Part shown: positions 1 to 64,000 of the stretch, piece after piece
How positions within the stretch are numbered: the stretch's first letter is position 1
How the letters are laid out: each line of letters starts with the position of its first letter
Assembly: GCA_016791115.1 (NCBI GenBank)
Contig: JAEUNL010000016.1
Span: 36,878 to 100,877, forward strand
Length of the DNA: 64,000 nt
Source of the DNA: Rhodocyclaceae bacterium
Lineage (GTDB): Bacteria > Pseudomonadota > Gammaproteobacteria > Burkholderiales > Rhodocyclaceae
Direction: 5' to 3'
Translations under genes and position numbers: made by a program
Notes under the pieces: generated by a model
What the model was told of the DNA's origin: nothing
The model's input: only the letters and a program-made list of their open reading frames with translations
Database searches by the model: none

Positions 1-305
1 ACGTGAATGTGCAGATGATACACCTCCTGCCGACCCACCCGTCCCGTGTTGACAATGGTGCGGAAGCCGTCGTTCAGCCCCTGCTCGCGCGCCAGTTTCG
101 GGATGGCCGCCATCATCCCGCCGAGCAGGCCGGCGTCGGCGTCGGTGCATTCGGCCAGCGATTCGACGTGACGCTTCGGAATGACCAGGAAGTGCACCGG
201 GGCATGCGGCCGGATGTCGTGGAAGGCGAAGATGTCGTCGTCCTCGTAGACCTTCTTCGAGGGAATCTCGCCGCGCACGATCTTGCAGAAAATGCAGTTG
301 TCCAT
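1..305 (-). CDS. HIT (histidine triad) family protein, C-terminus cut by the window edge
   Basis: The reverse strand from the ATG (cat at 303-305) translates to MDNCIFCKIVRGEIPSKKVYEDDDIFAFHDI...EVYHLHIH. This contains the HxHxH histidine-triad motif. The ORF is absent from the track because it runs off the window. Confidence 0.8.
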   Translation of the reverse strand, partial: MDNCIFCKIVRGEIPSKKVYEDDDIFAFHDIRPHAPVHFLVIPKRHVESLAECTDADAGLLGGMMAAIPKLAREQGLNDGFRTIVNTGRVGRQEVYHLHIH

Positions 306-348
306 CGCTTCCTCTCCCCGCCTGCCTGCGTTCCGTTACGTTTGGACT

Positions 349-690
349 CTAGCCCGCGGTGCGGCTTTTCTTTTCGTCGACACCCGAAATCCCCTCGCGG
401 CGACGGAACTCGGACATCACGTCATCGACCGACAGGCCGAACTGCGCCAGCAGGACCATGCAGTGGAACCACAGGTCGGTCACTTCCCACACCAGGTGCA
501 GGCGATCGCCGTCCTTCGCCGCCATGATGGTTTCCGCCGCCTCTTCGGCGACCTTCTTGCAGATCGCGTCGGTGCCCTTGGCGTAGAGCCCGGCCACATA
601 GCTGGACTCGGGGTCGGCGTTCTTGCGCTCGGTCAGCGTGGCCTGCACGCGGTGTATCACTTCCAGATCGATCATCAAAGACTCCATCAA
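349..690 (-). CDS. hisE: phosphoribosyl-ATP pyrophosphatase
   Basis: The 113-aa ORF has a HisE-like sequence (LYAKGTDAICKKVAEEAAETIMAAKDGD...DLWFHCMVLL). It is the last gene of the his operon. Confidence 0.9.
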   Translation of the reverse strand: MMESLMIDLEVIHRVQATLTERKNADPESSYVAGLYAKGTDAICKKVAEEAAETIMAAKDGDRLHLVWEVTDLWFHCMVLLAQFGLSVDDVMSEFRRREGISGVDEKKSRTAG

Positions 691-708
691 TGCGAATAAT
701 TCTGTGGT

Positions 709-1101
709 TCAGGACTTGTAGATCTCGCCGGGATCCTTGAGCACCTGTTCAACCGCCTCCCACTTGCCGTCTGCGAGACGATGGAAGAAGCAGCTGTGGC
801 GGCCGGTGTGGCAGGCGATGTCGCCGAGCTGCTCGACCTTCAGCAGCAGCACGTCGTTGTCGCAATCCATACGCAACTCGATCACCTTCTGGATATGCCC
901 CGATTCCTCGCCCTTGTGCCAGAGTTTGCGGCGCGATCGCGACCAGTAGACTGCCTCGCCCGATGACACCGTGCGCTCGAGCGCTTCACGGTTCATCCAC
1001 GCGAACATCAGCACGTCGCCGGTTGCGGCTTCCTGCGCGATCACCGGCACCAGGCCCTGATCGTCCCATACCACCTGCTTGAGCCATTCCTTGGTGCTCA
1101 T
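709..1101 (-). CDS. hisI: phosphoribosyl-AMP cyclohydrolase
   Basis: The 130-aa ORF carries HisI motifs (GLVPVIAQE...[11 protein letters not shown]...[17 protein letters not shown]...DCDNDVLL). Confidence 0.92.
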
Positions 1102-1103
1102 GA

Positions 1104-1871
1104 TCAGCGCACCTCGATGCCGCGGGCACGCATGAAGGCTTTCGCCTCGCCAACCGTATGTTCGCCGTAGTGAAAGATGCTCGCCGCGAGTACCGCATCC
1201 GCATGGCCTTCCGACACACCGTCCGCCAGATGGGCCAGCGTGCCGACTCCACCGCTGGCGATCACCGGGATATCGATTGCATCAGCAACGGCCCGGGTCA
1301 GCGGTATGTCGAATCCGATCTTGGTGCCATCGCGATCCATGCTGGTGAGCAGGATTTCGCCCGCGCCGAGCGCCTGCACCCGTTGCGCCCAGGACACCGC
1401 ATCCAGCCCGGTCGGCTTGCGGCCGCCGTGAGTGAACACCTCCCAGCGCGGGGTCTCGCCATCAGCCGAAACGCGCTTGGCGTCGATCGCGACGACGATG
1501 CATTGCGATCCGACCTTGCCGCTGGCGTCGGCGACGAGCTGCGGGTTCTGCACTGCGGCGGTGTTCATGCTGACCTTGTCTGCGCCGGCATTGAGCAGGC
1601 GGCGCACGTCCTCGACCGCACGGATGCCGCCACCCACCGTAAGCGGGATGAACACCTGTTCGGCAACCTGCTCCACCACATGCAGGATGATGTCGCGGTC
1701 GTCGGAACTCGCCGTGATGTCGAGGAAAGTCAGCTCGTCTGCACCCTGCGCGTCATAGCGGCGAGCGATCTCGACCGGGTCACCGGCATCGCGCAGGCCG
1801 ATGAAGTTCACGCCCTTGACCACGCGGCCGGCGTTGACGTCGAGGCAGGGGATGATGCGTTTGGCCAGCAT
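1104..1871 (-). CDS. hisF: imidazole glycerol phosphate synthase, cyclase subunit
   Basis: I trimmed the ORF to the internal ATG (cat at 1869-1871), giving [23 protein letters not shown], the canonical HisF N-terminus. The upstream extension of the 284-aa ORF is Arg/Pro-rich and looks like noise. Confidence 0.92.
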
Positions 1872-1908
1872 GTTCGGGGCAGTCTGGCCAGCTTGCGGCC
1901 TTGGAGGA

Positions 1909-2661
1909 TTATTCGGAGCCGTCGCCGCCGAGTTCATCGGCGCGCGCCTGCGCCGCACGGAAATCGAGCGTTCCTTCGTAGATCGCGCGCCCCGTGATGG
2001 CCCCCATGATGCCTTCGTCCTCGACGGCGCAGAGGCGATCGATGTCCTTCAGGTCGGCAATGCCGCCGCTGGCAATAACCGGAATGCGCAATGCCTGCGC
2101 CAGCTTCACCGTCGCTTCGACGTTGACGCCGTTGAGCATGCCGTCGCGGCCGATGTCGGTATAGAGCACGGCCTCGACGCCGTAGTCCTCGAATTTCTTC
2201 GCCAGGTCGACCACGTCGTGGCCGGTCATCTTGGACCAGCCGTCGGTTGCCACCTTGCCGTCCTTGGCATCGAGCGCGACGATGATGTGCCCCGGGAAAG
2301 CGACGCAGGCGTCATGGAGAAAACCGGGGTTCTTCACGGCGGCGGTGCCGATGATCACGTAGCTCACGCCGTCATCGAGGTAGCGCTCGATGGTGTCGAG
2401 GTCGCGCAGACCGCCGCCCAGCTGAATCGGAACGTCCTCGCCGACGGCGGCGACGATCTTCTTGATCACCGCCTCGTTCTTGGGCTTGCCGGCGACGGCC
2501 CCGTTGAGGTCGACCAGATGCAGGCGGCGCGCGCCTGCGGCGAGCCAGTGCCGCGCCATGGCGACGGGATCCTCGGAAAAGACCGTCGCATCGGTCATGT
2601 CGCCCTGTTTGAGGCGAACGCAGTGTCCGTCCTTCAGATCGATAGCGGGTATCAGCAGCAT
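1909..2661 (-). CDS. hisA: 1-(5-phosphoribosyl)-5-[(5-phosphoribosylamino)methylideneamino]imidazole-4-carboxamide isomerase
   Basis: The 250-aa ORF begins [22 protein letters not shown], a typical HisA start. Confidence 0.93.
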
Positions 2662-2720
2662 GATGCAGATTTGGGCGTAAGGTCGGAAGAATGACTCGCG
2701 AATGCAGAAGGCAGTCCGAA

Positions 2721-3359
2721 TCAGGGTTTCCAGCGCATGAAGTTGCCGAGGAGCGCAAGTCCTGCCTGCGCGCTTTTTTCCGGATGGAACTGGACAGCGA
2801 AAATATTATCCTGAGCCACCGCAGCGGTAAAGTCGACACCGTAATTTGTGCGACCTGCCGCGAGCCCCGGATCGTCCGGAACCACATAATAGCTGTGCAC
2901 GAAATAGAAGCGCTCCAGGTCGGCAATGCCCTGCCAAAGTGCATGCTCGCGCGACTGCCGCACCTGATTCCAGCCCATGTGGGGGACCTTCAGGCGCGTG
3001 CCGTCCGCACCGACCATGGCAGGCGCCGGAAAACGGCGCACGTTGCCAGGAAAGATGCCGAGACCCGACACGTTGCCTTCCTCGCTCGATTCAAAAAGCA
3101 TCTGCAGGCCGATGCAGATGCCGAGAAAGGGTTTGGCTGCCGCCGCGGCGACGACCGCCCCGCGCAAGCCGCGCATTTCGAGTTCGCGCATGCAGTCCGG
3201 CATGGCGCCCTGCCCCGGCACCACCACACGGTCGGCCGCGGCAACCGCGGCCGGGTCGTGCGTGACGAGGATGCAGGCCTCCGGCGCAACGTGCTCGATG
3301 GCCTTCGCCACCGAACGCAGGTTGCCCATTCCGTAATCGACGATCGCTACCGTGTTCAT
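2721..3359 (-). CDS. hisH: imidazole glycerol phosphate synthase, glutamine amidotransferase subunit
   Basis: Trimmed to the ATG at 3357-3359, the product begins [17 protein letters not shown] and contains the GICIGLQ catalytic-Cys motif. Confidence 0.92.
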
Positions 3360-3408
3360 GTTCAGGTCGAGCGTGCCCTTGGCACCGTGGTCACCGGTTT
3401 GCCCGCTC

Positions 3409-3996
3409 TCAGAGTGAGCCCTTGGTGGACGGCACGGCACCGGCCGCACGCGGATCGGGTTCGGCCGCCATGCGCAGTGCGCGGGCAAAGGCTTTGAACA
3501 CAGTCTCGCACTGATGGTGCGCGTTCACGCCGCGCAGATTGTCCACATGCAATGTGACCAGCGCGTGATTGACGAAGCCCTGGAAGAACTCGCGCACCAG
3601 GTCGACATCGAACTCGCCGATGCGCGCCCGCGTGAAATCGACATGAAACTCGAGCCCCGGCCGGCCCGAGAAATCGACCACCACGCGCGACAGCGCCTCG
3701 TCCAGCGGCACGTACGCATGGCCATAGCGACGAATGCCCTTGCGGTCGCCGATCGCCTTCGCCAGCGCCTGTCCGATGGTGATGCCGACATCCTCGACCG
3801 TGTGGTGCGCGTCGATGTGAAGATCCCCGCTGGCCTCGACTTCGAGGTCGATCAGACCATGGCGAACGATCTGATCGAGCATGTGGTCGAGGAACGGCAC
3901 GCCGGTCGCAAGATTGCCGACGCCGGTGCCGTCGAGGTCGATGGCGACTCGGATCTGCGTTTCCAGCGTATTGCGGATGACTTCGGCTTTGCGCAT
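3409..3996 (-). CDS. hisB: imidazoleglycerol-phosphate dehydratase
   Basis: Trimmed to [23 protein letters not shown], a typical HisB start. An alternative ATG lies two codons upstream at 4002. The remainder of the 324-aa ORF overlaps hisC. Confidence 0.9.
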
Positions 3997-4010
3997 GGGC
4001 ATCTGGCGTA

Positions 4011-5081
4011 TCAAGCGAGACTGGCTCGCAGGGCATTGAGGAAGGTCGCGTTCTCCGCGGGCGTGCCCACGGTGACTCGAAGGCAATTGTCCAGCATCGG
4101 ATGCGAACCATGCAAATTCTTGATCAGCACGCCATGCCGCTTGATCCGTTCGAAAGTGCGCAACGCATCGGAGACGCGGAACAGAATGAAGTTCGCATGG
4201 GACGGCCAGGCCCGGACCTCGGGCATGTCGGCCAGCGCGTGGAAGAGCTGGCCGCGCGCGGTGACGATCGCATCGGCCTGCTCGTTGAGCCGATCGACGT
4301 TCTCGACCAGTCTTGCCGCGATGGCCTGCGTCAGGCTGTTGATGTTGTAGGGCAAGCGCAGCTTGTCGATCTGCTCCAGCCATTTCGGCGCCCCCGCGAC
4401 GAAGCCGAGACGCAACGCCGCCAGGCCAAGCTTGGACAGCGTGCGCATCACCAGCAGGTTGGGGTGGCGCAAGAGCTCGCCGAGATAGCTCGATCCGGCA
4501 AAGGCGTGGTAGGCCTCGTCGATCACCACCAGTCCGGATGCGGCATGCAGCACGCGCGCGAGCGACTCGGCGTCGAACAGCGTGCCGGTCGGATTATTCG
4601 GATAGGCGATGAAAACCACCGCCGGATCGTGCTGCTCGATGCGCAGCACCATCTCGTCGGCGTCTAGCGCGAAATCCTCGGTCAGCGGCACGCCGACGTA
4701 GTGCAGGCCGCAGAATGTCGCGATCATGCGGTACATCACGAATGACGGCTCGGGCGCAAGTATCGTTGCACCGGGCCGGGCCACCGCCATGGCGATCAAC
4801 TGGATGATCTCGTCCGATCCGTTGCCGAACAGGATCTGCGCGCCTTCGGGCACAGCCATGCGCGTGCGGATGACGTGGCGCAACCCCTCCGCCTGCGGAT
4901 CGGGATAGCGATTGAGCGCCGCATCGTGCGTCAGGCCTGACGCGAGCTTGCGCAGATCCTCGGGCAGCGGGTAGGGATTCTCCATCGCATCGAGCTTGAT
5001 CATGCCGCTCGGATCGGCGACATGATAGGCCTTGAGGGCGAGGATTTCCGGTCGGATCAGGTCCTGGGGATCGAGTGCCAT
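4011..5081 (-). CDS. hisC: histidinol-phosphate aminotransferase
   Basis: This is the 356-aa C-terminal part of the 719-aa track ORF, starting [21 protein letters not shown] (cat at 5079-5081). It has a class-II aminotransferase pattern ([22 protein letters not shown]). Confidence 0.9.
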
Positions 5082-5092
5082 GTTGCGGAAAC

Positions 5093-6394
5093 TCAGTTCT
5101 TCAGGCGCATCTCGGCAGAGCGCGCATGGGCCTGCAGGCCTTCGCCGTACGCCAGCGTCGAGGCGATGCGGCCGAGCCGGTCGGCACCCGCAGCGGACAT
5201 CTCGATGATGCTGGTGCGCTTCTGGAAATCGTAGACGCCGAGCGGGCTCGAGAAGCGCGCGCTGCGCATCGTCGGCAGAACGTGGTTGGGTCCCGCGCAG
5301 TAGTCGCCGAGCGCCTCGACCGAGTAATGGCCGACGAAGATCGCACCGGCATGGCGGATCTTGTCGATCCACTGGTCGGCCTGGTCCATGCACAGCTCCA
5401 GGTGTTCCGGGGCGATCCGGTTGGCAATCGCGCAGGCCTCGTCCAGGTCGCTGACGTGGATCAGCGCACCGCGATTGGCGAGCGAGGTGGCGATCGTCTC
5501 GCGGCGCGGCATCTGCGGCAGCAGCTTGCCGATGCTGGCAGCCACCGCGTCGATGAACGACGCCGAGGTGCACAACAGGATCGACTGCGCGAGTTCGTCG
5601 TGCTCGGCCTGCGCGAACAGGTCCATTGCCACCCAGTCCGGGTTGCCGTGGCCGTCGGAGATGATCAGGACTTCCGAGGGGCCGGCCACCATGTCGATGC
5701 CGACGGTACCGAACACGCGCCGTTTGGCCGCCGCGACATAGGCATTGCCCGGCCCGGTAATCTTGTCCACCTGCGGAATGGTCTGCGTGCCGTATGCCAG
5801 CGCGCCGACCGCCTGCGCGCCGCCGATGGTGAAGATGCGATCGACGCCGGTGATGCGCGCCGCAGCCAGCACCAACGCGTTCTTCTCGCCGCGCGGCGTC
5901 GGCACCACCATGATCAGCTCGCCGACGCCAGCCACCTTGGCCGGAATCGCGTTCATCAGCACCGAACTCGGATAGGCGGCCTTGCCGCCCGGCACATAGA
6001 GGCCGACGCGGTCGAGCGGCGTCACCTTCTGGCCCAGGCGCGAACCGTCCGCTTCGCTGTAGTCCCATGAGCCTGCGAGCTGGCGCTCGTGATACATCGC
6101 CACGCGCGCGGCGGCCTGTTCGAGCGCCTCGCGCTGCGCAGCCGGCAGCGAAGCCTCGGCGGCCTCCCATTCGCGCTTCGGCAGTTCGAGCTGCGCCATG
6201 TGCGTCGCCTCGACGTGGTCGAAGCGGCGCGTGTATTCGAGCACTGCAGCATCGCCGGTGTTGCGTACGTTGGCGAGGATTTCCGCCACCGCGGCCTCGA
6301 TGCTGTCGTCCTGACCCGATTCGAAGGCGAGCAGTGCGTCGAGCGTTGGCAGGAATTCGGGATCGCGGGTCGAGAGTTTGCGGATGAGGCTCAT
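5093..6394 (-). CDS. hisD: histidinol dehydrogenase
   Basis: The 433-aa ORF has HisD motifs ([28 protein letters not shown]). Confidence 0.95.
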
Positions 6395-6407
6395 GCTCGG
6401 CGTTACC

Positions 6408-7064
6408 TCAGGCTTTCGCTTGTCGCGCCACGGCGGCGGCGAAGCAGTCGATCACCGGCTGCAGCGCCTCGCGCTTCACCTTGAGCGAGGCCTGGTTGAC
6501 GATCAGGCGCGAGCTGATCGGCATGATCTGTTCGACCTCGACCAGGTTGTTGGCCTTCAGCGTGCCGCCGCTCGAGACGAGGTCGACGATCGCCTCGGCC
6601 AGGCCCGCCAGCGGCGCGAGTTCCATTGAGCCGTAGAGCTTGATCAGGTCGACATGCACGCCCTTGCCGGCGAAGTGCTCGCGGGCGGTGTGGATGTACT
6701 TGGTCGCCACGCGCAGCCGTGCGCCGCGCTGCACCGCCTGCACGTAGTCGAAGCCCTGCGGCACGGCGACGCTCATGCGGCACTTGGCGATTTCGAGGTC
6801 GAGCGGCTGGTAGAGCCCCGCCCCGCCGTGTTCGAGCAGCACATCCTTGCCGGCGATGCCGAGATCGGCCGCACCGTACTGCACGTAGGTCGGCACGTCG
6901 CTCGCGCGCACGATGACGATGCGCACGTCGGCACGGTTGGTGCCGATGATCAGCTTGCGCGAGGATTCGGGGTTGTCCGCCGGCACGATGCCCGCCGCGT
7001 CGAGCAGGGGCAGCGTTTCGTCGAAGATACGGCCCTTGGACAGGGCGATGGTGATGCCGCTCAC
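6408..7064 (-). CDS. hisG: ATP phosphoribosyltransferase (short form)
   Basis: The 218-aa ORF begins [21 protein letters not shown] and contains [12 protein letters not shown]. Confidence 0.93.
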
Positions 7065-7130
7065 GGTAAGTCTTGCGAATTAAAACGGAATTCTACCCCA
7101 TAGACGGCACGGGCCATGCCGGCTGGAGAT

Positions 7131-7964
7131 TCAGGCGAGAAAGCGGCTGCCGAGTTCCTCGATGCCCAGTACGGCCAGGATCTGCCCGATGCGTGCCTGC
7201 GCGTTGCCGCGCGGCTGGCCGGTGCGTGTGGCGACGATCAGCTCGTTCTTCAACGAATGCTCCCAGCCGACCAACTCGGTCACCGTCACCTGGTATCCGT
7301 GCGCCTCGAGTTGCAGGCAACGCAGCGCGTTGGTGAGCTGGCTGCCGAACTCCCGCGTATGCAAGGGGTGGCGCCAAAGCTCGGACAACGGCGTGCGGCC
7401 GAGCGCGGCGTTCTTGTGCCTGCGCAGGACGGCCGCCACCTCGGCCTGGCAACAGGGCACCAGCACCATCGCCTGCGCCTGTTTTGCGAGCCCGAAGCGG
7501 ATCGCGTCGTCGGTTGCAGTGTTGCAGGCATGCAGCGCAGTGACGATGTCGACTGTGGCTGGCAGCTCGCCCGAGGCGATCGACTGCTCGACCGTCAGGT
7601 TCAGGAAATCCATGCGCGTGAAGCCGAGTCCGGCCGCAAGCTGGCGCGCGCTTTCCACGAGTTCCGGCCGCGTCTCGATACCGACGATGCGCCCGCCGTC
7701 ACGCGACTTGAAGAACAGGTCGTAGAGGATGAACCCGAGATAGGATTTGCCGGCGCCGTGGTCCACCAGCGAGGGATCGCTGTTGCGGGCAAACGCCGCT
7801 TCCAGCAGCGGCTCGATGAACTGGTAGAGGTGGTAGACCTGCTTGAGCTTGCGCCGGCTGTCCTGGTTGAGCTTGCCGTCGCGCGTGAGGATGTGCAGTG
7901 CCTTGAGCAGCTCGATCGACTGGCCGGGGCGGATTTCGGGAAAGGCGGCGGACGCGGATTTCAT
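7131..7964 (-). CDS. class I SAM-dependent methyltransferase, function unknown
   Basis: The 277-aa ORF has a motif-I-like VDHGAGKSYLGF and a Rossmann-like layout. It lies between murA and hisG. Confidence 0.7.
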   Translation of the reverse strand: MKSASAAFPEIRPGQSIELLKALHILTRDGKLNQDSRRKLKQVYHLYQFIEPLLEAAFARNSDPSLVDHGAGKSYLGFILYDLFFKSRDGGRIVGIETRPELVESARQLAAGLGFTRMDFLNLTVEQSIASGELPATVDIVTALHACNTATDDAIRFGLAKQAQAMVLVPCCQAEVAAVLRRHKNAALGRTPLSELWRHPLHTREFGSQLTNALRCLQLEAHGYQVTVTELVGWEHSLKNELIVATRTGQPRGNAQARIGQILAVLGIEELGSRFLA

Positions 7965-8130
7965 GCGCCGGGCGTCATTGACACCACTCGGAAATCCGCG
8001 AGCAGGCAGCCTGGAAGGCGCATGGACAGGGCCTCTGGAACATGCACGGCCCAGACGCTTTTATTCATGAGCCTTCTGGCCTGGCATACCTGGAATACGC
8101 GTAGCCATGCGGCCCCCAGGGCGATGCATC

Positions 8131-9447
<1,317 letters not shown>

Positions 9448-9687
9448 TCACGACTGCGCCGCGAATTCCTCGGGCGTCAGCGTCTTCATCGACAGGGCAT
9501 GGATTTCTTCGCGCATGCGGTCGCCAAGCGCCGCATAGACCATCTGGTGGCGTTGCACGCGCGACTTGCCGGCGAAGGCGCCGCTGACGATCAGCGCCTC
9601 GAAATGATGGCCGTCGCCGGCAACCTGCAACTGTTCGCAGGCCAGTCCCTGCGCGATGTAAGCCTGGATGTCTTCGGGGCGAACCAT
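9448..9687 (-). CDS. ibaG: BolA family protein (IbaG/YrbA-like)
   Basis: The 79-aa ORF has a BolA-like sequence (GDGHHFEALIVSGAFAGKSRVQRHQMVY...IHALSMKT). It occupies the ibaG position between the mla genes and murA, as in E. coli. Confidence 0.8.
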   Translation of the reverse strand: MVRPEDIQAYIAQGLACEQLQVAGDGHHFEALIVSGAFAGKSRVQRHQMVYAALGDRMREEIHALSMKTLTPEEFAAQS

Positions 9688-9718
9688 GGGCGGATTCCTG
9701 AAATCAGAAACGGCGGGC

Positions 9719-10486
9719 TCAGCCGCGCAGCTTGTAGCCGCGGGCCAGCAACGCGAGCGTGAGCGAGGAAAGAAGAATAAAGCAAAAGCCGACGATGGCC
9801 AGGCTCACCCAGGGCGATACATCGGACTGCCCGAAAAAGCCGTAGCGGAAGCCGTCGATCATGTAGAACACCGGATTGACGTGCGATACCGCCTGCCAGA
9901 ACGGCGGCAGCGTGTGGATCGAGTAGAACACGCCGGACAGGAAGGTGAGCGGCATGATGATGAAGTTCTGGAACGCGGCGAGCTGGTCGAACTTGTCCGC
10001 CCAGATACCGGCAATGACGCCCAGCGCAGCCAGGATCGCCCCGCCGAGCAGCGCAAAAGCGACGATCCACAGCGGGTGCGCATACTGCAGATCGACCATC
10101 CACAGCGTCACCAGCCATACACCGAGCCCGACGACCAGACCGCGCAACATCGCCGCCAGCACGTAGGCGGCGAAGAACTCGCGATACGACAGCGGCGGCA
10201 GCAGCACGAAAATGATGTTGCCGGTGACCTTGGACTGGATCAGCGACGACGAGGTGTTGGCAAAGGCGTTTTGCAGCAGGCTCATCATCACCAGGCCGGG
10301 CACCAGGAACGCGGTGTAGCTGACGCTCTCGTACACCCGCACATGCGCCTCGAGCGCGTGCGAGAAAATCAGCAGGTAGAGCAGCGACGTGAGCACCGGC
10401 GCCGCGACGGTCTGGAAACTCACCTTCCAGAAGCGCAGCGTTTCCTTGTAGAGCAGGGTTTTGAAAGCGCTGCTGAACATCGTCAT
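9719..10486 (-). CDS. ABC-2 type transporter permease
   Basis: Trimmed to MTMFSSAFKTLLYKETLRFWKV (cat at 10484-10486). The 255-aa product is multi-pass hydrophobic. Its start overlaps the upstream ATPase stop in an ATGA. Confidence 0.85.
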   Translation of the reverse strand: MTMFSSAFKTLLYKETLRFWKVSFQTVAAPVLTSLLYLLIFSHALEAHVRVYESVSYTAFLVPGLVMMSLLQNAFANTSSSLIQSKVTGNIIFVLLPPLSYREFFAAYVLAAMLRGLVVGLGVWLVTLWMVDLQYAHPLWIVAFALLGGAILAALGVIAGIWADKFDQLAAFQNFIIMPLTFLSGVFYSIHTLPPFWQAVSHVNPVFYMIDGFRYGFFGQSDVSPWVSLAIVGFCFILLSSLTLALLARGYKLRG

Positions 10487-11385
10487 GCCGCCCGCATCAC
10501 GTCGACAAATACATCCTCGAGGTCGGGCTTGCCGACTTCCATGTCTTCGATCCGCGCCCCGGCGCTGCGCAGCCGATCGAGCAGCACGCCGACCTCGTCG
10601 AAGCGGTCGAACTTGAGCGTCAGCTTCACGCCCTCCCGCGAAACGACGCTCGCCTCCAGCTCGGCCGGCAGCGTTGCCGGCGCTTCGAGCCGGATGCGCA
10701 GCGCATGGGTCGTCGCGCGCGAAAGCAGGTTGGCCGTGGTGTCGAGCGCCACGATGCGGCCGGCCTTGAGCATCGCAATCCTGCCGCAGAGGCTTTCGGC
10801 CTCCTCGAGATAGTGCGTGGTCAGCACGATGGTATGGCCATCGCGGTTGAGCCGGCGGATGAACTGCCACAACCCCTGGCGCAACTCCACGTCCACGCCG
10901 GCGGTCGGCTCGTCGAGCACGATCACCGGCGGCCGATGCACCAGCGCCTGGGCCACCAGCACGCGCCGCTTCATGCCCCCCGACAGCGCACGCATGTTGG
11001 CGTTGGCCTTGGCGGCGAGGTCGAGTTCCGCGAGGATTTCGTCGATCCACGCGCCGTTGTTGCGGATCCCGAAGTAGCCCGACTGGAGTTCCAGGGTTTC
11101 GCGCACGCTGAAAAAGGGATCGAAAACCAGTTCCTGCGGCACCACGCCAAGGCTGCGCCGCGCCGCGCGGTAATCGGCAACGACGTCGTGCCCCATCACG
11201 GCAAGCCGTCCGCTACTCGCCCGCACCAGCCCGGCCAATGCCGAGATCAACGTCGTCTTGCCCGCGCCGTTGGGTCCGAGCAGGCCGAAGAACTCTCCCT
11301 GGTCGACCTCGAGATCGACCCCCGCCAGCGCCTGGACACTGCCATAGCACTTGGTGGCCTGCTCGACGCGGATTGCGGGAATCAT
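10483..11385 (-). CDS. ABC transporter ATP-binding protein, partner of the ABC-2 permease
   Basis: The 300-aa ORF has Walker A (GPNGAGKTT), an LSGGMKRR signature and Walker B (VIVLDEPT). Confidence 0.9.
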   Translation of the reverse strand: MIPAIRVEQATKCYGSVQALAGVDLEVDQGEFFGLLGPNGAGKTTLISALAGLVRASSGRLAVMGHDVVADYRAARRSLGVVPQELVFDPFFSVRETLELQSGYFGIRNNGAWIDEILAELDLAAKANANMRALSGGMKRRVLVAQALVHRPPVIVLDEPTAGVDVELRQGLWQFIRRLNRDGHTIVLTTHYLEEAESLCGRIAMLKAGRIVALDTTANLLSRATTHALRIRLEAPATLPAELEASVVSREGVKLTLKFDRFDEVGVLLDRLRSAGARIEDMEVGKPDLEDVFVDVMRAA

Positions 11386-11421
11386 GTAGAAGCAGCAACC
11401 GCCAGAGCGGCGGCCCGGGTA

Positions 11422-11715
11422 TCAAACAAGGGGCAGGATATCGTCCACGCCGTAGAGTTGCGCAATGCTGCGCAGCGACCCGGGCGCATTGGCCACCGAG
11501 ACCTTGTGCCCGGCAGCCTGAGCCGCACGCATCCAGCCGAGGATCACCGCAACGCCGGAAGAATCCACCTGCTCCACCGCAGCCAGGTCGAACAGCGCAT
11601 CGCGCGCAGACACAAAGCGCGCGCCCTCTTCAAGGAGGCGCGCCGCCTGCGGAATCGTGAGGCTGCCCGTAACGGCGAGGCGGCCGCCCGACTCGCGTAT
11701 CGCGGCGTCGCTCAT
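11422..11715 (-). CDS. mlaB: STAS domain protein (MlaB-like)
   Basis: The 97-aa ORF has a STAS-like sequence (LFDLAAVEQVDSSGVAVILGWMRAA). It lies directly downstream of mlaC with a 4-nt overlap. Confidence 0.75.
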   Translation of the reverse strand: MSDAAIRESGGRLAVTGSLTIPQAARLLEEGARFVSARDALFDLAAVEQVDSSGVAVILGWMRAAQAAGHKVSVANAPGSLRSIAQLYGVDDILPLV

Positions 11716-12404
11716 TTTGCGGCCGGCTTGCCCGCGGCGAGTTCGGCGTTGCGCTTCTGCAGCGACTTGATGAGCCCGTCGATGCCCCCGGCGCGGACTT
11801 CCTGAGAGAACTGCTCGCGGTAGTTGGTCACCAAGCTGACACCGGCCACGATCACGTCATACACCTTCCAGCCGGCGACAGGCGCGGCATTGGCGGCCGG
11901 CACGGCACCGCCGGCGCTGGCGCAGGGCTTGGCACCTTCGAGCCGCGCCAGGTTGTAGTCGAGCTGCACCGGCTTGCCGCCAGGCTGCTTGATCTCGCTG
12001 CGAACCAGCACGTCAGTATCCGACGACTGCATTTTGAGCGGCTTGAAATCCACCGACTGGTCCTTGTACGAGGTGAGCGCATTCGAATAGGTGCGCACCA
12101 GCAACGTCCGGAATTCGGCCGCCAGCGCCTTCTGCTGGTCGGGCGTGGCGCCGCACCAGTCTCGGCCGACGGCAAGCTGTGTCATGCGCATGAAGTTGAA
12201 ATGCGGCAGCACCTTCTGCTCGATCAGCTCGATGGCCCGCTTGGTGCTACCGGACTGGATGTCCTTGTCGGTGCGGACGATCTGCAGCACGTCGTTGGTG
12301 ACGGTTTTCACCAGCGCGTCAGGGGTGGAATCGTCCGCCGCAGCGAAAGCCGGGATAACGGCTAACGCCAGGACAGCCATGCATTTCGAGAACAACGCGT
12401 TCAT
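11712..12404 (-). CDS. mlaC: phospholipid-binding periplasmic protein MlaC (Ttg2D family)
   Basis: The 230-aa ORF has a signal peptide (MNALFSKCMAVLALAVIPAFAA) and MlaC-like motifs (FNFMRMTQLAVGRDW, TYSNAL). Confidence 0.85.
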   Translation of the reverse strand: MNALFSKCMAVLALAVIPAFAAADDSTPDALVKTVTNDVLQIVRTDKDIQSGSTKRAIELIEQKVLPHFNFMRMTQLAVGRDWCGATPDQQKALAAEFRTLLVRTYSNALTSYKDQSVDFKPLKMQSSDTDVLVRSEIKQPGGKPVQLDYNLARLEGAKPCASAGGAVPAANAAPVAGWKVYDVIVAGVSLVTNYREQFSQEVRAGGIDGLIKSLQKRNAELAAGKPAAK

Positions 12405-12497
12405 GTCGAACTTTCTCCGGAAATTGCCGGCGCGCCGCCGAAGGCGACCCCGGCAGAACGGACGATCCGGCGCATTAGGGCCGGATCGTCCTCGGGG

Positions 12498-13331
12498 CTA
12501 TCGGTCGGACGCCTCGCGCACCGGCGCCTGGTTAACGCGGGTCAGGACGAGTTGGCTGACCGCAGCGACAGGATTCATCTGCACAACGGTCGGCAGGCCG
12601 CCATCCAGCGCAGCATCATCGTCGAGCCGAGGTGCATTTCCGTCGTAAATCAGGCTCCGGCGACGCTGCAGATAGGCGTCACGAATGTAGGCGTACTTGT
12701 CCAGCGAGGCCTCGTTGATTGCCTTTTCCGCCGGCAGCAGCGAGGCACGCGTGTCGACCAGACGCGTGCCGTAGAGCGAATTGCGCGCCGGTACATTGCC
12801 GAGATAGCCGACTGGATCAGCAACGGCGTCGACGCCGAAACCAAGGGAGTCGCGTGCCGTGCGCGGGCCGATGATCGGCCACACGAAGTACGGTCCGCCG
12901 CCCACGCCCCAGCGCCCGAGCGTCTGGCCGAAATCTTCCTCGTGCTTCTCCAGACCCATTTCGGTGGCGACATCGAACAGGCCGGCGATGCCTACGGTGG
13001 AGTTGATCAGCACCCGCCCCAGGTCACCCGCCGCTTCGACCGGCTTGCCCTGCAACAGATTGTTCACGCCGATCCAGAGATCGCCGATGTTGCCGAAGAA
13101 GTTGGCAATCCCGGTGCGACCCGGAAGCGGCACCGCTGCCTCGTAGGCCTGCGCAGCGGGTTTGATGGCAACCTTGTCCAGCCCTTCGTTGAAGGAGAAC
13201 ACCGCCCGGTTGAAGCCTTCGAGCGGATCCTTGGGGTTGCTGCCAGCGCAGCCGGAAAGAGCAACCGCCGCGGCAATTGCAAGCGTCGAACGTTTGAGCC
13301 CGTTGGAGGATGATTTTTTTGAGCGGATCAT
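12498..13331 (-). CDS. mlaA: MlaA/VacJ family outer-membrane lipoprotein
   Basis: The 277-aa ORF has a lipobox (ALSGC) and VacJ motifs (DPLEGFNRAVFSFNE, GPYFVWPIIGP). Confidence 0.88.
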   Translation of the reverse strand: MIRSKKSSSNGLKRSTLAIAAAVALSGCAGSNPKDPLEGFNRAVFSFNEGLDKVAIKPAAQAYEAAVPLPGRTGIANFFGNIGDLWIGVNNLLQGKPVEAAGDLGRVLINSTVGIAGLFDVATEMGLEKHEEDFGQTLGRWGVGGGPYFVWPIIGPRTARDSLGFGVDAVADPVGYLGNVPARNSLYGTRLVDTRASLLPAEKAINEASLDKYAYIRDAYLQRRRSLIYDGNAPRLDDDAALDGGLPTVVQMNPVAAVSQLVLTRVNQAPVREASDR

Positions 13332-13377
13332 GATCTGCCCTTGTTGGTCGTTGTTGGCGTCGCGCGTAGTGTAACTG

Positions 13378-13857
13378 TCATTTCGCCGCAGCGGGAGCCG
13401 GGCTTTCGGACGCCTTGTTGAACATGAACTGGCTGATCAGCTTCTCCAGCACCACGGCAGATTGCGTCTTCTTGATGGTGTCGCCTGCCTTCAGGAGATC
13501 CGGATCGCCGCCGACTTCGAAGCCGATGTACTGCTCGCCCAGCAGGCCCGAAGTATTGATCGTCGCGAAAGTATCGGTCGGAAACTTGAAACGAGCATCG
13601 ACTTTCATCACGACCACCGCCTGGTAGTTCGCAGGGTCGAACGAAATGTCCGAAACCCGGCCGACCACCACGCCGGCGCTCTTCACCGGCGCACGGATCT
13701 TGAGGCCGCCTATGTTGTCGAATTTCGCCGACAGGTCATAGCTGTCGTCCGCGCTCACCGAGGCGAGATTGCCGACCTTGAGCGCCAGAAACACCAGCGC
13801 ACCGAGGCCGATCGCCACGAATATGCCCACCCACAAGTCGATCACTGCTCGGTTCAT
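13378..13857 (-). CDS. mlaD: MCE-domain protein MlaD
   Basis: Trimmed to MNRAVIDLWVGIFVAIGLGALVFLAL (cat at 13855-13857). The product has a TM anchor followed by an MCE domain (AGVVVGRVSDISFD). Confidence 0.88.
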   Translation of the reverse strand: MNRAVIDLWVGIFVAIGLGALVFLALKVGNLASVSADDSYDLSAKFDNIGGLKIRAPVKSAGVVVGRVSDISFDPANYQAVVVMKVDARFKFPTDTFATINTSGLLGEQYIGFEVGGDPDLLKAGDTIKKTQSAVVLEKLISQFMFNKASESPAPAAAK

Positions 13858-14651
13858 CAGACACCTCGGAACATGAATGCCGTCAATACGAAATCCAGCG
13901 CCAGAATGGCCAGCGACGAGGTCACGACGGTGCGGGTCGTCGCGCCGGAGACCCCCTCCGCCGTCGGCACCGCATCGTAGCCTTCGAACACTGCAATCCA
14001 CGAAACCGCCGCGCCGAAAACCACGCTCTTGATGACGCCGTTGAGGATGTCCTGGCGAAAATCCACGGCGGATTGCATCTGGGACCAGAAGGAGCCGTTG
14101 TCGACGCCGATCAACACCACGCCGACCAGGTAGCCGCCGAACACACCCAGCGCTGAAAACAGCGCGGCGAGCAGCGGCATCGAAATCACGCCGGCCCAGA
14201 AGCGCGGTGCGACGACACGCGCAATCGGATTGACCGCCATCATCTCCATGGCGGACAACTGCTCCGTGGTCTTCATGAGGCCGATCTCAGCGGTGATCGC
14301 GGAACCGGCCCGGCTGGCAAACAACAGACCCGATACCACCGGCCCCAGTTCTCGCACCAAAGAGAGCGATACCAGCACGCCGAGAGCCTCCGACGAACCG
14401 TAGCGCTGCAGCGTATCGTAGCCCTGCAGGCCAAGCACCATGCCGACGAAAAGCCCGGACACGACGATGATGATCAGGGACAGCACGCCCGTGAAGTAAA
14501 TTTCGCGCACGGTCAACTGGAAGCGGCGCAGGGCGGTGCCCGAGTACATCAGCACCGCGACCAGGAAGCGGGCGGCAAAACCGAGCCGCCAGATGCGATC
14601 GACCACGCCTGCGCCGAGTTTGCGCAGCACTCGCACGGGAGCGTCAAGCAT
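13857..14651 (-). CDS. mlaE: ABC permease MlaE
   Basis: Trimmed to MLDAPVRVLRKLGAGV (cat at 14649-14651). The 264-aa product carries the conserved MlaE sequence (VRELGPVVSGLLFASRAGSAITAEIGLMK). Confidence 0.88.
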   Translation of the reverse strand: MLDAPVRVLRKLGAGVVDRIWRLGFAARFLVAVLMYSGTALRRFQLTVREIYFTGVLSLIIIVVSGLFVGMVLGLQGYDTLQRYGSSEALGVLVSLSLVRELGPVVSGLLFASRAGSAITAEIGLMKTTEQLSAMEMMAVNPIARVVAPRFWAGVISMPLLAALFSALGVFGGYLVGVVLIGVDNGSFWSQMQSAVDFRQDILNGVIKSVVFGAAVSWIAVFEGYDAVPTAEGVSGATTRTVVTSSLAILALDFVLTAFMFRGV

Positions 14652-15456
14652 GCGCGGCCCCAAGCAGATCCTGCCGGTAGGGCGCAGACGGGAACTGGAA
14701 AGGAACCGGCCCATCCGATTCGGCCCAGACGAACTGGTGCACCCAGGGATCCCGCGAAGCCCGTATGTCCTCCGGGCTGCCCTCGGCGACGATACGTCCC
14801 TCGGAAACGAAATAGATGTAGTCCACGATCTGAAGCGACTCCTGAACGTCATGCGTGACGATGATCGACGTGGCGCCCAGCGCGTCGTTCAAGCGGCGAA
14901 TCAGCTGACCGATCACACCGAGCGAGATCGGATCGAGCCCTGCAAACGGCTCGTCGTACATCATGAGCAGCGGGTCGAGCGCTATGGCGCGCGCCAGCGC
15001 GACGCGCCGCGCCATGCCGCCAGAAAGCTCCGACGGCATCAGTTGGGCGGCACCGCGCAATCCGACGGCATTGAGCTTCATCATGACGAGATCGTTGATC
15101 AGGTCAGGGCCGAGGTCGGTATGCTCGCGCATCTGGAAAGCCACGTTGTCGAACACCGACATGTCGGTAAATAGCGCGCCGAACTGGAACAGCATCCCCA
15201 TGCGGCGACGCAGCATGTAAAGGGCGCGGTCATCGAGCTGGCTGACCGACTCTCCGGCGACAATCACCTCGCCCGACGTGGCCTTGAGCTGGCCGCCTAT
15301 CAGGCGCATCGTCGTGGTCTTGCCGCAGCCGCTGCCCCCCATGATGGCGACCACGCGACCGCGCGGGATCGCCATGTCGATTCCCTTGAGAACCGGCCTG
15401 GTTGCGTCATATGCGAATACGACGTTCCTTAGCTCCACGAGGTACTGCGAGGGCAC
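14644..15456 (-). CDS. mlaF: ABC ATPase MlaF
   Basis: The product has Walker A (GGSGCGKTT), LSGGMARRVALARA and MMYDEPFAGLDP. I placed the start at a GTG (cac at 15454-15456) that sits 8 nt after a GGAGG. An in-frame ATG at 15513 and the longest ORF start at 15549 are alternatives. Confidence 0.8.
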   Translation of the reverse strand: MPSQYLVELRNVVFAYDATRPVLKGIDMAIPRGRVVAIMGGSGCGKTTTMRLIGGQLKATSGEVIVAGESVSQLDDRALYMLRRRMGMLFQFGALFTDMSVFDNVAFQMREHTDLGPDLINDLVMMKLNAVGLRGAAQLMPSELSGGMARRVALARAIALDPLLMMYDEPFAGLDPISLGVIGQLIRRLNDALGATSIIVTHDVQESLQIVDYIYFVSEGRIVAEGSPEDIRASRDPWVHQFVWAESDGPVPFQFPSAPYRQDLLGAAHA

Positions 15457-15593
15457 GCGCACGGCCTCCACGCCAAAAATCGGGCATTCTAGCAGAGCCA
15501 CGATCGCCGGCATCGGCAGCGGACGGCCTCGCCACGCCCTTGGGCACATCAGTTTGCGCTACACTGCCGGCCACGTTGCGGCGCCCTCCGCCC

Positions 15594-17054
15594 ATGACCG
15601 AAAACACTGCACGCAAACCCCGCCTGCTGATCGTCGACGACGATCAGCTCATCACTGAAACTCTGGGCTTCGTGCTCGGCGATTTGTTCGAGATATTCGT
15701 CGCACACACACGGGCGGAAGGCATCGCGGTTCTGCGCGCCATGCCGGCCCTGCCTGAGGTCGCGCTGATCGACCTCGGCCTGCCACCGGCCGTGCACCGG
15801 CCCGACGAAGGCTTCGCCCTGATCGCCGACCTGCTGGCCCATGACGCCCGGATGCGCATCGTCGTGCTCTCGGGGCAGAACGACGAATCGAACGCCCGAC
15901 ACGCCCGCGCCCTCGGCGCGCTGGACTTCATCGCCAAGCCGGCGGTACCGCAGTTGCTGCGTGCGGCCCTCGCGCGCGCCCTGCAGACACGCGGGGAGCC
16001 GGCGGCCAGCCCTGAAATCGCGCCCGGATGCCAGCTCATCGGACAGTCCATGGCGATGCGGAAGCTGCGCACGCAGATTGCGCAGTTCGCCGAATCGCCC
16101 TTTCCGGTACTAATCGAAGGCGAATCGGGCAGCGGCAAGGATGTCGTCGCCTCGTGCTGCCTGCACCAGCAGACGAGCCGCCGCGACCGCCCTTTCCTGG
16201 CGCTCAACTGTGCCGCCATCGCCCCGTCGCTGGTCGAGCCGACGCTTTTCGGCTATGCCAAGGGCGCGTTCACCGGCGCCCTCTCTAACCGGGCCGGCTA
16301 TTTCGAAGACGCACGGGATGGCACCCTGTTTCTCGACGAGATCGGCGAACTGCCGCTCGACCTGCAGCCCAAGCTGCTGCGCGTGCTGGAGAACGGCGAG
16401 TACCAGCGCGTGGGCGAGACACAGACCCGCGTGTCGCGTGCGCGCATCGTTGCGGCGACGAATCGCGACCTGCGTGCCGAGATCCGTGCCGGCCGCTTTC
16501 GCGCCGACCTGTACCATCGCCTGTCCGTCTTCACCCTCAGCGTGCCACCGTTGAGGGAAATGGACGACGATCGGCTGCTGCTGCTCGACCACTTTCGCAG
16601 GCAGTTGTCGCGACAGTCCGGCGCCGCGGAATTCCGCCTCGACGCGGCCGCACAAGCGCGCCTTGCGAAATACCACTTCCCCGGCAACGTGCGCGAGTTG
16701 CGCAACATCGTCGTGCGCCTGATGGCAAAGCATCCCGGCGAGACGCTGAACGCGGCCGGCGTCGAGACCGAACTCGATCTGTATGATTGCGCGCGAACGG
16801 GCGCAAACTCGGCGCAGGGCATCGCCGCAATCGCCCTCGGCGAGTTGCAATCGCAGGCGAACTTTTCGCTGGAAGACAAGCTGCGCAGCTGGGAGAACGG
16901 CTACATCGAAGCGGCGCTGAAACTTACTCGCGGCAATGTCAGCCAGGCGGCGCGCCTGCTCGGCATCAACCGCACGACGCTGTACAACCGCATGGAATTG
17001 CTGGCGAAGGACAAGCCTTCCGCGGGAGAATCCGCGCCGACCGGCAGCGATTGA
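15594..17054 (+). CDS. sigma-54-dependent response regulator (REC + AAA+ enhancer-binding + Fis-type HTH), PrsR-like receiver
   Basis: Trimmed to the ATG at 15594 ([17 protein letters not shown]). It has a receiver Asp context (LIDLGLPP), Walker A (GESGSGKD), the GAFTGA sigma-54 contact loop and a C-terminal HTH ([21 protein letters not shown]). Confidence 0.9.
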
Positions 17055-17073
17055 ACGAGGCACACGAGCGGAC

Positions 17074-18576
17074 ATGTATTTCGAGTACTTCGGCCTGAAC
17101 GAAGCTCCGTTTCGGATCACGCCCCACACCGACTTCTTCTTTGCGGGCGCCAACCGCGGCGCCACGCTGGAAGCCCTCGTCTACGCAATTCTTCATGACC
17201 AGGGAATCGTGCGCGTCACCGGGGAAGTCGGCAGCGGCAAGACGATGCTCTGCAGGATGCTGGCGCAGTCGCTGCCCGGGCATGTCGATACGATCTACCT
17301 GGCGAATCCATTGCTGACGCGCGACGAAATCGTCCACGCACTGGCCGATGAGCTGCAACTCAAACTCGATGCGCAGCACCCCGGGGCGCTCCTGGGCGCG
17401 CTCCAGGCGCACCTGATCGAGCGCCATGCCGCCGGCCGGCATGTCGTCGCGCTGATCGACGAAGCGCATGCCATGCCGCCGGAAACGCTGGAACAAATCC
17501 GCCTGCTGTCGAACCTGGAGACCAGTCGGGACAAGCTGCTGCAGATCGTCCTTTTCGGTCAGCCGGAACTCGACCAGATGCTGGCGCGACCGGACATGCG
17601 CCAGTTGCGCGACCGGATCACGCACAGCTTCCGCCTCGAGCCACTGGTGCGCAGCGACGTCGCCGAGTACGTGGATTTCCGCATGCGCGCCGCCGGTTAC
17701 CGCGGCCCGACGGTATTCTCGTCGAGCGCGATCCGACTGCTTGCGCGTGCCTCGCAGGGGCTCACGCGGCGCATCAACATCCTGGCCGACAAGGCGCTGT
17801 TGGCCGCCTATGCAGCCAATAGCCATCACGTCGGCCGACCGCACGTTGCGGCCGCCGTGCGGGATACCGACACCCCGTCGGCCGCTCGAACCGGGCGGCA
17901 ATGGGCGCTGGCAATCGCGATCCTGCTGGTATGTGCAACCGGTGCCGCATACTGGTGGCGCGCAACGCATCAGGATCCGCAAGCAGCCCGTTCTGACACC
18001 GTGCTGGGAAGCGCGGCGCCGACCCCCGTCGCACCGGCGCCGGCACCTCACGCACCAACCGAGCAGGCCCAGACCGGCAAACCGACGCAGCTCGCCGCTG
18101 CCCCAGGCGGCTTGGTCGATATGCCACTGGCCCCCGCACGCGAACTGGCTGCCGCCACCAACCCGGCGCCCACCGTCCCGGCTGCCGAAGCGGTCGTCGA
18201 TAGCGCCCTGCCCGCGACGGCCGGCCTGCCGGATCTGGATCCGGCACTCGCGAAGTTCGGGGATGACTTCGCCAGGCGCCTCGCGGCATCGGAAAGGTGG
18301 CGGCGCGAAGCCGCGCAGCAAACCTGGGTCATCCAGCTGGCAACGGCAGAAGCGAGGGATCCGGCATCGCTGCGGAAATACCTGGCCCGCACCGGCCAGC
18401 AGGTCGACAACTCGAAGTTGCGGTTGTTTCTGGACCGCAGCAACCAGCGCATGCGCATCGGCGTCATTTACGGAGAATATTCCTCTGCCAGCGAGGCACG
18501 CGATGCCCTGCGCACCCTTCCCCAGTCGGTGCGCAATCAGGGTGCCTATGCCCGGCAATTGGCCTCACTTGGCTGA
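17074..18576 (+). CDS. ExeA/GspA/MshM-like AAA+ ATPase with a TM segment, Pro/Ala-rich linker and C-terminal SPOR-like domain
   Basis: Trimmed to the ATG at 17074. The N-terminus (MYFEYFGLNEAPFRITP) is typical of ExeA/MshM, and Walker A is GEVGSGKT. The TM segment is WALAIAILLVCATGAAYWW. The C-terminal 80 aa (WVIQLATAE...IGVIYGEYSSASEARDALRTLPQSVRNQGAYARQL) resemble the DamX-type SPOR fold. Confidence 0.85.
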   Translation: MYFEYFGLNEAPFRITPHTDFFFAGANRGATLEALVYAILHDQGIVRVTGEVGSGKTMLCRMLAQSLPGHVDTIYLANPLLTRDEIVHALADELQLKLDAQHPGALLGALQAHLIERHAAGRHVVALIDEAHAMPPETLEQIRLLSNLETSRDKLLQIVLFGQPELDQMLARPDMRQLRDRITHSFRLEPLVRSDVAEYVDFRMRAAGYRGPTVFSSSAIRLLARASQGLTRRINILADKALLAAYAANSHHVGRPHVAAAVRDTDTPSAARTGRQWALAIAILLVCATGAAYWWRATHQDPQAARSDTVLGSAAPTPVAPAPAPHAPTEQAQTGKPTQLAAAPGGLVDMPLAPARELAAATNPAPTVPAAEAVVDSALPATAGLPDLDPALAKFGDDFARRLAASERWRREAAQQTWVIQLATAEARDPASLRKYLARTGQQVDNSKLRLFLDRSNQRMRIGVIYGEYSSASEARDALRTLPQSVRNQGAYARQLASLG

Positions 18577-18674
18577 GGGCACAGCCAGAAACATGGATAG
18601 ATCAATCAAATCAGCTTGTTGCCTTTCGTTTTTGATGTAACATGGTGAAGTAACCAACTCTTGGTCTGTACTTC

Positions 18675-20612
18675 ATGGCACATAAGACGGGGTGCGCCGC
18701 GTCCGTACGCCTCATCGGATGTGCGGTGTCGTTGCTGATCGCCGGGTGCACGACGGCGCCACCGGTTACGCCATCCGCAAGTCACATTGCCGCCGATCAA
18801 GCGGGCACGACACCGCCTTCCGGCTCAATACCGAAGCCGGTCGACCTTCCCGTCGCCCTGCCCAAACCCAAGCCCGCTCCCCGGCTGGAGACCTATTCGG
18901 TCGTCGTCAACAACGTGAAGGTGCAGGAACTGCTGTTTGCGCTGGCGCGCGACGCGAAGATCAACGTCGACGTGCATCCCGGCCTCGGCGGCACTGTCAC
19001 GCTCAACGCGATCGACCAGACGCTGCCGCAGTTGCTCGCGAGGATCGCAAAGCAGGTCGATATGCGTTACGAGCTGGACGGCCCCAACCTGGTTGTCATG
19101 CCGGACTCGCCGTTCCTGCGCACCTACCGCGTCGACTACGTCAACCTTTCACGCGACACCAGCGGTTCCGTTTCGATCAACACCCAGATCACCTCGGCGA
19201 GCACGGCCACAGGCACCAGCGCCGCGACTGGTGGATCGGCAATCGGCGGCTCGAACAACTCGACGACGGAAGTACGCAACACCGGACGCAACCATTTCTG
19301 GGAGTCGCTGGAGAAGAACATCAAGGACATCCTGCGGGAGACCGACAAGATTCTGCCCGAAGGGTCCAGCGAAACGGTAATCGAGAGCGAAGACATCCAG
19401 ACGACCACCGGCACCGGCGCACAGACAACCAGCCGTGGGCGCAACAACCACAACAGCGCACAGCCGTCGATCGCCGGCAGCCCGAGCCCTGCGTCCGTAC
19501 AGGCCAGCGGCACGCAAATCGTGCGCCGTGCGACCTTTCGCGAAGCCGCCTCCGTGATCGTGAACGCCGAAACCGGTGTCGTGACAGTACGCGCAACGTC
19601 GCGCCAGCACGAGAAGATCCAGGAATTCGTGGATAACGTGATGAACAGCGCCAAACGCCAGGTGCTGATCGAAGCGACGATCGCGGAAGTCGCGCTCAGC
19701 AAGAACTATCAGCAGGGTATCGACTGGCAGGCGCTGTCGCGAGGAGGCAAGGGGTTCTCGTTCTCGCAGGCCGGCACCAATGTGTTGCGCGAGGAAAGGC
19801 TGCAGTTGATCAATGCCGATGGCACGGCGACGGGAACCCTGGTCAATCCGTCGCGCCTGAGCAATGTCATCCAGGTTCCGGGCGGCAATCTGCCCTCGGG
19901 CGTGACGGACAGCCTCATCGTCATGGCCTATCGCAGCGCGAATTTCGCCGCAAGCGTCAAGCTGCTCGAGTCCTTCGGCACCGTGAAAGTGCTCTCCAGC
20001 CCCAAGCTCTCCGTCCTGAACAACCAGACGGCGATCCTCAAGGTAGTCGACAACATCGTCTACTTCGAAATCAAGGCCGACACGACCGCCAATGCGAACA
20101 ACACGCTGACGACGATCACCACGACACCACGTTCGGTATCCGTGGGGCTGGTGATGAGCGTGACGCCACAGGTCAGCGAGAGTGACAGCGTGCTGCTCAA
20201 CGTTCGTCCGACGATCTCGCGCGTCACCGGCTTTGTCTCCGACCCCAATCCGAACATTCCGTCGTCGATCGGCAACCGCGTGCCGCAGATCCAGACGCGC
20301 GAGATGGAATCGATGCTGCGCGTCACCGACGGAGAAATCGCGGTACTCGGCGGATTGATGCAGGACGACATCGATTACAAGACCGACGCCGTACCGGGCA
20401 TATCGCGCATCCCGCTGATCGGGAATATGTTCACCTATCGCAACGACACGAACACCAAGACCGAACTCGTGATCTTCCTGCGTCCGATCGTGATTCGCGA
20501 GCCCAGCCTCGACGGGGACTATCGAAGCTACAGGGATCGGCTGCCGACCCCCGAATACTTCAGAAACAATCCCAATCCGCCTTTGCCGCAATGGGAACTG
20601 GGAACAAAGTGA
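18675..20612 (+). CDS. secretin, lipoprotein type (MshL/GspD/PilQ family)
   Basis: The 645-aa ORF has a lipobox (LLIAGC), an N-terminal secretin N-domain (VKVQELLFALARDAKINVDV) and a C-terminal secretin core (VLSSPKLSVLNNQTA...VPGISRIPLIGNMF...ELVIFLRP). Confidence 0.9.
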   Translation: MAHKTGCAASVRLIGCAVSLLIAGCTTAPPVTPSASHIAADQAGTTPPSGSIPKPVDLPVALPKPKPAPRLETYSVVVNNVKVQELLFALARDAKINVDVHPGLGGTVTLNAIDQTLPQLLARIAKQVDMRYELDGPNLVVMPDSPFLRTYRVDYVNLSRDTSGSVSINTQITSASTATGTSAATGGSAIGGSNNSTTEVRNTGRNHFWESLEKNIKDILRETDKILPEGSSETVIESEDIQTTTGTGAQTTSRGRNNHNSAQPSIAGSPSPASVQASGTQIVRRATFREAASVIVNAETGVVTVRATSRQHEKIQEFVDNVMNSAKRQVLIEATIAEVALSKNYQQGIDWQALSRGGKGFSFSQAGTNVLREERLQLINADGTATGTLVNPSRLSNVIQVPGGNLPSGVTDSLIVMAYRSANFAASVKLLESFGTVKVLSSPKLSVLNNQTAILKVVDNIVYFEIKADTTANANNTLTTITTTPRSVSVGLVMSVTPQVSESDSVLLNVRPTISRVTGFVSDPNPNIPSSIGNRVPQIQTREMESMLRVTDGEIAVLGGLMQDDIDYKTDAVPGISRIPLIGNMFTYRNDTNTKTELVIFLRPIVIREPSLDGDYRSYRDRLPTPEYFRNNPNPPLPQWELGTK

Positions 20613-20649
20613 CCGCCTTTCGCAGCAACGTCCCGCCCGGAGCCGCGCA

Positions 20650-21972
20650 ATGAGCCTGCTCATGGACGCGCTGAAAAAGGCCGAGGCCGCCAAGCGCCAG
20701 GCCGCGCCGAGCGCGGACGACCATGCGGCAGCCGACGATGCAGGCACCGCGGTCGAACCCGGCAAGCCCCTTCCCGAACTGCCGCGCGAACTCTCGCTGC
20801 TCGACGATCAGTTTCCTTCTGCGCAAACGGACGCTGCGGGTGCCGGACCACGTCCCCAGGGTTCGGTTTCGGCGGTCAGCGAAAACCAGCGTGAGCGCGA
20901 GGCCGCGCACAACCTCTTTGCTGCGAAACGCACGGCTTCCCGCGCCCCTTTCTGGATTGGTTTGAGCCTGACGACACTGGTCGCAGTAGGCGCAATCGGC
21001 ACCTGGTTCTGGTGGCAATTGCAGCCGCGTCCGGGTGGCCTGCAGCCCGGGCCGGCTCTCGGCCGGGGTGCCCCGCCGCCGCAGGCGGCAGCAAGCGTGC
21101 CAGTCGCGCCAACAGCTTCGCCAGCCGCATCGCCAACGCTGGCGGCTGCTCCCCCGCCCACCGAAGCCGGTTCGCCGGCCCGTGACACGAAACCGCCGGA
21201 CTCTGCACTCCCGGCAGCAGCGGCAATCGAGCGACCGACTTCCGCCGGCATTGCCAGAGCAACGCGAACCCCGAGCGCGACACCGGCCGCGTCCGCCAGC
21301 GATCCCACGCGTGCAGGCAGGCTCGGCGCAGAAGCGCCCGTCGAACAAGCGCCGGAGCCTCTTCCCGGCGTGCGTGCGCACCGAGGAACGACCGCTCGCG
21401 ATACCGTGCATCCCCTGGTAGCGAAGGGCTATGCGGCGTTCAACGCGGGTGACCTCGATGCCGCGAAACGCCACTACGACGAGGCGCTGCGCATGGAACC
21501 GCGCTCGCTCGACGCACTAAACGGTATGGCGGCCGTCGCGTTGCGCGCCGGGCGCCGAGACGTCGCGGAAAGCTATCTTGCTCGCGTACTCGAAATCGAC
21601 CCGAAGGACGGCTTTGCACTCGCAGCGTCGACATCCCTGCGCAGCAGGGTCGATGCGCAATCGGCCGAAAGCCGCTTCAAGGCACTGATCGCCGCCGCGC
21701 CGGAATCGCCGGCTGCGCATTTCGGCCTCGGCAACCTGTATGCGCGCGAAGGTCGCTGGTCGGAGGCGCAGCAAGCCTATTTCCGGGCCTACACGGCCGA
21801 ACCGGACAATCCCGATTTCCTGTTCAACCTGGCGGTCAGTCTCGACCATCTGAAGCAGACGAAGCTCGCAAGACAGTACTACCAGAGCGCGCTCGCGACA
21901 GCTCGCCAGGGCGCCTTCGATCGCGAACAGGCCGGGGCGCGCATCCGCGAACTGGATCAAACCGGTCGCTAG
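20650..21972 (+). CDS. bitopic TPR-repeat protein with a GspB/MshN-like N-terminus
   Basis: The 440-aa ORF begins MSLLMDALKKAEAAKRQ, a motif I recall from GspB/ExeB/MshN-type partners of ExeA. It has a TM segment (FWIGLSLTTLVAVGAIGTWFWW), a linker of about 130 aa rich in Pro, Ala and Ser, and C-terminal TPR repeats. Confidence 0.72.
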   Translation: MSLLMDALKKAEAAKRQAAPSADDHAAADDAGTAVEPGKPLPELPRELSLLDDQFPSAQTDAAGAGPRPQGSVSAVSENQREREAAHNLFAAKRTASRAPFWIGLSLTTLVAVGAIGTWFWWQLQPRPGGLQPGPALGRGAPPPQAAASVPVAPTASPAASPTLAAAPPPTEAGSPARDTKPPDSALPAAAAIERPTSAGIARATRTPSATPAASASDPTRAGRLGAEAPVEQAPEPLPGVRAHRGTTARDTVHPLVAKGYAAFNAGDLDAAKRHYDEALRMEPRSLDALNGMAAVALRAGRRDVAESYLARVLEIDPKDGFALAASTSLRSRVDAQSAESRFKALIAAAPESPAAHFGLGNLYAREGRWSEAQQAYFRAYTAEPDNPDFLFNLAVSLDHLKQTKLARQYYQSALATARQGAFDREQAGARIRELDQTGR

Positions 21973-21995
21973 CGCGGGCCGCAGCGCCAGACATC

Positions 21996-23708
21996 ATGAA
22001 CGCCCCGACGAACCCGAGCCGCCGACCGCTGGGCCAGGTGCTGATTGCGCAAGGCGTGATCAGCGAGGACCAATTGCGCATCGCGTTGCTGGAACAGGGC
22101 AAATCGAACCTGCCGATCGGACGCCTGCTCGTCACGCTGGGCTTCGTATCCGAAGCCACGTTGCGCGAAGCGCTGTCGCAAACGCTGGGAAAGCGCAGCG
22201 TCGACGTATCGAGCGCGATCGTCGACCCGGCTGCGCTGCAACTGGTTCCGCGCGAACTCGCCAAGCGCCTGCGCCTGCTGCCGATGAGTTTTGATGCCGG
22301 AATGCGCCAACTGCAGATCGCGCTTGCCGACGTCAACGACATCGTCGCACTCGACAAACTGCGCGGCGTCCTGCCCGAGGATGTCGAGATCGAGACCGTG
22401 CTGGCCGGCGAGTCCGAGATCGCCCGCGCCATCGACCAGCACTACGGCCACGAACTCTCGATCGACGGCATCCTGACCGAGATCGAAACCGGCGAAATCG
22501 ACTACCGCGGGCTAGCTGCGCTGACCGACGAATACTCGCAGCCGGTCGTGCGCCTGATCGATGCACTGCTCACCGATGCGGTGAAACGCGACGCCTCCGA
22601 CATCCATTTCGAGCCAGAAGGCAGCTTCCTGCGCATCCGTTACCGCATCGACGGACTGCTGCGCCAGATCCGCGCCCTGCACAAGAGCTACTGGCCCGCG
22701 ATGGCGGTGCGCATCAAGGTCATGGCCAACCTCAATATCGCCGAGACGCGCGCACCGCAGGATGGCCGCATCTCGCTGAACATCAGCGGACGCCCGGTGG
22801 ATTTCCGCGTCAGCGCGCAGCCAACGATCCATGGCGAGAACATCGTGCTGCGGATCCTCGATCGCCAGAAGGGCATCGTCGCGCTGGACGACCTCGGGCT
22901 GTCCGAGCACCAGCTCGACATGCTCAAGCTGATGATCGCGCGGCCGGAAGGCATCGTGCTCGTGACCGGACCCACCGGCAGCGGCAAGACGACCACGCTC
23001 TACTCGATCCTCAACCACATCAGCTACGAGGGCATCAACATCATGACCCTCGAGGATCCGGTCGAATACCCGATGGCGATGATTCGCCAGACCTCGGTGG
23101 CGGAAGCCTCCAAGCTCGATTTCGCGAACGGCGTGCGGTCGATGATGCGCCAGGATCCCGACGTCATCCTGGTCGGCGAGATCCGTGATTCGGACACGGC
23201 GGAGATGGCATTCCGCGCGGCGATGACCGGCCACCAAGTATTCTCGACGCTACACACGAATTCCGCGATCGGCGTGATTCCGCGTCTGCTCGACATCGGC
23301 ATCCTTCCGGACATCATGGCCGGCAATATCATCGGGGTCGTCGCGCAGCGGCTGGTGCGCCGCCTGTGTCCGCACTGCCGCGAACCCTATATCGCCGATC
23401 CGATCGAGACGAGGCTGATCGGCATCTCGAGCGACCGCCCGGTGCATACGCTGTATCGCGCCGTCGGTTGCGACCGCTGCGACTATCAGGGCTACCGCGG
23501 ACGCCTCGCGGTGATGGAACTGATGCGCATGGACGCAGATCTCGATGAACTGATCGCACGCCGCGCGACCTTTCGCGAGATCCGCAATGCCGCGCGCGCC
23601 AAGGGCTTCCGCTCGCTCGCGGAGGACGGCATGCGTCGCGTGCTCGAGGGCGTCACCTCGCTCGAGGAGGTCGGTCGCGTCGTCGATCTAACAGAGCGGA
23701 TGGGCTGA
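21996..23708 (+). CDS. GspE/PilB/MshE-family secretion ATPase with an MshEN-like N-terminal domain
   Basis: The 570-aa ORF has Walker A (GPTGSGKTTT), Asp box, Walker B and His box, and a tetracysteine pattern (CPHC...CDRC). The N-terminus carries tandem 24-residue repeats resembling the MshEN c-di-GMP motif. Confidence 0.93.
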   Translation: MNAPTNPSRRPLGQVLIAQGVISEDQLRIALLEQGKSNLPIGRLLVTLGFVSEATLREALSQTLGKRSVDVSSAIVDPAALQLVPRELAKRLRLLPMSFDAGMRQLQIALADVNDIVALDKLRGVLPEDVEIETVLAGESEIARAIDQHYGHELSIDGILTEIETGEIDYRGLAALTDEYSQPVVRLIDALLTDAVKRDASDIHFEPEGSFLRIRYRIDGLLRQIRALHKSYWPAMAVRIKVMANLNIAETRAPQDGRISLNISGRPVDFRVSAQPTIHGENIVLRILDRQKGIVALDDLGLSEHQLDMLKLMIARPEGIVLVTGPTGSGKTTTLYSILNHISYEGINIMTLEDPVEYPMAMIRQTSVAEASKLDFANGVRSMMRQDPDVILVGEIRDSDTAEMAFRAAMTGHQVFSTLHTNSAIGVIPRLLDIGILPDIMAGNIIGVVAQRLVRRLCPHCREPYIADPIETRLIGISSDRPVHTLYRAVGCDRCDYQGYRGRLAVMELMRMDADLDELIARRATFREIRNAARAKGFRSLAEDGMRRVLEGVTSLEEVGRVVDLTERMG

Positions 23709-24910
23709 TGCCGGTCTTCGCATACAAGGCTGTCGACGCGGGGGGCCGCACCGTGCGCGGCGAACTCGACGCAATCAATCTCGTCGACCTCGAGATGCGC
23801 CTCAAACGCATGGATCTCGATTTCATCAACGGCGAGACGATCAAGCGGAGCAACCTGCTCCAGGGCGCGCCGATCGGACGGCGCGACCTGATCAACTTCT
23901 GCTTTCACATGGAACAGTTGACGCGATCCGGCGTGCCGATCCTCGATGCGCTTTCCGACCTGCGGGACAGCACCGAGCAGCCGCGCCTGCGCGAAATCCT
24001 CGCCAGCGTGATCGAAAGCATCGAGGGCGGACGCACCCTGTCCCAGGCAATGAACGAACACCCGAAGGTATTCGATGGTGTCTTCTGCAGCCTGATCCGC
24101 GCCGGCGAGAGCACCGGCAACCTTCCCGACGTGCTGCTGAACATCAGCGAATCGCTCAAGCGCGACGACGAACTCGCCGCCCACACCAAGAAGCTTCTGA
24201 TATACCCGCTGATCGTGACGCTGCTGATTCTCGCGGCAATGGGCGTGGCAATGGTCTTCGTCGTGCCGGAACTCGCCAAGCTGTTCCAGAGCTTCGGCCG
24301 GCAGCTGCCCTTGCACACGCGGGCTCTGGTGGCGGTTTCCCAGTTCGTGGCGCGATACTGGATGGTCATCGCGGTCACGATGGCAGGGATCGTCGGCACC
24401 GTCGCCTTTACCGTCCATACACAGCCGTCGGCCCGCTTCCGGTTCGACGAACTCAAGTTGCGGCTGCCGCTCGTCGGTCCGATCCTGCGCAAGATCATCC
24501 TCGCGCGATTCGCGGGCGCATTCGCCATGATGTATGCATCTGGAATCGCTATCACCGATGCAATTCGCGCCTCCGAGGACATCGCCGGCAATGCGGTACT
24601 GCGCGAGGGACTGCATCGCGTCGGCAACCTGATCGCAGAGGGGCAGAACGTCTCGACCGCGTTCCAGAACACCGGCCTGTTCCCGCCGCTCGTGGTGCGC
24701 ATGCTGCGCGTTGGGGAGAACACCGGGGCGCTCGACAGCGCGATGAAGAACGTGACCTACTTCTACAATCGCGACGTGCGCGAATCGATCGAGCGCGCCC
24801 AGGCGGTCGTACCTTCCGTTCTGGTCGTGCTGCTCGGCGGCCTGCTTCTGATCGTGATCATCTCGGTCCTCGGGCCCGTTTACGACGTCATCACCAAACT
24901 GCCGACCTGA
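23708..24910 (+). CDS. GspF/PilC/MshG-family inner-membrane platform protein
   Basis: The 400-aa ORF has a duplicated GspF domain pattern (FCFHMEQLTRSGVPILDAL...; FAGAFAMMYASGIAITDAI...). Its start overlaps the ATPase stop. Confidence 0.92.
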   Translation: MPVFAYKAVDAGGRTVRGELDAINLVDLEMRLKRMDLDFINGETIKRSNLLQGAPIGRRDLINFCFHMEQLTRSGVPILDALSDLRDSTEQPRLREILASVIESIEGGRTLSQAMNEHPKVFDGVFCSLIRAGESTGNLPDVLLNISESLKRDDELAAHTKKLLIYPLIVTLLILAAMGVAMVFVVPELAKLFQSFGRQLPLHTRALVAVSQFVARYWMVIAVTMAGIVGTVAFTVHTQPSARFRFDELKLRLPLVGPILRKIILARFAGAFAMMYASGIAITDAIRASEDIAGNAVLREGLHRVGNLIAEGQNVSTAFQNTGLFPPLVVRMLRVGENTGALDSAMKNVTYFYNRDVRESIERAQAVVPSVLVVLLGGLLLIVIISVLGPVYDVITKLPT

Positions 24911-24911
24911 G

Positions 24912-26453
24912 ATGGCCCAGCAACGCATCCTGATAATCGATTCGACGCAGGTCGAAGTCTGGCACGCGCACGGGGGCCACCTGACCTTCGAGTCGCGCCA
25001 CGCCAGCACCGAGGATGGCCATGCCTCGTTCGACCGCTACGTTCGCGCACACGTCAAGAGCCGCTTCTACCTGCTGACGGACGTCGTAGAGGAAGGCTTT
25101 CAGTTCGAAACCATACCCGCCGTCTCGGGCGCCGATCGCAAGGCCCTGATCACGCGACGGCAGGCGCAGTACTTCTACGGATCGCCGCTGACAACCGCAG
25201 TTTCGCTCGGACGTGAAAGCGGCGGCCGGCGCGATGAGCGGATCCTCTTTGCCGGACTGACGCGCCCCGCGATCTTCGAGCCCTGGCTCGCGATCCTGCG
25301 CAAGGGCGAGGCACAGGTGGCCGGGCTGTGGTCCACCCCGCTGCTCGCCCCCGCGCTGCTCCGCGCCATCGCACCGAACGTGCGGCGCGCGTTGCTGGTC
25401 AGCCTCGGGCGAGGCGGCATCCGCCAGACCTACGTCGAGGACGGCAAGCTGCGCTTCTCGCGGCTCGCACCCGCACCAGGCAACTCCGCCGGGGACTTGG
25501 CCGCCGCCTGCGAGGCGGAATCGGCCAAGATCTACCAGTACCTTGCCGGGCAACGCATCGTGCCGCGCGGCAGCGTGCTGCCGGTGCTGGTTCTCGTCCA
25601 TGCGACGCAGCGCAGCGTGTTCGACCGCCACCTTCGCAGCAGCGACGAGCTCGAGTTCGTCGCTACGGACATCCAGCGCGCCGCCGAGGCGGTCGGACAG
25701 CGCGACCCGCAGACGGACTCGTTCGCGACTGCGCTGTTCGCGCATGCCTTGCTTCGCAATCAGCCGCAGGAACAATTTGCCCCACCGGACGAACAGCGCT
25801 TCGACTTGCTCGGCCGCGTCCGCATCGGGTTGATGGGAATCGGCGGCCTGGCGCTCGCCGGTTGCCTCGTTTTTGCCGGCAAGCAGATGCTCGAAACGAT
25901 GACCTTGCGCAACCAGAACGAAATCACCACCACACAGGCCAGCGCCGACCTGGTGCGCTACCAGAACCTGCTCGCCGCGCTGCCTCCCATGCCCGCCAGT
26001 GCGACGGAACTGCGCGGCCTCGTCGGGCGCTACCGCGAGGTCGAGCGCGCGACCGCATCCCCGGAACCGCTGTTGGGCGAAATCAGCCGCGCGATGGACG
26101 CAATGCCGCAGATCGAGGTGGATCGCATCGACTGGTCGATCAGCGATACGCCCGACCCGCAGCCGGGCACCCCGGAGGCGCGCGGTCTCCTCGTTGGACT
26201 GGAAAAGCCGGGCACCGCCTTTGCCGTGGCAACCGTCTTCGGCCACCTCGCCGGCAACGTGTCGTCGAGTCAGCGCGTGCAGATCGAAGCCGTCAACGCC
26301 TTCGCCGAGGAACTCGGGCGCAAGGAGGGGCTGCTGGTCACTGTGGTGCGCATGCCGGTGGACGTCGAATCGCAACGCGCATTGCGCAGCGATGCCGGCA
26401 GCGGATCGGACCTGGCGCGCTTCGCGGTGCGCGTAGCAAGGAAACTCGAATGA
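24912..26453 (+). CDS. bitopic assembly protein of unknown family; architecture like GspL/MshI or a PilM-PilN fusion
   Basis: The 513-aa ORF has a cytoplasmic domain of about 300 aa, one TM segment (IGLMGIGGLALAGCLVFAG) and a periplasmic domain of about 190 aa. It starts 2 nt after the platform gene stop. The assignment rests on architecture and context only. Confidence 0.6.
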   Translation: MAQQRILIIDSTQVEVWHAHGGHLTFESRHASTEDGHASFDRYVRAHVKSRFYLLTDVVEEGFQFETIPAVSGADRKALITRRQAQYFYGSPLTTAVSLGRESGGRRDERILFAGLTRPAIFEPWLAILRKGEAQVAGLWSTPLLAPALLRAIAPNVRRALLVSLGRGGIRQTYVEDGKLRFSRLAPAPGNSAGDLAAACEAESAKIYQYLAGQRIVPRGSVLPVLVLVHATQRSVFDRHLRSSDELEFVATDIQRAAEAVGQRDPQTDSFATALFAHALLRNQPQEQFAPPDEQRFDLLGRVRIGLMGIGGLALAGCLVFAGKQMLETMTLRNQNEITTTQASADLVRYQNLLAALPPMPASATELRGLVGRYREVERATASPEPLLGEISRAMDAMPQIEVDRIDWSISDTPDPQPGTPEARGLLVGLEKPGTAFAVATVFGHLAGNVSSSQRVQIEAVNAFAEELGRKEGLLVTVVRMPVDVESQRALRSDAGSGSDLARFAVRVARKLE

Positions 26454-27061
26454 ATCCGGGGTTGATATTCCGCCATGTCCGCTGGGCGCTGCTCGCCCTC
26501 GTGCTCATGCTGGCCGCCGGCACGGCAGCGGTTCACTTTTCCACCGGTTTCCGCGAACAGGCCATCGCCGCTCAACACGCCGCGATGGCGGCCCGCGCCG
26601 ACGCGCAGGGCAAGCTGTCGCGCGCCCGCGAGGAAGAGCAGGAACTGCGCGCGAGCGCCGCACGCCACGACGAATTGCGCCGCCACGGCATACTCGGCGA
26701 GGAACGCCGGCTGGACTGGGTGGAGCGCATGCGGACGATACGCGACACCCGCCGCATCCACGACCTGCGTTACGAGATTGCGCCGCAAAAGGCGTTGTCG
26801 GCACCGGCCGGCGGCCGTTACCAGTTCATGGCCAGCTCGATGCGATTGAGCCTGCTATTGCTGCACGAGGAAGATCTGCTGCGCGTGCTGCACGACTTGC
26901 GCGAGGACGTGTCGGCGCATGTGCGCACGCGCCGGTGCAGTGTGGAACGCCTGCCCGCGCCGGTCCAGCAATCCGCCACGGTCGCCCCGCAACTCAAGGC
27001 GGAATGCGAACTCGACTGGATCACCGTGCGTGACATGCAGCCAGGCGGGGCAAAGCCATGA
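26450..27061 (+). CDS. bitopic protein, GspM/PilO/MshJ-like by architecture
   Basis: This is the 3' part of track ORF 25328..27061. The ATG at 26450 overlaps the upstream stop in an ATGA. The product (MNPGLIFRHVRWALLALVLMLAAGTAAV) has a TM segment, a coiled coil and a small periplasmic domain. Total length is 203 aa. Confidence 0.55.
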   Translation: MNPGLIFRHVRWALLALVLMLAAGTAAVHFSTGFREQAIAAQHAAMAARADAQGKLSRAREEEQELRASAARHDELRRHGILGEERRLDWVERMRTIRDTRRIHDLRYEIAPQKALSAPAGGRYQFMASSMRLSLLLLHEEDLLRVLHDLREDVSAHVRTRRCSVERLPAPVQQSATVAPQLKAECELDWITVRDMQPGGAKP

Positions 27062-27489
27062 ACCGCCACGCGCGGTGCATCGCACTGTTGGCCATCGCGC
27101 TGGCGGGACCGCTGTTCGCGGCCGATCCGGCCCCGCTGGGCCGCCTGTTCTTCACACCCGAAAAACGCGCCGAACTGGACCGCGAGCGCAGTCTGGGCCA
27201 GCGCCAGACGCAGCAGATCGAGTCGGCGGACGTAAGCCTCGAAGGCATCGTGCGCCGAAGCAGCGGCCGCAACACCGTCTGGCTCAACGGCAGACCGCAC
27301 GACATGGGCCATCCGCGCGACGGCATCCTGGTCAACGTCGGGCCGGATGCAACGACCGCGCGCGTGCGCATCGGCGACGACGCGCCGGCCGATCTCCGCG
27401 TCGGCGAGTCGATCAACCGCGGCACCGGCGAGCGGCGCAGCGGATTGGGCAACGGCCAGGTCAGCGCGCAACGCGCCGGCCGGCCCTGA
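27058..27489 (+). CDS. small secreted protein, PilP/MshK-like by position
   Basis: The 143-aa ORF has a signal peptide (MNRHARCIALLAIALAGPLFAADP). Its start overlaps the upstream stop in an ATGA. Confidence 0.5.
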   Translation: MNRHARCIALLAIALAGPLFAADPAPLGRLFFTPEKRAELDRERSLGQRQTQQIESADVSLEGIVRRSSGRNTVWLNGRPHDMGHPRDGILVNVGPDATTARVRIGDDAPADLRVGESINRGTGERRSGLGNGQVSAQRAGRP

Positions 27490-27497
27490 GGCTGCGC

Positions 27498-28709
27498 ATG
27501 CCCGGCGGCACGCACCCGCGCCGCAACCACGGCTATGCGCTTCTCGCGCTGGTTACCCTGCTTGGATTGTTCACGCTGTTGGCCGTCGTACGTTTCGTGC
27601 GCGTCGCGGGCGCAGACCAGAATGCGGTGGAACACGATTCGGCGGTGTTGAACCAGGCCAAGGAGGCATTGCTGGGATACGCAGCCACGTACCGCGATAC
27701 GCACGCCTCCATTCCGCCGCCGAGCGTCGGCTTCCTGCCTTGTCCGGCCAGCGACGGCAACGGATCCGCAGCGGGGGCGTGCTCGGTCCAGGGCTCCGCG
27801 GTAGCGGGAATGCTTCCGTTCCGCACCCTGAGCCTGCCCGATCTTCGTGACTCCCGAGGTGAATGCCTTTGGTATGCGGTCGCGGGAACGGCGAAGAACT
27901 CGCCCAGCCTGCTGCAATTCAACTGGGACGTGCAGGGACAGTTCGTGATCCGCGACGCCAACGGCAACCCCCTGGCAACGGCCCCCAACAGCGCAGACGG
28001 CGGCCCGGTCGCGGCGATCATCGCAGTCGGCCCGCCGATCGGCGCGCAATCGCGCGCCAGGGCATCGACTACATGCGGCCACACGCCTGTCCTGGCGCAG
28101 TTCATCGAGGGTGGCCCCGTCTTCCCGAACGCCGGCATCGTCGACCTGCGCAGCGGCGCGGCAGGCAGCCAGACGGCGAACGACCGCGTAGTCTGGATCA
28201 CCGGCAAGGAGTTGTTCGACCGCATCGACAAGCGCGCAGACTTTGCCCCGATGCTCAACGGCCTGATCGACGAAATGGCAAGCTGCCTCGGCTACGGCCT
28301 GCCGGCGCCGGTCTCACCGAGCACGACATTCGGTACCAATACGTTCGGCATTGTCCCGAACGTGACGACGAGCGGCACACCGAGCATCTGCCCGCCTTCC
28401 GGCGTTTCGGTGAATACCGACCAGATCCAACTGTGGCGCAACTGGCGCGAGTTGTTCCGCTATATGCGCTGCGGGGGCGGCACCCAGTGCGCAACGGTCA
28501 ATGCGGCAGCCTGCCGCGGCGTGCTGATCTTCGGCGGCAAGCGCGCAAGCGGGCAGAGCCGCGCCACGGTGACGGACAAGGCCAGCGCAGGAAATTATCT
28601 CGAAGGCACCATTCTGGGAACCTGGACGGCCGGCGGACTCCACTACGTCGGGCCGGGCGTGTACGATCCCGCCTCGCCTGCCAACGACGTGGTCCGCTGC
28701 CTCAACTGA
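27498..28709 (+). CDS. large Cys-rich pilin-like or minor-pseudopilin-like protein with a non-canonical N-terminus
   Basis: This is the 3' part of track ORF 26919..28709, from the ATG at 27498. The product (MPGGTHPRRNHGYALLALVTLLGLFTLLAVV) has a hydrophobic N-terminal helix after a Gly but no Glu at +5. It is 403 aa with many Cys residues. It shares an EALLG[YF]A...LPCPA motif with the next gene. Confidence 0.55.
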   Translation: MPGGTHPRRNHGYALLALVTLLGLFTLLAVVRFVRVAGADQNAVEHDSAVLNQAKEALLGYAATYRDTHASIPPPSVGFLPCPASDGNGSAAGACSVQGSAVAGMLPFRTLSLPDLRDSRGECLWYAVAGTAKNSPSLLQFNWDVQGQFVIRDANGNPLATAPNSADGGPVAAIIAVGPPIGAQSRARASTTCGHTPVLAQFIEGGPVFPNAGIVDLRSGAAGSQTANDRVVWITGKELFDRIDKRADFAPMLNGLIDEMASCLGYGLPAPVSPSTTFGTNTFGIVPNVTTSGTPSICPPSGVSVNTDQIQLWRNWRELFRYMRCGGGTQCATVNAAACRGVLIFGGKRASGQSRATVTDKASAGNYLEGTILGTWTAGGLHYVGPGVYDPASPANDVVRCLN

Positions 28710-28713
28710 TGCC

Positions 28714-29535
28714 ATGAGCGACCGCCCACTCCGACCCGCCCCTCGTGCTGGAAATCGCGGCTTCACGCTCGCCGAGATGGCGGTCGTGTTGTTCATCATC
28801 GTGCTGCTGGTGGGCGGTTTGCTGGTTCCGCTGGCGGCGCAGGTCGAGGCGCGCAAGGTCGCCGAGACGCGCCGCACCCTGGCCGACATCGGCGAGGCAT
28901 TACTTGGCTTTGCAGTCTCGCAGGGACGCCTTCCCTGCCCGGCAGCCGGAGGCGCCACCGGAGTGGAAGCGCCCGCCGGCGGCGGCACCTGCACCAACCC
29001 TTACGATGGCTTCGTGCCCGGCGTGACGCTCGGCATCACGCCAACCGACGATGCCGGCTACGTGATCGACGCATGGGGGCAGCGCATCCGCTACGCGGTC
29101 AGCCGCGATCCGACCAGTGGAACCATGTCGTCCAACGCCGCCAGCACGCCCCGCTGGAGCTTCACATCGACCAACGGCATGCGCAATACCGTGGCGAATG
29201 CGGGCTGCACCACCGGCATCGCCTGCCTGCATCCGGATCTCCACATCTGCTCGACCGGCAGCGCAAGCGCCCAGCAGACGTGCGCCGGCACGCTGCTGGC
29301 GGACAGCGCCGTCGCCGTCTGGTACTCGCTTGGCAGAAACGGTGTGACCGGCGGAACCGGCACCGACGAATCCCAGAATCCGAACCCGAATTTCGCCTAC
29401 GCCAACGACCGCGTGTTCCTCAGCCACGAACCCACGGCTGCCGGCGCCAGCGGCGGCGAGTTCGACGACATCGTGAGCTGGCTCTCGCCCAACGTGCTCT
29501 ACAGCCGCATGATCGCCGCCGGCCGCCTGCCTTGA
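28714..29535 (+). CDS. prepilin-type N-terminal cleavage/methylation domain protein (large pilin or pseudopilin, 273 aa)
   Basis: MSDRPLRPAPRAGNRG|FTLAEMAVVLFIIVLLVGG is a canonical G-FTLxE class III signal. The C-terminus has FDDIVSWLSPNVLYSRMIAAGRLP. Confidence 0.8.
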   Translation: MSDRPLRPAPRAGNRGFTLAEMAVVLFIIVLLVGGLLVPLAAQVEARKVAETRRTLADIGEALLGFAVSQGRLPCPAAGGATGVEAPAGGGTCTNPYDGFVPGVTLGITPTDDAGYVIDAWGQRIRYAVSRDPTSGTMSSNAASTPRWSFTSTNGMRNTVANAGCTTGIACLHPDLHICSTGSASAQQTCAGTLLADSAVAVWYSLGRNGVTGGTGTDESQNPNPNFAYANDRVFLSHEPTAAGASGGEFDDIVSWLSPNVLYSRMIAAGRLP

Positions 29536-29784
29536 GCGAACCGCGCCCACGCCAGGACCCGCATGGACTGGCGCTCCTGGCACGGCATGTCCGGTAACGC
29601 GCATGGGATGGTCGTTTTCAGGCATGCCGCCCGGTAACGTCCGGTCCATGCGGCTCACGGGGCATCGCGCTGCGCCGGCGATACGGGATCGCCGGGATTG
29701 ACCGGCCACGTTCCTTGCAGCGACACTTGAGTTCCGTCGCATAATGCCGACAAGGTAGTGTTACACCCGCGGAGCAAGACCGAT

Positions 29785-31110
29785 ATGGCCGGACAGGCCG
29801 CCCCTTCGAGATTCGTCGATAGATTGCGCAACGCCGGCATCGAGCCGGGCGACAGCGACGAGCTGCGCCTGAACAAGGCGCTGCTGGTGTTTGCCACCGG
29901 CCTGGTGAGCGTCGCGTCGACCCTGTGGCTGGCGATCTACTGGAGCCTTGGCCCGCAACTGTCGGCCACGCTGCCGTTCGCGTTCCAGATCCTGCTCGCC
30001 GGCAACCTGCTGGTCTATCTGAAGACCGGCAATTTCAATTTCTTCCGCATCGCGCAGCTCGGGCTGTTCCTCTTCTTCCCGTTCGTCGCACAGTGGAGCA
30101 TCGGCAATTTCATCACCGCGTCGGGGCTGATCCTGTGGGGGCTGCTGGCGCCGATCGGGGCCATCCTCTGCTTCGGCGTGCGCGAGTCGATCGCCTGGTT
30201 TTTCGCCTACGTTTTCCTGGTCGCGCTGACCGGCTTCTTCGACTATTACCTCGCCGACGCCGTGCCGGTATCGGCCGCCACGCGGATTCCGATCCGCACC
30301 TCGGTGTTCTTCTTCGCGCTGAACTTCGTCGCGATCTCGTCGATGGTGTATCTGCTGCTGCGTTTCTCGATCCAGGAGAAGCAGAAGATCGAATCGAAGC
30401 TCGCCGAAGCCCACCGCCTGTTGCAGATCGAGCAGGACCGCTCGGAGCGCCTGCTGCTCAACATCCTGCCGGGCCCGATCGCCGAGCGCCTGAAGAACAG
30501 CAACCAGACCATCGCCGACGGCTTCGCCGACGTCACCGTGATGTTCGCCGACATCGTGAACTTCACCCAGGTCGCGAGCGGCATGACGCCTTCGCAGGTG
30601 TTCGCGATGCTCAACCGCATCTTCTCGGTGTGGGACGAACTGGCGGAAAAGTACGGCATCGAGAAGATCAAGACCATCGGCGACGCCTACATGGTGGCCG
30701 GCGGCCTCAACGATGCGCGCGAGGACTACTCCGCCGCCATCGCCGACCTCGCGCTCGAAATGCGCGATCTGCTGCACCGGGATTTCAACGTCAACGACCG
30801 CCATCTCGACGTGCGCATCGGCATCGGCACCGGTCCGGTGGTTGCCGGCGTGGTCGGCAAAAAGAAGTTCATCTACGACCTGTGGGGCGACACGGTGAAT
30901 ATCGCCAGCCGCATCACCACGGAAGGGACGCCCGGCATGGTCCAGTGCGACGCTGCGACCTGGCGCCGCCTGAAAGGCAATTTCGTGTTCGACGAGCCGC
31001 AGGTGCTGTACCTGAAGGGCAAGGGCAACATGACCGTCTATCGCCTGCAGGGCCGCAACCAGCAGGCAACACCCGGCGCAGCACGCGCCGTCGCCGTCGG
31101 CATGCGCTGA
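29785..31110 (+). CDS. membrane-anchored class III adenylate cyclase
   Basis: I took the ATG at 29785, preceded by GGAGC. The track ORF starts at a GTG at 29758. About six TM helices are followed by a CYCc domain (FADIVNFT, KIKTIGDAYMV, YDLWGDTVNIASR). The Lys (KTIGD) and Asp (YDLWG) specificity pair predicts ATP as substrate. Confidence 0.88.
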   Translation: MAGQAAPSRFVDRLRNAGIEPGDSDELRLNKALLVFATGLVSVASTLWLAIYWSLGPQLSATLPFAFQILLAGNLLVYLKTGNFNFFRIAQLGLFLFFPFVAQWSIGNFITASGLILWGLLAPIGAILCFGVRESIAWFFAYVFLVALTGFFDYYLADAVPVSAATRIPIRTSVFFFALNFVAISSMVYLLLRFSIQEKQKIESKLAEAHRLLQIEQDRSERLLLNILPGPIAERLKNSNQTIADGFADVTVMFADIVNFTQVASGMTPSQVFAMLNRIFSVWDELAEKYGIEKIKTIGDAYMVAGGLNDAREDYSAAIADLALEMRDLLHRDFNVNDRHLDVRIGIGTGPVVAGVVGKKKFIYDLWGDTVNIASRITTEGTPGMVQCDAATWRRLKGNFVFDEPQVLYLKGKGNMTVYRLQGRNQQATPGAARAVAVGMR

Positions 31111-31134
31111 GCGGACGCCCGGCAAGGCGCCGGC

Positions 31135-32889
31135 TCAATTCGGCAGCAGGCGCCGGTGCAGCCGGAAACAGACATGCCCCGCCTGGTTGGCCTGCAATTC
31201 GAGGCGATAGCCCAGTCCTTCGGCCTGCCGCGCCACTTGATACAGGCCGATGCCGAACCCGCCTGCGGACTCGACCGGACCACGCATCAGTTTCGCCGCC
31301 AGGTCATCGGCGATCGGCGATCCGCTGTCGCAGACCGAAAACTCGATCGCTTCTCCCGCAGAAAAGCTCGCCGAAATGCGCAACCCGGTTTCGTGCAACC
31401 GCTTGTCGAGCGCGTTCTGCAGCAGGTTTTCCGCCACCGAGTTGAACAGGCCGCTCGGCACCTCGGCGGCGGGATCGATCCCGCCTTCCGTGAAATCGAT
31501 GGCAGCGCTCCCATAGCGCTGCCCGAGGTCGGCCCACCATGACGCTGCCCGCTGCCAGACAACCGGTTGCTCCTCCGGCCGGCGCAGCTTGTCCAGCGTC
31601 TGCTGCAGGCGCTGCGTGATCACCGGCAATTGCCGGCGCAACAGCCGCTGGAACTCGGCGGAGTTGTCGCCGTCCTGCCATTCCGCCGCGAAGCACAAGG
31701 TGTTGAGCGATTGCAGCAGGTTCTTCACGTCGTGCGTGACACGCGCGCCGGTTTCATGCACGGCCTGCACATAGCTCAGGCGCTGCAACTGGCCTGCATG
31801 AACCTTGGCGAGGTAGAACTCGCCCAGCAACCGCGCCAGGAGGCCGAAGTGCCAGGACAGCGCCGGCGACAGGCGCTGGGACGTATAAAGCGTGACCGTG
31901 AGCGGGCCGTGGCGATACTCGGTCTTCTGCCCCTCCAGCCTGCCGAAGCGCCCGCTGCGATCTTCCGCACGTTCACCCGCGCGCCACTCGCCGCCGCCGA
32001 CCCAGGGCAACCGCGCAAGTCCGGCGAATGCATCGTCGAGGAAGGCGGCAGGGTCGTCCTGGCGCATCGCGTGCTCGGCCAGGTGGTGCATCCACTGCTC
32101 GAAAGGCAGGCCGACCGACAGGACGTGCCGGCTTAACAGCACGCCGAGGCCCGAGAACCCAGCCCGTGGATTCCATGCCCAGCCCAGCAGCAGCAGCAGC
32201 ACCGCCAGCGAAAGCAGCGTCAGCATGAGCGACTCCGCGTACCCTGCCGCGCGCACCAGCATGAATGCAAGGCAGCCGAGCATCAGCACCGCGAGCAACA
32301 GGAACAGGATGATGCCGGAGAACAGGTCAACGACTTCCGCCTCGTCCCGCTCCGCGTCTTCGACCGGCAGGATGGCCATGAGCGGAAACATAAGCGGCAG
32401 CACATAGCGCGCGACCAGATCGAACCCGCCCGGCAGTTGCTCGCTCATCGGCAGCAAGGGTGGCAACAGCAGAACCAGCATCAGAACCAGCAGGTAGCCC
32501 AATGCCAACAGGTAGAACAGCCGCAACCATCGCGATCCGAAGAAGAACACCTTGCCGCCAACGATCGCCGTCAGCACCATGGTCCAGGCGATCATCAGCC
32601 AGCCGTTGAGAAAGACGATGAAGCCGGTCACTGCCGCGGCAAGCACCACCAGTTCCAGTGGCCCAAGGCGGCGCTCCGCCCGCACGATCGGCTGCCACAG
32701 CAGGAACAAGCCGAAGTGGCCGACCAACAATGTGCGTGCTATCGGTGACGGAACGCCCTGCACGATCGAAAGATGGAGCAGCACGAGCAACGCGAGCAGC
32801 AGGTAGCGGCGGTATCGCGCCACAAACGCAACAATCGCAGCGAGACCGGCATGGTCGTGCGGGTGTTCCAGTTCTCGTCGGGATTCCAT
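31135..32889 (-). CDS. polytopic sensor histidine kinase, PrsK-like
   Basis: The 584-aa ORF has about 7-8 N-terminal TM helices, the H-box THDVKNLLQSL, and an HATPase_c domain (NLLQNALDK...GFGIGLYQV). It runs divergently from the pilin gene. Confidence 0.85.
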   Translation of the reverse strand: MESRRELEHPHDHAGLAAIVAFVARYRRYLLLALLVLLHLSIVQGVPSPIARTLLVGHFGLFLLWQPIVRAERRLGPLELVVLAAAVTGFIVFLNGWLMIAWTMVLTAIVGGKVFFFGSRWLRLFYLLALGYLLVLMLVLLLPPLLPMSEQLPGGFDLVARYVLPLMFPLMAILPVEDAERDEAEVVDLFSGIILFLLLAVLMLGCLAFMLVRAAGYAESLMLTLLSLAVLLLLLGWAWNPRAGFSGLGVLLSRHVLSVGLPFEQWMHHLAEHAMRQDDPAAFLDDAFAGLARLPWVGGGEWRAGERAEDRSGRFGRLEGQKTEYRHGPLTVTLYTSQRLSPALSWHFGLLARLLGEFYLAKVHAGQLQRLSYVQAVHETGARVTHDVKNLLQSLNTLCFAAEWQDGDNSAEFQRLLRRQLPVITQRLQQTLDKLRRPEEQPVVWQRAASWWADLGQRYGSAAIDFTEGGIDPAAEVPSGLFNSVAENLLQNALDKRLHETGLRISASFSAGEAIEFSVCDSGSPIADDLAAKLMRGPVESAGGFGIGLYQVARQAEGLGYRLELQANQAGHVCFRLHRRLLPN

Positions 32890-33043
32890 GGCGACTCGGG
32901 TCGGGGCAGCACACCTCGAAACGCGTCACCGGACCCGTCGCGGCCGGCGGGCAGAAGTGACGACCTACGGACGCAAGTGTCGAATTCCCGACACCCTGCC
33001 GATCAAAACAGGCGAATTATCCCATCCCTTGCGCGATTTCCAC

Positions 33044-33059
33044 TGGCACGCGGATTGCT
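33044..33059 (+). promoter_or_regulatory. sigma-54 (-24/-12) promoter of the pilin gene
   Basis: TGGCAC-GCGGA-TTGCT is an exact match to the TGGCAC-N5-TTGCW consensus. It ends 34 nt upstream of the pilin ATG at 33093. Confidence 0.72.
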
Positions 33060-33092
33060 GAGTGATGGCCATCATCCTCAGGAACCTGCGCC

Positions 33093-33746
33093 ATGCCGAA
33101 TCGCCAATCAGGCTTCACCCTCGTCGAAATCGCGATCGTACTGGTCATCATCGGCCTGCTGCTCGGCGGCGTTCTGAAGGGCCAGGAATTGATCAACAGC
33201 GCGAAGGTGAAGAACTTCGCGCAGGACTTCCGTTCGGTGCCGCTATTCATTTACGGATACCAGGACAAGTTCAAGGCCTTGCCGGGTGATGACCTCAAGG
33301 CCGTCGAGCACCTCGGCACGGGCACGCCTGTTCCAACCGGCACGTCGGCGGGCAACGGTGCAATCGACGGATACTGGAACGATGGGCAATCAGCGGCAAG
33401 CGAGGCCGTGATTTTCTGGGACCACGTCCGTCGCGCCAACCTGGCATCCGGCCCCTTCCCGATCAACACCAATGCCGACCTCCCGACCAACGCCGATGGC
33501 GGCCGCATCGGCATACAGTCGGCCAAGCCGGTCGCCGACATGACAGGTTCGTACTACATTTGCTCAGGTGGAATTCTCGGAAAATTCGCCAAGCAGCTCG
33601 ACATCACCATGGACGACGGCAAGACGACGACCGGCTCGATGCGCGTCGGCACCTGGGCGAGCAACGCCCTGACGACGGTCGCCGAGTCGGGAACCGGCAC
33701 GATCATCGACGACGGCCAGCCCTACGTCGTGTGCCTCGGATTCTGA
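33093..33746 (+). CDS. type IV pilin / pseudopilin (prepilin-type N-terminal methylation domain), 217 aa
   Basis: MPNRQSG|FTLVEIAIVLVIIGLLLGG is a canonical class III signal peptide. The gene is monocistronic, with its own promoter and terminator. Confidence 0.88.
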   Translation: MPNRQSGFTLVEIAIVLVIIGLLLGGVLKGQELINSAKVKNFAQDFRSVPLFIYGYQDKFKALPGDDLKAVEHLGTGTPVPTGTSAGNGAIDGYWNDGQSAASEAVIFWDHVRRANLASGPFPINTNADLPTNADGGRIGIQSAKPVADMTGSYYICSGGILGKFAKQLDITMDDGKTTTGSMRVGTWASNALTTVAESGTGTIIDDGQPYVVCLGF

Positions 33747-33774
33747 TCCGGCACACGCCGTAGAGGATCGAACC

Positions 33775-33804
33775 GATGCCCCGTTCGCGGGGCATCGTGC
33801 TTTT
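33775..33804 (+). terminator. intrinsic terminator between the convergent pilin and kefB-like genes
   Basis: GATGCCCCG-TTCG-CGGGGCATC forms a perfect 9-bp stem with a tetraloop, followed by GTGCTTTTC. Confidence 0.65.
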
Positions 33805-35777
33805 CAACCCTTCAGCAGCCTCTCCTCCGCCGCCACCAGCCGATCCGGCTCGCCGAGCAGCACGATCACGTCCTCGGCGTTCAGAACCGTGCCGGACTCG
33901 GGGTCCATCGAACGGATGCCGCGCCGGCGCAGTGCCGTAACCTGAACTTCCAGCTCGTCCAGTTCGAGATCGCGGATCGGCCGGCCGACGCTCCAGGCGC
34001 CCGCCGTCAGCACGACCGAGTGCAGGCGTGCCTGGTGCAGGTGCTCGATGCTCTCCTCGGCCAGGTCGTCGGCGCCGCGATAGATGCCGCGCAGCAGACG
34101 GTAGCGCTTGCCGCGGATCTCGCGAATGCGCTTGAGCACACGGGCCAGCGGCACGCCGATCAGCACCAGTGCATGCGAGGCCAGCATGATCGACGACTCG
34201 AACGATTCCGGCACCACCTCGGCCGCGCCAGCGCTCGATAGCAGGTCGTAATCGCGTTCGTCGGAGGTGCGCACGACCACTGGCACGTCGGGCCGCAGGC
34301 TGCGCACCGTGTTGATGACACGCAGCGCCGAGGGCGTGTCGGCGTAGGTGATGACTACGACCGCCGCGCGCGAAATGCCGGCAGCGGTGAGTGTTTCGCG
34401 ACGGGCGGCGTCGCCGAACACCACGGTTTCCCCCGCCGCCGCGGCCTCCTTGACGCGCTCCGGATCGAGGTCCAGCGCGATGTAGGTGATCTCTTCCTGC
34501 TCCAGGAAGCGCGCGAGGTATTGACCGTTGCGCCCGTAGCCGCAGAGGATGGCGTGGCGGTCGATGAACATCGACTGCGACGCGATCTGCGTCAGCTGCA
34601 TCGAGCGCATCAGCCATTCCGAAGGCACCAGGCGCAGCACGATCTTGTCTGCGTATTGCGAGATCAGCGGCGCGAGCACCAGCGACAGCACCAGGGCAGC
34701 GAGCACAATCTGCAGCACGGTCGACGGCACCAGGGCGGCGCGCCCGGTTTGCGCCAGCAGGACGAAACCGAATTCGCCGCCGGCACACAGCCACAAGCCG
34801 GTTCGCAGCGCGGTGCCGGGCGAGGAGCCGAACAGCCGCGAGGCGCCAGCCGCGACCGCGAACTTCAAGCCGAGCAGGCCGACGAGCGTCAACAGCACCC
34901 AGAAGGCCTGCTGCGCCACGACGGCGAGGTCGAGCAGGATGCCGATGGTGACGAAGAACAGCCCCATCAGCACGTCGCGGAACGGCTTGATGTCCTCTTC
35001 CACCTGATACCGATACTCCGTCTCGGAGATCAGCATGCCCGCGACGAAGGCGCCGAGGGCCAGGGACAGGCCGGCCAACTCGGTGACCCACGCAAGCCCC
35101 AGCGTCACCAGCAGCACGTTGAGCATGAACAGCTCGGTGCTCTTGCGCCGCGCCACCACATGGAACCAGCTGCGCATGAGGCGCTGTCCGAAGAACAGGA
35201 TCAGCGACAGCGCGACGACGGCCTTGACCGTGGCGATCGCAAGCGACGACCACATCTGCTCCGCGCTTCCGCCAAGCGCGGGTATCAGGATCAGCGAGGG
35301 CACGACAGCCAAATCCTGGAACAGCAGCACGCCCATCACCTCGCGGCCGTGCGGCGAATCGAGCTGCATGCGTTCTACCAACAGCTTGGACAGCACAGCA
35401 GTCGACGACATTGCCATTGTCATTCCGAGTGCGATGGCGCCGGTCCAGTTCAGGCCGAACACGGCCAGCGCGAGCATGACGAACAAGGCAGTCAGCGCCA
35501 CCTGCGCGGCACCGAGGCCGAACACGATGCGCTTCATGCTGTAGAGCTTGGGCAGCGAAAACTCGAGTCCGATCGAGAACATCAGGAACACGACGCCGAA
35601 CTCGGCGAAATCGCTGGCGTCCGAATGCGCAGGCAGCAGGTTGAGCGCATGCGGCCCGACCACAGCCCCCACCAGCAGGTAGCCGAGAATGGGCGGGAGG
35701 TTGAGCGACCGGAACGCCACCACGACCATTACGGCGGCGGCAAGGAGCAGGAGCACGAGCTCGAGCGCGGAAGTCAT
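33804..35777 (-). CDS. CPA2 monovalent cation:proton antiporter with TrkA-N and TrkA-C domains (KefB/YbaL-like)
   Basis: The 657-aa ORF has about 12 TM helices, then an RCK/TrkA-N domain (HAILCGYGRNGQ) and a C-terminal TrkA-C domain. Confidence 0.9.
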   Translation of the reverse strand: MTSALELVLLLLAAAVMVVVAFRSLNLPPILGYLLVGAVVGPHALNLLPAHSDASDFAEFGVVFLMFSIGLEFSLPKLYSMKRIVFGLGAAQVALTALFVMLALAVFGLNWTGAIALGMTMAMSSTAVLSKLLVERMQLDSPHGREVMGVLLFQDLAVVPSLILIPALGGSAEQMWSSLAIATVKAVVALSLILFFGQRLMRSWFHVVARRKSTELFMLNVLLVTLGLAWVTELAGLSLALGAFVAGMLISETEYRYQVEEDIKPFRDVLMGLFFVTIGILLDLAVVAQQAFWVLLTLVGLLGLKFAVAAGASRLFGSSPGTALRTGLWLCAGGEFGFVLLAQTGRAALVPSTVLQIVLAALVLSLVLAPLISQYADKIVLRLVPSEWLMRSMQLTQIASQSMFIDRHAILCGYGRNGQYLARFLEQEEITYIALDLDPERVKEAAAAGETVVFGDAARRETLTAAGISRAAVVVITYADTPSALRVINTVRSLRPDVPVVVRTSDERDYDLLSSAGAAEVVPESFESSIMLASHALVLIGVPLARVLKRIREIRGKRYRLLRGIYRGADDLAEESIEHLHQARLHSVVLTAGAWSVGRPIRDLELDELEVQVTALRRRGIRSMDPESGTVLNAEDVIVLLGEPDRLVAAEERLLKG

Positions 35778-35894
35778 GAGGCTGTTATCCCTGGATCCGC
35801 GCCAGTCGTGGCGCGTCCGAAGCGGGTTGACCGGCCGAATAGCCGCTTCGACCCGTCTGTTATAATTTCACCGAATGATAACCAGTTCCCGCAG

Positions 35895-36890
35895 ATGAGC
35901 CAAACCGACGCCGCAAAAGTTGACGGTGCCTCGACGCTGGAACTCGGGCGCCGTGTGCTGCGCATTGAGGCGCAGGCGATCGAGGCGCTTATCGACCGGC
36001 TCGACGAGGCCTTCGTTTCTGCCGTCGAAATGATTCTCGCAGTACGCGGGCGGGTCGTTGTGAGCGGCATCGGCAAGTCGGGCCACATTGCGCGCAAGAT
36101 CGCAGCCACGCTCGCATCGACCGGCACACCCGCTTACTTTGTGCACGCCGCCGAAGCCAATCACGGCGACCTCGGCATGATTGCTGGCGACGACGTCCTG
36201 ATCGCCCTGTCGAATTCCGGCGAGGCCGAAGAACTGCTGACTATCGTCCCGCTGATCAAGCGCCGGGGCGGCAAGCTGATCGCCATCACCGGCAATGCGT
36301 CGTCGTCGCTGGCACGCGAGGCGGATGTCCATCTCGACGGCCGTGTCGCCGAGGAAGCCTGCCCGCTCAACCTCGCCCCGACCGCGAGCACCACCGCTGC
36401 GCTGGCGCTTGGCGATGCGCTGGCCGTGGCGCTGCTCGACGCACGCGGATTCTCGGCCGAGGATTTCGCGCACTCCCATCCCGGCGGCGCGCTCGGGCGG
36501 CGCCTCCTGACGCATGTGAGCGATGTCATGCGCCCGCTGGAGCGCGTGCCCTGCGTCGCAGAGGGCGCCATCATGAAAGACGCGCTGCTGTCGATGACGC
36601 GCGGCGGCATGGGCATGACGGCGATCGTCGGCGACGGTAACCGCGTGGCCGGCATCTTCACCGATGGCGACCTGCGCCGTGCAATTGAGCGCGGCTGCAA
36701 CTTCACCGCCGATCCGGTGCGCGACTTCATGACGCGCAACCCGCGCACGGTCCGGCCCGAAGCATTGGCCGTCGAGGCGGTCGAGCGCATGGATTCGCAC
36801 CGCATCAGCCAGTTGCTGGTGGTCGATGGCAACTGCGCACTGGTCGGCGCGCTCAATACGCACGACCTGATGCAGGCGCGGGTGATCTGA
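35895..36890 (+). CDS. kdsD: arabinose-5-phosphate isomerase (KdsD/KpsF family)
   Basis: This is the 3' part of track ORF 34521..36890, from the ATG at 35895. It has a SIS domain (VVVSGIGKSGHIARKIAATLASTGTP) and tandem CBS domains. Confidence 0.9.
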   Translation: MSQTDAAKVDGASTLELGRRVLRIEAQAIEALIDRLDEAFVSAVEMILAVRGRVVVSGIGKSGHIARKIAATLASTGTPAYFVHAAEANHGDLGMIAGDDVLIALSNSGEAEELLTIVPLIKRRGGKLIAITGNASSSLAREADVHLDGRVAEEACPLNLAPTASTTAALALGDALAVALLDARGFSAEDFAHSHPGGALGRRLLTHVSDVMRPLERVPCVAEGAIMKDALLSMTRGGMGMTAIVGDGNRVAGIFTDGDLRRAIERGCNFTADPVRDFMTRNPRTVRPEALAVEAVERMDSHRISQLLVVDGNCALVGALNTHDLMQARVI

Positions 36891-37426
36891 TGAACGACAC
36901 AACTGCGACGGCACGCGCCCAGGCAGCCCAAGTCCGGCTGATGGCCTTCGACGTCGACGGGGTACTGACCGACGGTACGCTCTGGTTCACCTCCGCCGGA
37001 GACGAGATGAAGGGGTTCTCGAGTACCGACGGCCACGGGCTCAAGCTGCTGCGCGAGGGCGGCATCGAACTGGCGATCATCACCGGCCGTCGCTCGCGCG
37101 CCGTGGCGCTGCGTGCGGAGAACCTCGGCATCGCCCGCCTGCACCAGGGCGTCGAGGACAAGCGCGCGGTCCTGCTCGAGATCGCCGGGCAGATCGGCGT
37201 CGCGCCGCAGCAGTGCGGCTACATGGGCGACGACGTCGTGGACCTTCCCATCCTGCGCGCCTGCGGCTTTTCTGCGACCGTTCCCGAGGGCGAAGCGCTG
37301 GTGAAGCAACATGTCCACTACATCGCACACCGCCCGGCCGGCCGGGGGGCGGTGCGCGAAGTCTGCGAGTTCATCCTCGGCGCGCAGGGCAGACTTGACG
37401 GCCTGATGGCGCGTTACCTGGGTTGA
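36890..37426 (+). CDS. kdsC: 3-deoxy-D-manno-octulosonate 8-phosphate phosphatase
   Basis: The 178-aa ORF has a HAD motif (MAFDVDGVLTDG) and GDDVVDLP. Confidence 0.9.
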   Translation: MNDTTATARAQAAQVRLMAFDVDGVLTDGTLWFTSAGDEMKGFSSTDGHGLKLLREGGIELAIITGRRSRAVALRAENLGIARLHQGVEDKRAVLLEIAGQIGVAPQQCGYMGDDVVDLPILRACGFSATVPEGEALVKQHVHYIAHRPAGRGAVREVCEFILGAQGRLDGLMARYLG

Positions 37427-38007
37427 CGACCATGCGATCGACCGGACGCTGGCACTCGATCTATCCCATCGTCATGATCGGGCTGCTTGCCGCGCTCACG
37501 CTGTGGCTCAATCGCGCGATACAGTTCGAACCGGTGCGCAGCGACGGCAAGCTGCGGCACGACCCGGACTACATTGTCGACAAGCTCAACGGCAAGCGAT
37601 TCGACGAAAAGGGCAAGCTGCAGTATTCACTGATCGCGGACCGCATGATCCACTACCCGGACGACGACACGACGGAACTGATGAATCCGCGCATGGTGCA
37701 CACCGGGCGCAAGGAACCGCTGCGCGCATCCGCGACGCGCGCCAATCTGAGCAAGGATGGCAAGGTCGTCACGCTGATCGACAACGTGAAACTGATTCGC
37801 GAAGCCACGGCCGGCCGGCCCGAGATGACGCTGACCACATCGACGCTCACCTTGCGGCCCGACGACGAAACCGCAACCACCGACGCACCGGTCACTATCA
37901 CGCACGGCAAGTCGGTGATCCGCGGCACAGGATTCGACTACAACAACATCACCGCCGTCGCCATCCTCAGGGCCAGCGTGCGCGGCACACTAGCGAGGGG
38001 CGGCTGA
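37423..38007 (+). CDS. lptC: LPS export protein LptC
   Basis: The 194-aa ORF has an N-terminal TM anchor and occupies the position between kdsC and lptA. Its C-terminal motif (GTGFDYNN) is LptC-like. Confidence 0.8.
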   Translation: MTTMRSTGRWHSIYPIVMIGLLAALTLWLNRAIQFEPVRSDGKLRHDPDYIVDKLNGKRFDEKGKLQYSLIADRMIHYPDDDTTELMNPRMVHTGRKEPLRASATRANLSKDGKVVTLIDNVKLIREATAGRPEMTLTTSTLTLRPDDETATTDAPVTITHGKSVIRGTGFDYNNITAVAILRASVRGTLARGG

Positions 38008-38029
38008 CACCCGCCCGGAAAGCACGACA

Positions 38030-38623
38030 ATGAAAACTCTGCACATCATCACGCTGATCTGCGCCTGCCAGATTGCGGGAAGCGCCTTAGCGGAAAAGGC
38101 CGACCGCTCCAAGCCCATCAACCTCGAAGCGGACAAGGTCACGGTCGACGACCGCAACAAGGTCCACACCTATGAAGGCAACGTCGTGCTGACCCAGGGG
38201 ACGATGATCATTCGCGCCGGCAAGGTCGTGATCACCCAGGATCTCGAAGGCTACCAGAAGGGCGTTGCCTACGCGCCCCAGGGTGGTCTGGCGAAGTTCC
38301 GCCAGAAGCGCGAGGGCCGCGACGACTATGTCGATGGCGAGGCCGAACGCATTGAACAGGACACACGCACCGAGCTTACCAAGTTCTTCAACAAGGCCTG
38401 GGTGCGCAGCGGTCAGGACGAGGTACGCGGGGAATATATTCAGTACAACGGCGTCACCGAGAACTACGTGGTGACCAACGGACCGAACAACACGGTGCTG
38501 CCCGGCCAACAGGGCGGCGGCAGGGTACGCGCGGTCATCATGCCCAAGGGCGCGGGCGCTGCACCGGCCCCGGCAGCGGATGCACGGCCGGCCGCGCCAC
38601 CTTCCGCCGCCCCGGCCAAGTGA
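38030..38623 (+). CDS. lptA: LPS transport periplasmic protein LptA
   Basis: The 197-aa ORF has a signal peptide and OstA-like repeats ([40 protein letters not shown]). Confidence 0.85.
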
Positions 38624-38634
38624 AGAGGACGGCA

Positions 38635-39411
38635 ATGCGCTACGAGAACATCATCGTCGAGACCCGCGACAAAGTCGGCATCGTCACGCTGAACCGCCCC
38701 AAGCAGCTCAACGCGCTGAACGACGCCCTGATGGACGAACTCGGCCACGCGCTGGCCGGTTTCGAGGCCGACCCGGCCATCGGCGCAATCGTCGTCACAG
38801 GTTCCGAAAAGGCCTTCGCCGCCGGTGCCGACATCGCCGCGATGAAGGATTACGGCTACATGGACGCCTACAAGGGCGACTACATCACGCGCAACTGGGA
38901 ACGGATGAAATCCTGCCGCAAGCCGGTGATCGCCGCGGTTGCCGGTTACGCGCTGGGTGGCGGCTGCGAACTGGCGATGATGTGCGACATCATCTATGCC
39001 GCCGACACCGCCCAGTTCGGCCAGCCGGAAGTGAAACTCGGCATCCTGCCCGGCGCCGGGGGCACCCAGCGCCTGCCGCGCGCAGTCAGCAAGGCCAAGG
39101 CCATGGACATGTGCCTCACCGCGCGCATGATGGACGCTGCGGAAGCGGAACGCGCCGGACTCGTGTCGCGCATTTTCCCCGCAGACCAATTGCTGGACGA
39201 AACGATCGCCGCGGCACAGAAGATCGCGGGCTTTTCGCTGCCGGTAATCATGATGATCAAGGAGGCCGTCAACCGCGCCTACGAGAGTTCGCTCGCCGAA
39301 GGACTGCTGTTCGAGCGGCGCGCCTTCCATGCCGCTTTCGCGCTCGACGACCAGAAGGAAGGCATGCGCGCCTTCATCGAGAAACGCCCTGCCCGATTCG
39401 AGGATCGATGA
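38635..39411 (+). CDS. enoyl-CoA hydratase (crotonase family)
   Basis: I took the ATG at 38635 ([29 protein letters not shown]). The product contains [16 protein letters not shown]. Confidence 0.9.
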
Positions 39412-39418
39412 CGCGGCC

Positions 39419-40270
39419 TCAGCGCCGCCCGATCACCAGCCACACGCCGAACACGCACACCGCCATGCCGACGAGCGCGCCCGCGGCGAGCCGCTCGTCG
39501 AAGATGATCCACGCCATCAGGGCGGTCGTGGGCGGCGTCAGATAGAACAGCGCCGAGACGCGCGTCGCCTCACCGCGGCGGATCAGCAGGTGCAGCAGCG
39601 AGATCGCGCCGATCGACAGCACCAGTGTCAGCCAGCCCAGCGCGAACAGGAACGACGGCGTCCACGCCACACCGGCGGGCTCCAGCCACCAGGCCAGCGG
39701 GCCAATTACGGCGAGCGCCGCGGCGAACTGCACCGCCGACCCCGTCCACAAATCGAAGCTCGGCACGAAGCGCTTCTGGTACAGCGTGCCCAGCGTGATG
39801 CCGGCAAGGCCGAGCCCGGCCAGTCCGAGCGCCGGCAGGGTCGCTGCCTGACCGAGCCGGTCGCCGACCACCAGCGCCACCCCCACGAAACCGCAGGCCA
39901 GGCCAAGCCACTGGCGTCCGCCGAGGCGCTCGCCGAGCAAGGGCGCGCCCAGTATCGCGGTCAGCACGGGCTGCAGGCCCACGATCAGCGCAACCTGCCC
40001 GGCCGAAAGACCGGCTCCGATCGAACAGAAGACCCCTGAAAGATAGCCGGCATGCAGCAGCACGCCGGCAACGGCCAGATGGAGCCAGGTCCGCTGGCCG
40101 CCCGGCCACGGCCGTCGCATCACCGTCGCCAGAAGGGTCAGCAACACGATCACGCAGATGAAGCGAATCGACAGAAAAGTGAGCGGCCCCGCGTAAGGAA
40201 GCCCTAACTTCGCGCCGATGAAACCCGTGCTCCAGAGGAGCACGAATACGAATGGTGCGAGTTGCGGCAC
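39419..40270 (-). CDS. EamA/DMT family transporter
   Basis: The 283-aa ORF has 10 predicted TM helices and a duplicated EamA pattern. Confidence 0.85.
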   Translation of the reverse strand: MPQLAPFVFVLLWSTGFIGAKLGLPYAGPLTFLSIRFICVIVLLTLLATVMRRPWPGGQRTWLHLAVAGVLLHAGYLSGVFCSIGAGLSAGQVALIVGLQPVLTAILGAPLLGERLGGRQWLGLACGFVGVALVVGDRLGQAATLPALGLAGLGLAGITLGTLYQKRFVPSFDLWTGSAVQFAAALAVIGPLAWWLEPAGVAWTPSFLFALGWLTLVLSIGAISLLHLLIRRGEATRVSALFYLTPPTTALMAWIIFDERLAAGALVGMAVCVFGVWLVIGRR

Positions 40271-40334
40271 GGTAAAAATCCTTGCTAGAAACCCTCGAAA
40301 ACGGTCGAACCGGAAGAGTGCAGCGCATCAAACT

Positions 40335-40354
40335 TATCCGGGAATTCCCGGATA
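40335..40354. repeat. perfect 20-bp palindrome in the eamA/phasin intergenic region
   Basis: TATCCGGGAATTCCCGGATA is its own reverse complement. It lies in an AT-rich tract 65-85 bp upstream of the EamA start. Confidence 0.9.
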
Positions 40355-40436
40355 TGAAAAAGATGAAACGATAACTATCGTTTTCTTTCATAATGTTATA
40401 TCTACAATTCGGTTTGCTGCAATGCGTCAGAAATTG

Positions 40437-40464
40437 TTGACATCCATCAGGCGATCTCTATAAT
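40437..40464 (+). promoter_or_regulatory. sigma-70 promoter of the phasin gene
   Basis: TTGACA, a 16-nt spacer and TATAAT: both hexamers match the consensus exactly. The -10 element ends 87 nt upstream of the phasin ATG. Confidence 0.65.
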
Positions 40465-40550
40465 CCAACCCATGATGCAACGCAACATGCTTTTCGGTCG
40501 CGGGGTATCAGCAATCTCGTCCGAATTGACCTATTTGCCAGGAGAAACAC

Positions 40551-41117
40551 ATGTTCGCCACCCCTGAACAACTCGCCGCCGCCAACAAAGCGAACGTCGA
40601 TGCGCTGCTGACGATTGCCAACACGGCATTCGCCTCTGCCGAGCGCCTTGCCGCTCTGAACCTGAACACTGCCCGCGCCGTGCTCGAAGATTCCGTTTCC
40701 AACGCCAAGTCGCTGCTGACCGCGAAGGACGTCCAGGAACTGATCAGCCTGCAGGCTTCGCTGGCACAGCCGATGGTCGAAAAGGCCGTCGCCTACTCGC
40801 GCAGCGTGTATGAAATCGCCACCCAGACCCAGGAAGAACTGTCCAAGGTCGCCGAAGTCCAGTTCTCCGAAGTGAACAAGGGCATTGCCGCCGCGCTCGA
40901 CAAGGCTGCCAAGTCTGCACCCGCTGGTTCCGACGTTGCCGTCGCCGCCGTGAAGTCGGCCATCGCCGCCGCCAACAGCGCCTACGACAGCATCAACAAG
41001 GCCGCCAAGCAAGTCGCCGAAATCGCCGAAGCCAACGTGGCTGCCGCGACCAACGCGACCGTCAAGGCTGTCGGCGCCGCTGCTGCCAGCGCCCCGAAGG
41101 CCAAGAAGTCTGCCTGA
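40551..41117 (+). CDS. phaP: phasin family protein (PHA granule-associated)
   Basis: The 188-aa Ala-rich ORF begins MFATPEQLAAANKANVDALLTIANTAFASAERLAALNLN, a typical phasin N-terminus. Confidence 0.88.
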   Translation: MFATPEQLAAANKANVDALLTIANTAFASAERLAALNLNTARAVLEDSVSNAKSLLTAKDVQELISLQASLAQPMVEKAVAYSRSVYEIATQTQEELSKVAEVQFSEVNKGIAAALDKAAKSAPAGSDVAVAAVKSAIAAANSAYDSINKAAKQVAEIAEANVAAATNATVKAVGAAAASAPKAKKSA

Positions 41118-41144
41118 TCGCGACTTCGCACTGCTTCAGGAAAA

Positions 41145-41166
41145 CCCCGCTCAGGCGGGGTTTTTC
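41145..41166 (+). terminator. intrinsic terminator after the phasin gene
   Basis: CCCCGC-TCAG-GCGGGG is followed by TTTTTC. Confidence 0.8.
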
Positions 41167-41232
41167 ATTTCCGGTCGCCGAATCCGTGCGACGTCTGCTC
41201 CGGTTGCAACCTACCTGCCCAGCCACTCGGCC

Positions 41233-42009
41233 CTAAGCCGGCCGAGCGCCCTCCGTCCACTCGATGCCGCGTCGCGCCAGCTCGGCGCGGATTTCCGCCA
41301 TGCCCTCGTGCACCTGCCGCGGGTCGCCGCCCATCCCCAGCTCGATGTGGCGGCGCACGCCGTTGCCGCCGAATGAAGGCAGGCTGGAGAGCGTCGCGCC
41401 CGGATACTTCTCGCTGATCGCGTTCATCAGGTCGAGCAGGTCGCCCTCGCCCGCCTCGTACACCATGATGGCCTCGCGCACGACCTCGCGCTGGTGGTGC
41501 AGGTGGCGATAATGCGTGTCGAGCACCCACTCGGTCATTGCCCAGGCCATTTCGGGGAAGCCGGGCATGAACCAGTGGTCGCACACGCTGAACCCCGGAA
41601 TGCGATTGAACGGATTCGGGATGATCGCCGCGCCGGCCGGAAATTCGCCCAGCCGCAACCGCCGCTGCAATAGCTCCGGCGTGCATTTCGGATCGTCGGC
41701 GAAGCGCGCACGAATCTCGCGCTCAGCCTCGCCATGCAGCACAAGTTCGCGGCCGAGCGCCGCCGCGGCAGCCTGGCGCGTATGGTCGTCCGGCGTCGCA
41801 CCGATGCCGCCGAAACACAGCACGATGTCGTCGGTCGCGAAGCTGCGCCGGAAGGACTCGATCAACCGCGGCCGCTCGTCGCCGATGTAGGTCGCCCAGT
41901 TCAGTTGCAGGCCGCGCGCGGCCAGCAGCTCGATCAGCTTGGCGAAATGCTTGTCCTGCCGTCGGCCGGAAATGATCTCGTCGCCGATGATGAATGCGCC
42001 AATGCCCAC
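41233..42009 (-). CDS. CinA-like / molybdopterin-binding (MoCF_BD) domain protein
   Basis: The product has GAFIIGDEIISGRRQDKH...VLCFGGIGATPDDHT. I placed the start at a GTG (cac at 42007-42009) 7 nt after a GGAG. The longest ORF runs to 42108. Confidence 0.72.
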   Translation of the reverse strand: MGIGAFIIGDEIISGRRQDKHFAKLIELLAARGLQLNWATYIGDERPRLIESFRRSFATDDIVLCFGGIGATPDDHTRQAAAAALGRELVLHGEAEREIRARFADDPKCTPELLQRRLRLGEFPAGAAIIPNPFNRIPGFSVCDHWFMPGFPEMAWAMTEWVLDTHYRHLHHQREVVREAIMVYEAGEGDLLDLMNAISEKYPGATLSSLPSFGGNGVRRHIELGMGGDPRQVHEGMAEIRAELARRGIEWTEGARPA

Positions 42010-42031
42010 TGCTGCGCTCCTTGTTCGCCGG

Positions 42032-42754
42032 TTACCGCACTGCACGCATGCCGCGCAGCGTTTCCAGGCAATAGTGTACGAACGCCAGCCCCGCGAAGGC
42101 CGGCGCAAACAGATTCACCAGAGGGATGTAATTGAGCGCCCCCGCGCCCAGCCCCACCAGCAGCAGCTTGCCGCGATGCGCGCCGACCAGTCGCGCGAAC
42201 TCCTCGCTGTCGGCGTGCTGCATCAGCGCATCGTAGCGATAGGCGCGCTGATTGAGCCACGCCGACAGCAGCCACGGCAGGATCAGGCCAAGGCCCGGGA
42301 TCAGCCACAGCGGCAGCGTGACGATCAGCCCCGCGAGATACCAGGCCAGCGCCACCAGCGCATTGATGACGCTGCCCGTCTGCGACCCGCCGCGCCGCTT
42401 TTCCAGCGTCGGGTAGTCGCGCGCCGCGACGCGTTCCAGGATCAGCGGCAGCGCGAACACTGCGACGATCGTCGCCGCGGTGGCATACATCAGCGGCAGC
42501 AACAGCAATACCAGCAGCACGCCGGCCGTCACGCTCGCGGCACTCGCTGCGCCGCTGTCGCCGAACCAGCCGGCGAACCACGAGAAATTGCCCATCGCGC
42601 CGGCCAGCCAGGCGCTCAGCGCGCCGCCGAACTGCCAGGCGACAACCAGCCAGACCGCAATCGAGACCAGCGTCGGCCAGACGAGGTGCCAGAGGATGCC
42701 CGGCTGCGACAGGCTGCGCAGGGCGCGGGTGAAGCTGGTTGCGATCGGTGTCAC
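42032..42754 (-). CDS. EI24/CysZ-like integral membrane protein
   Basis: I placed the start at a GTG (cac at 42752-42754) after GGAGAAGG. The 240-aa product is polytopic and ends ...NYIPLVNLFAPAFAGLAFVHY, which is typical of the family. The family call is from memory. Confidence 0.6.
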   Translation of the reverse strand: MTPIATSFTRALRSLSQPGILWHLVWPTLVSIAVWLVVAWQFGGALSAWLAGAMGNFSWFAGWFGDSGAASAASVTAGVLLVLLLLPLMYATAATIVAVFALPLILERVAARDYPTLEKRRGGSQTGSVINALVALAWYLAGLIVTLPLWLIPGLGLILPWLLSAWLNQRAYRYDALMQHADSEEFARLVGAHRGKLLLVGLGAGALNYIPLVNLFAPAFAGLAFVHYCLETLRGMRAVR

Positions 42755-42786
42755 GTCGTTGCCTTCTCCGTTCTTGCGCTGCTTGC

Positions 42787-43263
42787 TCAATCGTCCGCGC
42801 CGGCCCAGCGGATCGACGTGAAGACGACGAACAAGGCACCATTGTCGCCCGGCGCCCGATAAGAGCCCACCGCACCGAGCAGTTGCGCGGCAAGCGCCGT
42901 CATGTCCCAGCCATCCTCGGTCTCGCCCTCCCATCCGTCCTCGAGCAGGGGCCAGATGTCATGCTCGCGGCCGTAGGCGCGCACTTCCTCAATGCGGCTC
43001 TTGACCCGGGCTGCGATCGAATCGTTCGCCCACGACCAGCGCCAGGTGCCGCTCGCCTCGGAAATGCTGCCGACGCACTGGAATTCGGCCACCACCATCG
43101 CCTTGCCCGAACGCGAGAACATGAACCGGCCGGTGTCCTGGTCGTAGTCCCAGTGGTCATGGTTGCCAAGGTCGAACTCGGCGTTCAAGGCCTGTTGCTT
43201 CGCCAGCAGTTCCTCTCGCGCACGATCGAGCACCGCGTCGAACTCGTCGCCACTCATCGCCAT
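42787..43263 (-). CDS. hypothetical cytoplasmic protein
   Basis: The ATG at 43263 follows GGGAGG. The 158-aa acidic, Trp-rich product (MAMSGDEFDAVLDRAREELLAKQQALNAEFD...) has no motif I recognise. Confidence 0.55.
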   Translation of the reverse strand: MAMSGDEFDAVLDRAREELLAKQQALNAEFDLGNHDHWDYDQDTGRFMFSRSGKAMVVAEFQCVGSISEASGTWRWSWANDSIAARVKSRIEEVRAYGREHDIWPLLEDGWEGETEDGWDMTALAAQLLGAVGSYRAPGDNGALFVVFTSIRWAGADD

Positions 43264-43440
43264 GCCTGCCTCCCGCCATCGAATCCGGACAACACCCGGC
43301 CTGAAACCCGCACGTATTGGCGCTCTCGACGCTGGCATCGCCAGGACCGCCATTGCACGCGCGCCCCGGGCGTGCCGATGCCACGATCAAGACGCCATGC
43401 GCCTTCTGGCGATGCCGTGGCGGGACTCCGAACGCGGAAA

Positions 43441-46400
43441 TCAACCATGCGCCCGCGCCTCCCAGATCTTCTGCAGCCGCTTGACCGAGACCGGCATCGG
43501 CGTGCGGAGTTCCTGCGCAAACAGCGCGACGCGCAGTTCCTCGAGCAGCCAGCGGAATTCGTCGAGCTGCGGATCGGCCACACCGCTGCGTGCCTGCATG
43601 CTGCGCTCGCGCTCGAACGGCGTGGCGAGCGATTTCCATTCGGCCAGCAATCGCGCATCGCGCGCCGGATCGGCACGCAGCTTGTCGATGCGCAGGTTTG
43701 CCGCCTTGAGGTAACGCGGCAGTTGCTGCAGCCGTTCGAACGGCAGGTCGGCGACGAAGCGCTTGCCGACCAGCGCCGCGCATTGCGCCTTGATGTCGTC
43801 GGCCGCCTGCGGCTGCGCCTTGATGGTCGCCAGCTTCTTCGTCAACGCCGCATGCTCGCCGAGTATCGTCGCCGCGAGCCGCGCGATCTCCTGCGCCACC
43901 AGCGTGATGCGCGGCTTGGCTTCCTGCACGCGCTGCTCGAAGCCGGCTGCGTCGGTCGGCAGCGGCGCCAGCATGCAGGTGCGGTCGAGCGTGGCGCCGA
44001 CCAGCTGTTCCTTGAGTTCGGCCTCGGTGCCCAGCGCAATGAACAACAGGCCCATGTCGCGCAGGCCGGGCAAGTTCTTCTCGATGAACTTCACCTGCTC
44101 CTTGAGCGCCAGCGCGAAAAGCCGGCGCAGGCCGGCACGATGCATCGCCTGCGCCTTGTCCGGCGTGTCGAACACGCGCAGCGCCACGCTCGCGCCCTCG
44201 TCCACCAGTGCCGGGAAACCGACCACCGGACGGCCGTCGACGCTGACCTCCATGATCTCGGGCAGCGTACCGAAGGCCCACGTTGTCTGCCCTGCAGGTG
44301 GCGTGGATGCTGGCGCTGCAGGCATGCCGGCCGCAGCGCCTTTGGTGGCGGTCTTCTCCGGCGGTACCGGGCTGCGAGGTCCGCCCGATGCGGGTTTCGG
44401 GGCAGGCGCCTGCGCCGGCACGCTGGCCGTCGCCGCCTTGGCGACGGCCACGTTCGCCGCCTCGAAGCGCTTTTGCACCTCGCGCGCGTAGCGGGCGCGC
44501 AATTCGGCGAGGTTGCGCGACTGGCCGAGCACGCGGCCATGCTCGTCGACGACGCGGAAGTTCATCGACAGATGCGCCGGCAGGTTCTCGGCGCGGATCG
44601 ATTCGAGCGGCAGCTTGAGCGAGACCCGCTCCTCGATATCGCGCGCCAGCACGCGCAGCAGCGGCTGTTCGGTGTCGAGCGTGCCGTCCTCGGCGCGGGC
44701 GCAAAAGTCCTGCGCGTATTCCTTGATCGGCTGCAGGCGGTGGCGGATCTTCTGCGGCACGGTGCGCGCAAGCTGGTTCACCTTCTCCTCCAGCATGCCC
44801 GGCACCAGCCACTCGCAGCGCGCGGCCGGCAGCTGGTTGAGCAGCGCCAGCGGCGCGGTCAGCGTGACGCCGTCATCGGCCGCACCGGGATCGTGGTGGT
44901 AACTCAGCCTGAGCTTCTGGCCGTGCAATTCGAAGCTGGCGGGAAAGCGGTCGGTCGTCACGCCGGCCGCTTCGTGGCGCATCAGCTGCTCGCGCTCGAG
45001 GAACAGCAACTTCGGCTGCTTCGATTCCGCGTCGCGGCGCCAGGCTTCGAAACCGCGCACGTCGGTGACGTCGGCCGGGAGCAGCGCGTCGTAGAAGGCG
45101 TGGATCAGTTCCTCGTCGACCAGCACGTCGGGCCGGCGCGTCTTGTGCTCGAGGCGCTCGATGTCGGCGATCAGCTTGCGGTTGTGCTGGAAGAAGGCGG
45201 CGCGCCGCGCCACCTCTTCCGGCAGTTCGCCGCGCACCAGCGCCTCGCGGATGAAGGTTTCGCGGCACTGCACCGGATCGATGCGCGCATAGCTCACCTG
45301 CCGCCGGCCGTAGAGCACGATGCCATGCACCGTGCCGCGCTCGAACGCCACCACCTGCCCGCTGCCCTTGGACCAGTGCGGCTCGAACACATGCCGCTTC
45401 ACCAGATGCGCGCCGACCTGCTCGACCCATTCCGGTTCGATCTTCGCCAGGCAGCGCGCGAACAGCCGCGTAGTCTCGACCAGTTCGGCGGCCATCACCC
45501 ACTTGCCGGCCTTTTTCGCCAGCGCCGAGCCGGGATGCGGATACCACTTGATGCCGCGCGCGCCAAGGTAATGCGCATCGTCGTCCGCCTTGAGGCCGAT
45601 GTTGCCGAGCAGGCCGGCGAGCAGCGCCTTGTGGATCGCCTCGTAGGTCGCCGGTTTCTCGTTCTCTTTCCAGCCGTGTTCGGCGGCGAGCACGTGCAGT
45701 TGCGCATGCACGTCGCGCCACTCGCGCATGCGCAGGTAGTTGAGGAAATGCTGGCGGCACCAGTCGCGCTGCTTCTTCTGCGTCTGGTGCGTCCATTGCT
45801 CGTCGAACGCCGCCCAGGCACGCAGGAACCAGAGGAACTCGGAGCGCTGCTCCGCTTCCGGCCCGCGGAATTTTGCGTGCGCCTGGTCGGCCGAGCCGGC
45901 CGCCTCCTGCGGACGGTCACGCGGGTCCTGCACCGACAGCGCGGCGGCGATGATCAGCACTTCGCGCAGCGCGCCCTGCTCGCGCGCGGCGAGGATCATG
46001 CGGCCGATCTTCGGGTCTGTCGGCAACTTCGCCAGTTCACGGCCAAGCGGCGTGAGCTGCCGATCGTCGTCGACCGCGCCGAGTTCGTTGAGCAGTTGAT
46101 AACCGTCGGCCACCATGCGCGGCAGCGGGCGGTCGAGGAAGGGAAAGTCCTCGACCTCGCCGAGTTTGAGCGCGCCCATGCGCAGGATCACGCCGGCCAG
46201 CGAGGAACGCAGTATTTCCGGATCGGTGTGCGAGGGTCGCTTGGCGAAGTCGTCTTCCGCATAAAGGCGAAAGCAGACGCCGCTCGCCACGCGGCCGCAA
46301 CGGCCGGCGCGTTGCTTCGCGGCGGACTGCGCGACCGGCTCGACCTGCAACTGCTCGACCTTGTTGCGATGCGAGTAGCGCTTGACGCGCGCCAGCCCGG

Positions 46401-47601
46401 TGTCGATCACGTAGCGGATGCCCGGCACCGTCAGCGAGGTTTCGGCAACGTTCGTCGCCAGCACCACGCGCCGGCCCTGATGCGGCGCGAACACGCGCTG
46501 CTGCTCCTGCGCGCTCTGGCGCGCGAACAGCGGCAGGATCTCCACCGCGCCGCGCGAAAAATGGTGCTTGCGCAGCGCTTCGGCGGCCTCGCGGATCTCG
46601 CGCTCGCCGGGAAGGAAGGCCAGCACGTCGCCAGGACCGAGCGAGAACGCCTCCTCGACGGCGTCGACGATCGCATCCGCGATGTCGCGATCTTTCGCGG
46701 TCTTGGCGCCATCGGCATCCACCGGCCGCCAGCGCAGGTCGATCGGATAAAGGCGTCCCGACACCTCGATCACCGGCGCCGGCGTGCCACCGGTCGCGAA
46801 ATGCTGCGCGAAGCGATCGGCATCGAGCGTGGCCGAGGTGACGATCACCTTGAGTTCAGGCCGCTTCGCCAGCAACTGGCGCAAGTAGCCGAGCAGAAAA
46901 TCGATGTTGAGGCTGCGCTCGTGCGCCTCGTCGATGATCAGCGTGTCGTAGGCCGACAGCAGCGGATCGCCCTGCGTTTCGGCGAGCAGGATGCCGTCGG
47001 TCATCAGCTTGACGTAGCTCGATTCCGAAACACGGTCGGTGAAGCGGATCTTGTAGCCGACCGCCTCGCCCAGCGGCGAGTTCAGCTCCTGCGCGATGCG
47101 CGTGGCGGTGGCGCGCGCGGCGATGCGCCGCGGCTGCGTGTGGCCGATCAGCCCGGCGGCGCCGCGCCCCAGTTCGATGCAGATCTTCGGTAATTGCGTG
47201 GTCTTGCCCGAGCCGGTTTCGCCGCAGACGATGACCACCTGATTTGCCGCGATCGCGTGCGCGATGTCGTCGCGCTTCTGGTTGACCGGCAGTTCGTCGG
47301 GGAACGCAGGACGCGGCCGCGCCGCGAAACGCTGCGCGCGCTTCGCCGCCGACCGCTCGATGCGCGCGCGCAGCGCGTCGTCCGGCGCCGCCCCGCGCAG
47401 CCGGCGCAGCGCCTGGACCAGCGGGCCGCGGTCGGCGCACATGCAGGCGTCGAGCAGGTCGGAAAACTCGTTGCGGACAGTCGTTGCGGGCACTCGGATA
47501 ACTCTGGATTGGCGCGAGGCGCCAAAAAGGCGAGAATTATCGCCTACTCGGCTCGCCCCCCGCCATTGCCACGGCATTCGAAAAGAAGACAACGACGTCA
47601 T
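43441..47601 (-). CDS. hrpA: ATP-dependent RNA helicase HrpA (DEAH box)
   Basis: The 1386-aa ORF has [20 protein letters not shown] and [12 protein letters not shown], plus a long C-terminal HrpA domain. The start is uncertain. The longest ORF start at 47601 overlaps the crcB start, and an in-frame GTG at 47493 fits the E. coli HrpA length about as well. Confidence 0.88.
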
Positions 47602-47992
47602 GACGCCCTATGCCTTGCTTTCGGTCGGATTCGGCGCGGCCATCGGCGCCTGGCTGCGCTGGTGGCTGGGCCTGAAGCTCAATCCGCTGTTCCCGACCGT
47701 GCCGCTGGGCACACTGGCCGCCAATCTGGTCGGTGGCTACCTGATCGGCATCGCGATCGCTTATTTCAACCAGCATCCGGGACTGCCGCCGGAAGCGCGC
47801 CTGCTGGTCATCACCGGATTCCTGGGCGGGCTCACCACGTTTTCCACTTTTTCCGCCGAGGTCGTCACGCTGTTCGGGCGCGAGGAATACCTGTGGGCGA
47901 TCGGCGCCGCGAGCGCCCATTTGTTCGGCTCGCTGCTGCTGACGGCACTCGGCATCATGACCGTGAAATGGCTCGCCGGCGTTCCAGGTTAG
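47600..47992 (+). CDS. crcB: fluoride ion channel CrcB/Fluc
   Basis: This is the 3' part of track ORF 47264..47992, from the ATG at 47600. The 130-aa product has 4 TM helices and conserved GTLAANLVG and [12 protein letters not shown] motifs. Confidence 0.88.
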
Positions 47993-48000
47993 GAGAAATC

Positions 48001-48330
48001 ATGACCAAGGGCTGCTACCTCAAGTTCTACATGCAGGAGGCCACACGCCTGCACGGCATCCTCGCCTATGAATGGTTGCTCGGCAAGGCAGAGTCGATCG
48101 GCATCGAGGGCGGGACTGCGTTTCGCGCCGTTGCCGGATTCGGCCGCCATCACGAAATGCACATGGACCAGTTCTTCGAACTGGGCGGCCGCTTGCCGGT
48201 CGAGGTCGGTTTCGCCGTCAGCGACGAACATGCCGACCGCCTGCTGGCGCTGCTGCGGGACGAAGACGTTTCCCTGTTCTTTGTCAGGCTGCCGGCGGAA
48301 TTCGGCGTGACTGCCGCGCCCCGGCGCTGA
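48001..48330 (+). CDS. DUF190 domain protein, often found beside crcB
   Basis: The ATG at 48001 gives MTKGCYLKFYMQEATRLHGILAYEWLL...GGTAFRAVAGFG, about 109 aa. The family call is from memory. Confidence 0.75.
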   Translation: MTKGCYLKFYMQEATRLHGILAYEWLLGKAESIGIEGGTAFRAVAGFGRHHEMHMDQFFELGGRLPVEVGFAVSDEHADRLLALLRDEDVSLFFVRLPAEFGVTAAPRR

Positions 48331-48343
48331 GGTCCGCATCGGC

Positions 48344-49534
48344 ATGCCGAACGCGCTGTTGCGCCTGCCGCGCACCGTCTGGTTGCTCGGGCTCGTCAGC
48401 CTGCTGAACGATTCGGCGTCCGAACTGCTCTATCCGCTGATTCCGCTGTATCTTGCGTCGGTGCTGATGGCCGGGCCGAAGGCGCTCGGCATCATCGAAG
48501 GCATCGCCGAAATGACCGCCAGCCTGCTCAAGCTGTTCTCCGGCGTACTGACCGACCGCACGCGCAGCGCGAAACCGTGGGTCGTCGGCGGCTACGGACT
48601 GGCGGCGCTCGCGCGGCCGCTGTTCGCGTTCGCGTCGAGCTGGCCGCTGGTATTGGCTTTGCGCTTTGCCGACCGGGTGGGCAAGGGGCTGCGCAGCTCG
48701 CCACGCGATGCACTGCTCGCCCGCTCGATCGAGCCTGGGCAGCGCGGCCTTGCTTTCGGCCTGCACCGCGCGATGGACAACGCCGGGGCGGTGATCGGCC
48801 CGCTGCTCGCGGCAGGCCTGCTGGCGGCCGGCGTCGGTGTTCGCGACATCTTCCTCTGGGCGGCGCTGCCCGGCACGCTGGCCGTCGCACTGGCGCTCGC
48901 CGTGCGCGAACAAGCCACCCCGGCGGCGGCAACGCGACCTGCCTTCGATTGGCGGCTGACCGGCTTCACGCCCGCATTCCGCCGTTATCTGCTGGCGCTC
49001 GCGCTTTTCACCCTGGGCAACGCCTCGAACATGTTCCTGCTGCTGCGGGCGCGCGAAGCCGGCCTGCCCGATGCCCAGGTGCCGCTGCTCTGGGCGCTGG
49101 TTTCGGCGGTGGCCATGCTGCTGTCCACGCCGCTTTCGGCGCTCTCCGATCGCGTCGGCCGGCAACGGCTGATCGTCGGCGGGTGGGCAGTCTACGGACT
49201 GTTCTATCTGGCGCTGGGCCATGTCCGCTCGCCCTGGGCGCTGTGGCCCCTGTTCGCGGTGTACGGCATCTTCCTCGCCGCCACCGAGGGCGCGGAAAAG
49301 GCGCTGGTGGCGGATCTCGCGCCGGCCCCGTTGTTCGGCACGGCTTATGGATGGTTCAACCTGGCTACCGGCATCATGCTGCTGCCGGCCTCGCTGGCAT
49401 TCGGCGTGTTGTGGCAGTCGTTCGGCCCCGGCACGGCGTTTGCCTTTTCCGCCGGCTGCGCGCTGGGTGCGGCGCTGCTGTTGCGCTTCTGGGTCTTTCC
49501 GGGTTCGCGCCGGGAGGCCGGCGCGGCTTTGTAA
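48344..49534 (+). CDS. MFS transporter
   Basis: The 396-aa ORF has 12 predicted TM helices and an MFS signature (LTDRTRSAKPWVV / DRVGRQR). Confidence 0.85.
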   Translation: MPNALLRLPRTVWLLGLVSLLNDSASELLYPLIPLYLASVLMAGPKALGIIEGIAEMTASLLKLFSGVLTDRTRSAKPWVVGGYGLAALARPLFAFASSWPLVLALRFADRVGKGLRSSPRDALLARSIEPGQRGLAFGLHRAMDNAGAVIGPLLAAGLLAAGVGVRDIFLWAALPGTLAVALALAVREQATPAAATRPAFDWRLTGFTPAFRRYLLALALFTLGNASNMFLLLRAREAGLPDAQVPLLWALVSAVAMLLSTPLSALSDRVGRQRLIVGGWAVYGLFYLALGHVRSPWALWPLFAVYGIFLAATEGAEKALVADLAPAPLFGTAYGWFNLATGIMLLPASLAFGVLWQSFGPGTAFAFSAGCALGAALLLRFWVFPGSRREAGAAL

Positions 49535-49563
49535 GGTTTCGCACCGCGACCGGGTCTTGATTC

Positions 49564-50082
49564 GTGACCATGATCTTCAACCTCGCCCAGCGCCGTTTCG
49601 AACAGACGGTTCGCGCTTACAGCGCGGATCTCTACCGCTACGCCTACTGGCTGTGCCGTGACCGCTTCCGCGCCGAAGATCTGGTACAGGAGACGTTCAC
49701 CCGCGCCTGGAACAGCTGGGAAAGCCTGAAGGACGTCGAGGCCGTGAAGTCGTGGCTGATCACCATCCTGCGGCGCGAACATGCGCGGCTTTACGAGCGC
49801 AAGCAGTTCGATTACGTAGACACCGAACTCGAGGATCTGCAGATCGCCGCCGACCACGACGCGGTCGAGTTGTACCAGCTCGAGAATCTGCTCGAGGAAT
49901 TGCCGCTCACGCTGCGCGAACCCTTCGTGATGCAGGCCCTGGGGGGCTATTCCTGTGCGGAGATCGCCGAGCAGCTCGACACGACGGAAGGCGCCGTGAT
50001 GACGCGGCTCACCCGCGCACGGCAGGCGCTGCGCGGCGCGCTGTCCGGCGGCAGCGCAAAGGCCGGCAAAGGGAAATCATGA
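49564..50082 (+). CDS. ECF-type RNA polymerase sigma factor
   Basis: The 172-aa ORF has region 2 (DLVQETFTRAW) and region 4 (YSCAEIAEQLDTTEGAVMTRLTRARQAL). The track ORF starts at a GTG at 49564, and an ATG at 49570 is an alternative. Confidence 0.88.
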   Translation: MTMIFNLAQRRFEQTVRAYSADLYRYAYWLCRDRFRAEDLVQETFTRAWNSWESLKDVEAVKSWLITILRREHARLYERKQFDYVDTELEDLQIAADHDAVELYQLENLLEELPLTLREPFVMQALGGYSCAEIAEQLDTTEGAVMTRLTRARQALRGALSGGSAKAGKGKS

Positions 50083-50843
50083 GCGCCGACAATCGCACCC
50101 ATGCTGCCTCGCAGGAGATGAACTGCCTCGCCTTCCGGCGCGCCAAGCTGGCCGATCCGAACCGGCTGAGTGCGGCGGCGCGCGCACACGAACAGGGATG
50201 TCCGGGCTGCCTGGCATTCGCACGCCGGATCGACGCCAACGAAAAGCGCATCGTGCGCGCGCTGACCGTGCCGGTGCCCGAAGGGCTGGCCGATCGCGTG
50301 ATCCTCGGCGCCACCGGCCGCAGGCCAAGCTCGCCGTATCGGCTTTGGGCACTGGCCGCGACGGTGGTGCTCAGCACCGGCATCGGCCTCGCGTGGTTCG
50401 CCCGGGCGCCAGTCGAACCGCAGTACAACTTCGCCGCCTCGGCGATCGAACACGTGAAGCACGAACCCGAGTCATTCACGACGGTCAAGGATGCCGACCC
50501 GGCACGTTTCGCCACGATCCTGACCGATTTCGGCGCCGACCTTCGCGCGCCGATCGGCACCGTGCGCTACATCAAGCTGTGCCCGGTTCCCGAAGGCACG
50601 GGCTGGCATATCGTGTTCGAGACCGAGGAAGGGCTGGTCACGCTGATGTTGATCCCCGGGCATCAGCCGATCGGTCGCAACCTGTTCGAGGAACGCGACG
50701 GCATGAGTGCGCTGGTGCGCGCCGCCGGCCTGGGCTACTACGTGATCGTCGCGGAGAGCCGGGCGAAGGTGGAAAGCACCGACCGGCTGCTCAAGCAGCG
50801 CATCAACTGGACGGCGGCGCGACCGCCGAGCCGGTTCGGCTAG
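50079..50843 (+). CDS. anti-sigma factor with an HxxxCxxC zinc motif (DUF3379-like)
   Basis: The ATG at 50079 overlaps the sigma-factor stop in an ATGA. The product has H-EQG-C-PG-C at residues 37-44, one TM segment (LWALAATVVLSTGIGLAWF) and a periplasmic domain of about 160 aa. Confidence 0.7.
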   Translation: MSADNRTHAASQEMNCLAFRRAKLADPNRLSAAARAHEQGCPGCLAFARRIDANEKRIVRALTVPVPEGLADRVILGATGRRPSSPYRLWALAATVVLSTGIGLAWFARAPVEPQYNFAASAIEHVKHEPESFTTVKDADPARFATILTDFGADLRAPIGTVRYIKLCPVPEGTGWHIVFETEEGLVTLMLIPGHQPIGRNLFEERDGMSALVRAAGLGYYVIVAESRAKVESTDRLLKQRINWTAARPPSRFG

Positions 50844-50883
50844 CCCGGCGTCTTGCCGCGCGTGCGGCCGCACCCATTCACAT

Positions 50884-52851
50884 TCAGAATCGCCTGTTGA
50901 GTGTCACCCTGAAGCTGCGCCCCGTCTGCGGGATCACGCCATTCGTCAGCGCACCGCTATCGGTGGCGAGCGGGTCGGCATAACGGCGATCGCACAGGTT
51001 GTAGACCGACGCGCTGGCCTCCCAACCGTCGCTGCGCAGCGGTCGCAGCAGCGTCAGGTTCACCAGTCCGATGCTCGACACCCGGCCCAGATAGGAATGC
51101 TGCGCCGAGGTCCATTGCCCTTCGAGCCCCGCGCGCAGTCCGAACCACGGCAAGGGCCGCGAAAGGTTGACCTTCGCCAGCCAGCGCGGCGAGTTGGTCA
51201 TCGCTCCGCGCTCGTCGTTCCGCACGCGGTTGTAGCCGATGCTGGTGCGCAGGTGCGTGCCGGTGTCGGCAACGTGGTCGATCTCGAACTCGATCCCGCG
51301 TCCGCGAACTTCTCCCGTATTCGCGTAGTAGGAGCCGCCCGAATCGGCATCCTCGATCAACTTCACCACGCGATGGACGTGAAAACCGAACAGCGACGCC
51401 ACGCCGCGGGTGCGCGGCGCGAAGTAGTGCTCGAGGGTGATCTCGGCGTTCTCCACGCGCTCGGCATCGAGCGACACGCCTTCCGGGCTCCACAAACGTT
51501 CATACGGTGATGCATTGCGCGCGCCGCGTCCATACAGAAACTTCCACGCGGTATTGCTGCCCGGTTTGTAGATTAATCCCAGCCGCGGATTGATTTCGGT
51601 GTCCCCCGGAGACGTCCGATCCAGCCTGAGGCCGCCGGTAAGCGTGACCCGCTGGGTGAGGCCGTAGTCCGCCTGCGCGTAGGCACTGGTGCGCGAGGCC
51701 TTGTCGCCGAAGTCGTAATACACCTGTCGGTCGGGCTTGGTCATATCGTGCTGCGAGAGGCGGAAGTCGCGCTGATGCTCGACCCCTGACACCACGCGCA
51801 GATCGGTGCCGAGCAGGGTTTCGAGCCGCAGCTCGGTGCCCGACCAGTCAGCCCGGGTCACGTCATGCTCGGTCTGGCGCCCCGATTCGAGATCGAGCGG
51901 CCAGTGCCCAAGGTAGTCGTAGTGGCCGTAGTAAAGGCGAGCCGTCAGCCGATTCGACTCCGACAGGTCGCGGACATAGCGGAGGTTGGCGAACGCCTCG
52001 GCGTCGCGCGCGTACATGTTCGGCTGCCCGAACATGTATGGCGCCAGATACGGGGCCGGGTCGCCTTTCACGCGCGAGCCGAAACCGGCGGTCAATGCGA
52101 AGTCGCCATGCTCGAGTTTCGCAAAAGCCCGGCGCGAATAATCGTAATCCCCATCGCGGACCTTGCCGCCGGGAAAACCCCTTGCCCGGTCCGGCTTGAA
52201 GCGCAGGTCTTCTCCCTCGACGTCGAGATAGGAGGCCGACAACAGCAGGCTCGCGCCGTTTTCGAAGCGCTTCCCGAAGCGTGCGTTGGCGCCCGCGCGA
52301 CCGTTGCTGCCGCCATCGAGACCCACGACGAGGCCACTGGATCCGCCCGCCGATCGCGTGACGATGTTGATCACGCCGAACAGGGCATTGCCGCCGAACT
52401 CGGCCGAGCCGGGGCCGCGAATGTACTCGACGCGCTCGATCAGGCCGACATCGAGCGGGAATTCGGAGCCGATCAGGCCGCCGTCATACACCGGGTCGTT
52501 GATGCGCATGCCGTCGATCTGCAGCGCGACGCCGGCGTTGTAGTCGCCGGCACGCGAGTAGCCGCGCAGCGTCAGGTAGTCGTAGTTGCGGTCGTTGTAG
52601 ATATGCACGCCGCGCACGCTGCGCAGCAGATCGCCGAGCGTGCGGTAGCCGAAGCTGCGAATGTCGTCCGCCGTGATGACCGTGACCGAGGCCGGCGAAT
52701 CCACCTGACGCAGGTAGTGGCGCGACGCCGCGTAGACCGGCGTCGTGGCGAGAGACTCGAGGTCGGGCAGATTGCCCGCCCGGACAATCGCCGGCAGCGT
52801 GCTGGCCGCCAACGCGGCGGACAGGCAAACCGGACCGACTCGCCGGTTCAT
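50884..52851 (-). CDS. TonB-dependent receptor
   Basis: The 655-aa ORF has a signal peptide, a plug domain ([27 protein letters not shown]...[25 protein letters not shown]) and a C-terminal Phe. Its start overlaps the kinase stop. Confidence 0.88.
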
Positions 52852-55625
52852 GCGTGCACACCTGCCATTGCCCCGTCGAGATAACCAGTGAGCGCTGTTG
52901 ACGCCTCCTCGTAAGCCGCGGAGAGTTCGCCGGCCATCCGGGCTCCATCGCCGATCGTACGCTGCTCGCGCGCGGCCCGTTCCAGCGTTGCCGCCATCTG
53001 CGACAGGCGGAGCGCCCCGACTGCGGCGCTCGACGACTTGATCTTGTGCGCAATCGCGGAGATCGTGGAACTGTCTCCGGAACTCATCGCAGGGCCGAGG
53101 CGGTCGAGCATCTTCTCCGTCTCCTCGCGAAACAGCCCGACGATGCGACGGCCTAGCGCACCGCCGTCGCTACCGACACCGGGCACCTCCGCAAGGATCG
53201 CCGGATCGAGGACCGCCGCGCCGCTGGGCACATCCATCAGCGAGTCCAGGCCGGCCGGCTCGATCGGGCGCAGCGCCAGCCCGGCCTGTCGCTCCAGGGC
53301 GGTCCGCAACTGCGCCTTGGTAAAGGGTTTGGCCAGGTAATCGGTCATCCCGGCTTCGATGCAACGTTCTCGATCGCCCTGCATCGCGTTGGCAGTCAGC
53401 GCGATGATCGGGATCGGATGCTCCGCTCCGCGCGCCTGCTCTGCCTCGCGGATGCGCGTGGTCGCGGTGAAGCCGTCCATTTCGGGCATCTGGCAGTCCA
53501 TCAGGACCACGTCGAACGCCCGGGTGCGCAGGGCCTCGACGGCCTGCGCCCCGTTCTGCACCCAAACATGGTCGCAACCGAGGTCGCCGAGAATCGCGCC
53601 CGCGATGCTCGCGTTGACCGGATGATCCTCGGCAAGCAAGACGGAAAGGCCGAGTCCGTTGCCGCCACGCGTGGCCGGCGCCGGCTCCTCGCTGGCCTGG
53701 TGGAGACGGCCGGCCAGCGCGGATTCGATCACGGCACACAGTTCGGCCGACAGAACGGGCTTGGACAGGAACTGCAGATCGGAAACGGCGTGCCAGCTAC
53801 TTGCTTCCACACGCGTCGCGATCGGCACCATCACGATCAGATGCGCCGGATCGATGAGGCCTTCGGCCCGGATCGATTCGACGGTCGGCAATCCCGAACT
53901 GTTGGCGAGTCGTGCCGATACGAAGCACAGGTCGAACTTGCACCCTTCCGCACGCGCCACGCGCAATGCGTCGAGCGCCGTCTGCCCCGATGGCGATGCC
54001 TGGACGGCGAAACCCCGGCGCTCGAGGCGCCTTGCCATCGCGGTGCGCGCCGTCGTGTTCGAGTCGATCACCATGGCGCGAATGCCGGCAAGCTGTGCCG
54101 GCCCGGCTTCGCACTCGGTTTCATGGCCGATCCTTTGCGAACCGATCGTGAACCAGAACGTCGAGCCGGCACCTTCACGACTTTCGAACCCGATTTCCCC
54201 CCCCATCAGTTCGGACAACTGCTTGGCGATCATCAGGCCCAGGCCGGTTCCGCCGTATTTTCGGGTGGTCGAACTGTCTGCCTGCGAGAAGGCCTTGAAC
54301 AGCCGGTCGCGGGCCGATTCGCCGACGCCGACACCGGTATCGCGCACCTCGAAGCGCAGACAATCGCCACGCTCCGATGCCATCGCAGCCAGGCGCACTT
54401 CGATCTCGCCCGCGGAGGTGAACTTGATCGCATTGGAAATCAGGTTCGAGAGGATCTGCTTGACGCGGTAGGGATCCCCCATGACGGATCGCGGCACGTT
54501 ATCACTCACCGAAACGATCAGTTCGAGCCCCTTGGCCTGGGCCCGCTCGGCGAACAGCACCGCGACTTCCTCGGCAGACAGCAGCGGACGGAACTCGACG
54601 TTCTCCAACTCCAGCTTGCCGGCCTCGATCTTCGAGAAATCGAGCAGATCGTTGATGATGTAGAGCAGCGACTCGGCCGACACCCGCAGCGTCTTGGCGA
54701 AGCGTCGCTGCTTGTCCGACAGTTCCGTATCGAGCAGCAGGTCGGTCATGCCGAGCACGCCGTTCATCGGCGTGCGAATCTCGTGGCTCATGTTGGCCAG
54801 GAACTGCGTCTTCGCGCGGTTCGCCGCCTCGGCCTGCTCCTTCGCGGCGAGCAGTTCCGCCGTGCGGTTCAGCACCTGCATTTCGAGTTGCTCGCGATGC
54901 TCGCGCAGTTCGCGGTCGCGCGACTCGATCTGCGACATCATGTCGTTGAAGCCAACGACCAGATCGCCGACCTCGTCGTTCGAACGATGCGTGACACGGC
55001 GGTCATAGCGGCGGTCGCGGGCCACGCTGCGCGAGGCCTCTGCCAGTTCGAGGATCGGGGTCGCGACTTCGCGCTGGAGCTTGAGCGAGAACAGATAGGC
55101 GAGACAGAACGCCAGCAGCGTTCCCGCCCCCGAGAACGCGAACTGCTTGAGCAGATCGGTCCACATCGCCGACAAGTCGACGCGCAGGGTCAGGTAGCCG
55201 AGCGTCTCGCGCTCTTCCATGATCGGGTGACTCACGGTCACCATGGTCGAGAAACCGATGTCACCCGGTTGGAGATGGTCGCGCACCGGCTTGTCCATGC
55301 GAGGGTCGGCCACGGCTCGATCGGGATAGGCTGCAAAGAGGGTTCCATTCGGCAGCGTTATCCATGCCGCCATGATGTCAGCCCGGTTGCGCAGCGACGC
55401 CAGCGTTTTCTCGGCCGCCGCGGCATCGCCGAAGCTGATCGCCGAGGCGCTGTTGGCGCTGATGATCTCGGCGGCCCCTTCGAGCTGCGAAAGCGTCTGC
55501 ATGCGCTGCGAATTGAGCTGGCTGACCGATGCGACCAGGTAGCTGACGGTCAGGCCGACCAGCGTCGCGATGACCACGACCGCGGTCAGCTTCTTCTTGA
55601 GCGAGGTCTTGTACACGGGATTCAT
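52848..55625 (-). CDS. hybrid sensor histidine kinase: CHASE8-like periplasmic domain, HAMP, HisKA, HATPase, degenerate REC, REC and Hpt
   Basis: The 925-aa ORF has two TM segments flanking a periplasmic domain of about 130 aa ([24 protein letters not shown]). It has the H-box [10 protein letters not shown], a receiver ([13 protein letters not shown]...LAKP) and a C-terminal Hpt ([13 protein letters not shown]). Confidence 0.9.
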
Positions 55626-56191
55626 CAGTTCCTCCCCCGCACGCTACCGGCGTTGCGCGCAAGCTTCAGCAACTGCGAACTCGCCTTGAGGCTCGATCGC
55701 TGCAGCGTCGCGGCATTCACTTCGAACTGGATGCGCTCGTCTGCGCTGACCAGGCCGATCGCGCCGCCGACATCGATGAACCCGTCGATGTCGCTGACGG
55801 TCAGGATCGCACCCTGGGCGCTGCGCAGCAGGGGCGCGACGTGTCGCTGCTCGGAATCGCTGATGTAGAGGATGTGGCAGCCGCGAAAATCGTCGCTGCC
55901 CGCCGCGATACGACGAACCACGACCGGGCGGCCGTGTACCTGCTTGCCGTCGAATGCATCGATCGCCGGCCCGAAGGGGTCGCGCCCGGCGACGCACAGC
56001 CACACTGGCGCTTCCTTGCTGTAGAAGGCCTCGGCCGGCCATTCGACATACTTGGCGAAGTTGAACAGAAAACCGGCCTTGACCTGCGCCTCGCTGAGGG
56101 CCTGTGCCTGCAGCCCCGGCGCGCCGCACGACAGCGCCAGCAGCATGCCGACCGCAATGCGCGGCCAGATTGGGAGTCGAAGTAGCTTCAT
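55625..56191 (-). CDS. YfiR family (DUF4154) periplasmic protein
   Basis: Trimmed to [20 protein letters not shown] (cat at 56189-56191). The 188-aa product has a signal peptide and a YfiR-like core ([16 protein letters not shown]...[10 protein letters not shown]...ILTVSD). Confidence 0.75.
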
Positions 56192-56202
56192 CGCAGCGTG
56201 GC

Positions 56203-58263
56203 TCAGAACGTAAGCTTCGCCTTGACATACCAGGCGCGTTCGACTTCCAGCGTCGGCGTCGGAATGTAGTCGCCCACCCATTCTGGATGGCGGTGGTCGA
56301 GGAGGTTCTGTCCGACCAGCGACAGTTCCAAGGCCGGCGCGACACGCCAGGCCAGCCGCAGATCGAGCTCGGTGTAGGCAGGAATTCCGTTTCCAACGAG
56401 CTTGCCCACATGTCGCAGCCAGCCATCCAACTCCCACTCGCGCATCGGATTGTAGGAGACACGGAGCGAACCGACGCGTCGCGGCGTCTTCCCCGCATAG
56501 TCTGCTGCGCTGATCCCGTCCGCCCCGTCGATCACGCGCTCGCGCGAATAGGCGTAGGTCGCAAGCAGGCGAAGGTCTTTGAGCGGATGCCAGTCAAGGG
56601 CGACTTCCACGCCATGGGTGCGTCCTTTCAGCCGGTTGACCGTCTCGACGCTCGTCAGGAGATACGGAACGACGCCCGCCGGGGTGGGAATGAAGTTCAT
56701 TTCCGTACCGAGCAGGCGACCGCTTCTCAAATCGCGATAATGGCTGGCATAAGCAGCAAGGTCGACCGACAGCGACGGCGCAACCTGCTCCCGGTAGCCG
56801 AATTCGATTGTGGTGACCTTCTCGGAGTCCTTGAGGCGCGCCGAAGACATGGCGCGAAGTACGTTATACAGAGGCACCTGCTGAGAGGGTGCTACGACGT
56901 TTAGCAGGATATTCCCGTCTTCCTCGGCCTGCGAAGGCGTGCGCACAGCGCGCGACAATGCACCCCAGACCGTTCGCGTGTCGGCCGGTGTCCAGGCAAA
57001 ACGCACGTTCGGCTGAATTTCCCAGTCGGTGTAATCGTTGCGCTCGATCTTTGCCCCGCCGATCAGCCGCAGGCGATCCGGTATGACGGACCATTCGTCA
57101 TGGACGAAGGCACTGAGAAGTGACGTCGAACGTCCATCGCGGTCGAATACAAAATTCGCCCTAAGGGGGCGTAGCTGGTCACGGGTGTGGCGGAATCCTG
57201 CACCCCACATGAAGTCGTGTCGCCCCAGGTGCCAACGCTGCTGGATATCGATGTCGGCGGTATCCCTGTTGTCCGAAAGTGCCCAGGGTACTTCGATACG
57301 ACTGGTCTCGACATAGACCTGCAGCCCCAGCTCGGAGCCGTTGCCGAGGACGGTATCAACGCGCCCGAGCACGTTGCTTCCAGTGTGCTTTGCAGTGACC
57401 TGATCCGCTGTCAGCAAACCGGTTCCCAACGTAGCGGCCGAGGGGTCCGGACGGTCGTAACGGTCTCCAGCCAGCACCCGATACGCTTCGCCCGTGATGG
57501 TGGCCCGCGTCCCCCGATCGAACCCGGCGTCAATCCGGAATCCTGCCCGCGCGGAATGGCTGGGATCGACTTCGAGCGTGTCGTCGGAGGCATCGCGGCG
57601 CATCCCCTTGGCCCACACGCGATAATGGCTTTGATCGTTGATCTCACCGCCCCAGCGTGCTGTCCCGGTCGGCCGCTCCTCACTGCCCGCCGTCAGCGTT
57701 GCCTGCCCGCCCTGCGTCGCACGTGCCCGTTTGGTGATGATGTTGATGACACCGTTGACCGCATTGGCACCCCACATCGCGGCACCTGGGCCTCGTATCA
57801 CTTCGATGCGGTCGATGTCTTCGAGCAGCGTATCTTCCTGCTCCCAGATCACCCCCGAGAAGAGAGGAGAGTAGATCGACCGGCCATCCATCAGAACGAG
57901 CAGCTTGTTGGCGAATCGGCCGTTGAACCCGCGTGCCGTGACTGCCCACCGCGCATTGCCCATGCGGGCCACCTGAACCCCCGGCACCATTCGCAAGGCG
58001 TCGGGAATGCTGGTCGCACCCGAGCGATGGAGCTCGTCGCCCGTGATCACGAACACCGCAGCCGCAGTCTCTGAAAGACGCTGCGTCTTGCGCGAAACCG
58101 TGGATACGTCGGTATTCAGCAGATCCTCGAGGCTCAAGCCGGCAACGTCCTGCGCGGCTGCCGACGCCGACCACGCAGCCAGGATCAGGCTGCCCAGGAT
58201 GATTCGCGCAGGCGTCGCGGGTAGGCAAGGACACTTGACCGGGGAGTGTTTCGCACGTTTCAT
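56203..58263 (-). CDS. TonB-dependent receptor
   Basis: The 686-aa ORF has a plug domain (VFVITGDELHRSGATSIPDALRMVPGV...IEVIRGPGAAMWGANAVNGVINIITK) and a terminal Phe. Confidence 0.9.
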   Translation of the reverse strand: MKRAKHSPVKCPCLPATPARIILGSLILAAWSASAAAQDVAGLSLEDLLNTDVSTVSRKTQRLSETAAAVFVITGDELHRSGATSIPDALRMVPGVQVARMGNARWAVTARGFNGRFANKLLVLMDGRSIYSPLFSGVIWEQEDTLLEDIDRIEVIRGPGAAMWGANAVNGVINIITKRARATQGGQATLTAGSEERPTGTARWGGEINDQSHYRVWAKGMRRDASDDTLEVDPSHSARAGFRIDAGFDRGTRATITGEAYRVLAGDRYDRPDPSAATLGTGLLTADQVTAKHTGSNVLGRVDTVLGNGSELGLQVYVETSRIEVPWALSDNRDTADIDIQQRWHLGRHDFMWGAGFRHTRDQLRPLRANFVFDRDGRSTSLLSAFVHDEWSVIPDRLRLIGGAKIERNDYTDWEIQPNVRFAWTPADTRTVWGALSRAVRTPSQAEEDGNILLNVVAPSQQVPLYNVLRAMSSARLKDSEKVTTIEFGYREQVAPSLSVDLAAYASHYRDLRSGRLLGTEMNFIPTPAGVVPYLLTSVETVNRLKGRTHGVEVALDWHPLKDLRLLATYAYSRERVIDGADGISAADYAGKTPRRVGSLRVSYNPMREWELDGWLRHVGKLVGNGIPAYTELDLRLAWRVAPALELSLVGQNLLDHRHPEWVGDYIPTPTLEVERAWYVKAKLTF

Positions 58264-58312
58264 GATCGTTGAAGTGAAAATGGGTTGTTGGTTGGCGGAC
58301 GTAGTTCCGGGA

Positions 58313-60382
58313 TCAGAACCGGACCTTCAGCTTGGCGTAGGCGCCACGGCGGACCTGGAGCGGCTCGGAAGTCAGGTATTCGGCCACGTACTCCGGGTGG
58401 CGTGCATCGAGCAGGTTCTGCCCGACGACGGACAGCTCCACTTGCGGACCGAGCTTCCACGCGTAGCGCAGATCGAGTTCGGTGTATCGGGGAACATCGA
58501 GCGGGCGCAACGTGCTCGCACTGCGCAGCCAGAAATCGGCGCGCTGCAAGCGAGTAACGTCCCACGACAAACGCAGGCTGCCCTGATGTCTCGGTGCGCT
58601 GCCGGCATTCTGTGTGGCAAGTGAGTCGCCCACCGGATTGCCTGGCCGGTCGACGTCGATGTCGAGATACGAGTAGCTGGCCTGCACCCGCAGGTCGGGA
58701 CGCACACGCCAATCGGCCGCGATTTCGAGGCCGCGTGTCGTGCCGCGCGTCTCGGCGTCGTGGAGCACCGGAACGGTAACGCCGACCGGGACGACGCCGG
58801 CCGGCGTCATTGCAAGTATCGGGGACGGATTGCCCATGCGCGATGCCACCAGATCGCGATAGCGCCCGAAGAAAGCCGCCACATCGACTGAAAGCGCGTC
58901 GCCAAGCTGGCCGCGCCAGCCGAAGTCGAGTTGCGACAGCTTTTCGGCAGCCAGGCGCTTATCCGAGGGTTCGAGGGGAAGCAGCGTGGGGATCGGCGTT
59001 TCGATGCCGCCTAGGCCGGGCGCAGCGATGTAATTGCGCATCGTTGCATCGCGTTCGCCGCGCGAGGGCGTCCGCACGGCGCGCGAGGCCGCGAGCCAGA
59101 ACGTGTCATGCGGGTTCGGGGTGAAGCTCAGGCGGGTATCCGGTTGAAAGTGCAATCCCGAATAGTCGTCGTGCTCCAGGCGGGCGCCGAACGTGAGGTT
59201 CCACCGCTGGGGGGCGAGCGCAATTTCGTCGCGAACGAAGACCGAGCTCGATCTCGAGTCGCGTGACCGCTGCGCAAACGCGATCGTCTTCCCCGCCCTG
59301 ATGTCGTCGGTGCTGAACCGGCTCGTGAGTCCCCAAACCGTGTCGTGGACGCGACCGATGTGCCGCCGCTGCTGGAACTCGAGATCCAGTGTGTCGCGTC
59401 TTTCCCGGACGGCACCATCGACATCGAACGACGAACGCGCATAGCTCGCCTGGATGGCGCTTTCCACGCCGGAACCGGAGATCCATTCGAAGCGCGCCAG
59501 CAGATTCGCGCCGCGCGATTCTTCGTCGAGCGGCAAGTCCTCCAGATAGGGCGGCGTCATCGCCGGCGAAACGCGTGGAACGACCCAGCGGTCGCCGAAA
59601 CGATACTCGAACGCATCGGCCAGGACAGTCAGCTTGTCGGTGCCGAAGCTCTTGTCGAAGCGAAGCCCGACGCGACCATTGTTCCATTCGTCGCGCCCGC
59701 GACGGCCGTCGAGCGTTTCCGAAGATTCGACGGCAAACCCTTTGGCATACAGACGCAAATGGGCATCGTCAGCGAAGGCGACGCCATGGCGCAACGACGC
59801 GGCGGCGCTTTCGGTGGTTCCCCCGGCGGCAACGACCTGGGTGCCCTGGGTTGAACGTGCCCGTTTGGTGATGATATTGATCACGCCGTTGACCGCATTG
59901 GCGCCCCACATGGCGGCACCCGGCCCACGGATCACCTCGATGCGGTCGACATCCTCCAGCAGCGTGTCTTGCGCTTCCCAGAGCGTGCCCGAGAACAGGG
60001 GCGAATAGACCGACCTGCCATCGAGCATGACGAGGAGCTTGTTGGCAAACCTGCCGTTGAAGCCGCGTATCGTGACTGCCCACATGGCATTCGAAATGCG
60101 GGCGACGTTGACGCCCGGCACCAGCCGAAGCGCCTCGGGCACGCTGGTGACTCCGGAACGCTCGATATCTTCGGCCGTCACCACGTAAACCGCTGCCGGC
60201 GTGTCGGCAAGCGCCTGGGCCCTGCGCGCGACGCTGCTGACTTCGACTTTCATCAAGTCCTCGAGCGACGGCACGTCGTTGTCCGGGTTCTCTGCGCGGG
60301 ACGGTTGCGCAGCAAGGAGCATGGCCCCGACGCCTGCAGCGACGAGACTGCGATTCCAGACAGATCCAGGTTTGCTGATCAT
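58313..60382 (-). CDS. TonB-dependent receptor, paralogue of 56203..58263
   Basis: Trimmed to the ATG at 60380-60382 (MISKPGSVWNRSLVAAGVGAMLLAAQPSRA). Its plug domain is nearly identical to that of the neighbouring receptor. The longest ORF runs to 60472. Confidence 0.86.
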   Translation of the reverse strand: MISKPGSVWNRSLVAAGVGAMLLAAQPSRAENPDNDVPSLEDLMKVEVSSVARRAQALADTPAAVYVVTAEDIERSGVTSVPEALRLVPGVNVARISNAMWAVTIRGFNGRFANKLLVMLDGRSVYSPLFSGTLWEAQDTLLEDVDRIEVIRGPGAAMWGANAVNGVINIITKRARSTQGTQVVAAGGTTESAAASLRHGVAFADDAHLRLYAKGFAVESSETLDGRRGRDEWNNGRVGLRFDKSFGTDKLTVLADAFEYRFGDRWVVPRVSPAMTPPYLEDLPLDEESRGANLLARFEWISGSGVESAIQASYARSSFDVDGAVRERRDTLDLEFQQRRHIGRVHDTVWGLTSRFSTDDIRAGKTIAFAQRSRDSRSSSVFVRDEIALAPQRWNLTFGARLEHDDYSGLHFQPDTRLSFTPNPHDTFWLAASRAVRTPSRGERDATMRNYIAAPGLGGIETPIPTLLPLEPSDKRLAAEKLSQLDFGWRGQLGDALSVDVAAFFGRYRDLVASRMGNPSPILAMTPAGVVPVGVTVPVLHDAETRGTTRGLEIAADWRVRPDLRVQASYSYLDIDVDRPGNPVGDSLATQNAGSAPRHQGSLRLSWDVTRLQRADFWLRSASTLRPLDVPRYTELDLRYAWKLGPQVELSVVGQNLLDARHPEYVAEYLTSEPLQVRRGAYAKLKVRF

Positions 60383-60688
60383 CGATCTACGGAGGAGACG
60401 GCGCGGGGTGTGACGAAAATCACGCAGGCAACTGAACAGGCTGGGCAGCACGGCAGCACGGCATCGGTCCATTTCCCTTTGTTTGCTGACACTTGGTCGA
60501 TTCCACGCGCGTTCTCCCGGCTTCTTTTCTTGTCAGCCTGATCTACGGCAACGCCCAGCGCCACTTGAGGGCATTCCGTCACGCCTGCGCGGAGAAACAC
60601 CAGCGGCCGTACCGGGTATTCGCCACGGTAGAATGCGCGGTATCGATCAAAACCATGCGCCGACCGCGTACGCCGACAGGAATTCCCC

Positions 60689-62548
<1,860 letters not shown>

Positions 62549-62650
62549 TCGTATGCGCCAACATGCCGCCGACGCGCCACACCATGCTCGGGAACCCCGT
62601 ACATGCCTCGCGTGTCCGAATGGCGTTCATTCCTTGAGGGACGATTCGGC

Positions 62651-63838
62651 ATGTCGATGACGCGAACGCCGGTAATGGCCGCAATTCAGGAGTTCCTGTC
62701 ACTGGAGGCGGCGGGAGGCATCCTGCTGGTCCTCGCCGCCGTTCTGGCAATGCTTGCGGCAAACAGCCCGCTTGCCGACGCTTACGCGTCTTTCCTGCAT
62801 CTTCATGTATCGGTCTCCGCCGGCGACTACGCGATCGACAAGCCGCTGCACCACTGGATCAACGACGGCTTGATGGCAATTTTCTTCTTCCTCGTCGGTC
62901 TCGAGATCAAGCGCGAGGTTCTGGACGGCGAATTGTCCGATCCACGTCAGGTCGTGCTGCCGATGGCGGCCGCAATCGGCGGCATGGCGGTACCGGCGCT
63001 GGTCTACTGGGCAATCAATGCCGGCAACGAGATTGCGCTTCGGGGCTGGGCAGTGCCGATGGCCACCGACATCGCTTTCGCGCTCGGCGTCCTGTCGCTG
63101 CTCGGCGATCGGGTGCCGCGCAGCCTCAAGCTTTTCCTTCTCACGCTGGCAATCATCGACGACCTCGGCGCGATCGTCGTGATCGCGCTGTTCTACGCTG
63201 GAACGCCTTCGATTACGTCCTTCGTGGTCGCTGGCGCCGCGTTGCTGGTGCTCGTTGCCATGAACCGGGGCGGCATCACGCGCATTTCCCCCTACCTGCT
63301 GGTCGGCCTTGTGCTCTGGGCAGCGGTACTCGAGTCCGGCGTCCACGCCACGATTGCCGGCGTACTGTTGGCCTTCACGATCCCATTGCGCACGACAGGC
63401 GAGGAGCCAAGCCCGTTGCGACGCCTGGAGCACGATCTGCATGGTCCGGTGGCGTACGGCATCCTGCCCCTGTTTGCCTTCGCGAATTCGGGCATCGATT
63501 TCGGCGGCATGACGTTCGCGATGCTCGCGCATCCGGTCCCGATCGGCATCGCGGCCGGGTTGTTCATCGGCAAGCAGATCGGCGTATTCCTGCCCACCTG
63601 GCTGTTGATCCGGTTCGGGTTCGCGCGCATGCCGGACGGTGCCAACTGGGGATCGATCTACGGCGTGGCGATCCTCTGCGGGATCGGCTTCACGATGAGT
63701 CTGTTCGTCGCATCGCTGGCATTCGCCGAAGGCTCACTGCCGGTCGACGAGCGCATCGGCATCATTCTGGGATCGTTGGTCTCTGCGGTCGCGGGTTACG
63801 CCTTGCTCCGCATGCTGACGCCGAACCGGGCAACCTGA
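62651..63838 (+). CDS. nhaA: Na+/H+ antiporter NhaA
   Basis: The ATG at 62651 gives a product with NhaA signatures ([47 protein letters not shown]). Confidence 0.92.
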
Positions 63839-63943
63839 GCGGCGCACGCCCGGTCGTTCGACATCCCGGTACGCGCAGGACCGCCCCGCGCGTACCGTTC
63901 CCTCGTGGTGCAGCTCACGCAGTGGGCGAGGGGCGTTTGGTCT

Positions 63944-64000
63944 CAGCGATAGCCGACGATCAGGCTCAACATCACCGCCAGCACCGCCATCAGCGCCACC
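63944..64000 (-). CDS. 3' end of an unidentified membrane-protein gene; the body lies outside the window
   Basis: The reverse frame reads ...VALMAVLAVMLSLIVGYR followed by a stop (tca at 63944-63946). Only 18 codons are visible. Confidence 0.25.

Follow-up and report, generated by a model that had tools for sequence, protein, structure and literature searches.

The window, the 64-kb stretch of DNA analyzed here, contains an 18.2-kb gene cluster between mlaF and kdsD (Table 1). The two boundary genes are 20.3 kb apart, a spacing made up of the cluster and a kefB-like gene. Gene models between positions 15594 and 36890 are set by GC3 frame analysis and start-codon choice. All 14 cluster genes (14/14) are found at the coordinates given in the initial annotation, whose account of the 18-kb gene content is confirmed. 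In addition, each of the 13 models looked up (13/13) exactly matches a deposited protein from uncultured Rhodocyclaceae MAGs.

On the left, mlaF and the gene of the sigma-54 enhancer-binding response regulator (EBP) are divergent, and mlaE, mlaD, mlaA-like, mlaC, and mlaB lie upstream of mlaF. The match of mlaF to NF008809 (353.9 bits) is below the 441-bit cutoff, yet it is the best match by far. On the right, the genes 3' of kdsD encode KdsC, LptC, and LptA, each above its model cutoff. The E. coli gene order to which the initial annotation compared this region is correct, but lptB and rpoN, which it included in the right half, are not there; an enoyl-CoA hydratase gene (38620-39411) comes next after kdsD-kdsC-lptC-lptA. 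The kefB-like gene is a component of the junction and lies outside the pilus cluster, because it is present between mlaF and kdsD in two loci without the cluster (L006 and L030).

Table 1 Features of the cluster and its boundaries.
Feature	Position	Strand	Basis
mlaF, left boundary gene	14644..15549	-	NF008809 MlaF and ABC_tran; true start may be ~100 nt inside the ORF
EBP, REC + AAA+ + HTH_8	15594..17054	+	Response_reg, Sigma54_activat 212.8 bits, HTH_8
MshM/ExeA-like AAA ATPase, one TM helix, SPOR-like periplasmic C-terminal domain	17074..18576	+	AAA_22 100.5 bits; TM residues 277-295
MshL-type secretin, probable lipoprotein (lipobox LIAGC)	18675..20612	+	TIGR02519; Secretin, Secretin_N_2
MshN-like TPR protein, one TM helix	20650..21972	+	Multiple TPR families; TM residues 99-117
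MshE-type extension ATPase, N-terminal MshEN domain	21996..23708	+	T2SSE 431 bits, MshEN 54.5 bits
GspF/PilC/MshG-type inner-membrane platform	23708..24910	+	T2SSF, two repeats, 163 bits
u513, MshI/GspL analogue with a PilM-like actin fold in its cytoplasmic domain, a TM helix, and an alpha/beta domain in the periplasm	24912..26453	+	AF2 and Foldseek; TM residues 305-323
u203, bitopic, with a TM helix at the N-terminus, a coiled coil, and a domain in the periplasm; putative MshJ/PilO/GspM analogue	26450..27061	+	Position, size, topology
u143, small secreted protein, invariant LGRLF motif; putative MshK/PilP analogue	27058..27489	+	Signal peptide
u403, 403-aa pilin-like protein, GspK/PilX-type N-terminus (G/YALLAL, no Glu5)	27498..28709	+	Sequence; AF2
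273-aa minor pilin-like protein, 16-aa leader, G/FTLAE	28714..29535	+	N_methyl 22.3 bits
Six-TM class IIIa adenylate cyclase (Rv1625c/Cya-like)	29785..31110	+	Guanylate_cyc 179 bits
Polytopic histidine kinase, at least 6 TM, H-box THDVKN, PrsK-like	31135..32889	-	HATPase_c; TM scan; weak PrsK match
Inverted repeat TGTCGAATTCCCGACA, candidate EBP binding site (UAS)	32978..32993	.	TGTCG-N6-CGACA
Predicted sigma-54 promoter TGGCACGCGGATTGC (-24/-12)	33044..33058	+	Exact consensus TGGCAC-N5-TTGC
Major pilin candidate, 217 aa, leader MPNRQSG/FTLVE	33093..33746	+	N_methyl 33.3 bits; TIGR02532 24.1 bits (cutoff 16.3)
Intrinsic terminator-like hairpin after the pilin gene	33774..33797	+	10-bp stem, 8 GC pairs, T-rich tail
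KefB/KefC-like CPA2 K+ efflux protein	33804..35777	-	Na_H_Exchanger, TrkA_N, TrkA_C
kdsD, right boundary	35895..36890	+	TIGR00393 355.7 bits (cutoff 203.7); followed by kdsC, lptC, lptA

The secretin scores 255.2 bits against TIGR02519 (pilus_MshL), an NCBI equivalog with a cutoff of 250.2 and thus a margin of only 5 bits, and is already annotated as MSHA-type MshL by both PGAP and IMG. The ATPase and the platform are intermediate between GspE/PilB and GspF/PilC, and none of those equivalogs is passed; the platform is below cutoff for both GspF and PilC. The ATPase passes NF053729, a c-di-GMP motif model (60.7 bits, cutoff 38), and matches the V. cholerae MshE-N structure 5HTL with E = 2e-17. 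Its MshEN domain, a predicted c-di-GMP-binding domain, comprises two 24-residue tandem motifs with a 5-residue spacer. Both motifs have Pro at position 1, where the published consensus reportedly has Arg. The ExeA-like assignment of the AAA ATPase in the initial annotation holds. Its SPOR domain is a borderline call at 20.8 bits (gathering score 21; DamX E = 0.66), but the C-terminal domain itself is kept in six orthologues. The gene of the MshN-like TPR protein occupies the equal position in five other loci (L081, L082, L084-L086).

The next three proteins, the putative counterparts of MshI, MshJ, and MshK, resemble no known family in sequence. By sequence, u513 has no match in Pfam, NCBIfam, or the PDB, and its family counts 2849 representatives. 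The AF2 model of u513 (pLDDT 85.7) matches PilM (5eou, E = 1e-10), FtsA, and the cytoplasmic domains of EpsL/GspL (1yf5, 4pht, and 5tkw) in Foldseek, with a TM-score of 0.64 to 4pht, normalized to target length. As modeled, u513 is MshI-like, with a PilM/GspL actin-like fold followed by a membrane-spanning helix and a domain in the periplasm. The protein u203 is conserved among orthologues but finds no Pfam or PDB match, even when the whole orthologue set is searched; its position, size, and topology suggest a MshJ/PilO/GspM analogue. The protein u143 has no Pfam match, and the LGRLF motif is invariant in an alignment of nine orthologues; size, order, and topology point to a MshK/PilP analogue. 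Of these three proteins, described as unassigned in the initial annotation, u513 gains an assignment from its predicted fold.

Two atypical pilin-like proteins follow, as the initial annotation had proposed. The AF2 model of u403 is confident (pLDDT 86.5, pTM 0.83), and its globular domain has no fold relative in the PDB by Foldseek (best E about 1). Among the cluster proteins u403 evolves fastest, with orthologues of 390-1104 aa, and it is a candidate tip subunit or adhesin. The 273-aa protein shows weak N-terminal matches to GspG/GspH. The 217-aa pilin is 90% identical in L081, and its likeness to MshA is confined to the N-terminal helix (9lab, E = 0.69).

A predicted sigma-54 promoter and the terminator-like hairpin bracket the pilin gene, which is monocistronic. 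The promoter is the single exact match to the sigma-54 consensus in the 64 kb and is located 35 nt 5' of the pilin ATG, in agreement with the sigma-54-driven pilin gene of the initial annotation. The inverted repeat TGTCG-N6-CGACA likewise has its sole exact match in the window here; in the first 82 loci, three of the four exact matches are immediately 5' of the pilin promoter. The repeat is also found in L085, with near-matches in L081, L082, and L065. A GG-N10-GC promoter lies 5' of the pilin gene in 11/11 kinase-bearing loci and in 0/5 kinase-less loci (Fisher p = 3e-4, computed at 10 versus 5 loci, which are related and non-independent). The histidine kinase, encoded at the opposite end of the cluster from the EBP, is presumed from this co-occurrence among related loci to be the EBP partner. 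Pfam domains and the TM scan bear out the identification of both regulators. The EBP model is an exact match to a deposited protein, and its closest NCBIfam models, NtrC and PEP-CTERM PrsR, are both below cutoff.

The adenylate cyclase, correctly recognized at the outset, matches PDB 7yzi across the TM and catalytic regions (E = 3e-58). Both residues presumed to specify ATP, K296 and D365 in Rv1625c, are retained in the alignment (Lys in EKIKTIGD, Asp in YDLWGD). The cyclase is 73-91% identical among orthologous clusters, a conservation equal to that of MshE.

The passed MshL equivalog, the MshEN c-di-GMP domain, the AAA_22 ExeA-like ATPase, the TPR protein, and the T2SSF platform place the machine in the MSHA class. 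We consider it likely that the 18.2-kb stretch of this uncultured Rhodocyclaceae bacterium is an MSHA-class (T4aP-derived) type IV pilus cluster, with the assembly, two-level control, and old insertion set out below. The initial annotation was right to see a regulated type IV filament module, but it left class and function unassigned. The class is the known MSHA class, but the gene order differs from that of characterized strains: M-L-N-E-G-(I/J/K-like) here, as first described, versus mshI-F/mshB-Q in Vibrio (PMC4624765), which has seven structural genes against three pilin-like genes here. The cluster represents a known type of machine in a form that has received little study, rather than a new type of system. 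In V. cholerae, MshI is GspL-like, MshJ is PilO-like, and MshM is ExeA-like (43% identical to ExeA; PMC4624765).

As first reported, a prepilin peptidase domain is absent from every ORF scanned in the window, and no second T2SSE-family ATPase is found within the 64 kb. A prepilin peptidase is absent from all MSH loci, and the MSH locus is single (PMC6668835), as is the present locus; V. cholerae MSHA uses a PilT that is encoded elsewhere and acts in trans (PMC4624765). Therefore, both absences are unremarkable, and the module is not self-contained, contrary to the initial annotation.

In the proposed model, the lipoprotein MshL secretin would form the outer-membrane pore, its assembly aided by the bitopic MshM/ExeA-like ATPase, whose SPOR-like periplasmic domain probably binds peptidoglycan, and by the MshN-like TPR protein. 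The MshE ATPase and the MshG platform would polymerize pilins, with u513 (fused PilM/GspL-like), u203 (PilO/GspM-like, bitopic), and u143 (small, periplasmic) as a putative alignment subcomplex. The filament would be built of the 217-aa pilin and primed or capped by the 273-aa minor pilin and u403, a GspK/PilX-type protein with a novel fold and likely the adhesive tip. Control would act at two levels. Pilin supply would depend on the kinase and the EBP, activating the pilin gene via the inverted repeat and the -24/-12 promoter by the same logic as PilS-PilR. Extension would be controlled by c-di-GMP binding to the MshEN domain, similar to V. cholerae MshE, which binds c-di-GMP (PMC4624765). 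The six-TM cyclase may add a cAMP link in either direction. Other parts of the genome would have to provide RpoN, the prepilin peptidase, and a retraction ATPase, if one is used. The role is likely surface attachment or cell aggregation.

Alternatively, a T2SS-like machine could push unknown substrates through the secretin by means of a short pseudopilus, without a long adhesive pilus. ExeA/GspA-like ATPases with a peptidoglycan-binding-type domain are T2SS accessories in Aeromonas and Vibrio. Like GspL, u513 combines cytoplasmic, TM, and periplasmic parts in one fused protein, and its model aligns with EpsL/GspL cytoplasmic domains; the best PDB sequence match of the secretin is GspD (9e-23), ahead of PilQ (3e-20); beyond the N-methyl motif, the pilin-like proteins match only GspG/GspH, weakly; and some relatives of u403 carry the IMG name 'pseudopilin PulG'. 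However, the GspD, GspE, and GspF equivalogs are all below cutoff while MshL passes, no GspC-type protein (PDZ or HR domain) is found, and there are three pilin-like genes, not five. Moreover, the 217-aa pilin has its own strong predicted sigma-54 promoter and terminator, like major pilins of long filaments, and across the loci no conserved candidate substrate genes adjoin the cluster. We therefore regard a secretion machine as unlikely. Hardly any weight falls on the reading that the cluster is not a pilus but serves export or assembly in an exopolysaccharide (floc-formation) system of the PEP-CTERM/exosortase type, regulated by a PrsK/PrsR-type pair. The closest NCBIfam models do come from such systems, but the scores are far below the cutoffs: 337.8 bits against 502.6 for PrsR (EBP), 218 against 324.5 for pepcterm_ATPase (TIGR03015; MshM/ExeA-like ATPase), 44.9 against 300 for PrsK (kinase), and below 312 for PrsT (TPR protein). 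The cluster encodes the complete motor, the platform, and the prepilins of a pilus, whereas genes for an exosortase, a PEP-CTERM protein, or polysaccharide are absent from it and from its neighborhood in every locus.

The MSHA-class cluster splits a junction that is contiguous in relatives, as the initial annotation proposed: mlaF and kdsD adjoin in Azoarcus-type relatives (L004, L009, L011, L016-L018), gammaproteobacterial loci, and E. coli. The term 'island', which implies acquisition, is not upheld. A recent horizontal acquisition disrupting the junction in this organism would fit the patchy distribution in Rhodocyclaceae, where the contiguous-junction loci (KdsD identity 67-73%) are about as close as the cluster carriers, and the different genomic context of the module in a deltaproteobacterium (L084). 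It is nevertheless very improbable. The composition is indistinguishable from that of the flanks (tetranucleotide r = 0.99, equal GC3), and the cluster has no tRNA, no boundary repeats, and no integrase domain among its ORFs. In Sterolibacteriaceae, Ca. Nitricoxidivorans, Propionivibrio, and a distant MAG, the cluster occupies the matching site near mlaF (u513 identity 37-62%), and among loci sharing this site the divergence of cluster proteins scales with that of flanking genes. The cluster is intact, old, and native, not newly acquired; its flank-like composition indicates an ancient insertion. Its history would comprise an old insertion between mlaF and kefB-kdsD, vertical inheritance, and loss or absence in Azoarcus-type lineages. 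Gene order is kept at 37-90% identity in L081, L082, L085, L086, the cultured Propionivibrio dicarboxylicus (L083), and the deltaproteobacterium, which argues that the function of the cluster is retained.

The cluster between mlaF and kdsD probably encodes an MSHA-class pilus. In the mechanism that we favor, its MshE-type motor would be gated by c-di-GMP, its pilin supply would be set by the cluster's own sigma-54 two-component system, u403 (the 403-residue pilin-like protein) would serve as a tip protein of novel fold, and the cyclase would provide a linked cAMP signal. The pilus would probably serve attachment or aggregation.

Because the window has a G+C content of 64-68%, raw ORF lists are noisy; gene models were set by third-position GC per frame and start-codon context. 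Of the island models, 13 were looked up by exact sequence and all 13 are identical to deposited proteins of uncultured Rhodocyclaceae MAGs; the cluster proteins of this abundant uncultured lineage occur on >200 metagenome contigs. Gene models, domain scans, and exact protein matches bear out the gene content and order proposed by the initial annotation for 15594-33746.

Features of the filament cluster and its borders. Proteins designated u or p are named by length in residues.
Feature	Coordinates	Strand	Basis or remark
mlaF	14644-15549	-	left of cluster
REC-sigma54-HTH regulator (enhancer-binding protein, EBP)	15594-17054	+	domain scan
AAA_22 ATPase (MshM/ExeA-like)	17074-18576	+	domain scan
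Secretin (MshL-type)	18675-20612	+	domain scan
TPR protein (MshN-like)	20650-21972	+	domain scan
T2SSE ATPase with MshEN	21996-23708	+	domain scan
T2SSF platform	23708-24910	+	domain scan
u513	24912-26453	+	no family match
u203	26450-27061	+	no family match
u143	27058-27489	+	no family match
u403	27498-28709	+	pilin-like
p273	28714-29535	+	pilin-like
Class III cyclase	29785-31110	+	domain scan
Polytopic histidine kinase	31135-32889	-	sole minus-strand gene of cluster
TGGCAC-N5-TTGC element	33044-33058		
Pilin, 217 aa	33093-33746	+	domain scan
Hairpin	33774-33797		after pilin gene
KefB/C-like gene	33804-35777	-	right of cluster, then kdsD-kdsC-lptC-lptA

The secretin has the lipobox LIAGC at its N-terminus. 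It passes the MshL equivalog model TIGR02519 by a small margin (255.2 bits; cutoff, 250.2), falls below the cutoffs of the GspD, PilQ, and SctC models, and is named "pilus (MSHA type) biogenesis protein MshL" by PGAP and IMG. The motor ATPase contains an MshEN domain (PF05157, 54.5 bits), passes the model NF053729 "c-di-GMP-binding, MshE-related" (60.7 versus a cutoff of 38), and matches the crystallised N-domain of V. cholerae MshE over residues 4-150 (5HTL, E = 2e-17). Its first 60 residues contain the motifs xLGxxLIxxGVIxxxxLxxxLxxQ and xIGxxLVxxGFVxxxxLxxxLxQ, 24 residues each, separated by a 5-residue gap. The platform protein has T2SSF twice and the MshM-like ATPase has AAA_22; the names MshG and MshM are putative and come from these general domains. 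A pilin with a class III signal peptide is present, and its likeness to V. cholerae MshA (9lab) is confined to the N-terminal 22 residues (E = 0.69). All these genes lie in one contiguous locus. The mandatory MSH genes in a study of the TFF superfamily are mshA, E, G, L, and M (Denise et al. 2019), and V. cholerae MshE binds c-di-GMP (PMC4624765).

No prepilin peptidase domain is found in any scanned ORF of the window, and no second T2SSE-family ATPase (e.g., PilT) is found in the 64 kb. Both absences had been pointed out in the initial annotation. They hold for the window but are the norm for the class, because MSH loci are single loci without a prepilin peptidase (PMC6668835) and PilT of V. 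cholerae is encoded elsewhere (PMC4624765).

The closest known machine is the MSHA of V. cholerae (operons mshI-F and mshB-Q, VC0399-VC0414). In addition to the single-locus organization, the two share the MshL-type secretin, an ExeA-like ATPase (putative MshM here), a TPR protein like MshN, a platform protein (putative MshG here), MshE with a c-di-GMP-binding MshEN domain, and a fused protein of predicted GspL-like, MshI-type build with two small partners after it. The V. cholerae proteins MshI, MshJ, and MshM are GspL-like, PilO-like, and ExeA-like, respectively (PMC4624765). However, the cluster order M-L-N-E-G-I'-J'-K'-minor pilins ... pilin, where I', J', and K' denote u513, u203, and u143 as putative MshI/J/K analogues, is indeed unlike the Vibrio order (mshIJKLMNEGF, mshBACDOPQ; PMC4624765). 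The I/J/K analogues have no detectable sequence likeness to known families, three pilin-like genes (one of novel fold) stand against seven in Vibrio (mshB-Q), and MshF is missing. The cluster also contains genes for a putative sigma-54 two-component pair and for an adenylate cyclase, and its pilin gene has a sigma-54 promoter. Its MshM-like protein has a TM helix, and the periplasmic domain of this protein is SPOR-like. The initial annotation described it as an ExeA-like ATPase with a SPOR domain; the ATPase part stands, whereas the SPOR part is borderline in Pfam (20.8 bits versus 21) and in PDB searches.

A secretion role like that of a T2SS is unlikely. The cluster resembles T2SS with ExeA/ExeB (GspA/GspB) in its GspL-like fused actin-fold protein, its motor and platform of the GspE/GspF families, and its secretin, which is about equally similar to GspD and PilQ in PDB sequence matches (E = 9e-23 and 3e-20, respectively); its ExeA-like AAA ATPase with a periplasmic peptidoglycan-binding-type domain could assist secretin assembly. 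Against such a role, all Gsp equivalogs score below cutoff (GspD, TIGR02517, 174.2 versus 351.35; GspE, TIGR02533, 529.8 versus 630.25; GspF, TIGR02120, 291.2 versus 424), no PDZ or HR-domain protein that could represent GspC is found, and there are only three pilin-like ORFs versus the five pseudopilins GspG-K. Moreover, the cluster has a SPOR-like domain instead of PG_binding_1 and a pilin with its own strong promoter. The canonical T4aP models also fail (PilB, TIGR02538, 517 versus 675.65; PilQ, TIGR02515, 125.2 versus 284.35), and there are no Pfam matches to PilM, PilN, PilO, or PilP; in u513, the domain that resembles PilM continues into a TM helix and a periplasmic domain. A PEP-CTERM-linked system is hardly credible, as all such models score far below their cutoffs and exosortase genes are not found nearby.

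Pfam, NCBIfam, and PDB sequence searches with u513, u203, and u143 are empty, even across orthologue sets. The placement of u513 comes from structure prediction alone. In its AlphaFold model (pLDDT 85.7, 35-sequence alignment), residues 1-290 adopt an actin-like fold, for which the best PDB matches are PilM (5eou, E = 1e-10) together with FtsA and the EpsL/GspL cytoplasmic domains. Next come a TM helix (residues 305-323), a long helix, and a periplasmic domain of the alpha/beta type. GspL and MshI share this predicted architecture. In an exhaustive profile search, the u513 family has 2849 representatives at 50% identity (1331 at E <= 1e-30), and a Pfam scan of ten remote representatives for a link to PilM, PilN, or GspL gives a match for none (0/10), indicating that this is a large unannotated family.

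Adjoining u513 in every locus examined are u203, which consists of an N-terminal TM helix, a coiled coil, and a periplasmic domain, and u143, which consists of a signal peptide and ~120 residues with an invariant LGRLF motif that has no match among known families. Judged by order, size, and topology alone, u203 and u143 may play MshJ/PilO-like and MshK/PilP-like roles, respectively. In hhalign, u203 shows no relationship to the periplasmic half of u513 like that within PilN/PilO or GspL/GspM (probability 4%). The u143 motif extends to LGRLF(F/Y)(T/S)(P/D)xxR directly after the signal peptide in 9/9 orthologues.

Two proteins, p273 (G↓FTLAE) and the 217-aa pilin (MPNRQSG↓FTLVE), are prepilins of the canonical type. 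The N-terminus of u403 reads G↓YALLAL, without Glu5, and in its orthologues a hydrophobic stretch comes after RQRG; this signature may resemble that of GspK/PilX-type minor pilins. The putative likeness stems from this signature alone, because the predicted structure of u403 (pLDDT 86.5, pTM 0.83) has no match in the PDB by Foldseek (best E about 1). Compared with the Sterolibacteriaceae locus L081, the sequence identities are 91% for MshE and the cyclase, 90% for the pilin, 83% for MshG, 62% for u513, 54% for u203 and u143, and 38% for p273. By comparison, u403 does not align over half its length in L081, and its identity is 29-35% for three other loci. Its orthologues span 390-1104 aa, and such fast, size-variable evolution would fit an exposed tip or adhesin. 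The orthologues, among them L085 12610-15924, fall into size classes of ~400, 460-530, 660-700, and 1104 aa, which suggests modular C-terminal additions, as in adhesins. Between the window and L081, L082, and L085, the pilin and cyclase are as conserved as the motor ATPase, u513, u203, and u143 are at 54-62%, and the minor pilin-like proteins are at <40%. It is unusual for a major pilin to be more conserved than its own assembly machinery.

The sigma-54 element TGGCAC-N5-TTGC is positioned 35 nt before the pilin ATG and is the sole exact match in the 64 kb. An inverted repeat, TGTCGAATTCCCGACA, lies 51 nt upstream of the -24 element and is the sole exact TGTCG-N6-CGACA of the window. In the first 82 loci, this repeat has four exact matches, of which three are located just upstream of the orthologous pilin promoter; the repeat also occurs in L085, with near-matches in L081, L082, and L065. 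A GC-rich hairpin of 10 bp with a T-rich tail follows the pilin gene. Thus, by sequence, the pilin gene with its repeat, promoter, and terminator-like hairpin makes up a putative self-contained unit. It offers a clean, predictable regulatory unit for experiments.

A GG-N10-GC promoter precedes the pilin gene in 11/11 kinase-bearing loci (the window, L010, L013, L015, L022, L029, L031, L065, L081, L082, and L085) and in 0/5 kinase-less loci (L001, L007, L012, L019, and L084). The association gives a Fisher p of 3e-4 at 10 versus 5 loci, but the independent events number only ~3 because the loci are related.

By analogy, control of the pilin gene would follow the PilS-PilR logic of P. aeruginosa and other T4aP systems. 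The same set is present: a polytopic membrane histidine kinase, a sigma-54 EBP response regulator, and a monocistronic major pilin gene that has a -24/-12 promoter immediately before it and the kinase gene next to it. In contrast to PilS-PilR, the kinase and EBP genes lie at the two ends of the cluster, 14 kb from each other, and no PilS- or PilR-specific model matches either protein; the nearest models, PrsK for the kinase and PrsR/NtrC for the regulator, are all below cutoff. No HisKA or PAS domain is detected.

Like M. tuberculosis Rv1625c (Cya), the cyclase combines a class IIIa catalytic domain with six TM helices and a helical linker (7yzi, E = 3e-58 over residues 96-435). It retains the Lys and Asp aligned to those of Rv1625c, which are presumably the ATP-specifying residues. 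Unlike Rv1625c, it lies inside a pilus cluster and is conserved along with it. Its conservation across clusters equals that of the motor, which argues that it is an integral part of the cluster.

Members of the u513 family occur in Beta- and Deltaproteobacteria, with M-L-(N)-E-G-I'-J'-K' as the constant gene order. It is possible, though less likely than not, that the u513-u203-u143-u403 set marks a distinct, widespread, and entirely uncharacterised subtype of type IV filament, in which the alignment subcomplex has diverged too far to be recognised by sequence, the tip has a new fold, and the cyclase could couple the membrane state of the pilus or pilin to cAMP next to a c-di-GMP-gated motor. 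If true, a dual second-messenger (cAMP and c-di-GMP) surface-sensing device would be contained within one locus.

The E. coli K-12 order on which the initial annotation relied, murA-ibaG-mlaBCDEF beside yrbG-kdsD-kdsC-lptCAB-rpoN, was checked directly and is correct. To survey the mlaF-kdsD junction, window proteins were mapped onto 80 kdsD loci with 10 kb flanks. The two genes form a direct divergent pair in six Rhodocyclaceae/Azoarcus genomes (L004, L009, L011, and L016-L018) and in four gammaproteobacterial loci. The junction is truly split in the window, as proposed. Because kefB sits between, the mlaF-kdsD distance is 20.3 kb. The order mlaF-kefB-kdsD is found in L006 and L030, and in at least 11 betaproteobacterial loci kefB-kdsD or kdsD is preceded by the distal part of the cluster. 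L081 keeps the window's order from the EBP gene through the pilin gene and kefB to kdsD. In L082 (Ca. Nitricoxidivorans), mlaE-mlaF is followed by the cluster and then by other genes; in L085, a distant MAG with 37% identity in u513, the cluster lies between mlaF and kdsD without kefB. The cultured Propionivibrio dicarboxylicus (L083) has mlaF followed by M-L-E-G-u513-u203-u143-u403-p273-cyclase and lacks the EBP, TPR, kinase, and pilin genes, and a deltaproteobacterium (L084) has the cluster core in an unrelated context. In another MAG (L086), the cluster follows mlaF and precedes VgrG genes. There, VgrG-type (Phage_GPD; Phage_base_V/Gp5), DUF6861, and PoNi_C genes lie directly after the cyclase gene (16421-19985), at the place of the window's kinase and pilin genes.

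A recent horizontal acquisition of the cluster as a genomic island is very improbable in view of this synteny across lineages. The composition check that had been suggested shows that the 18 kb match the flanks (tetranucleotide r = 0.99; GC3 0.71-0.90 versus 0.73-0.88), no tRNA, Rfam element, or boundary repeat is found at the cluster, and no integrase domain is found in the island ORFs. The split is of ancient origin and has been inherited widely; Azoarcus-type lineages lost it or never had it. The junction is a useful synteny marker, unsurprising in itself.

The kind of machine is already known, as is the MSHA-type label of the secretin in public annotation. A search for literature on this cluster in Rhodocyclales, Zoogloea, or Accumulibacter found nothing relevant. 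Several features appear undescribed: an alternative gene order that is fixed, alignment proteins that are orphans by sequence and represent a large family without a Pfam model, a small pilin set in which one member has a novel fold, an MshM whose periplasmic domain is SPOR-like, and the presence of the sigma-54 pair and the adenylate cyclase within the cluster. They imply that MSHA-type machines outside Gammaproteobacteria can vary in gene order, alignment-protein families, minor-pilin set, and regulation. The PilM/GspL-like u513 family and u403 merit annotation. In the flocs and granules of activated sludge, Rhodocyclaceae are dominant, and attachment and aggregation are important there; for this family, the cluster represents a conserved and well-defined candidate for an adhesion organelle. 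It is testable because it also occurs in cultivable relatives, e.g., P. dicarboxylicus.

The surroundings of the cluster also depart from E. coli. By describing both halves of the junction as present, the initial annotation implied lptB-rpoN after lptA; instead, an enoyl-CoA hydratase gene is found there (468 bits versus a cutoff of 396). This gene (38620-39411) starts inside the last codons of lptA (region 38030-39411), and it is followed by an EamA-type transporter gene on the minus strand and a phasin gene. No LptB-like match follows lptA in the closest relatives of the window, and one is present in more distant betaproteobacteria. On the other side, an MlaA/VacJ-like lipoprotein gene (12498-13331) sits between mlaC and mlaD, and an ABC-2 type ATPase gene (10483-11385) sits between murA and mlaB (region 9591-13331); neither is so placed in E. 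coli. Directly downstream of murA, the minus strand of 1-8060 carries an operon for histidine biosynthesis (hisF, hisA, hisH, hisB ... hisD, hisG) and a Methyltransf_32 gene. Farther to the right (region 49561-60472) are an ECF sigma factor gene on the plus strand (49561-50082) and, on the minus strand, a CHASE8-HisKA-HATPase-REC-Hpt hybrid kinase gene (52848-55625) and three TonB-dependent receptor genes (within 50884-53169, 56203-58263, and 58313-60472).

What the first reader, a model, noticed from the sequence alone, without database searches (positions are those of the whole stretch)
32977..33059. Consensus sigma-54 promoter and an upstream inverted repeat in front of the stand-alone pilin gene
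TGGCAC-GCGGA-TTGCT at 33044-33059 matches the -24/-12 consensus TGGCAC-N5-TTGCW exactly. It ends 34 nt before the pilin ATG. A GTGTCG-N6-CGACAC inverted repeat at 32977-32994 lies 50-65 bp upstream of it, in the position expected for an enhancer (UAS).

The only sigma-54 activator in the window is the GAFTGA-containing response regulator at 15594-17054. It sits at the far end of the same island. This suggests that the regulator and the polytopic kinase at 31135-32889, which is divergent from the pilin gene, control pilin supply in a PilS/PilR-like arrangement.
Basis: partly seen in the sequence, partly recalled or inferred. Interest (0 to 1): 0.6.

Follow-up and report, generated by a model that had tools for sequence, protein, structure and literature searches.

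The report
Sigma-54 switch for an MSHA-type pilin
The gap in front of this pilus-subunit gene holds a genuine, evolutionarily conserved sigma-54 promoter with a two-site enhancer, and comparative genomics ties it to the membrane kinase next door and the regulator 16 kb away; this is a familiar way to switch a pilin gene on, seen here in an unstudied pilus system of wastewater and groundwater Betaproteobacteria.

Summary
TGGCACGCGGATTGCT (33044-33059) is one of only six exact sigma-54 consensus matches in the 3.97-Mb genome, and it ends 33 nt before the pilin ATG.

The inverted repeat is the stronger, proximal half of a two-dyad enhancer (32958-32973 and 32978-32993). By itself it would not be significant. 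Its conservation makes it so.

- **Co-occurrence, 61 related genomes:** a GG-N10-GC element lies just upstream of the orthologous pilin gene in 34 of 34 genomes that carry orthologues of both the divergent 7-8-TM kinase and the response-regulator activator. It is absent in 13 of 13 genomes that lack both.
- **Named genomes:** a further 80 loci show the same link between kinase and promoter.
- **Spacing:** enhancer-to-promoter distances fall into classes about 11 bp apart (48, 60, 71, 81).
- **Target:** the enhancer matrix has one outstanding hit in the whole genome, so the pilin gene is probably the regulator's only target.

The kinase and regulator do not pass the PrsK/PrsR models, and orthology to PilS/PilR could not be tested. 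They behave as a dedicated, unnamed two-component pair attached to an MSHA-class pilus. No transcript data could be obtained. I rate this a new variant of a known kind, of modest interest.

The parts
32958..32973 (.). Distal enhancer dyad, TGACGACCTACGGACG. It is degenerate. Its centre is about -104 from the predicted transcription start.
   Evidence: In 50 aligned orthologous enhancers, a second weaker 16-bp dyad (TG.C.A...T..CGAC) is conserved exactly 20 bp upstream of the proximal dyad.
32978..32993 (.). Proximal enhancer dyad, TGTCGAATTCCCGACA. It is the predicted binding site of the regulator.
   Evidence: The consensus TGTCGAAWWYTCGACA is nearly invariant at TGTC and GACA in 50 loci. It is the best hit of the 28-nt matrix in the whole genome, at 29.3 bits against 18.9 for the next.
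33044..33059 (+). Sigma-54 promoter, TGGCAC-N5-TTGCT. GG is at 33045-33046 and GC at 33057-33058.
   Evidence: Exact consensus. It is conserved in 34 of 34 kinase/regulator-positive relatives and in 56 of 59 kinase-linked named loci.
33068..33071 (+). Predicted transcription start. This is inferred, not mapped.
   Evidence: By the sigma-54 convention the C of the GC is at -12, which places +1 near 33070. No reads were available.
33080..33084 (+). Ribosome-binding site, AGGAA, 8 nt before the ATG.
   Evidence: Read from the sequence.
33093..33746 (+). Stand-alone prepilin gene of 217 aa, with leader MPNRQSG|FTLVE. It is the presumed major subunit of the MSHA-type pilus.
   Evidence: N_methyl / TIGR02532 matches. 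Orthologues occur in 50 of 61 relatives and in at least 560 loci of the genome collection. The alignment is A1.
33774..33797 (+). Terminator-like hairpin with a 10-bp GC-rich stem, followed by UGCUUUUC. It makes the pilin gene monocistronic.
   Evidence: z-score -3.15. The next gene, at 33804-35777, is convergent.
31135..32889 (-). Polytopic histidine kinase of 584 aa, divergent from the pilin gene. It has 7-8 hydrophobic segments in residues 19-238, the H-box THDVKN at H386, and a HATPase_c domain.
   Evidence: Orthologues occur in 35 of 61 relatives and are nearly always adjacent and divergent to the pilin gene.
15594..17054 (+). Response-regulator sigma-54 activator of 486 aa, with REC, AAA+ (Walker A at 176, GAFTGA at 224) and Fis-type HTH domains. 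It is the first gene of the pilus-machine operon.
   Evidence: Clear orthologues (at least 54% identity) occur in 36 of 61 relatives. These are the same genomes as for the kinase, apart from one.
29758..31110 (+). Membrane class III nucleotidyl cyclase, convergent with the kinase. It is a loose associate and not part of the core switch.
   Evidence: Guanylate_cyc domain. It is absent from six kinase/regulator-positive genomes and present in two that lack both.

Best explanation
The pilin gene at 33093-33746 is a single-gene unit, transcribed from a sigma-54 promoter (33044-33059) and ended by its own hairpin. Sigma-54 holoenzyme forms a closed complex that cannot open without an ATP-driven activator.

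That activator is most likely the REC-AAA+-HTH regulator encoded at 15594-17054. It would bind as dimers to two 16-bp dyads, 20 bp apart, centred near -84 and -104, and assemble into the active ring on the correct face of the helix. Its phosphorylation state would be set by the orphan 7-8-TM histidine kinase, which is encoded divergently from the pilin gene.

The rest of the pilus machine carries no such promoter, so the pair appears to control subunit supply only.

**Shown here:**
- the sequence elements;
- their conservation and phasing;
- their co-occurrence with both proteins;
- rpoN in the genome.

**Inferred:**
- transcription start and sigma-54 dependence;
- which protein binds the dyads;
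- the kinase-regulator pairing;
- the signal sensed.
For: 1. The element is an exact consensus, one of six in the genome, correctly oriented and 33 nt before the ATG. rpoN is present.

2. **Footprint.** In 90 kinase-linked orthologous loci, the positions my search did not fix are conserved: C at position 4 in 93%, A at position 5 in 94%, C or T at position 6 in 100%, and T at position 13 in 96%. The N5 spacer varies. The median distance to the ATG is 40 nt.

3. **Phyletic pattern in 61 relatives.**
   - Kinase orthologues occur in 35 genomes.
   - Regulator orthologues occur in 36. Identity is bimodal, at least 54% for orthologues against at most 45% for paralogues.
   - A GG-N10-GC element scoring at least 8 of 11 lies within 110 nt of the pilin ATG in 34 of 34 positive genomes. 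It is found in 0 of 13 genomes that lack both proteins.

4. **Independent set of 80 named loci.** A divergent kinase and a promoter scoring at least 9 occur together in 56 of 59 loci. The promoter occurs in 4 of 13 loci without a kinase in the flank. The Fisher p-value is 1.5e-6, and the background rate is 0.021 per window.

5. **Enhancer.** The conserved dyad is TGTCGAAWWYTCGACA, with a weaker dyad 20 bp upstream. Dyad-centre to GG distances cluster at 48-49, 58-62, 70-73 and 79-82 nt, which is helical phasing.

6. **One target.** The matrix's best genome-wide hit is this site (29.3 bits). The runner-up (18.9 bits) lies inside a coding region.

7. **Separable module.** Genomes that lack both proteins still have the machine cluster linked to the pilin gene, but without the regulator, the kinase or the promoter.

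8. **Linkage.** The kinase-pilin pair stays adjacent and divergent even where it lies 168 kb (G022) or 1.65 Mb (G008) from the regulator and machine.

9. No sigma-70-like promoter was found in 32600-34000, and no Rfam element.
Against: - No transcript or binding data exist.
- The genome has 20 other sigma-54 activators. I did not profile their distribution, so the assignment rests on co-occurrence, not on a demonstrated contact.
- Genomes are related, so the counts are not independent events. The negative genomes are scattered among positive genera of the same family, which helps.
- The distal dyad in this genome is degenerate (TGACG...GGACG).
- No conserved IHF-like site lies in the 50-nt spacer, so how the short loop forms is unclear.
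- Three kinase-linked loci (L086, L105, L122) scored below the threshold of 9, and four loci without a kinase in the flank had a promoter-like element. L122 has an 8-of-11 element at 37 nt from the ATG plus a 20.5-bit dyad, so it is probably a near miss.
- G012 has the regulator but not the kinase.
Confidence: 0.75

Rival explanations
1. The sigma-54 promoter and enhancer are real, but another of the genome's 20 sigma-54 activators drives them, for example a canonical PilR- or NtrC-type protein. On this view the island's regulator controls something else, and it co-occurs only because it travels with this cluster variant.
For: There are 21 activators in the genome. The dyad formally fits the generic TGT-N10-ACA pattern known for NifA, and is close to the NifA-like TGT-N11-AGA hallmark of PilR sites quoted in PMC6058289. 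The regulator is 16 kb from the promoter, and in some genomes it is unlinked.
Against: Promoter and enhancer are present in 34 of 34 genomes with this regulator's orthologue, and absent in 13 of 13 without it. Several of those negative genomes (G035, G054, G006, G010) keep the machine cluster next to the pilin gene. The regulator has no other candidate site in the island or the genome. It is an orphan receiver and the kinase is an orphan transmitter.
Confidence: 0.13
2. The repeat is mainly an operator for the divergent kinase gene, or the site of a conventional dimeric repressor or activator of a sigma-70 promoter. It would not be a sigma-54 enhancer.
For: The dyads lie only 69-105 nt upstream of the kinase ATG at 32889. 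Dyads with a 16-bp span are typical of many helix-turn-helix dimers.
Against: The distance from dyad to the -24 element is quantised in steps of about 11 bp across genera. That is expected for an enhancer acting on the pilin promoter and not for an operator of the opposite gene. The dyads disappear together with the sigma-54 element. No sigma-70-like promoter was detected in the gap. A dual role is not excluded.
Confidence: 0.07
3. Both motifs are chance matches in a GC-rich intergenic region.
For: Base composition alone predicts about three exact consensus matches per genome (my arithmetic). A dyad with 6-nt arms is common.
Against: Position, orientation and conservation hold across about 90 loci from several betaproteobacterial families, while the flanks diverge. 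The background rate of such elements is 0.021 per window.
Confidence: 0.02

Closest known systems
PilS-PilR / sigma-54 control of the major pilin gene pilA (Pseudomonas aeruginosa; also Geobacter, Myxococcus, Xanthomonas, Azoarcus sp. BH72; PMC6058289, PMC3262810)
   Same: - A polytopic membrane kinase paired with a REC-AAA+-HTH activator.
- The target is the -24/-12 promoter of the major pilin gene.
- The upstream sites contain (G)TGTC-type repeats. PMC6058289 quotes a NifA-like TGT-N11-AGA sequence plus GTCT elements as hallmarks of PilR sites.
- The machine genes are not under the same promoter.
   Different: - The pilus is MSHA-class, not canonical type IVa.
- The kinase and regulator genes are 14 kb apart, at opposite ends of the cluster, not in a pilSR operon.
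- The kinase has 7-8 hydrophobic segments and no detectable PAS or HisKA domain.
- Neither protein matches a curated equivalog model.
- Orthology to PilS/PilR could not be tested.
Nps/Npa-RpoN(-IHF) control of pilE in commensal Neisseria (PMC6528607)
   Same: A betaproteobacterial pilin gene transcribed by RpoN, with a two-component activator.
   Different: A different pilus class and different regulator genes. No conserved IHF-like site was found in the spacer here.
PrsK/PrsR, the PEP-CTERM regulatory system (Haft et al. 2006, PMC1569441)
   Same: Single-gene units are preceded by an activator motif, a spacer of about 63 nt and then a -24/-12 motif. That system was also defined by matching phyletic profiles of the DNA site, a transmembrane kinase and an NtrC-type regulator. 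PrsR is among the best-scoring NCBIfam models for this regulator.
   Different: - Scores are far below the cut-offs: 44.9 bits against 300 for the kinase, and 337.8 against 502.6 for the regulator.
- The likeness is generic. About 40 other kinases and 8 other activators in this genome score higher.
- PrsR motif 1 ends in TTTACA, not CGACA.
- The target here is a pilin, not a PEP-CTERM protein.
MSHA pilus of Vibrio cholerae (msh locus)
   Same: The machine parts match. The MshL secretin scores above its equivalog cut-off (255.2 against 250.2). The ATPase has an MshE-type N-terminal domain. An MshM-like AAA protein and a GspF-type platform protein are present.
   Different: I found no paper in the searched library that describes sigma-54 or two-component control of an msh pilin. 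Here the major pilin gene is detached from the minor-pilin operon and has its own switch.

Membership tests
Sigma-54 (-24/-12) promoter | GG and GC dinucleotides with exactly 10 nt between them, in the context TGGCAC-N5-TTGCW | tested here: met
   TGGCACGCGGATTGCT at 33044-33059, with 0 mismatches.
Sigma-54 (-24/-12) promoter | rpoN and an activator with a GAFTGA loop are encoded in the genome | tested here: met
   rpoN scores 456.5 bits against a cut-off of 277. There are 21 activators. The island's regulator has GAFTGA at residue 224.
Sigma-54 (-24/-12) promoter | An upstream activator sequence, conserved and phased with the promoter | tested here: met
   Two dyads are conserved. Spacing classes are 48, 60, 71 and 81 nt.
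Sigma-54 (-24/-12) promoter | Transcription starts about 12 nt after the GC and depends on rpoN and the activator | not testable with these tools
This needs 5'-RACE and mutants.
PilS/PilR two-component system | Regulator with REC, sigma-54 AAA+ and Fis-type HTH domains | tested here: met
   Response_reg, Sigma54_activat, AAA_lid_14 and HTH_8 matches.
PilS/PilR two-component system | Kinase with a six-helix membrane domain, PAS, DHp and catalytic domains | tested here: inconclusive
   There are 7-8 hydrophobic segments, an H-box at H386 and a HATPase_c domain. No PAS or HisKA match appears even at E up to 5, and no solved-structure relative was found.
PilS/PilR two-component system | pilS and pilR are adjacent in one operon | tested here: not met
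   The kinase is at 31135-32889 (-) and the regulator at 15594-17054 (+). This split layout is conserved across families.
PilS/PilR two-component system | Sequence orthology to characterised PilS/PilR | not testable with these tools
   The libraries searched hold no curated PilS or PilR model, and no reference sequence was on hand. The best NCBIfam matches are NtrC and PrsR, both below their cut-offs.
PrsK/PrsR (PEP-CTERM regulatory system) | Scores above the TIGR02916 and TIGR02915 cut-offs | tested here: not met
   The kinase scores 44.9 against 300 and the regulator 337.8 against 502.6. Many paralogues in the genome score higher.
PrsK/PrsR (PEP-CTERM regulatory system) | The activator motif ends in TTTACA and lies upstream of PEP-CTERM genes | tested here: not met
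   The enhancer here is TGTCG-N6-CGACA and lies upstream of a prepilin gene (PMC1569441).
MSHA-class type IV pilus | MshL-type secretin, MshE-type ATPase, and MshM-like and GspF-like partners | tested here: met
   TIGR02519 scores 255.2 against 250.2. The MshEN domain and the c-di-GMP motif domain are present. AAA_22 and T2SSF domains are present.
NifA-type activation (UAS TGT-N10-ACA) | Activator with an N-terminal GAF domain that binds TGT-N10-ACA | tested here: not met
   The proximal dyad fits TGT-N10-ACA, but the linked activator has a receiver domain, not GAF. TIGR01817 scores 265.5 against 528.85.

The most novel reading that the evidence does not exclude
The unrecognised 7-8-helix membrane domain of the kinase may be a pilin-inventory sensor that arose independently of PilS. 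It would measure unassembled pilin in the inner membrane through the nearly invariant pilin N-terminal helix (GFTLVEIAIVLVIIGLLLGGVLKGQEL) and adjust pilin transcription accordingly. The two dyads in the shared 203-nt gap would also tune the kinase's own expression.

Two observations are consistent with this. The kinase-pilin pair stays adjacent and divergent even when it is separated from the machine and the regulator by 168 kb to 1.65 Mb. The kinase, the regulator and the promoter are also gained or lost as one module.
Probability: 0.3. Interest if true: 0.55.

Novelty: new variant of a known kind. Interest (0 to 1): 0.33.

Why it matters
This gives a concrete, testable regulatory model for a pilus system that is widespread but unstudied. 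At least 560 loci were found, in Rhodocyclaceae, Gallionellaceae, Methylophilaceae, Usitatibacteraceae and others. Many of these are wastewater, groundwater and iron- or sulfur-cycling bacteria, in which attachment and floc or biofilm formation matter.

The model has one promoter, two defined dyads, one regulator and one kinase, and apparently a single target gene. That makes it a clean case for studying how a sigma-54 activator works from only about 85 bp upstream without an obvious IHF site. It also lets one ask what a kinase with a novel membrane sensor detects. It does not change the general picture of pilin regulation.

Tried and rejected
- **Kinase search.** The search for related loci with the kinase found nothing. 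A pilin alignment was used instead.
- **PrsK/PrsR membership.** Rejected. Scores are below the cut-offs and the likeness is generic.
- **Other enhancer sites.** The next-best matrix hit, at C35:42722-42757, lies inside a gene for a chorismate mutase/prephenate dehydratase-like protein (named from memory) and has no promoter downstream. The simple pattern TGTC-N8-GACA is not enriched.
- **Other sigma-54 promoters in the island.** None scores at least 10 of 11. The hits scoring 9 of 11 are at the background rate.
- **IHF site in the spacer.** No conserved match was found.
- **Known RNA element in the leader.** No Rfam hit.
- **Sigma-54-like element before the regulator (15543-15557).** It has one extra spacer nucleotide and is not conserved even in the two species of the same genus.
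- **Cyclase as part of the switch.** Its distribution does not match.
- **Covariation between the regulator's recognition helix and clade-specific enhancer forms.** I considered this and did not run it, because the GTC/GAC core is the same in all clades.

Full report
**1. Observation**

The window is 65% GC. Reading 32700-33700 shows TGGCAC GCGGA TTGCT at 33044-33059 on the + strand. It also shows GTGTCG AATTCC CGACAC at 32977-32994 and the ATG of a 217-aa ORF at 33093. That ORF begins MPNRQSG|FTLVEIAIVLVIIGLLLGG, a prepilin signal (N_methyl and TIGR02532 matches).

The exact pattern TGGCAC-N5-TTGCW occurs once in the window and six times on both strands of the 3.97-Mb genome. Base composition predicts about three per genome. 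A hit in this 203-nt gap in the right orientation has a chance of about 1e-4. At least two of the other exact matches lie 20-30 nt before ORFs on contig C43, next to a sigma-54 activator gene. I take these to be flagellar genes, which would be classical sigma-54 targets, but that naming is from memory.

The repeat alone is not significant. rpoN is present.

**2. Context**

The window holds an MSHA-class pilus cluster:

| Coordinates | Gene product |
|---|---|
| 15594-17054 | REC-AAA+-HTH sigma-54 activator (GAFTGA at residue 224) |
| to 18576 | MshM-like AAA protein with a SPOR domain |
| 18675-20612 | MshL secretin, above its equivalog cut-off |
| 21996-23708 | MshE-type ATPase |
| 23708-24910 | GspF-type platform protein |
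| 24912-27489 | Unassigned proteins |
| to 29535 | Minor pilin-like proteins |
| 29758-31110 | Membrane class III cyclase |
| 31135-32889 (-) | Histidine kinase |
| 33093-33746 | Pilin |

- **Kinase:** 7-8 hydrophobic segments, H-box THDVKN, and HATPase_c as its only Pfam match.
- **After the pilin gene:** a terminator-like hairpin lies at 33774-33797, followed by a convergent gene.
- **Activators:** the activator is the only one of the genome's 21 that lies on this contig.
- **Other promoters:** no other good -24/-12 element lies in the island. No sigma-70-like promoter and no Rfam element lie in the gap.

**3. Comparative test in 61 related genomes**

- Pilin orthologues occur in 50 genomes.
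- Kinase orthologues occur in 35 genomes, almost always adjacent and divergent to the pilin gene.
- Regulator orthologues occur in 36 genomes. They are cleanly separated from paralogues, at 54% identity or more against 45% or less.
- The kinase and regulator sets coincide except for G012.

I extracted the region upstream of each orthologous pilin gene.

- All 34 evaluable genomes with both proteins have a GG-N10-GC element scoring at least 8 of 11. Thirty of them score at least 9. The element lies 10-79 nt before the ATG.
- None of the 13 genomes lacking both proteins has one.
- The negative genomes are scattered among positive genera of the same family.
- Several negatives (G035, G054, G006, G010) still have the machine cluster 12-15 kb from the pilin gene.
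- In some negatives the pilin gene directly follows the 273-aa minor-pilin gene.

The kinase, the regulator and the promoter therefore behave as one separable module.

**4. Independent wider set**

A pilin alignment (A1) retrieved 80 named loci out of at least 560. The nearest is Candidatus Methylophosphatis roskildensis, at 90% pilin identity. The others are Azonexus, Sulfuritalea, Rhodocyclus, Propionivibrio, Gallionella, Sideroxydans, Methylotenera, Methylobacillus, Usitatibacter and more.

- Where a divergent kinase lies in the 3-kb flank, 56 of 59 loci have a promoter scoring at least 9.
- Where it does not, 4 of 13 do.
- The Fisher p-value is 1.5e-6, and the background is 0.021 per window.
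- Across 90 kinase-linked loci, the positions my search did not constrain give the sigma-54 logo T-GG-C-A-Y-N5-t-T-GC-W.

Database names for these proteins are generic: 'prepilin-type N-terminal cleavage/methylation domain-containing protein' and 'sensor histidine kinase'.

**5. The enhancer**

Anchoring on the promoter exposes a conserved block. Its consensus is TGTCGAAWWYTCGACA, with TGTC and GACA nearly invariant. A weaker dyad lies exactly 20 bp upstream.

In the window the two dyads are TGACGACCTACGGACG (32958-32973) and TGTCGAATTCCCGACA (32978-32993). Their centres are near -104 and -84 if +1 is at about 33070.

Distances from the proximal dyad centre to the GG fall into classes at 48-49, 58-62, 70-73 and 79-82 nt, with empty gaps between them. 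This is an approximately 11-bp periodicity, as expected if the activator must sit on one face of the helix. The Rayleigh p-values are inflated by shared ancestry. The discrete classes are the real evidence.

No conserved IHF-like site lies in the spacer.

Scanning the whole genome with the 28-nt matrix gives 29.3 bits for this site. The next hit scores 18.9 bits and lies inside a coding region with no promoter downstream. The regulator therefore probably has a single target. The site itself is one of the 31 that trained the matrix.

Other clades use variations on the same GTC/GAC core:

- **Gallionellaceae:** four YGTCA repeats at an 11-bp period.
- **Usitatibacter:** two TGTCGG-N4-CCGACA dyads 21-22 bp apart.

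**6. Mechanism**

The best-supported model is a two-component, enhancer-dependent switch for pilin supply.

1. The orphan polytopic kinase controls phosphorylation of the orphan receiver-AAA+-HTH regulator.
2. The regulator binds the two dyads and remodels the sigma-54 closed complex at 33044-33059.
3. Transcription runs from about 33070 through the pilin gene to the hairpin.

The machine operon, which the regulator gene heads, seems to be transcribed otherwise. The sigma-54-like element noted by another reader at 15543-15557 has a 13-nt GG-to-GC register. It is not conserved in the two species of the same genus, where only TTTGCGCTACACT is shared.

**7. Comparison with known systems**

- **PilS-PilR/sigma-54 control of pilA, and Nps/Npa-RpoN control of pilE.** The logic is the same (PMC6058289, PMC6528607). 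PilR sites are described as carrying a NifA-like TGT-N11-AGA sequence plus GTCT elements (PMC6058289), which is close to the dyads here. Membership in PilS/PilR is not established. The genes are split, the kinase lacks a detectable PAS or HisKA domain, and no curated model or reference was available.
- **PrsK/PrsR.** Membership is rejected. Scores are far below the cut-offs, and many paralogues in the genome score higher. The PrsR motif differs as well (PMC1569441).
- **Literature.** Searches found msh-like clusters noted in betaproteobacterial iron oxidisers (PMC3770913). They found no description of this regulatory module.
- **Earlier notes of this scan.** Notes on other genomes describe the same design. 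I treated them as leads and reproduced the key points independently here.

**8. Verdict**

This is a well-supported but unsurprising example of sigma-54 pilin control. It is built from a distinct, unnamed kinase-regulator pair in an MSHA-class pilus, which makes it a new variant of a known kind.

- Confidence in the full model: 0.75.
- Confidence that the promoter itself is real: about 0.95.
- Interest: about 0.33.

Noticed in passing
window 15540-15559: The sigma-54-like element before the regulator gene (GGCAC-N8-TTGC, one nucleotide too long) is not conserved in the two species of the same genus. They share only TTTGCGCTACACT, which looks more like a sigma-70 -10 region. The machine operon is therefore probably not sigma-54 dependent.
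   Followed up: partly
L063, L084, L095, L101, L110, L124, L129 (Gallionellaceae and Nitrosomonadales loci), 150-220 nt upstream of the -24 element: In these clades the enhancer is four direct YGTCA repeats at an exact 11-bp period, for example CGTCAgcatttCGTCAccattcTGTCAgcatctCGTCA. It sits much further from the promoter. Usitatibacter loci have two TGTCGG-N4-CCGACA dyads 21-22 bp apart.
   Followed up: partly
L013, L014, L021, L022, L055, L056, L066, L075, L089, L102: In genomes without the kinase and regulator, the pilin gene directly follows the gene for the 273-aa minor-pilin-like protein (C-terminus ...AAGRLP*). It has no sigma-54 element. This suggests co-transcription with the minor pilins, or another promoter.
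   Followed up: partly
G008 and G022: The kinase-pilin divergent pair lies 1.65 Mb (G008) or 168 kb (G022) from the regulator and machine cluster, yet it keeps the promoter and enhancer.
   Followed up: no
G012 (C6:72876-74327; pilin-like genes on C101 and C111): This is the only genome with a regulator orthologue but no kinase. The regulator match sits in a 979-codon frame with one in-frame TGA. Its pilin-like genes are divergent (42% identity).
   Followed up: no
window 29758-31110; G015 C33; L065; L111: The membrane cyclase is only loosely tied to the module. It is missing from six kinase/regulator-positive genomes. In G015, L065 and L111 it sits directly upstream of the pilin gene with no kinase and no sigma-54 promoter.
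   Followed up: partly
genome contig C43:55055 (+) and C43:46912 (-): Two more exact TGGCAC-N5-TTGCT promoters lie 20-30 nt before ORFs, next to a kinase/activator pair at C43:53290-55028. These look like flagellar genes (FliE-like MQTKGIDQMLSQLR...).
   Followed up: no
window 33774-33797: A strong 10-bp GC hairpin lies between the convergent pilin gene and the gene at 33804-35777. It may terminate both transcripts. The U-tract on the + strand is short (UGCUUUUC).
   Followed up: partly

Follow-up and report, generated by a model that had tools for sequence, protein, structure and literature searches.

An expanded receptor/YfiR-like/CHASE8 operon that probably carries a cell-surface signal to a phosphorelay in a Rhodocyclaceae bacterium

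Five tightly packed ORFs on the minus strand of a Rhodocyclaceae genome (positions 50884-60382 of the window, the whole 64,000-nucleotide stretch of DNA analyzed here) raise the question of whether three TonB-dependent receptors (TBDR1, TBDR2, and TBDR3), a YfiR-like periplasmic protein, and a CHASE8 hybrid histidine kinase form one signaling module across the envelope, as a first-pass annotation had proposed (Table 1). The locus proves to be an expanded version of a receptor/YfiR-like/CHASE8 module that is widespread and already catalogued and that probably carries a cell-surface signal to a phosphorelay.

Table 1. Features of the operon and its upstream region, in window coordinates
Feature	Position	Strand	Description and basis
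TBDR1	58313-60382	-	689 aa; clade-A, YfiR-linked TonB-dependent receptor; Plug and barrel, NF053590, tree
TBDR2	56203-58263	-	686 aa; clade-A TonB-dependent receptor directly upstream of the YfiR-like gene
YfiR-like periplasmic protein	55625-56191	-	188 aa; PF13689, NF053591, fold
Hybrid histidine kinase	52848-55625	-	925 aa; Pfam domains, NF053592
CHASE8 periplasmic sensor domain of kinase (aa 43-147)	55185-55499	-	PF17152
TBDR3	50884-52851	-	655 aa; clade-B, YfiR-linked-type TonB-dependent receptor
TBDR1 mature N-terminal peptide NDVPSLEDLMKVEVSSVARRAQ	60215-60280	-	Motif profile scores and alignment
TBDR2 mature N-terminal peptide DVAGLSLEDLLNTDVSTVSRKTQ	58081-58149	-	Motif profile and alignment; candidate docking peptide
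TBDR3 degenerate N-terminal motif	52705-52776	-	Motif profile and alignment
TBDR1/glnS intergenic region	60383-60688		RNA-run contig ends; candidate promoter region and 5' leader

The compact arrangement read in the first pass, with tiny gaps or overlaps between the five genes, is borne out. TBDR1 and TBDR2 are separated by 49 nt, and TBDR2 and the YfiR-like gene by 11 nt; the stop codon of the latter overlaps the kinase start by 1 nt at 55625, and the kinase stop overlaps the TBDR3 start by 4 nt (ATGA, 52848-52851), both as annotated. TBDR3 is predicted to be translationally coupled to that stop. None of the five ORFs is interrupted. The likely start of TBDR1 is the ATG at 60382, its longest ORF extending to 60472. 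Contigs from four activated-sludge RNA runs cover all five genes, pointing to expression in situ, and span all four gene junctions, these contigs being undirected and possibly containing DNA; one of them also crosses the convergent junction with an anti-sigma gene. On the upstream side, glnS diverges from TBDR1 across 60383-60688. The contigs covering TBDR1 stop at 60531 and 60559, and depth is zero over 60327-60727 in two of the four runs. The promoter and 5' leader of the operon probably lie in this intergenic region; a search of it for a sigma-70 consensus found none.

The claimed homology of the 188-aa protein to YfiR holds. The protein matches DUF4154/YfiR (PF13689) with 155 bits against a gathering threshold of 24.9 (E=1.7e-45; profile positions 2-143 of 143), its signal peptide ends in AQA, and the family profile retrieves YfiR from the PDB (E=2.6e-16). 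The AlphaFold2 model (pLDDT 88.1) matches the YfiR structures 4yn7, 4yna, 4zhu, and 5eb1, with E values of about 1e-8, target TM-scores of 0.74 to 0.78, and 25 to 28% identity. The most conserved positions map onto the partner-binding surface described for YfiR (PMC4655355), in helix 1 (KAxFLxNFxKYVEWP), strand 7 (FEVN), and helix 4 (SSQLLKLAR), and the YfiR pocket residues F151, V180, and L181 correspond to I145, L174, and L175. The Cys71/Cys110 pair of YfiR has its aligned counterparts in Cys66 and Cys105. At the positions equivalent to Cys145 and Cys152, which form a stabilizing disulfide in YfiR (PMC4655355), the protein has Ile139 and Gly146, and cysteine is absent from both across the family. 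The absence of this pair, a score of 46.9 bits against the canonical YfiR equivalog NF053586 (cut-off, 85), and the receptor and hybrid-kinase neighbors rule out the canonical YfiR of YfiBNR.

Pfam orders the kinase as TM, CHASE8, TM, HAMP, HisKA, HATPase_c, pseudo-receiver, receiver (two Response_reg matches), and Hpt. The CHASE8 sensor claimed earlier is confirmed by PF17152 (55 bits; cut-off, 27; residues 43-147) and is flanked by hydrophobic segments at residues ~12-37 and ~162-181. The annotated HisKA-HATPase-REC-REC-Hpt series is matched in every domain, but Ser570 replaces the phospho-acceptor Asp of the first receiver, which is, judging from its sequence, a pseudo-receiver, an architecture common to the 926-aa orthologues. 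Phosphorelay residues are present at H281 (SHEIRTP), D710 (VLMDCQMP), and H860 (HKIKSS, in Hpt). A phmmer search of six-frame ORFs from the 92%-complete assembly returned this kinase as the sole CHASE8 protein in the genome.

All three receptors match Plug and TonB_dep_Rec_b-barrel in Pfam (84.8 and 111 bits for TBDR1, 78.8 and 103 bits for TBDR2, and 70 and 105 bits for TBDR3) and end in Phe; the AlphaFold2 model of TBDR2 (pLDDT 86.6, pTM 0.86) places the plug within a beta-barrel with a long run of strands. In the receptor tree, YfiR-linked receptors form two dedicated clades, A and B (support 100 each), and all four receptors on the contig fall within them. TBDR1 and TBDR2 both belong to clade A, TBDR1 adjoining its Ca. 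Methylophosphatis orthologue. TBDR3 lies in clade B (26 rows), whose other members adjoin YfiR-like genes, except for two paralogues further upstream in L050. TBDR1 and TBDR2 share 44% identity overall, 75 to 85% in the plug and about 25% in the loop regions, and TBDR1 is an old tandem paralogue of TBDR2. The conservation of the plug and the divergence of the loops would fit a single periplasmic partner and different ligands.

The conserved core of the locus consists of three genes, encoding a TonB-dependent receptor, a YfiR-like protein, and a CHASE8-HAMP sensor. TBDR-DUF4154-CHASE8 neighborhoods, which the first-pass annotation had mentioned in other proteobacteria, are real and widespread: among 80 loci from about ten phyla, 68 have the full trio in the order receptor, YfiR-like, sensor. 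The gene immediately upstream of the YfiR-like gene encodes a receptor at 71 of 78 evaluable loci, and the one immediately downstream encodes a CHASE8/HAMP sensor at 77 of 80; in 12 related genomes, a receptor gene sits just upstream of the DUF4154 gene in every evaluable case (10/10). Each adaptor is accompanied by one to three receptor paralogues. The output domains comprise a hybrid kinase with Hpt (26 loci), a kinase with receiver (22), a kinase alone (20), or GGDEF(-EAL) (2). The sensing parts are thus constant and the output domains exchangeable, and the sensing part is the unit. The annotated module of five genes therefore stands as regards their packing, but the conserved unit is the trio, to which this locus adds a paralogue (TBDR1) and a receptor of a second clade (TBDR3), with two clade-A receptors upstream and one clade-B receptor after the kinase. 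A second receptor/YfiR-like pair, without its own sensor, is located 16 kb away; the second YfiR-like copy in the genome scores 131.7 bits against NF053591.

A close relative in L004 has one receptor and lacks counterparts of TBDR1 and TBDR3. Together with the degenerate first receiver and a second pair that lost, or never had, its sensor, this could be taken to mean that the five genes reflect chance local synteny, with TBDR1 and TBDR3 as unrelated passengers and the module decayed. We consider this very improbable, since all ORFs are intact and RNA-run contigs extend over the five genes, Ca. Methylophosphatis haderslevensis has all five genes in the identical order, at about 65% identity, the 926-aa orthologues share the pseudo-receiver architecture, and TBDR3, with its predicted translational coupling to the kinase, belongs to a YfiR-linked clade.

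Three linked NCBIfam families correspond exactly to this trio. The YfiR-like protein exceeds the cut-off of NF053591 (TOL_0243 YfiR-like periplasmic protein; 141.2 bits against 125). TBDR1 and TBDR2 match NF053590 (TOL_0244 TonB-dependent receptor) over its full length and fall narrowly below its curated cut-off (594.2 and 596.9 bits against 645). The same holds for the N-terminal sensor region of the kinase with NF053592 (sensor histidine kinase, YfiR-like protein-associated; 169.7 bits against 194; positions 1-222 of 223), which has the genomic context of that family, a YfiR-like gene immediately upstream. TBDR3 (109 bits) and the receptor of the second pair (167 bits) belong to another clade, outside the coverage of NF053590. 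NF053590 and NF053591 are named after locus tags, none of the three entries carries a function, and a literature search on these families found no paper. The earlier statement that no mechanistic description was known is only partly true, as the trio is curated by NCBIfam and an analogue, PahS/PahP/PahK/PahR, has been dissected (PMC10570129).

Like YfiBNR (TpbB/DgcN; HmsCDE in Yersinia; Pseudomonas aeruginosa, E. coli), the operon has a third component in the outer membrane and a YfiR-family protein, homologous by sequence and fold, whose gene adjoins that of an inner-membrane CHASE8-HAMP sensor; the surface that binds partners in YfiR is conserved, and so is the Cys71/Cys110-equivalent pair. 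However, this outer-membrane partner is a TonB-dependent receptor, in one to three paralogues, where YfiBNR has the OmpA-like lipoprotein YfiB; a hybrid kinase with Hpt takes the place of GGDEF as output; the receptor gene comes first, followed by the YfiR-like and sensor genes, with neither YfiB nor a CHASE8-GGDEF cyclase (YfiN) as partner; and the Cys145-Cys152 disulfide is missing. The claim of a phosphorelay output unlike that of YfiBNR is correct for the HisKA/Hpt output found here, but in other genomes the phosphorelay often ends in c-di-GMP enzymes, which makes the output less unlike YfiBNR than had been suggested.

Since YfiBNR answers envelope and redox stress (PMC4655355), the YfiR-like/CHASE8 pair might itself sense periplasmic redox or envelope stress, the receptors being co-transcribed or regulated cargo and not the input. 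The retained Cys66/Cys105 pair would fit, and two-component systems often adjoin transporters under their control. This explanation seems distinctly unlikely to us: a receptor-first order fixed over about ten phyla, with up to three paralogues per adaptor, is not what one would usually expect of simple cargo, c-di-GMP enzymes and not DNA-binding regulators often form the output, and both the receptor clades and an N-terminal receptor peptide are specific to the YfiR-linked context.

This peptide provides new evidence for a link between receptor and adaptor. In YfiR-linked receptors of both clades, the mature N terminus carries the conserved peptide DLxxLSLEDLLNxEVxSVSK, which occupies the ~20 residues between the signal peptide and the plug and is followed in the alignment by a TonB-box-like strand, a candidate TonB box by sequence. 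In a comparison of linked and unlinked receptors from the same nine genomes of one order, the peptide profile gave the 16 linked receptors scores of 11.5 to 40.6 bits, and none of the 60 unlinked ones exceeded 4.3 bits, two of the test sequences (G002) being also present in the training set; a strict regular expression distinguished linked from unlinked receptors with a Fisher p of 2e-13. The peptide has low pLDDT in the TBDR2 model and is therefore probably flexible. We propose it as a candidate docking site for the YfiR-like protein; alternatively, it may be no docking site but a clade-specific lengthening of the TonB box passed on by descent.

FecA-type transducers carry a signaling domain at that N-terminal position. 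As in FecA/FecR/FecI, a TonB-dependent receptor is the proposed input, with a candidate signaling element N-terminal to the TonB box. Unlike in that system, the element is a ~20-residue peptide instead of an STN signaling domain, the partner is a soluble YfiR-like protein and not a membrane anti-sigma factor, and the output is a phosphorelay rather than an ECF sigma factor. A Pfam search of the receptors for STN gave no match, and the neighboring ECF sigma/DUF3379 pair is convergent, outside the operon, and syntenic in close relatives only. Without STN, and with no sigma/anti-sigma pair within the operon, a FecA-type transducer is ruled out, and the trans-envelope route distinct from FecA/FecR/FecI that had been annotated is the best reading.

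The cell-surface sensing of PAHs in Cycloclasticus sp. P1 by PahS/PahP/PahK/PahR offers an experimental precedent (Wang et al., iScience 2023, PMC10570129). There, the receptor PahS docks PahP, which next docks on the BarA/GacS-like kinase PahK; PahP binds the ligand itself, and the GacA-type regulator PahR is unlinked to the Pah genes (PMC10570129). Both systems have the gene order receptor, periplasmic protein, membrane histidine kinase, a BarA/GacS-type kinase with receiver and Hpt, and a regulator encoded elsewhere, and the YfiR fold is similar to a single lobe of PahP-type (PF04392) proteins. However, PahP (318 aa) is a binding protein of the two-lobe PF04392 type, whereas the YfiR-like protein is a one-lobe DUF4154 protein, which rules out a PahS/PahP/PahK-type cassette for this operon, and Pah-type kinases carry sCache_4 or unassigned sensors, not CHASE8. 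The genome holds a separate Pah-type cassette (G000:C23:33038-38061). BLAST of the YfiR-like protein against this genome's PF04392 protein gave no significant similarity (E=0.17), and the Pah-type receptors inspected for the LSLEDLL peptide lacked it and had other N termini. The Pah precedent is therefore an analogy and not a demonstrated homology.

The receptors might also merely import a small molecule that is then sensed by CHASE8 or by the YfiR-like protein as a one-lobe binding protein, with no receptor-adaptor contact, an arrangement that would resemble PfeA/PfeS-PfeR or TorT/TorS. The genes would then be linked because all handle the same compound. Modeled with plug and barrel, the receptors have the appearance of complete transporters, paralogous transporters with differing substrates typically diverge in their loops, and ligand binding by PahP itself (PMC10570129) points the same way. 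We nevertheless find this account rather unlikely, as it leaves unexplained both the peptide that marks YfiR-linked receptors and the retention of the YfiR protein-binding surface as the most conserved part of the adaptor, and in Pah, the only analogue tested, docking of the binding protein on the receptor was indeed shown (PMC10570129).

Our preferred reading, to which we give an even chance, is a trans-envelope module in which the receptor N-terminal peptide, the YfiR-like adaptor, and the CHASE8 sensor control the phosphorelay; its protein contacts, direction of regulation, ligand, and target regulator are those we infer. TBDR1, TBDR2, and TBDR3, which diverged in their surface loops, would bind an external ligand, and ligand loading would alter the exposure of the short N-terminal peptide just before the TonB-box-like strand. 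The YfiR-like protein, with its YfiR partner-binding surface, would shuttle or partition between the receptor peptide and the kinase CHASE8 domain, either through sequestration, as by YfiB on YfiR, or through ligand takeover, as by PahP from PahS. This partition would set the level of kinase activity, and phosphate would pass from H281 to D710, to H860 in Hpt, and from there to a response regulator whose gene lies elsewhere and which, in other genomes, is often a REC-GGDEF-EAL protein. Relief of YfiR repression may be the route, and a Pah-like ligand hand-off would, by analogy, fit equally well.

More tentatively, and with the balance somewhat against it, the trios may constitute a third mode of TonB-dependent cell-surface signaling, general and spanning phyla, in which the short linear peptide at the mature receptor N terminus becomes exposed when ligand binds and captures or releases a soluble YfiR-like adaptor that otherwise controls the inner-membrane sensor. 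In this genome, the system may be a multi-input hub in which four receptors of two clades, together with two adaptors, all within 24 kb, would feed a single CHASE8 kinase. The two receptor clades are not reflected in the tree of YfiR-like proteins (14 label changes versus 17.9 in shuffles), which thus gives no sign of pairwise co-divergence.

The five genes lie on the minus strand as a compact run, with gaps of 49 nt and 11 nt followed in gene order by a 1-nt overlap and a 4-nt ATGA overlap (see table). All domain names given in the first-pass annotation were matched by Pfam: plug and barrel in the three TonB-dependent receptors (TBDR1, TBDR2 and TBDR3), DUF4154/YfiR (155 bits) in the YfiR-like protein, and CHASE8 (55 bits), HAMP, HisKA, HATPase_c, two receivers and Hpt in the hybrid kinase. 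The phosphorelay residues H281, D710 and H860 of the kinase are present. Its first receiver is a pseudo-receiver, in which the motif DLCFVS puts Ser570 at the acceptor position and DS replaces the acidic pair. Orthologues in three other surveyed loci (L004, L005 and L009) share the 925/926-aa architecture, again with two receiver-domain matches. The cluster is flanked by housekeeping genes. The order of the ECF sigma/DUF3379 pair at its 3' end is kept in Sterolibacteriaceae relatives (L004 and L005) and absent in other lineages. Horizontal acquisition of the cluster was considered and rejected, the GC and GC3 of the five genes (0.72-0.83) being near the surrounding values. No response regulator is encoded in the window; a REC-GGDEF-EAL gene on another contig of this genome (C43) is a candidate cognate regulator.

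Features of the receptor/YfiR-like/kinase cluster, related loci of the same genome (G000, contigs C2, C23 and C43) and bridging contigs from activated-sludge RNA runs; positions without a contig name are those of the window
Feature	Location	Strand	Remarks
TBDR1	58313-60382	minus	689 aa, intact
TBDR2	56203-58263	minus	686 aa, intact
YfiR-like	55625-56191	minus	188 aa, intact
Hybrid kinase	52848-55625	minus	925 aa, intact
Pseudo-receiver of kinase	53706-54083	minus	first receiver
TBDR3	50884-52851	minus	655 aa, intact
ECF sigma + DUF3379 anti-sigma pair	49564-50843	plus	converges on cluster 3' end
glnS	from 60689		divergent from cluster
Second receptor/YfiR-like pair	G000:C2:108590-111221 (locus L003, 8588-11222)	minus	outside window, 16 kb beyond cluster
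Fourth receptor (clade B)	G000:C2:109203-111221		paired with second YfiR-like gene
REC-GGDEF-EAL gene	G000:C43:117481-119568		candidate regulator
Pah-type cassette	G000:C23:33038-38061		receptor, two-lobe PF04392 binding protein (57 bits), sCache_4-HAMP-HisKA-HATPase-REC kinase
RNA-run contig	51978-53504		bridges kinase/TBDR3
RNA-run contigs	54999-55712, 55339-55743		bridge YfiR-like/kinase
RNA-run contigs	55819-56580, 56171-56455		bridge TBDR2/YfiR-like
RNA-run contig	58099-58789		bridges TBDR1/TBDR2

Our survey covered 80 genome loci retrieved with a YfiR-like profile, from about ten phyla overall, including Pseudomonadota, Acidobacteriota, Nitrospirota, Verrucomicrobiota, Myxococcota, Thermodesulfobacteriota, Planctomycetota, Bacteroidota and Deferribacterota. 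Of the 78 loci evaluable on this point, 71 have a receptor gene immediately upstream of the YfiR-like gene; a CHASE8/HAMP sensor comes immediately downstream in 77 of 80, and both neighbours are present in 68 of 80. The view that the five genes adjoin by accident or as decayed synteny appears very improbable. The sensor outputs include kinase-receiver-Hpt (26 loci), kinase-receiver (22), kinase alone (20) and direct GGDEF(-EAL) fusion (2), and the following gene often encodes a receiver (16 loci) or a REC-GGDEF(-EAL) protein (17 loci). Since receptor, YfiR-like protein and CHASE8-HAMP sensor are conserved while the output varies, these three form the constant unit. The five-gene module described in the first-pass annotation is thus a real layout, with all five genes also present in Ca. 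Methylophosphatis haderslevensis, but it is a lineage-specific expansion of a three-gene unit; the syntenic relative L004 has a single receptor (glnS / receptor, YfiR-like, kinase / DUF3379, ECF). Three linked NCBIfam models describe the trio: NF053590 (TOL_0244 receptor), NF053591 (TOL_0243 YfiR-like protein) and NF053592 (“sensor histidine kinase, YfiR-like protein-associated”). Of the window's proteins, the YfiR-like one scores above the cut-off of its model (141 against 125); full-length matches were also obtained for TBDR1, TBDR2 and the sensor region of the kinase, but these stay just short of their cut-offs. Being catalogued there and recurrent in many genomes, the trio makes this window one further instance and no discovery in itself.

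We propose, as the most likely reading and with roughly even confidence, a contact-based relay in which the receptor signals through the YfiR-like adaptor to the CHASE8 kinase and on to the Hpt phosphorelay. The adaptor would be either sequestered at the receptor, following the logic of YfiB, or loaded there, following that of the Pah system. Two ways for a TonB-dependent receptor to signal into the cell are well known: a FecA-type domain that acts on an anti-sigma factor, and import with subsequent sensing in the periplasm. For a third, via a soluble adaptor, the one experimental precedent is the Pah system of Cycloclasticus sp. P1 (Wang et al., iScience 2023; PMC10570129). There, the periplasmic two-lobe binding protein PahP (318 aa) docks to the TonB-dependent receptor PahS (687 aa), takes over the ligand, detaches and docks to the kinase PahK (771 aa), the GacA-type regulator PahR being unlinked; the evidence comprises co-immunoprecipitation, SPR, two-hybrid and FRET (PMC10570129). 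Our literature search on YfiR-like proteins, DUF4154 or CHASE8 with receptor or kinase found no paper on the YfiR-type trio, so the earlier remark that no mechanistic description was known stands for the trio itself, but a functional analogue has been published (PMC10570129). The trio would be a variant of YfiBNR and Pah-type signaling, and it is far more widely spread than the Pah precedent. It is common in Accumulibacter, Competibacter, Nitrospira and Acidobacteriota, mostly uncultured and environmentally important groups; Zoogloea oryzae NBRC 102407, Methyloversatilis thermotolerans 3t and Azospirillum sp. are among its cultured carriers. Since its output is often a c-di-GMP enzyme, it may tie decisions on biofilm formation and motility to compounds outside the cell.

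The YfiR-like protein is homologous to YfiR in sequence and matches it in predicted fold. Its family profile matches YfiR in the PDB (E=2.6e-16), and its AlphaFold2 model (pLDDT 88) aligns with YfiR structures at target TM-scores of 0.75-0.78. The invariant or near-invariant positions of the family (K38, N44, W51, P52, I145, F156, N159, L174 and L175) lie in helix 1, strand 7 and helix 4, which form the surface used by YfiR to bind YfiB and presumably YfiN (PMC4655355). The hydrophobic pocket residues F151, V180 and L181 of YfiR correspond to I145, L174 and L175. The Cys71/Cys110 pair is retained as C66/C105, whereas the Cys145-Cys152 disulfide is missing.

On the receptor side, a conserved peptide, DLxxLSLE(D/E)LLNxEVxSVSK, directly follows the signal peptide and precedes the plug in both YfiR-linked receptor clades (A and B). 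Simple regular expressions proved too rigid across phyla, and we therefore used a 23-position profile trained on 76 receptors of the cross-phylum loci. It was applied to all 76 Plug-domain proteins in a sample of this genome and eight relatives, all of one order: the 16 YfiR-linked receptors (two of them also in the training set) scored 11.5-40.6 bits and the 60 unlinked ones at most 4.3 bits. In a model of TBDR2 (pLDDT 86.6, pTM 0.86), the segment is a low-confidence stretch with a short helical turn, as would be expected of a flexible periplasmic tail. Its position is the topological site of the signaling domain in FecA-type transducers, and this quantified peptide is put forward here as a candidate docking element.

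Pah-architecture cassettes (receptor, PF04392 protein, kinase with receiver and Hpt) occur in Methylococcales-order genomes, one of them (L162) with ORF sizes of 699, 323 and 787, and a Pah-type cassette is also present in the genome studied here. Pah-type receptors are without the LSLEDLL peptide (at most 2.9 bits) and instead have FFEELPVVLSASRLPQP-like or YGDEDYIYIATGRKQ-like N termini; that of the C23 receptor is FFEELPVVLSASRLPQP. Similar FFEEL-type N termini were seen in six relatives. Peptide class thus appears to track adaptor class, LSLEDLL going with YfiR-like proteins and other N termini with PF04392 proteins. Both systems share the logic of receptor, periplasmic adaptor and kinase. 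Homology between YfiR-like and PF04392 proteins was rejected (BLAST not significant), as was that between CHASE8 and Pah-type sensors, whose alignment is confined to TM2 and HAMP (E=5e-6). Since the likeness of the adaptors is at the fold level only, the Pah system is an analogue with the same logic, homology being not demonstrated.

A tree of 82 receptors from the surveyed loci and this contig, plus four unlinked receptors of the genome, resolved clade A (55 rows, support 100), with TBDR1 and TBDR2, and clade B (26 rows, support 100), with TBDR3 and a fourth receptor. The tree of YfiR-like proteins is not arranged by these clades (14 label changes versus 17.9 in shuffles) and gives no support for pairwise adaptor-receptor coevolution. 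This, with the small motif census from one order, counts against the contact relay. Import followed by sensing, with no contact between receptor and adaptor, is a possible, if doubtful, alternative; the peptide restricted to linked receptors is the observation it would have to accommodate. TBDR1 and TBDR2 are 44% identical overall, with 75-85% in the plug and about 25% in the loop regions, a pattern that fits a shared periplasmic side and different ligands. Recent gene conversion was rejected: at the nucleotide level the plugs are 74-78% identical, yet identity at third positions is just 0.55-0.57 in a GC3-rich gene, and the plug similarity is ascribed to purifying selection. That the kinase senses the state of the envelope, the receptors being mere cargo, seems improbable beside the receptor gene's regular place next to the adaptor gene.

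The fourth receptor is paired with a second YfiR-like gene, whose product scores 131.7 bits on NF053591; no CHASE8 sensor follows this pair. A convergent pyrF lies downstream, and a same-strand 4HB_MCP chemoreceptor gene 300 nt upstream. The genome encodes 16 Plug-domain proteins, two DUF4154 proteins and one CHASE8 protein, and in relatives each extra receptor/YfiR-like pair has its own CHASE8 sensor. The sensorless pair is either a remnant or a further input to the single kinase. Two other genomes have a pair of YfiR-like genes ahead of a single CHASE8 kinase, in the orders receptor(B), YfiR, receptor(A), YfiR, kinase (L018, 3813-11229) and receptor(A), receptor(B), YfiR, YfiR, kinase (L068, 4621-12007). 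Such loci, with one adaptor per receptor clade feeding one sensor, parallel the two adaptors and one kinase found here. This multireceptor, two-adaptor, single-kinase arrangement, together with the quantified receptor peptide, is what is specific to the window, and we propose it as a natural case of several receptors and two adaptors sharing one kinase.

The 4-Mb assembly comprises 73 contigs, and the window is found in many activated-sludge metagenomes at 96-99% of sampled words. In four activated-sludge RNA runs, contigs of 99-100% identity extend over all five genes and bridge all four gene junctions; those covering TBDR1 end within the intergenic region, at 60531 and 60559. This coverage fits a single transcript, with the caveats that the contigs are directionless, that DNA can be present in RNA libraries, and that one contig (49500-51263) also runs over the convergent 3' junction with the ECF sigma/anti-sigma pair. 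A scan of 50500-60800 found no sigma-70 consensus promoter, and terminator-like sites there did not exceed their frequency in shuffled sequence. In one RNA run (X25), summed contig depth reached about 1548 over 54713-55113, the HisKA-coding part of the kinase, versus 5-40 elsewhere, accompanied by loose ends and odd joints; this peak most likely represents conserved kinase sequences of other organisms in the metatranscriptome rather than local RNA.
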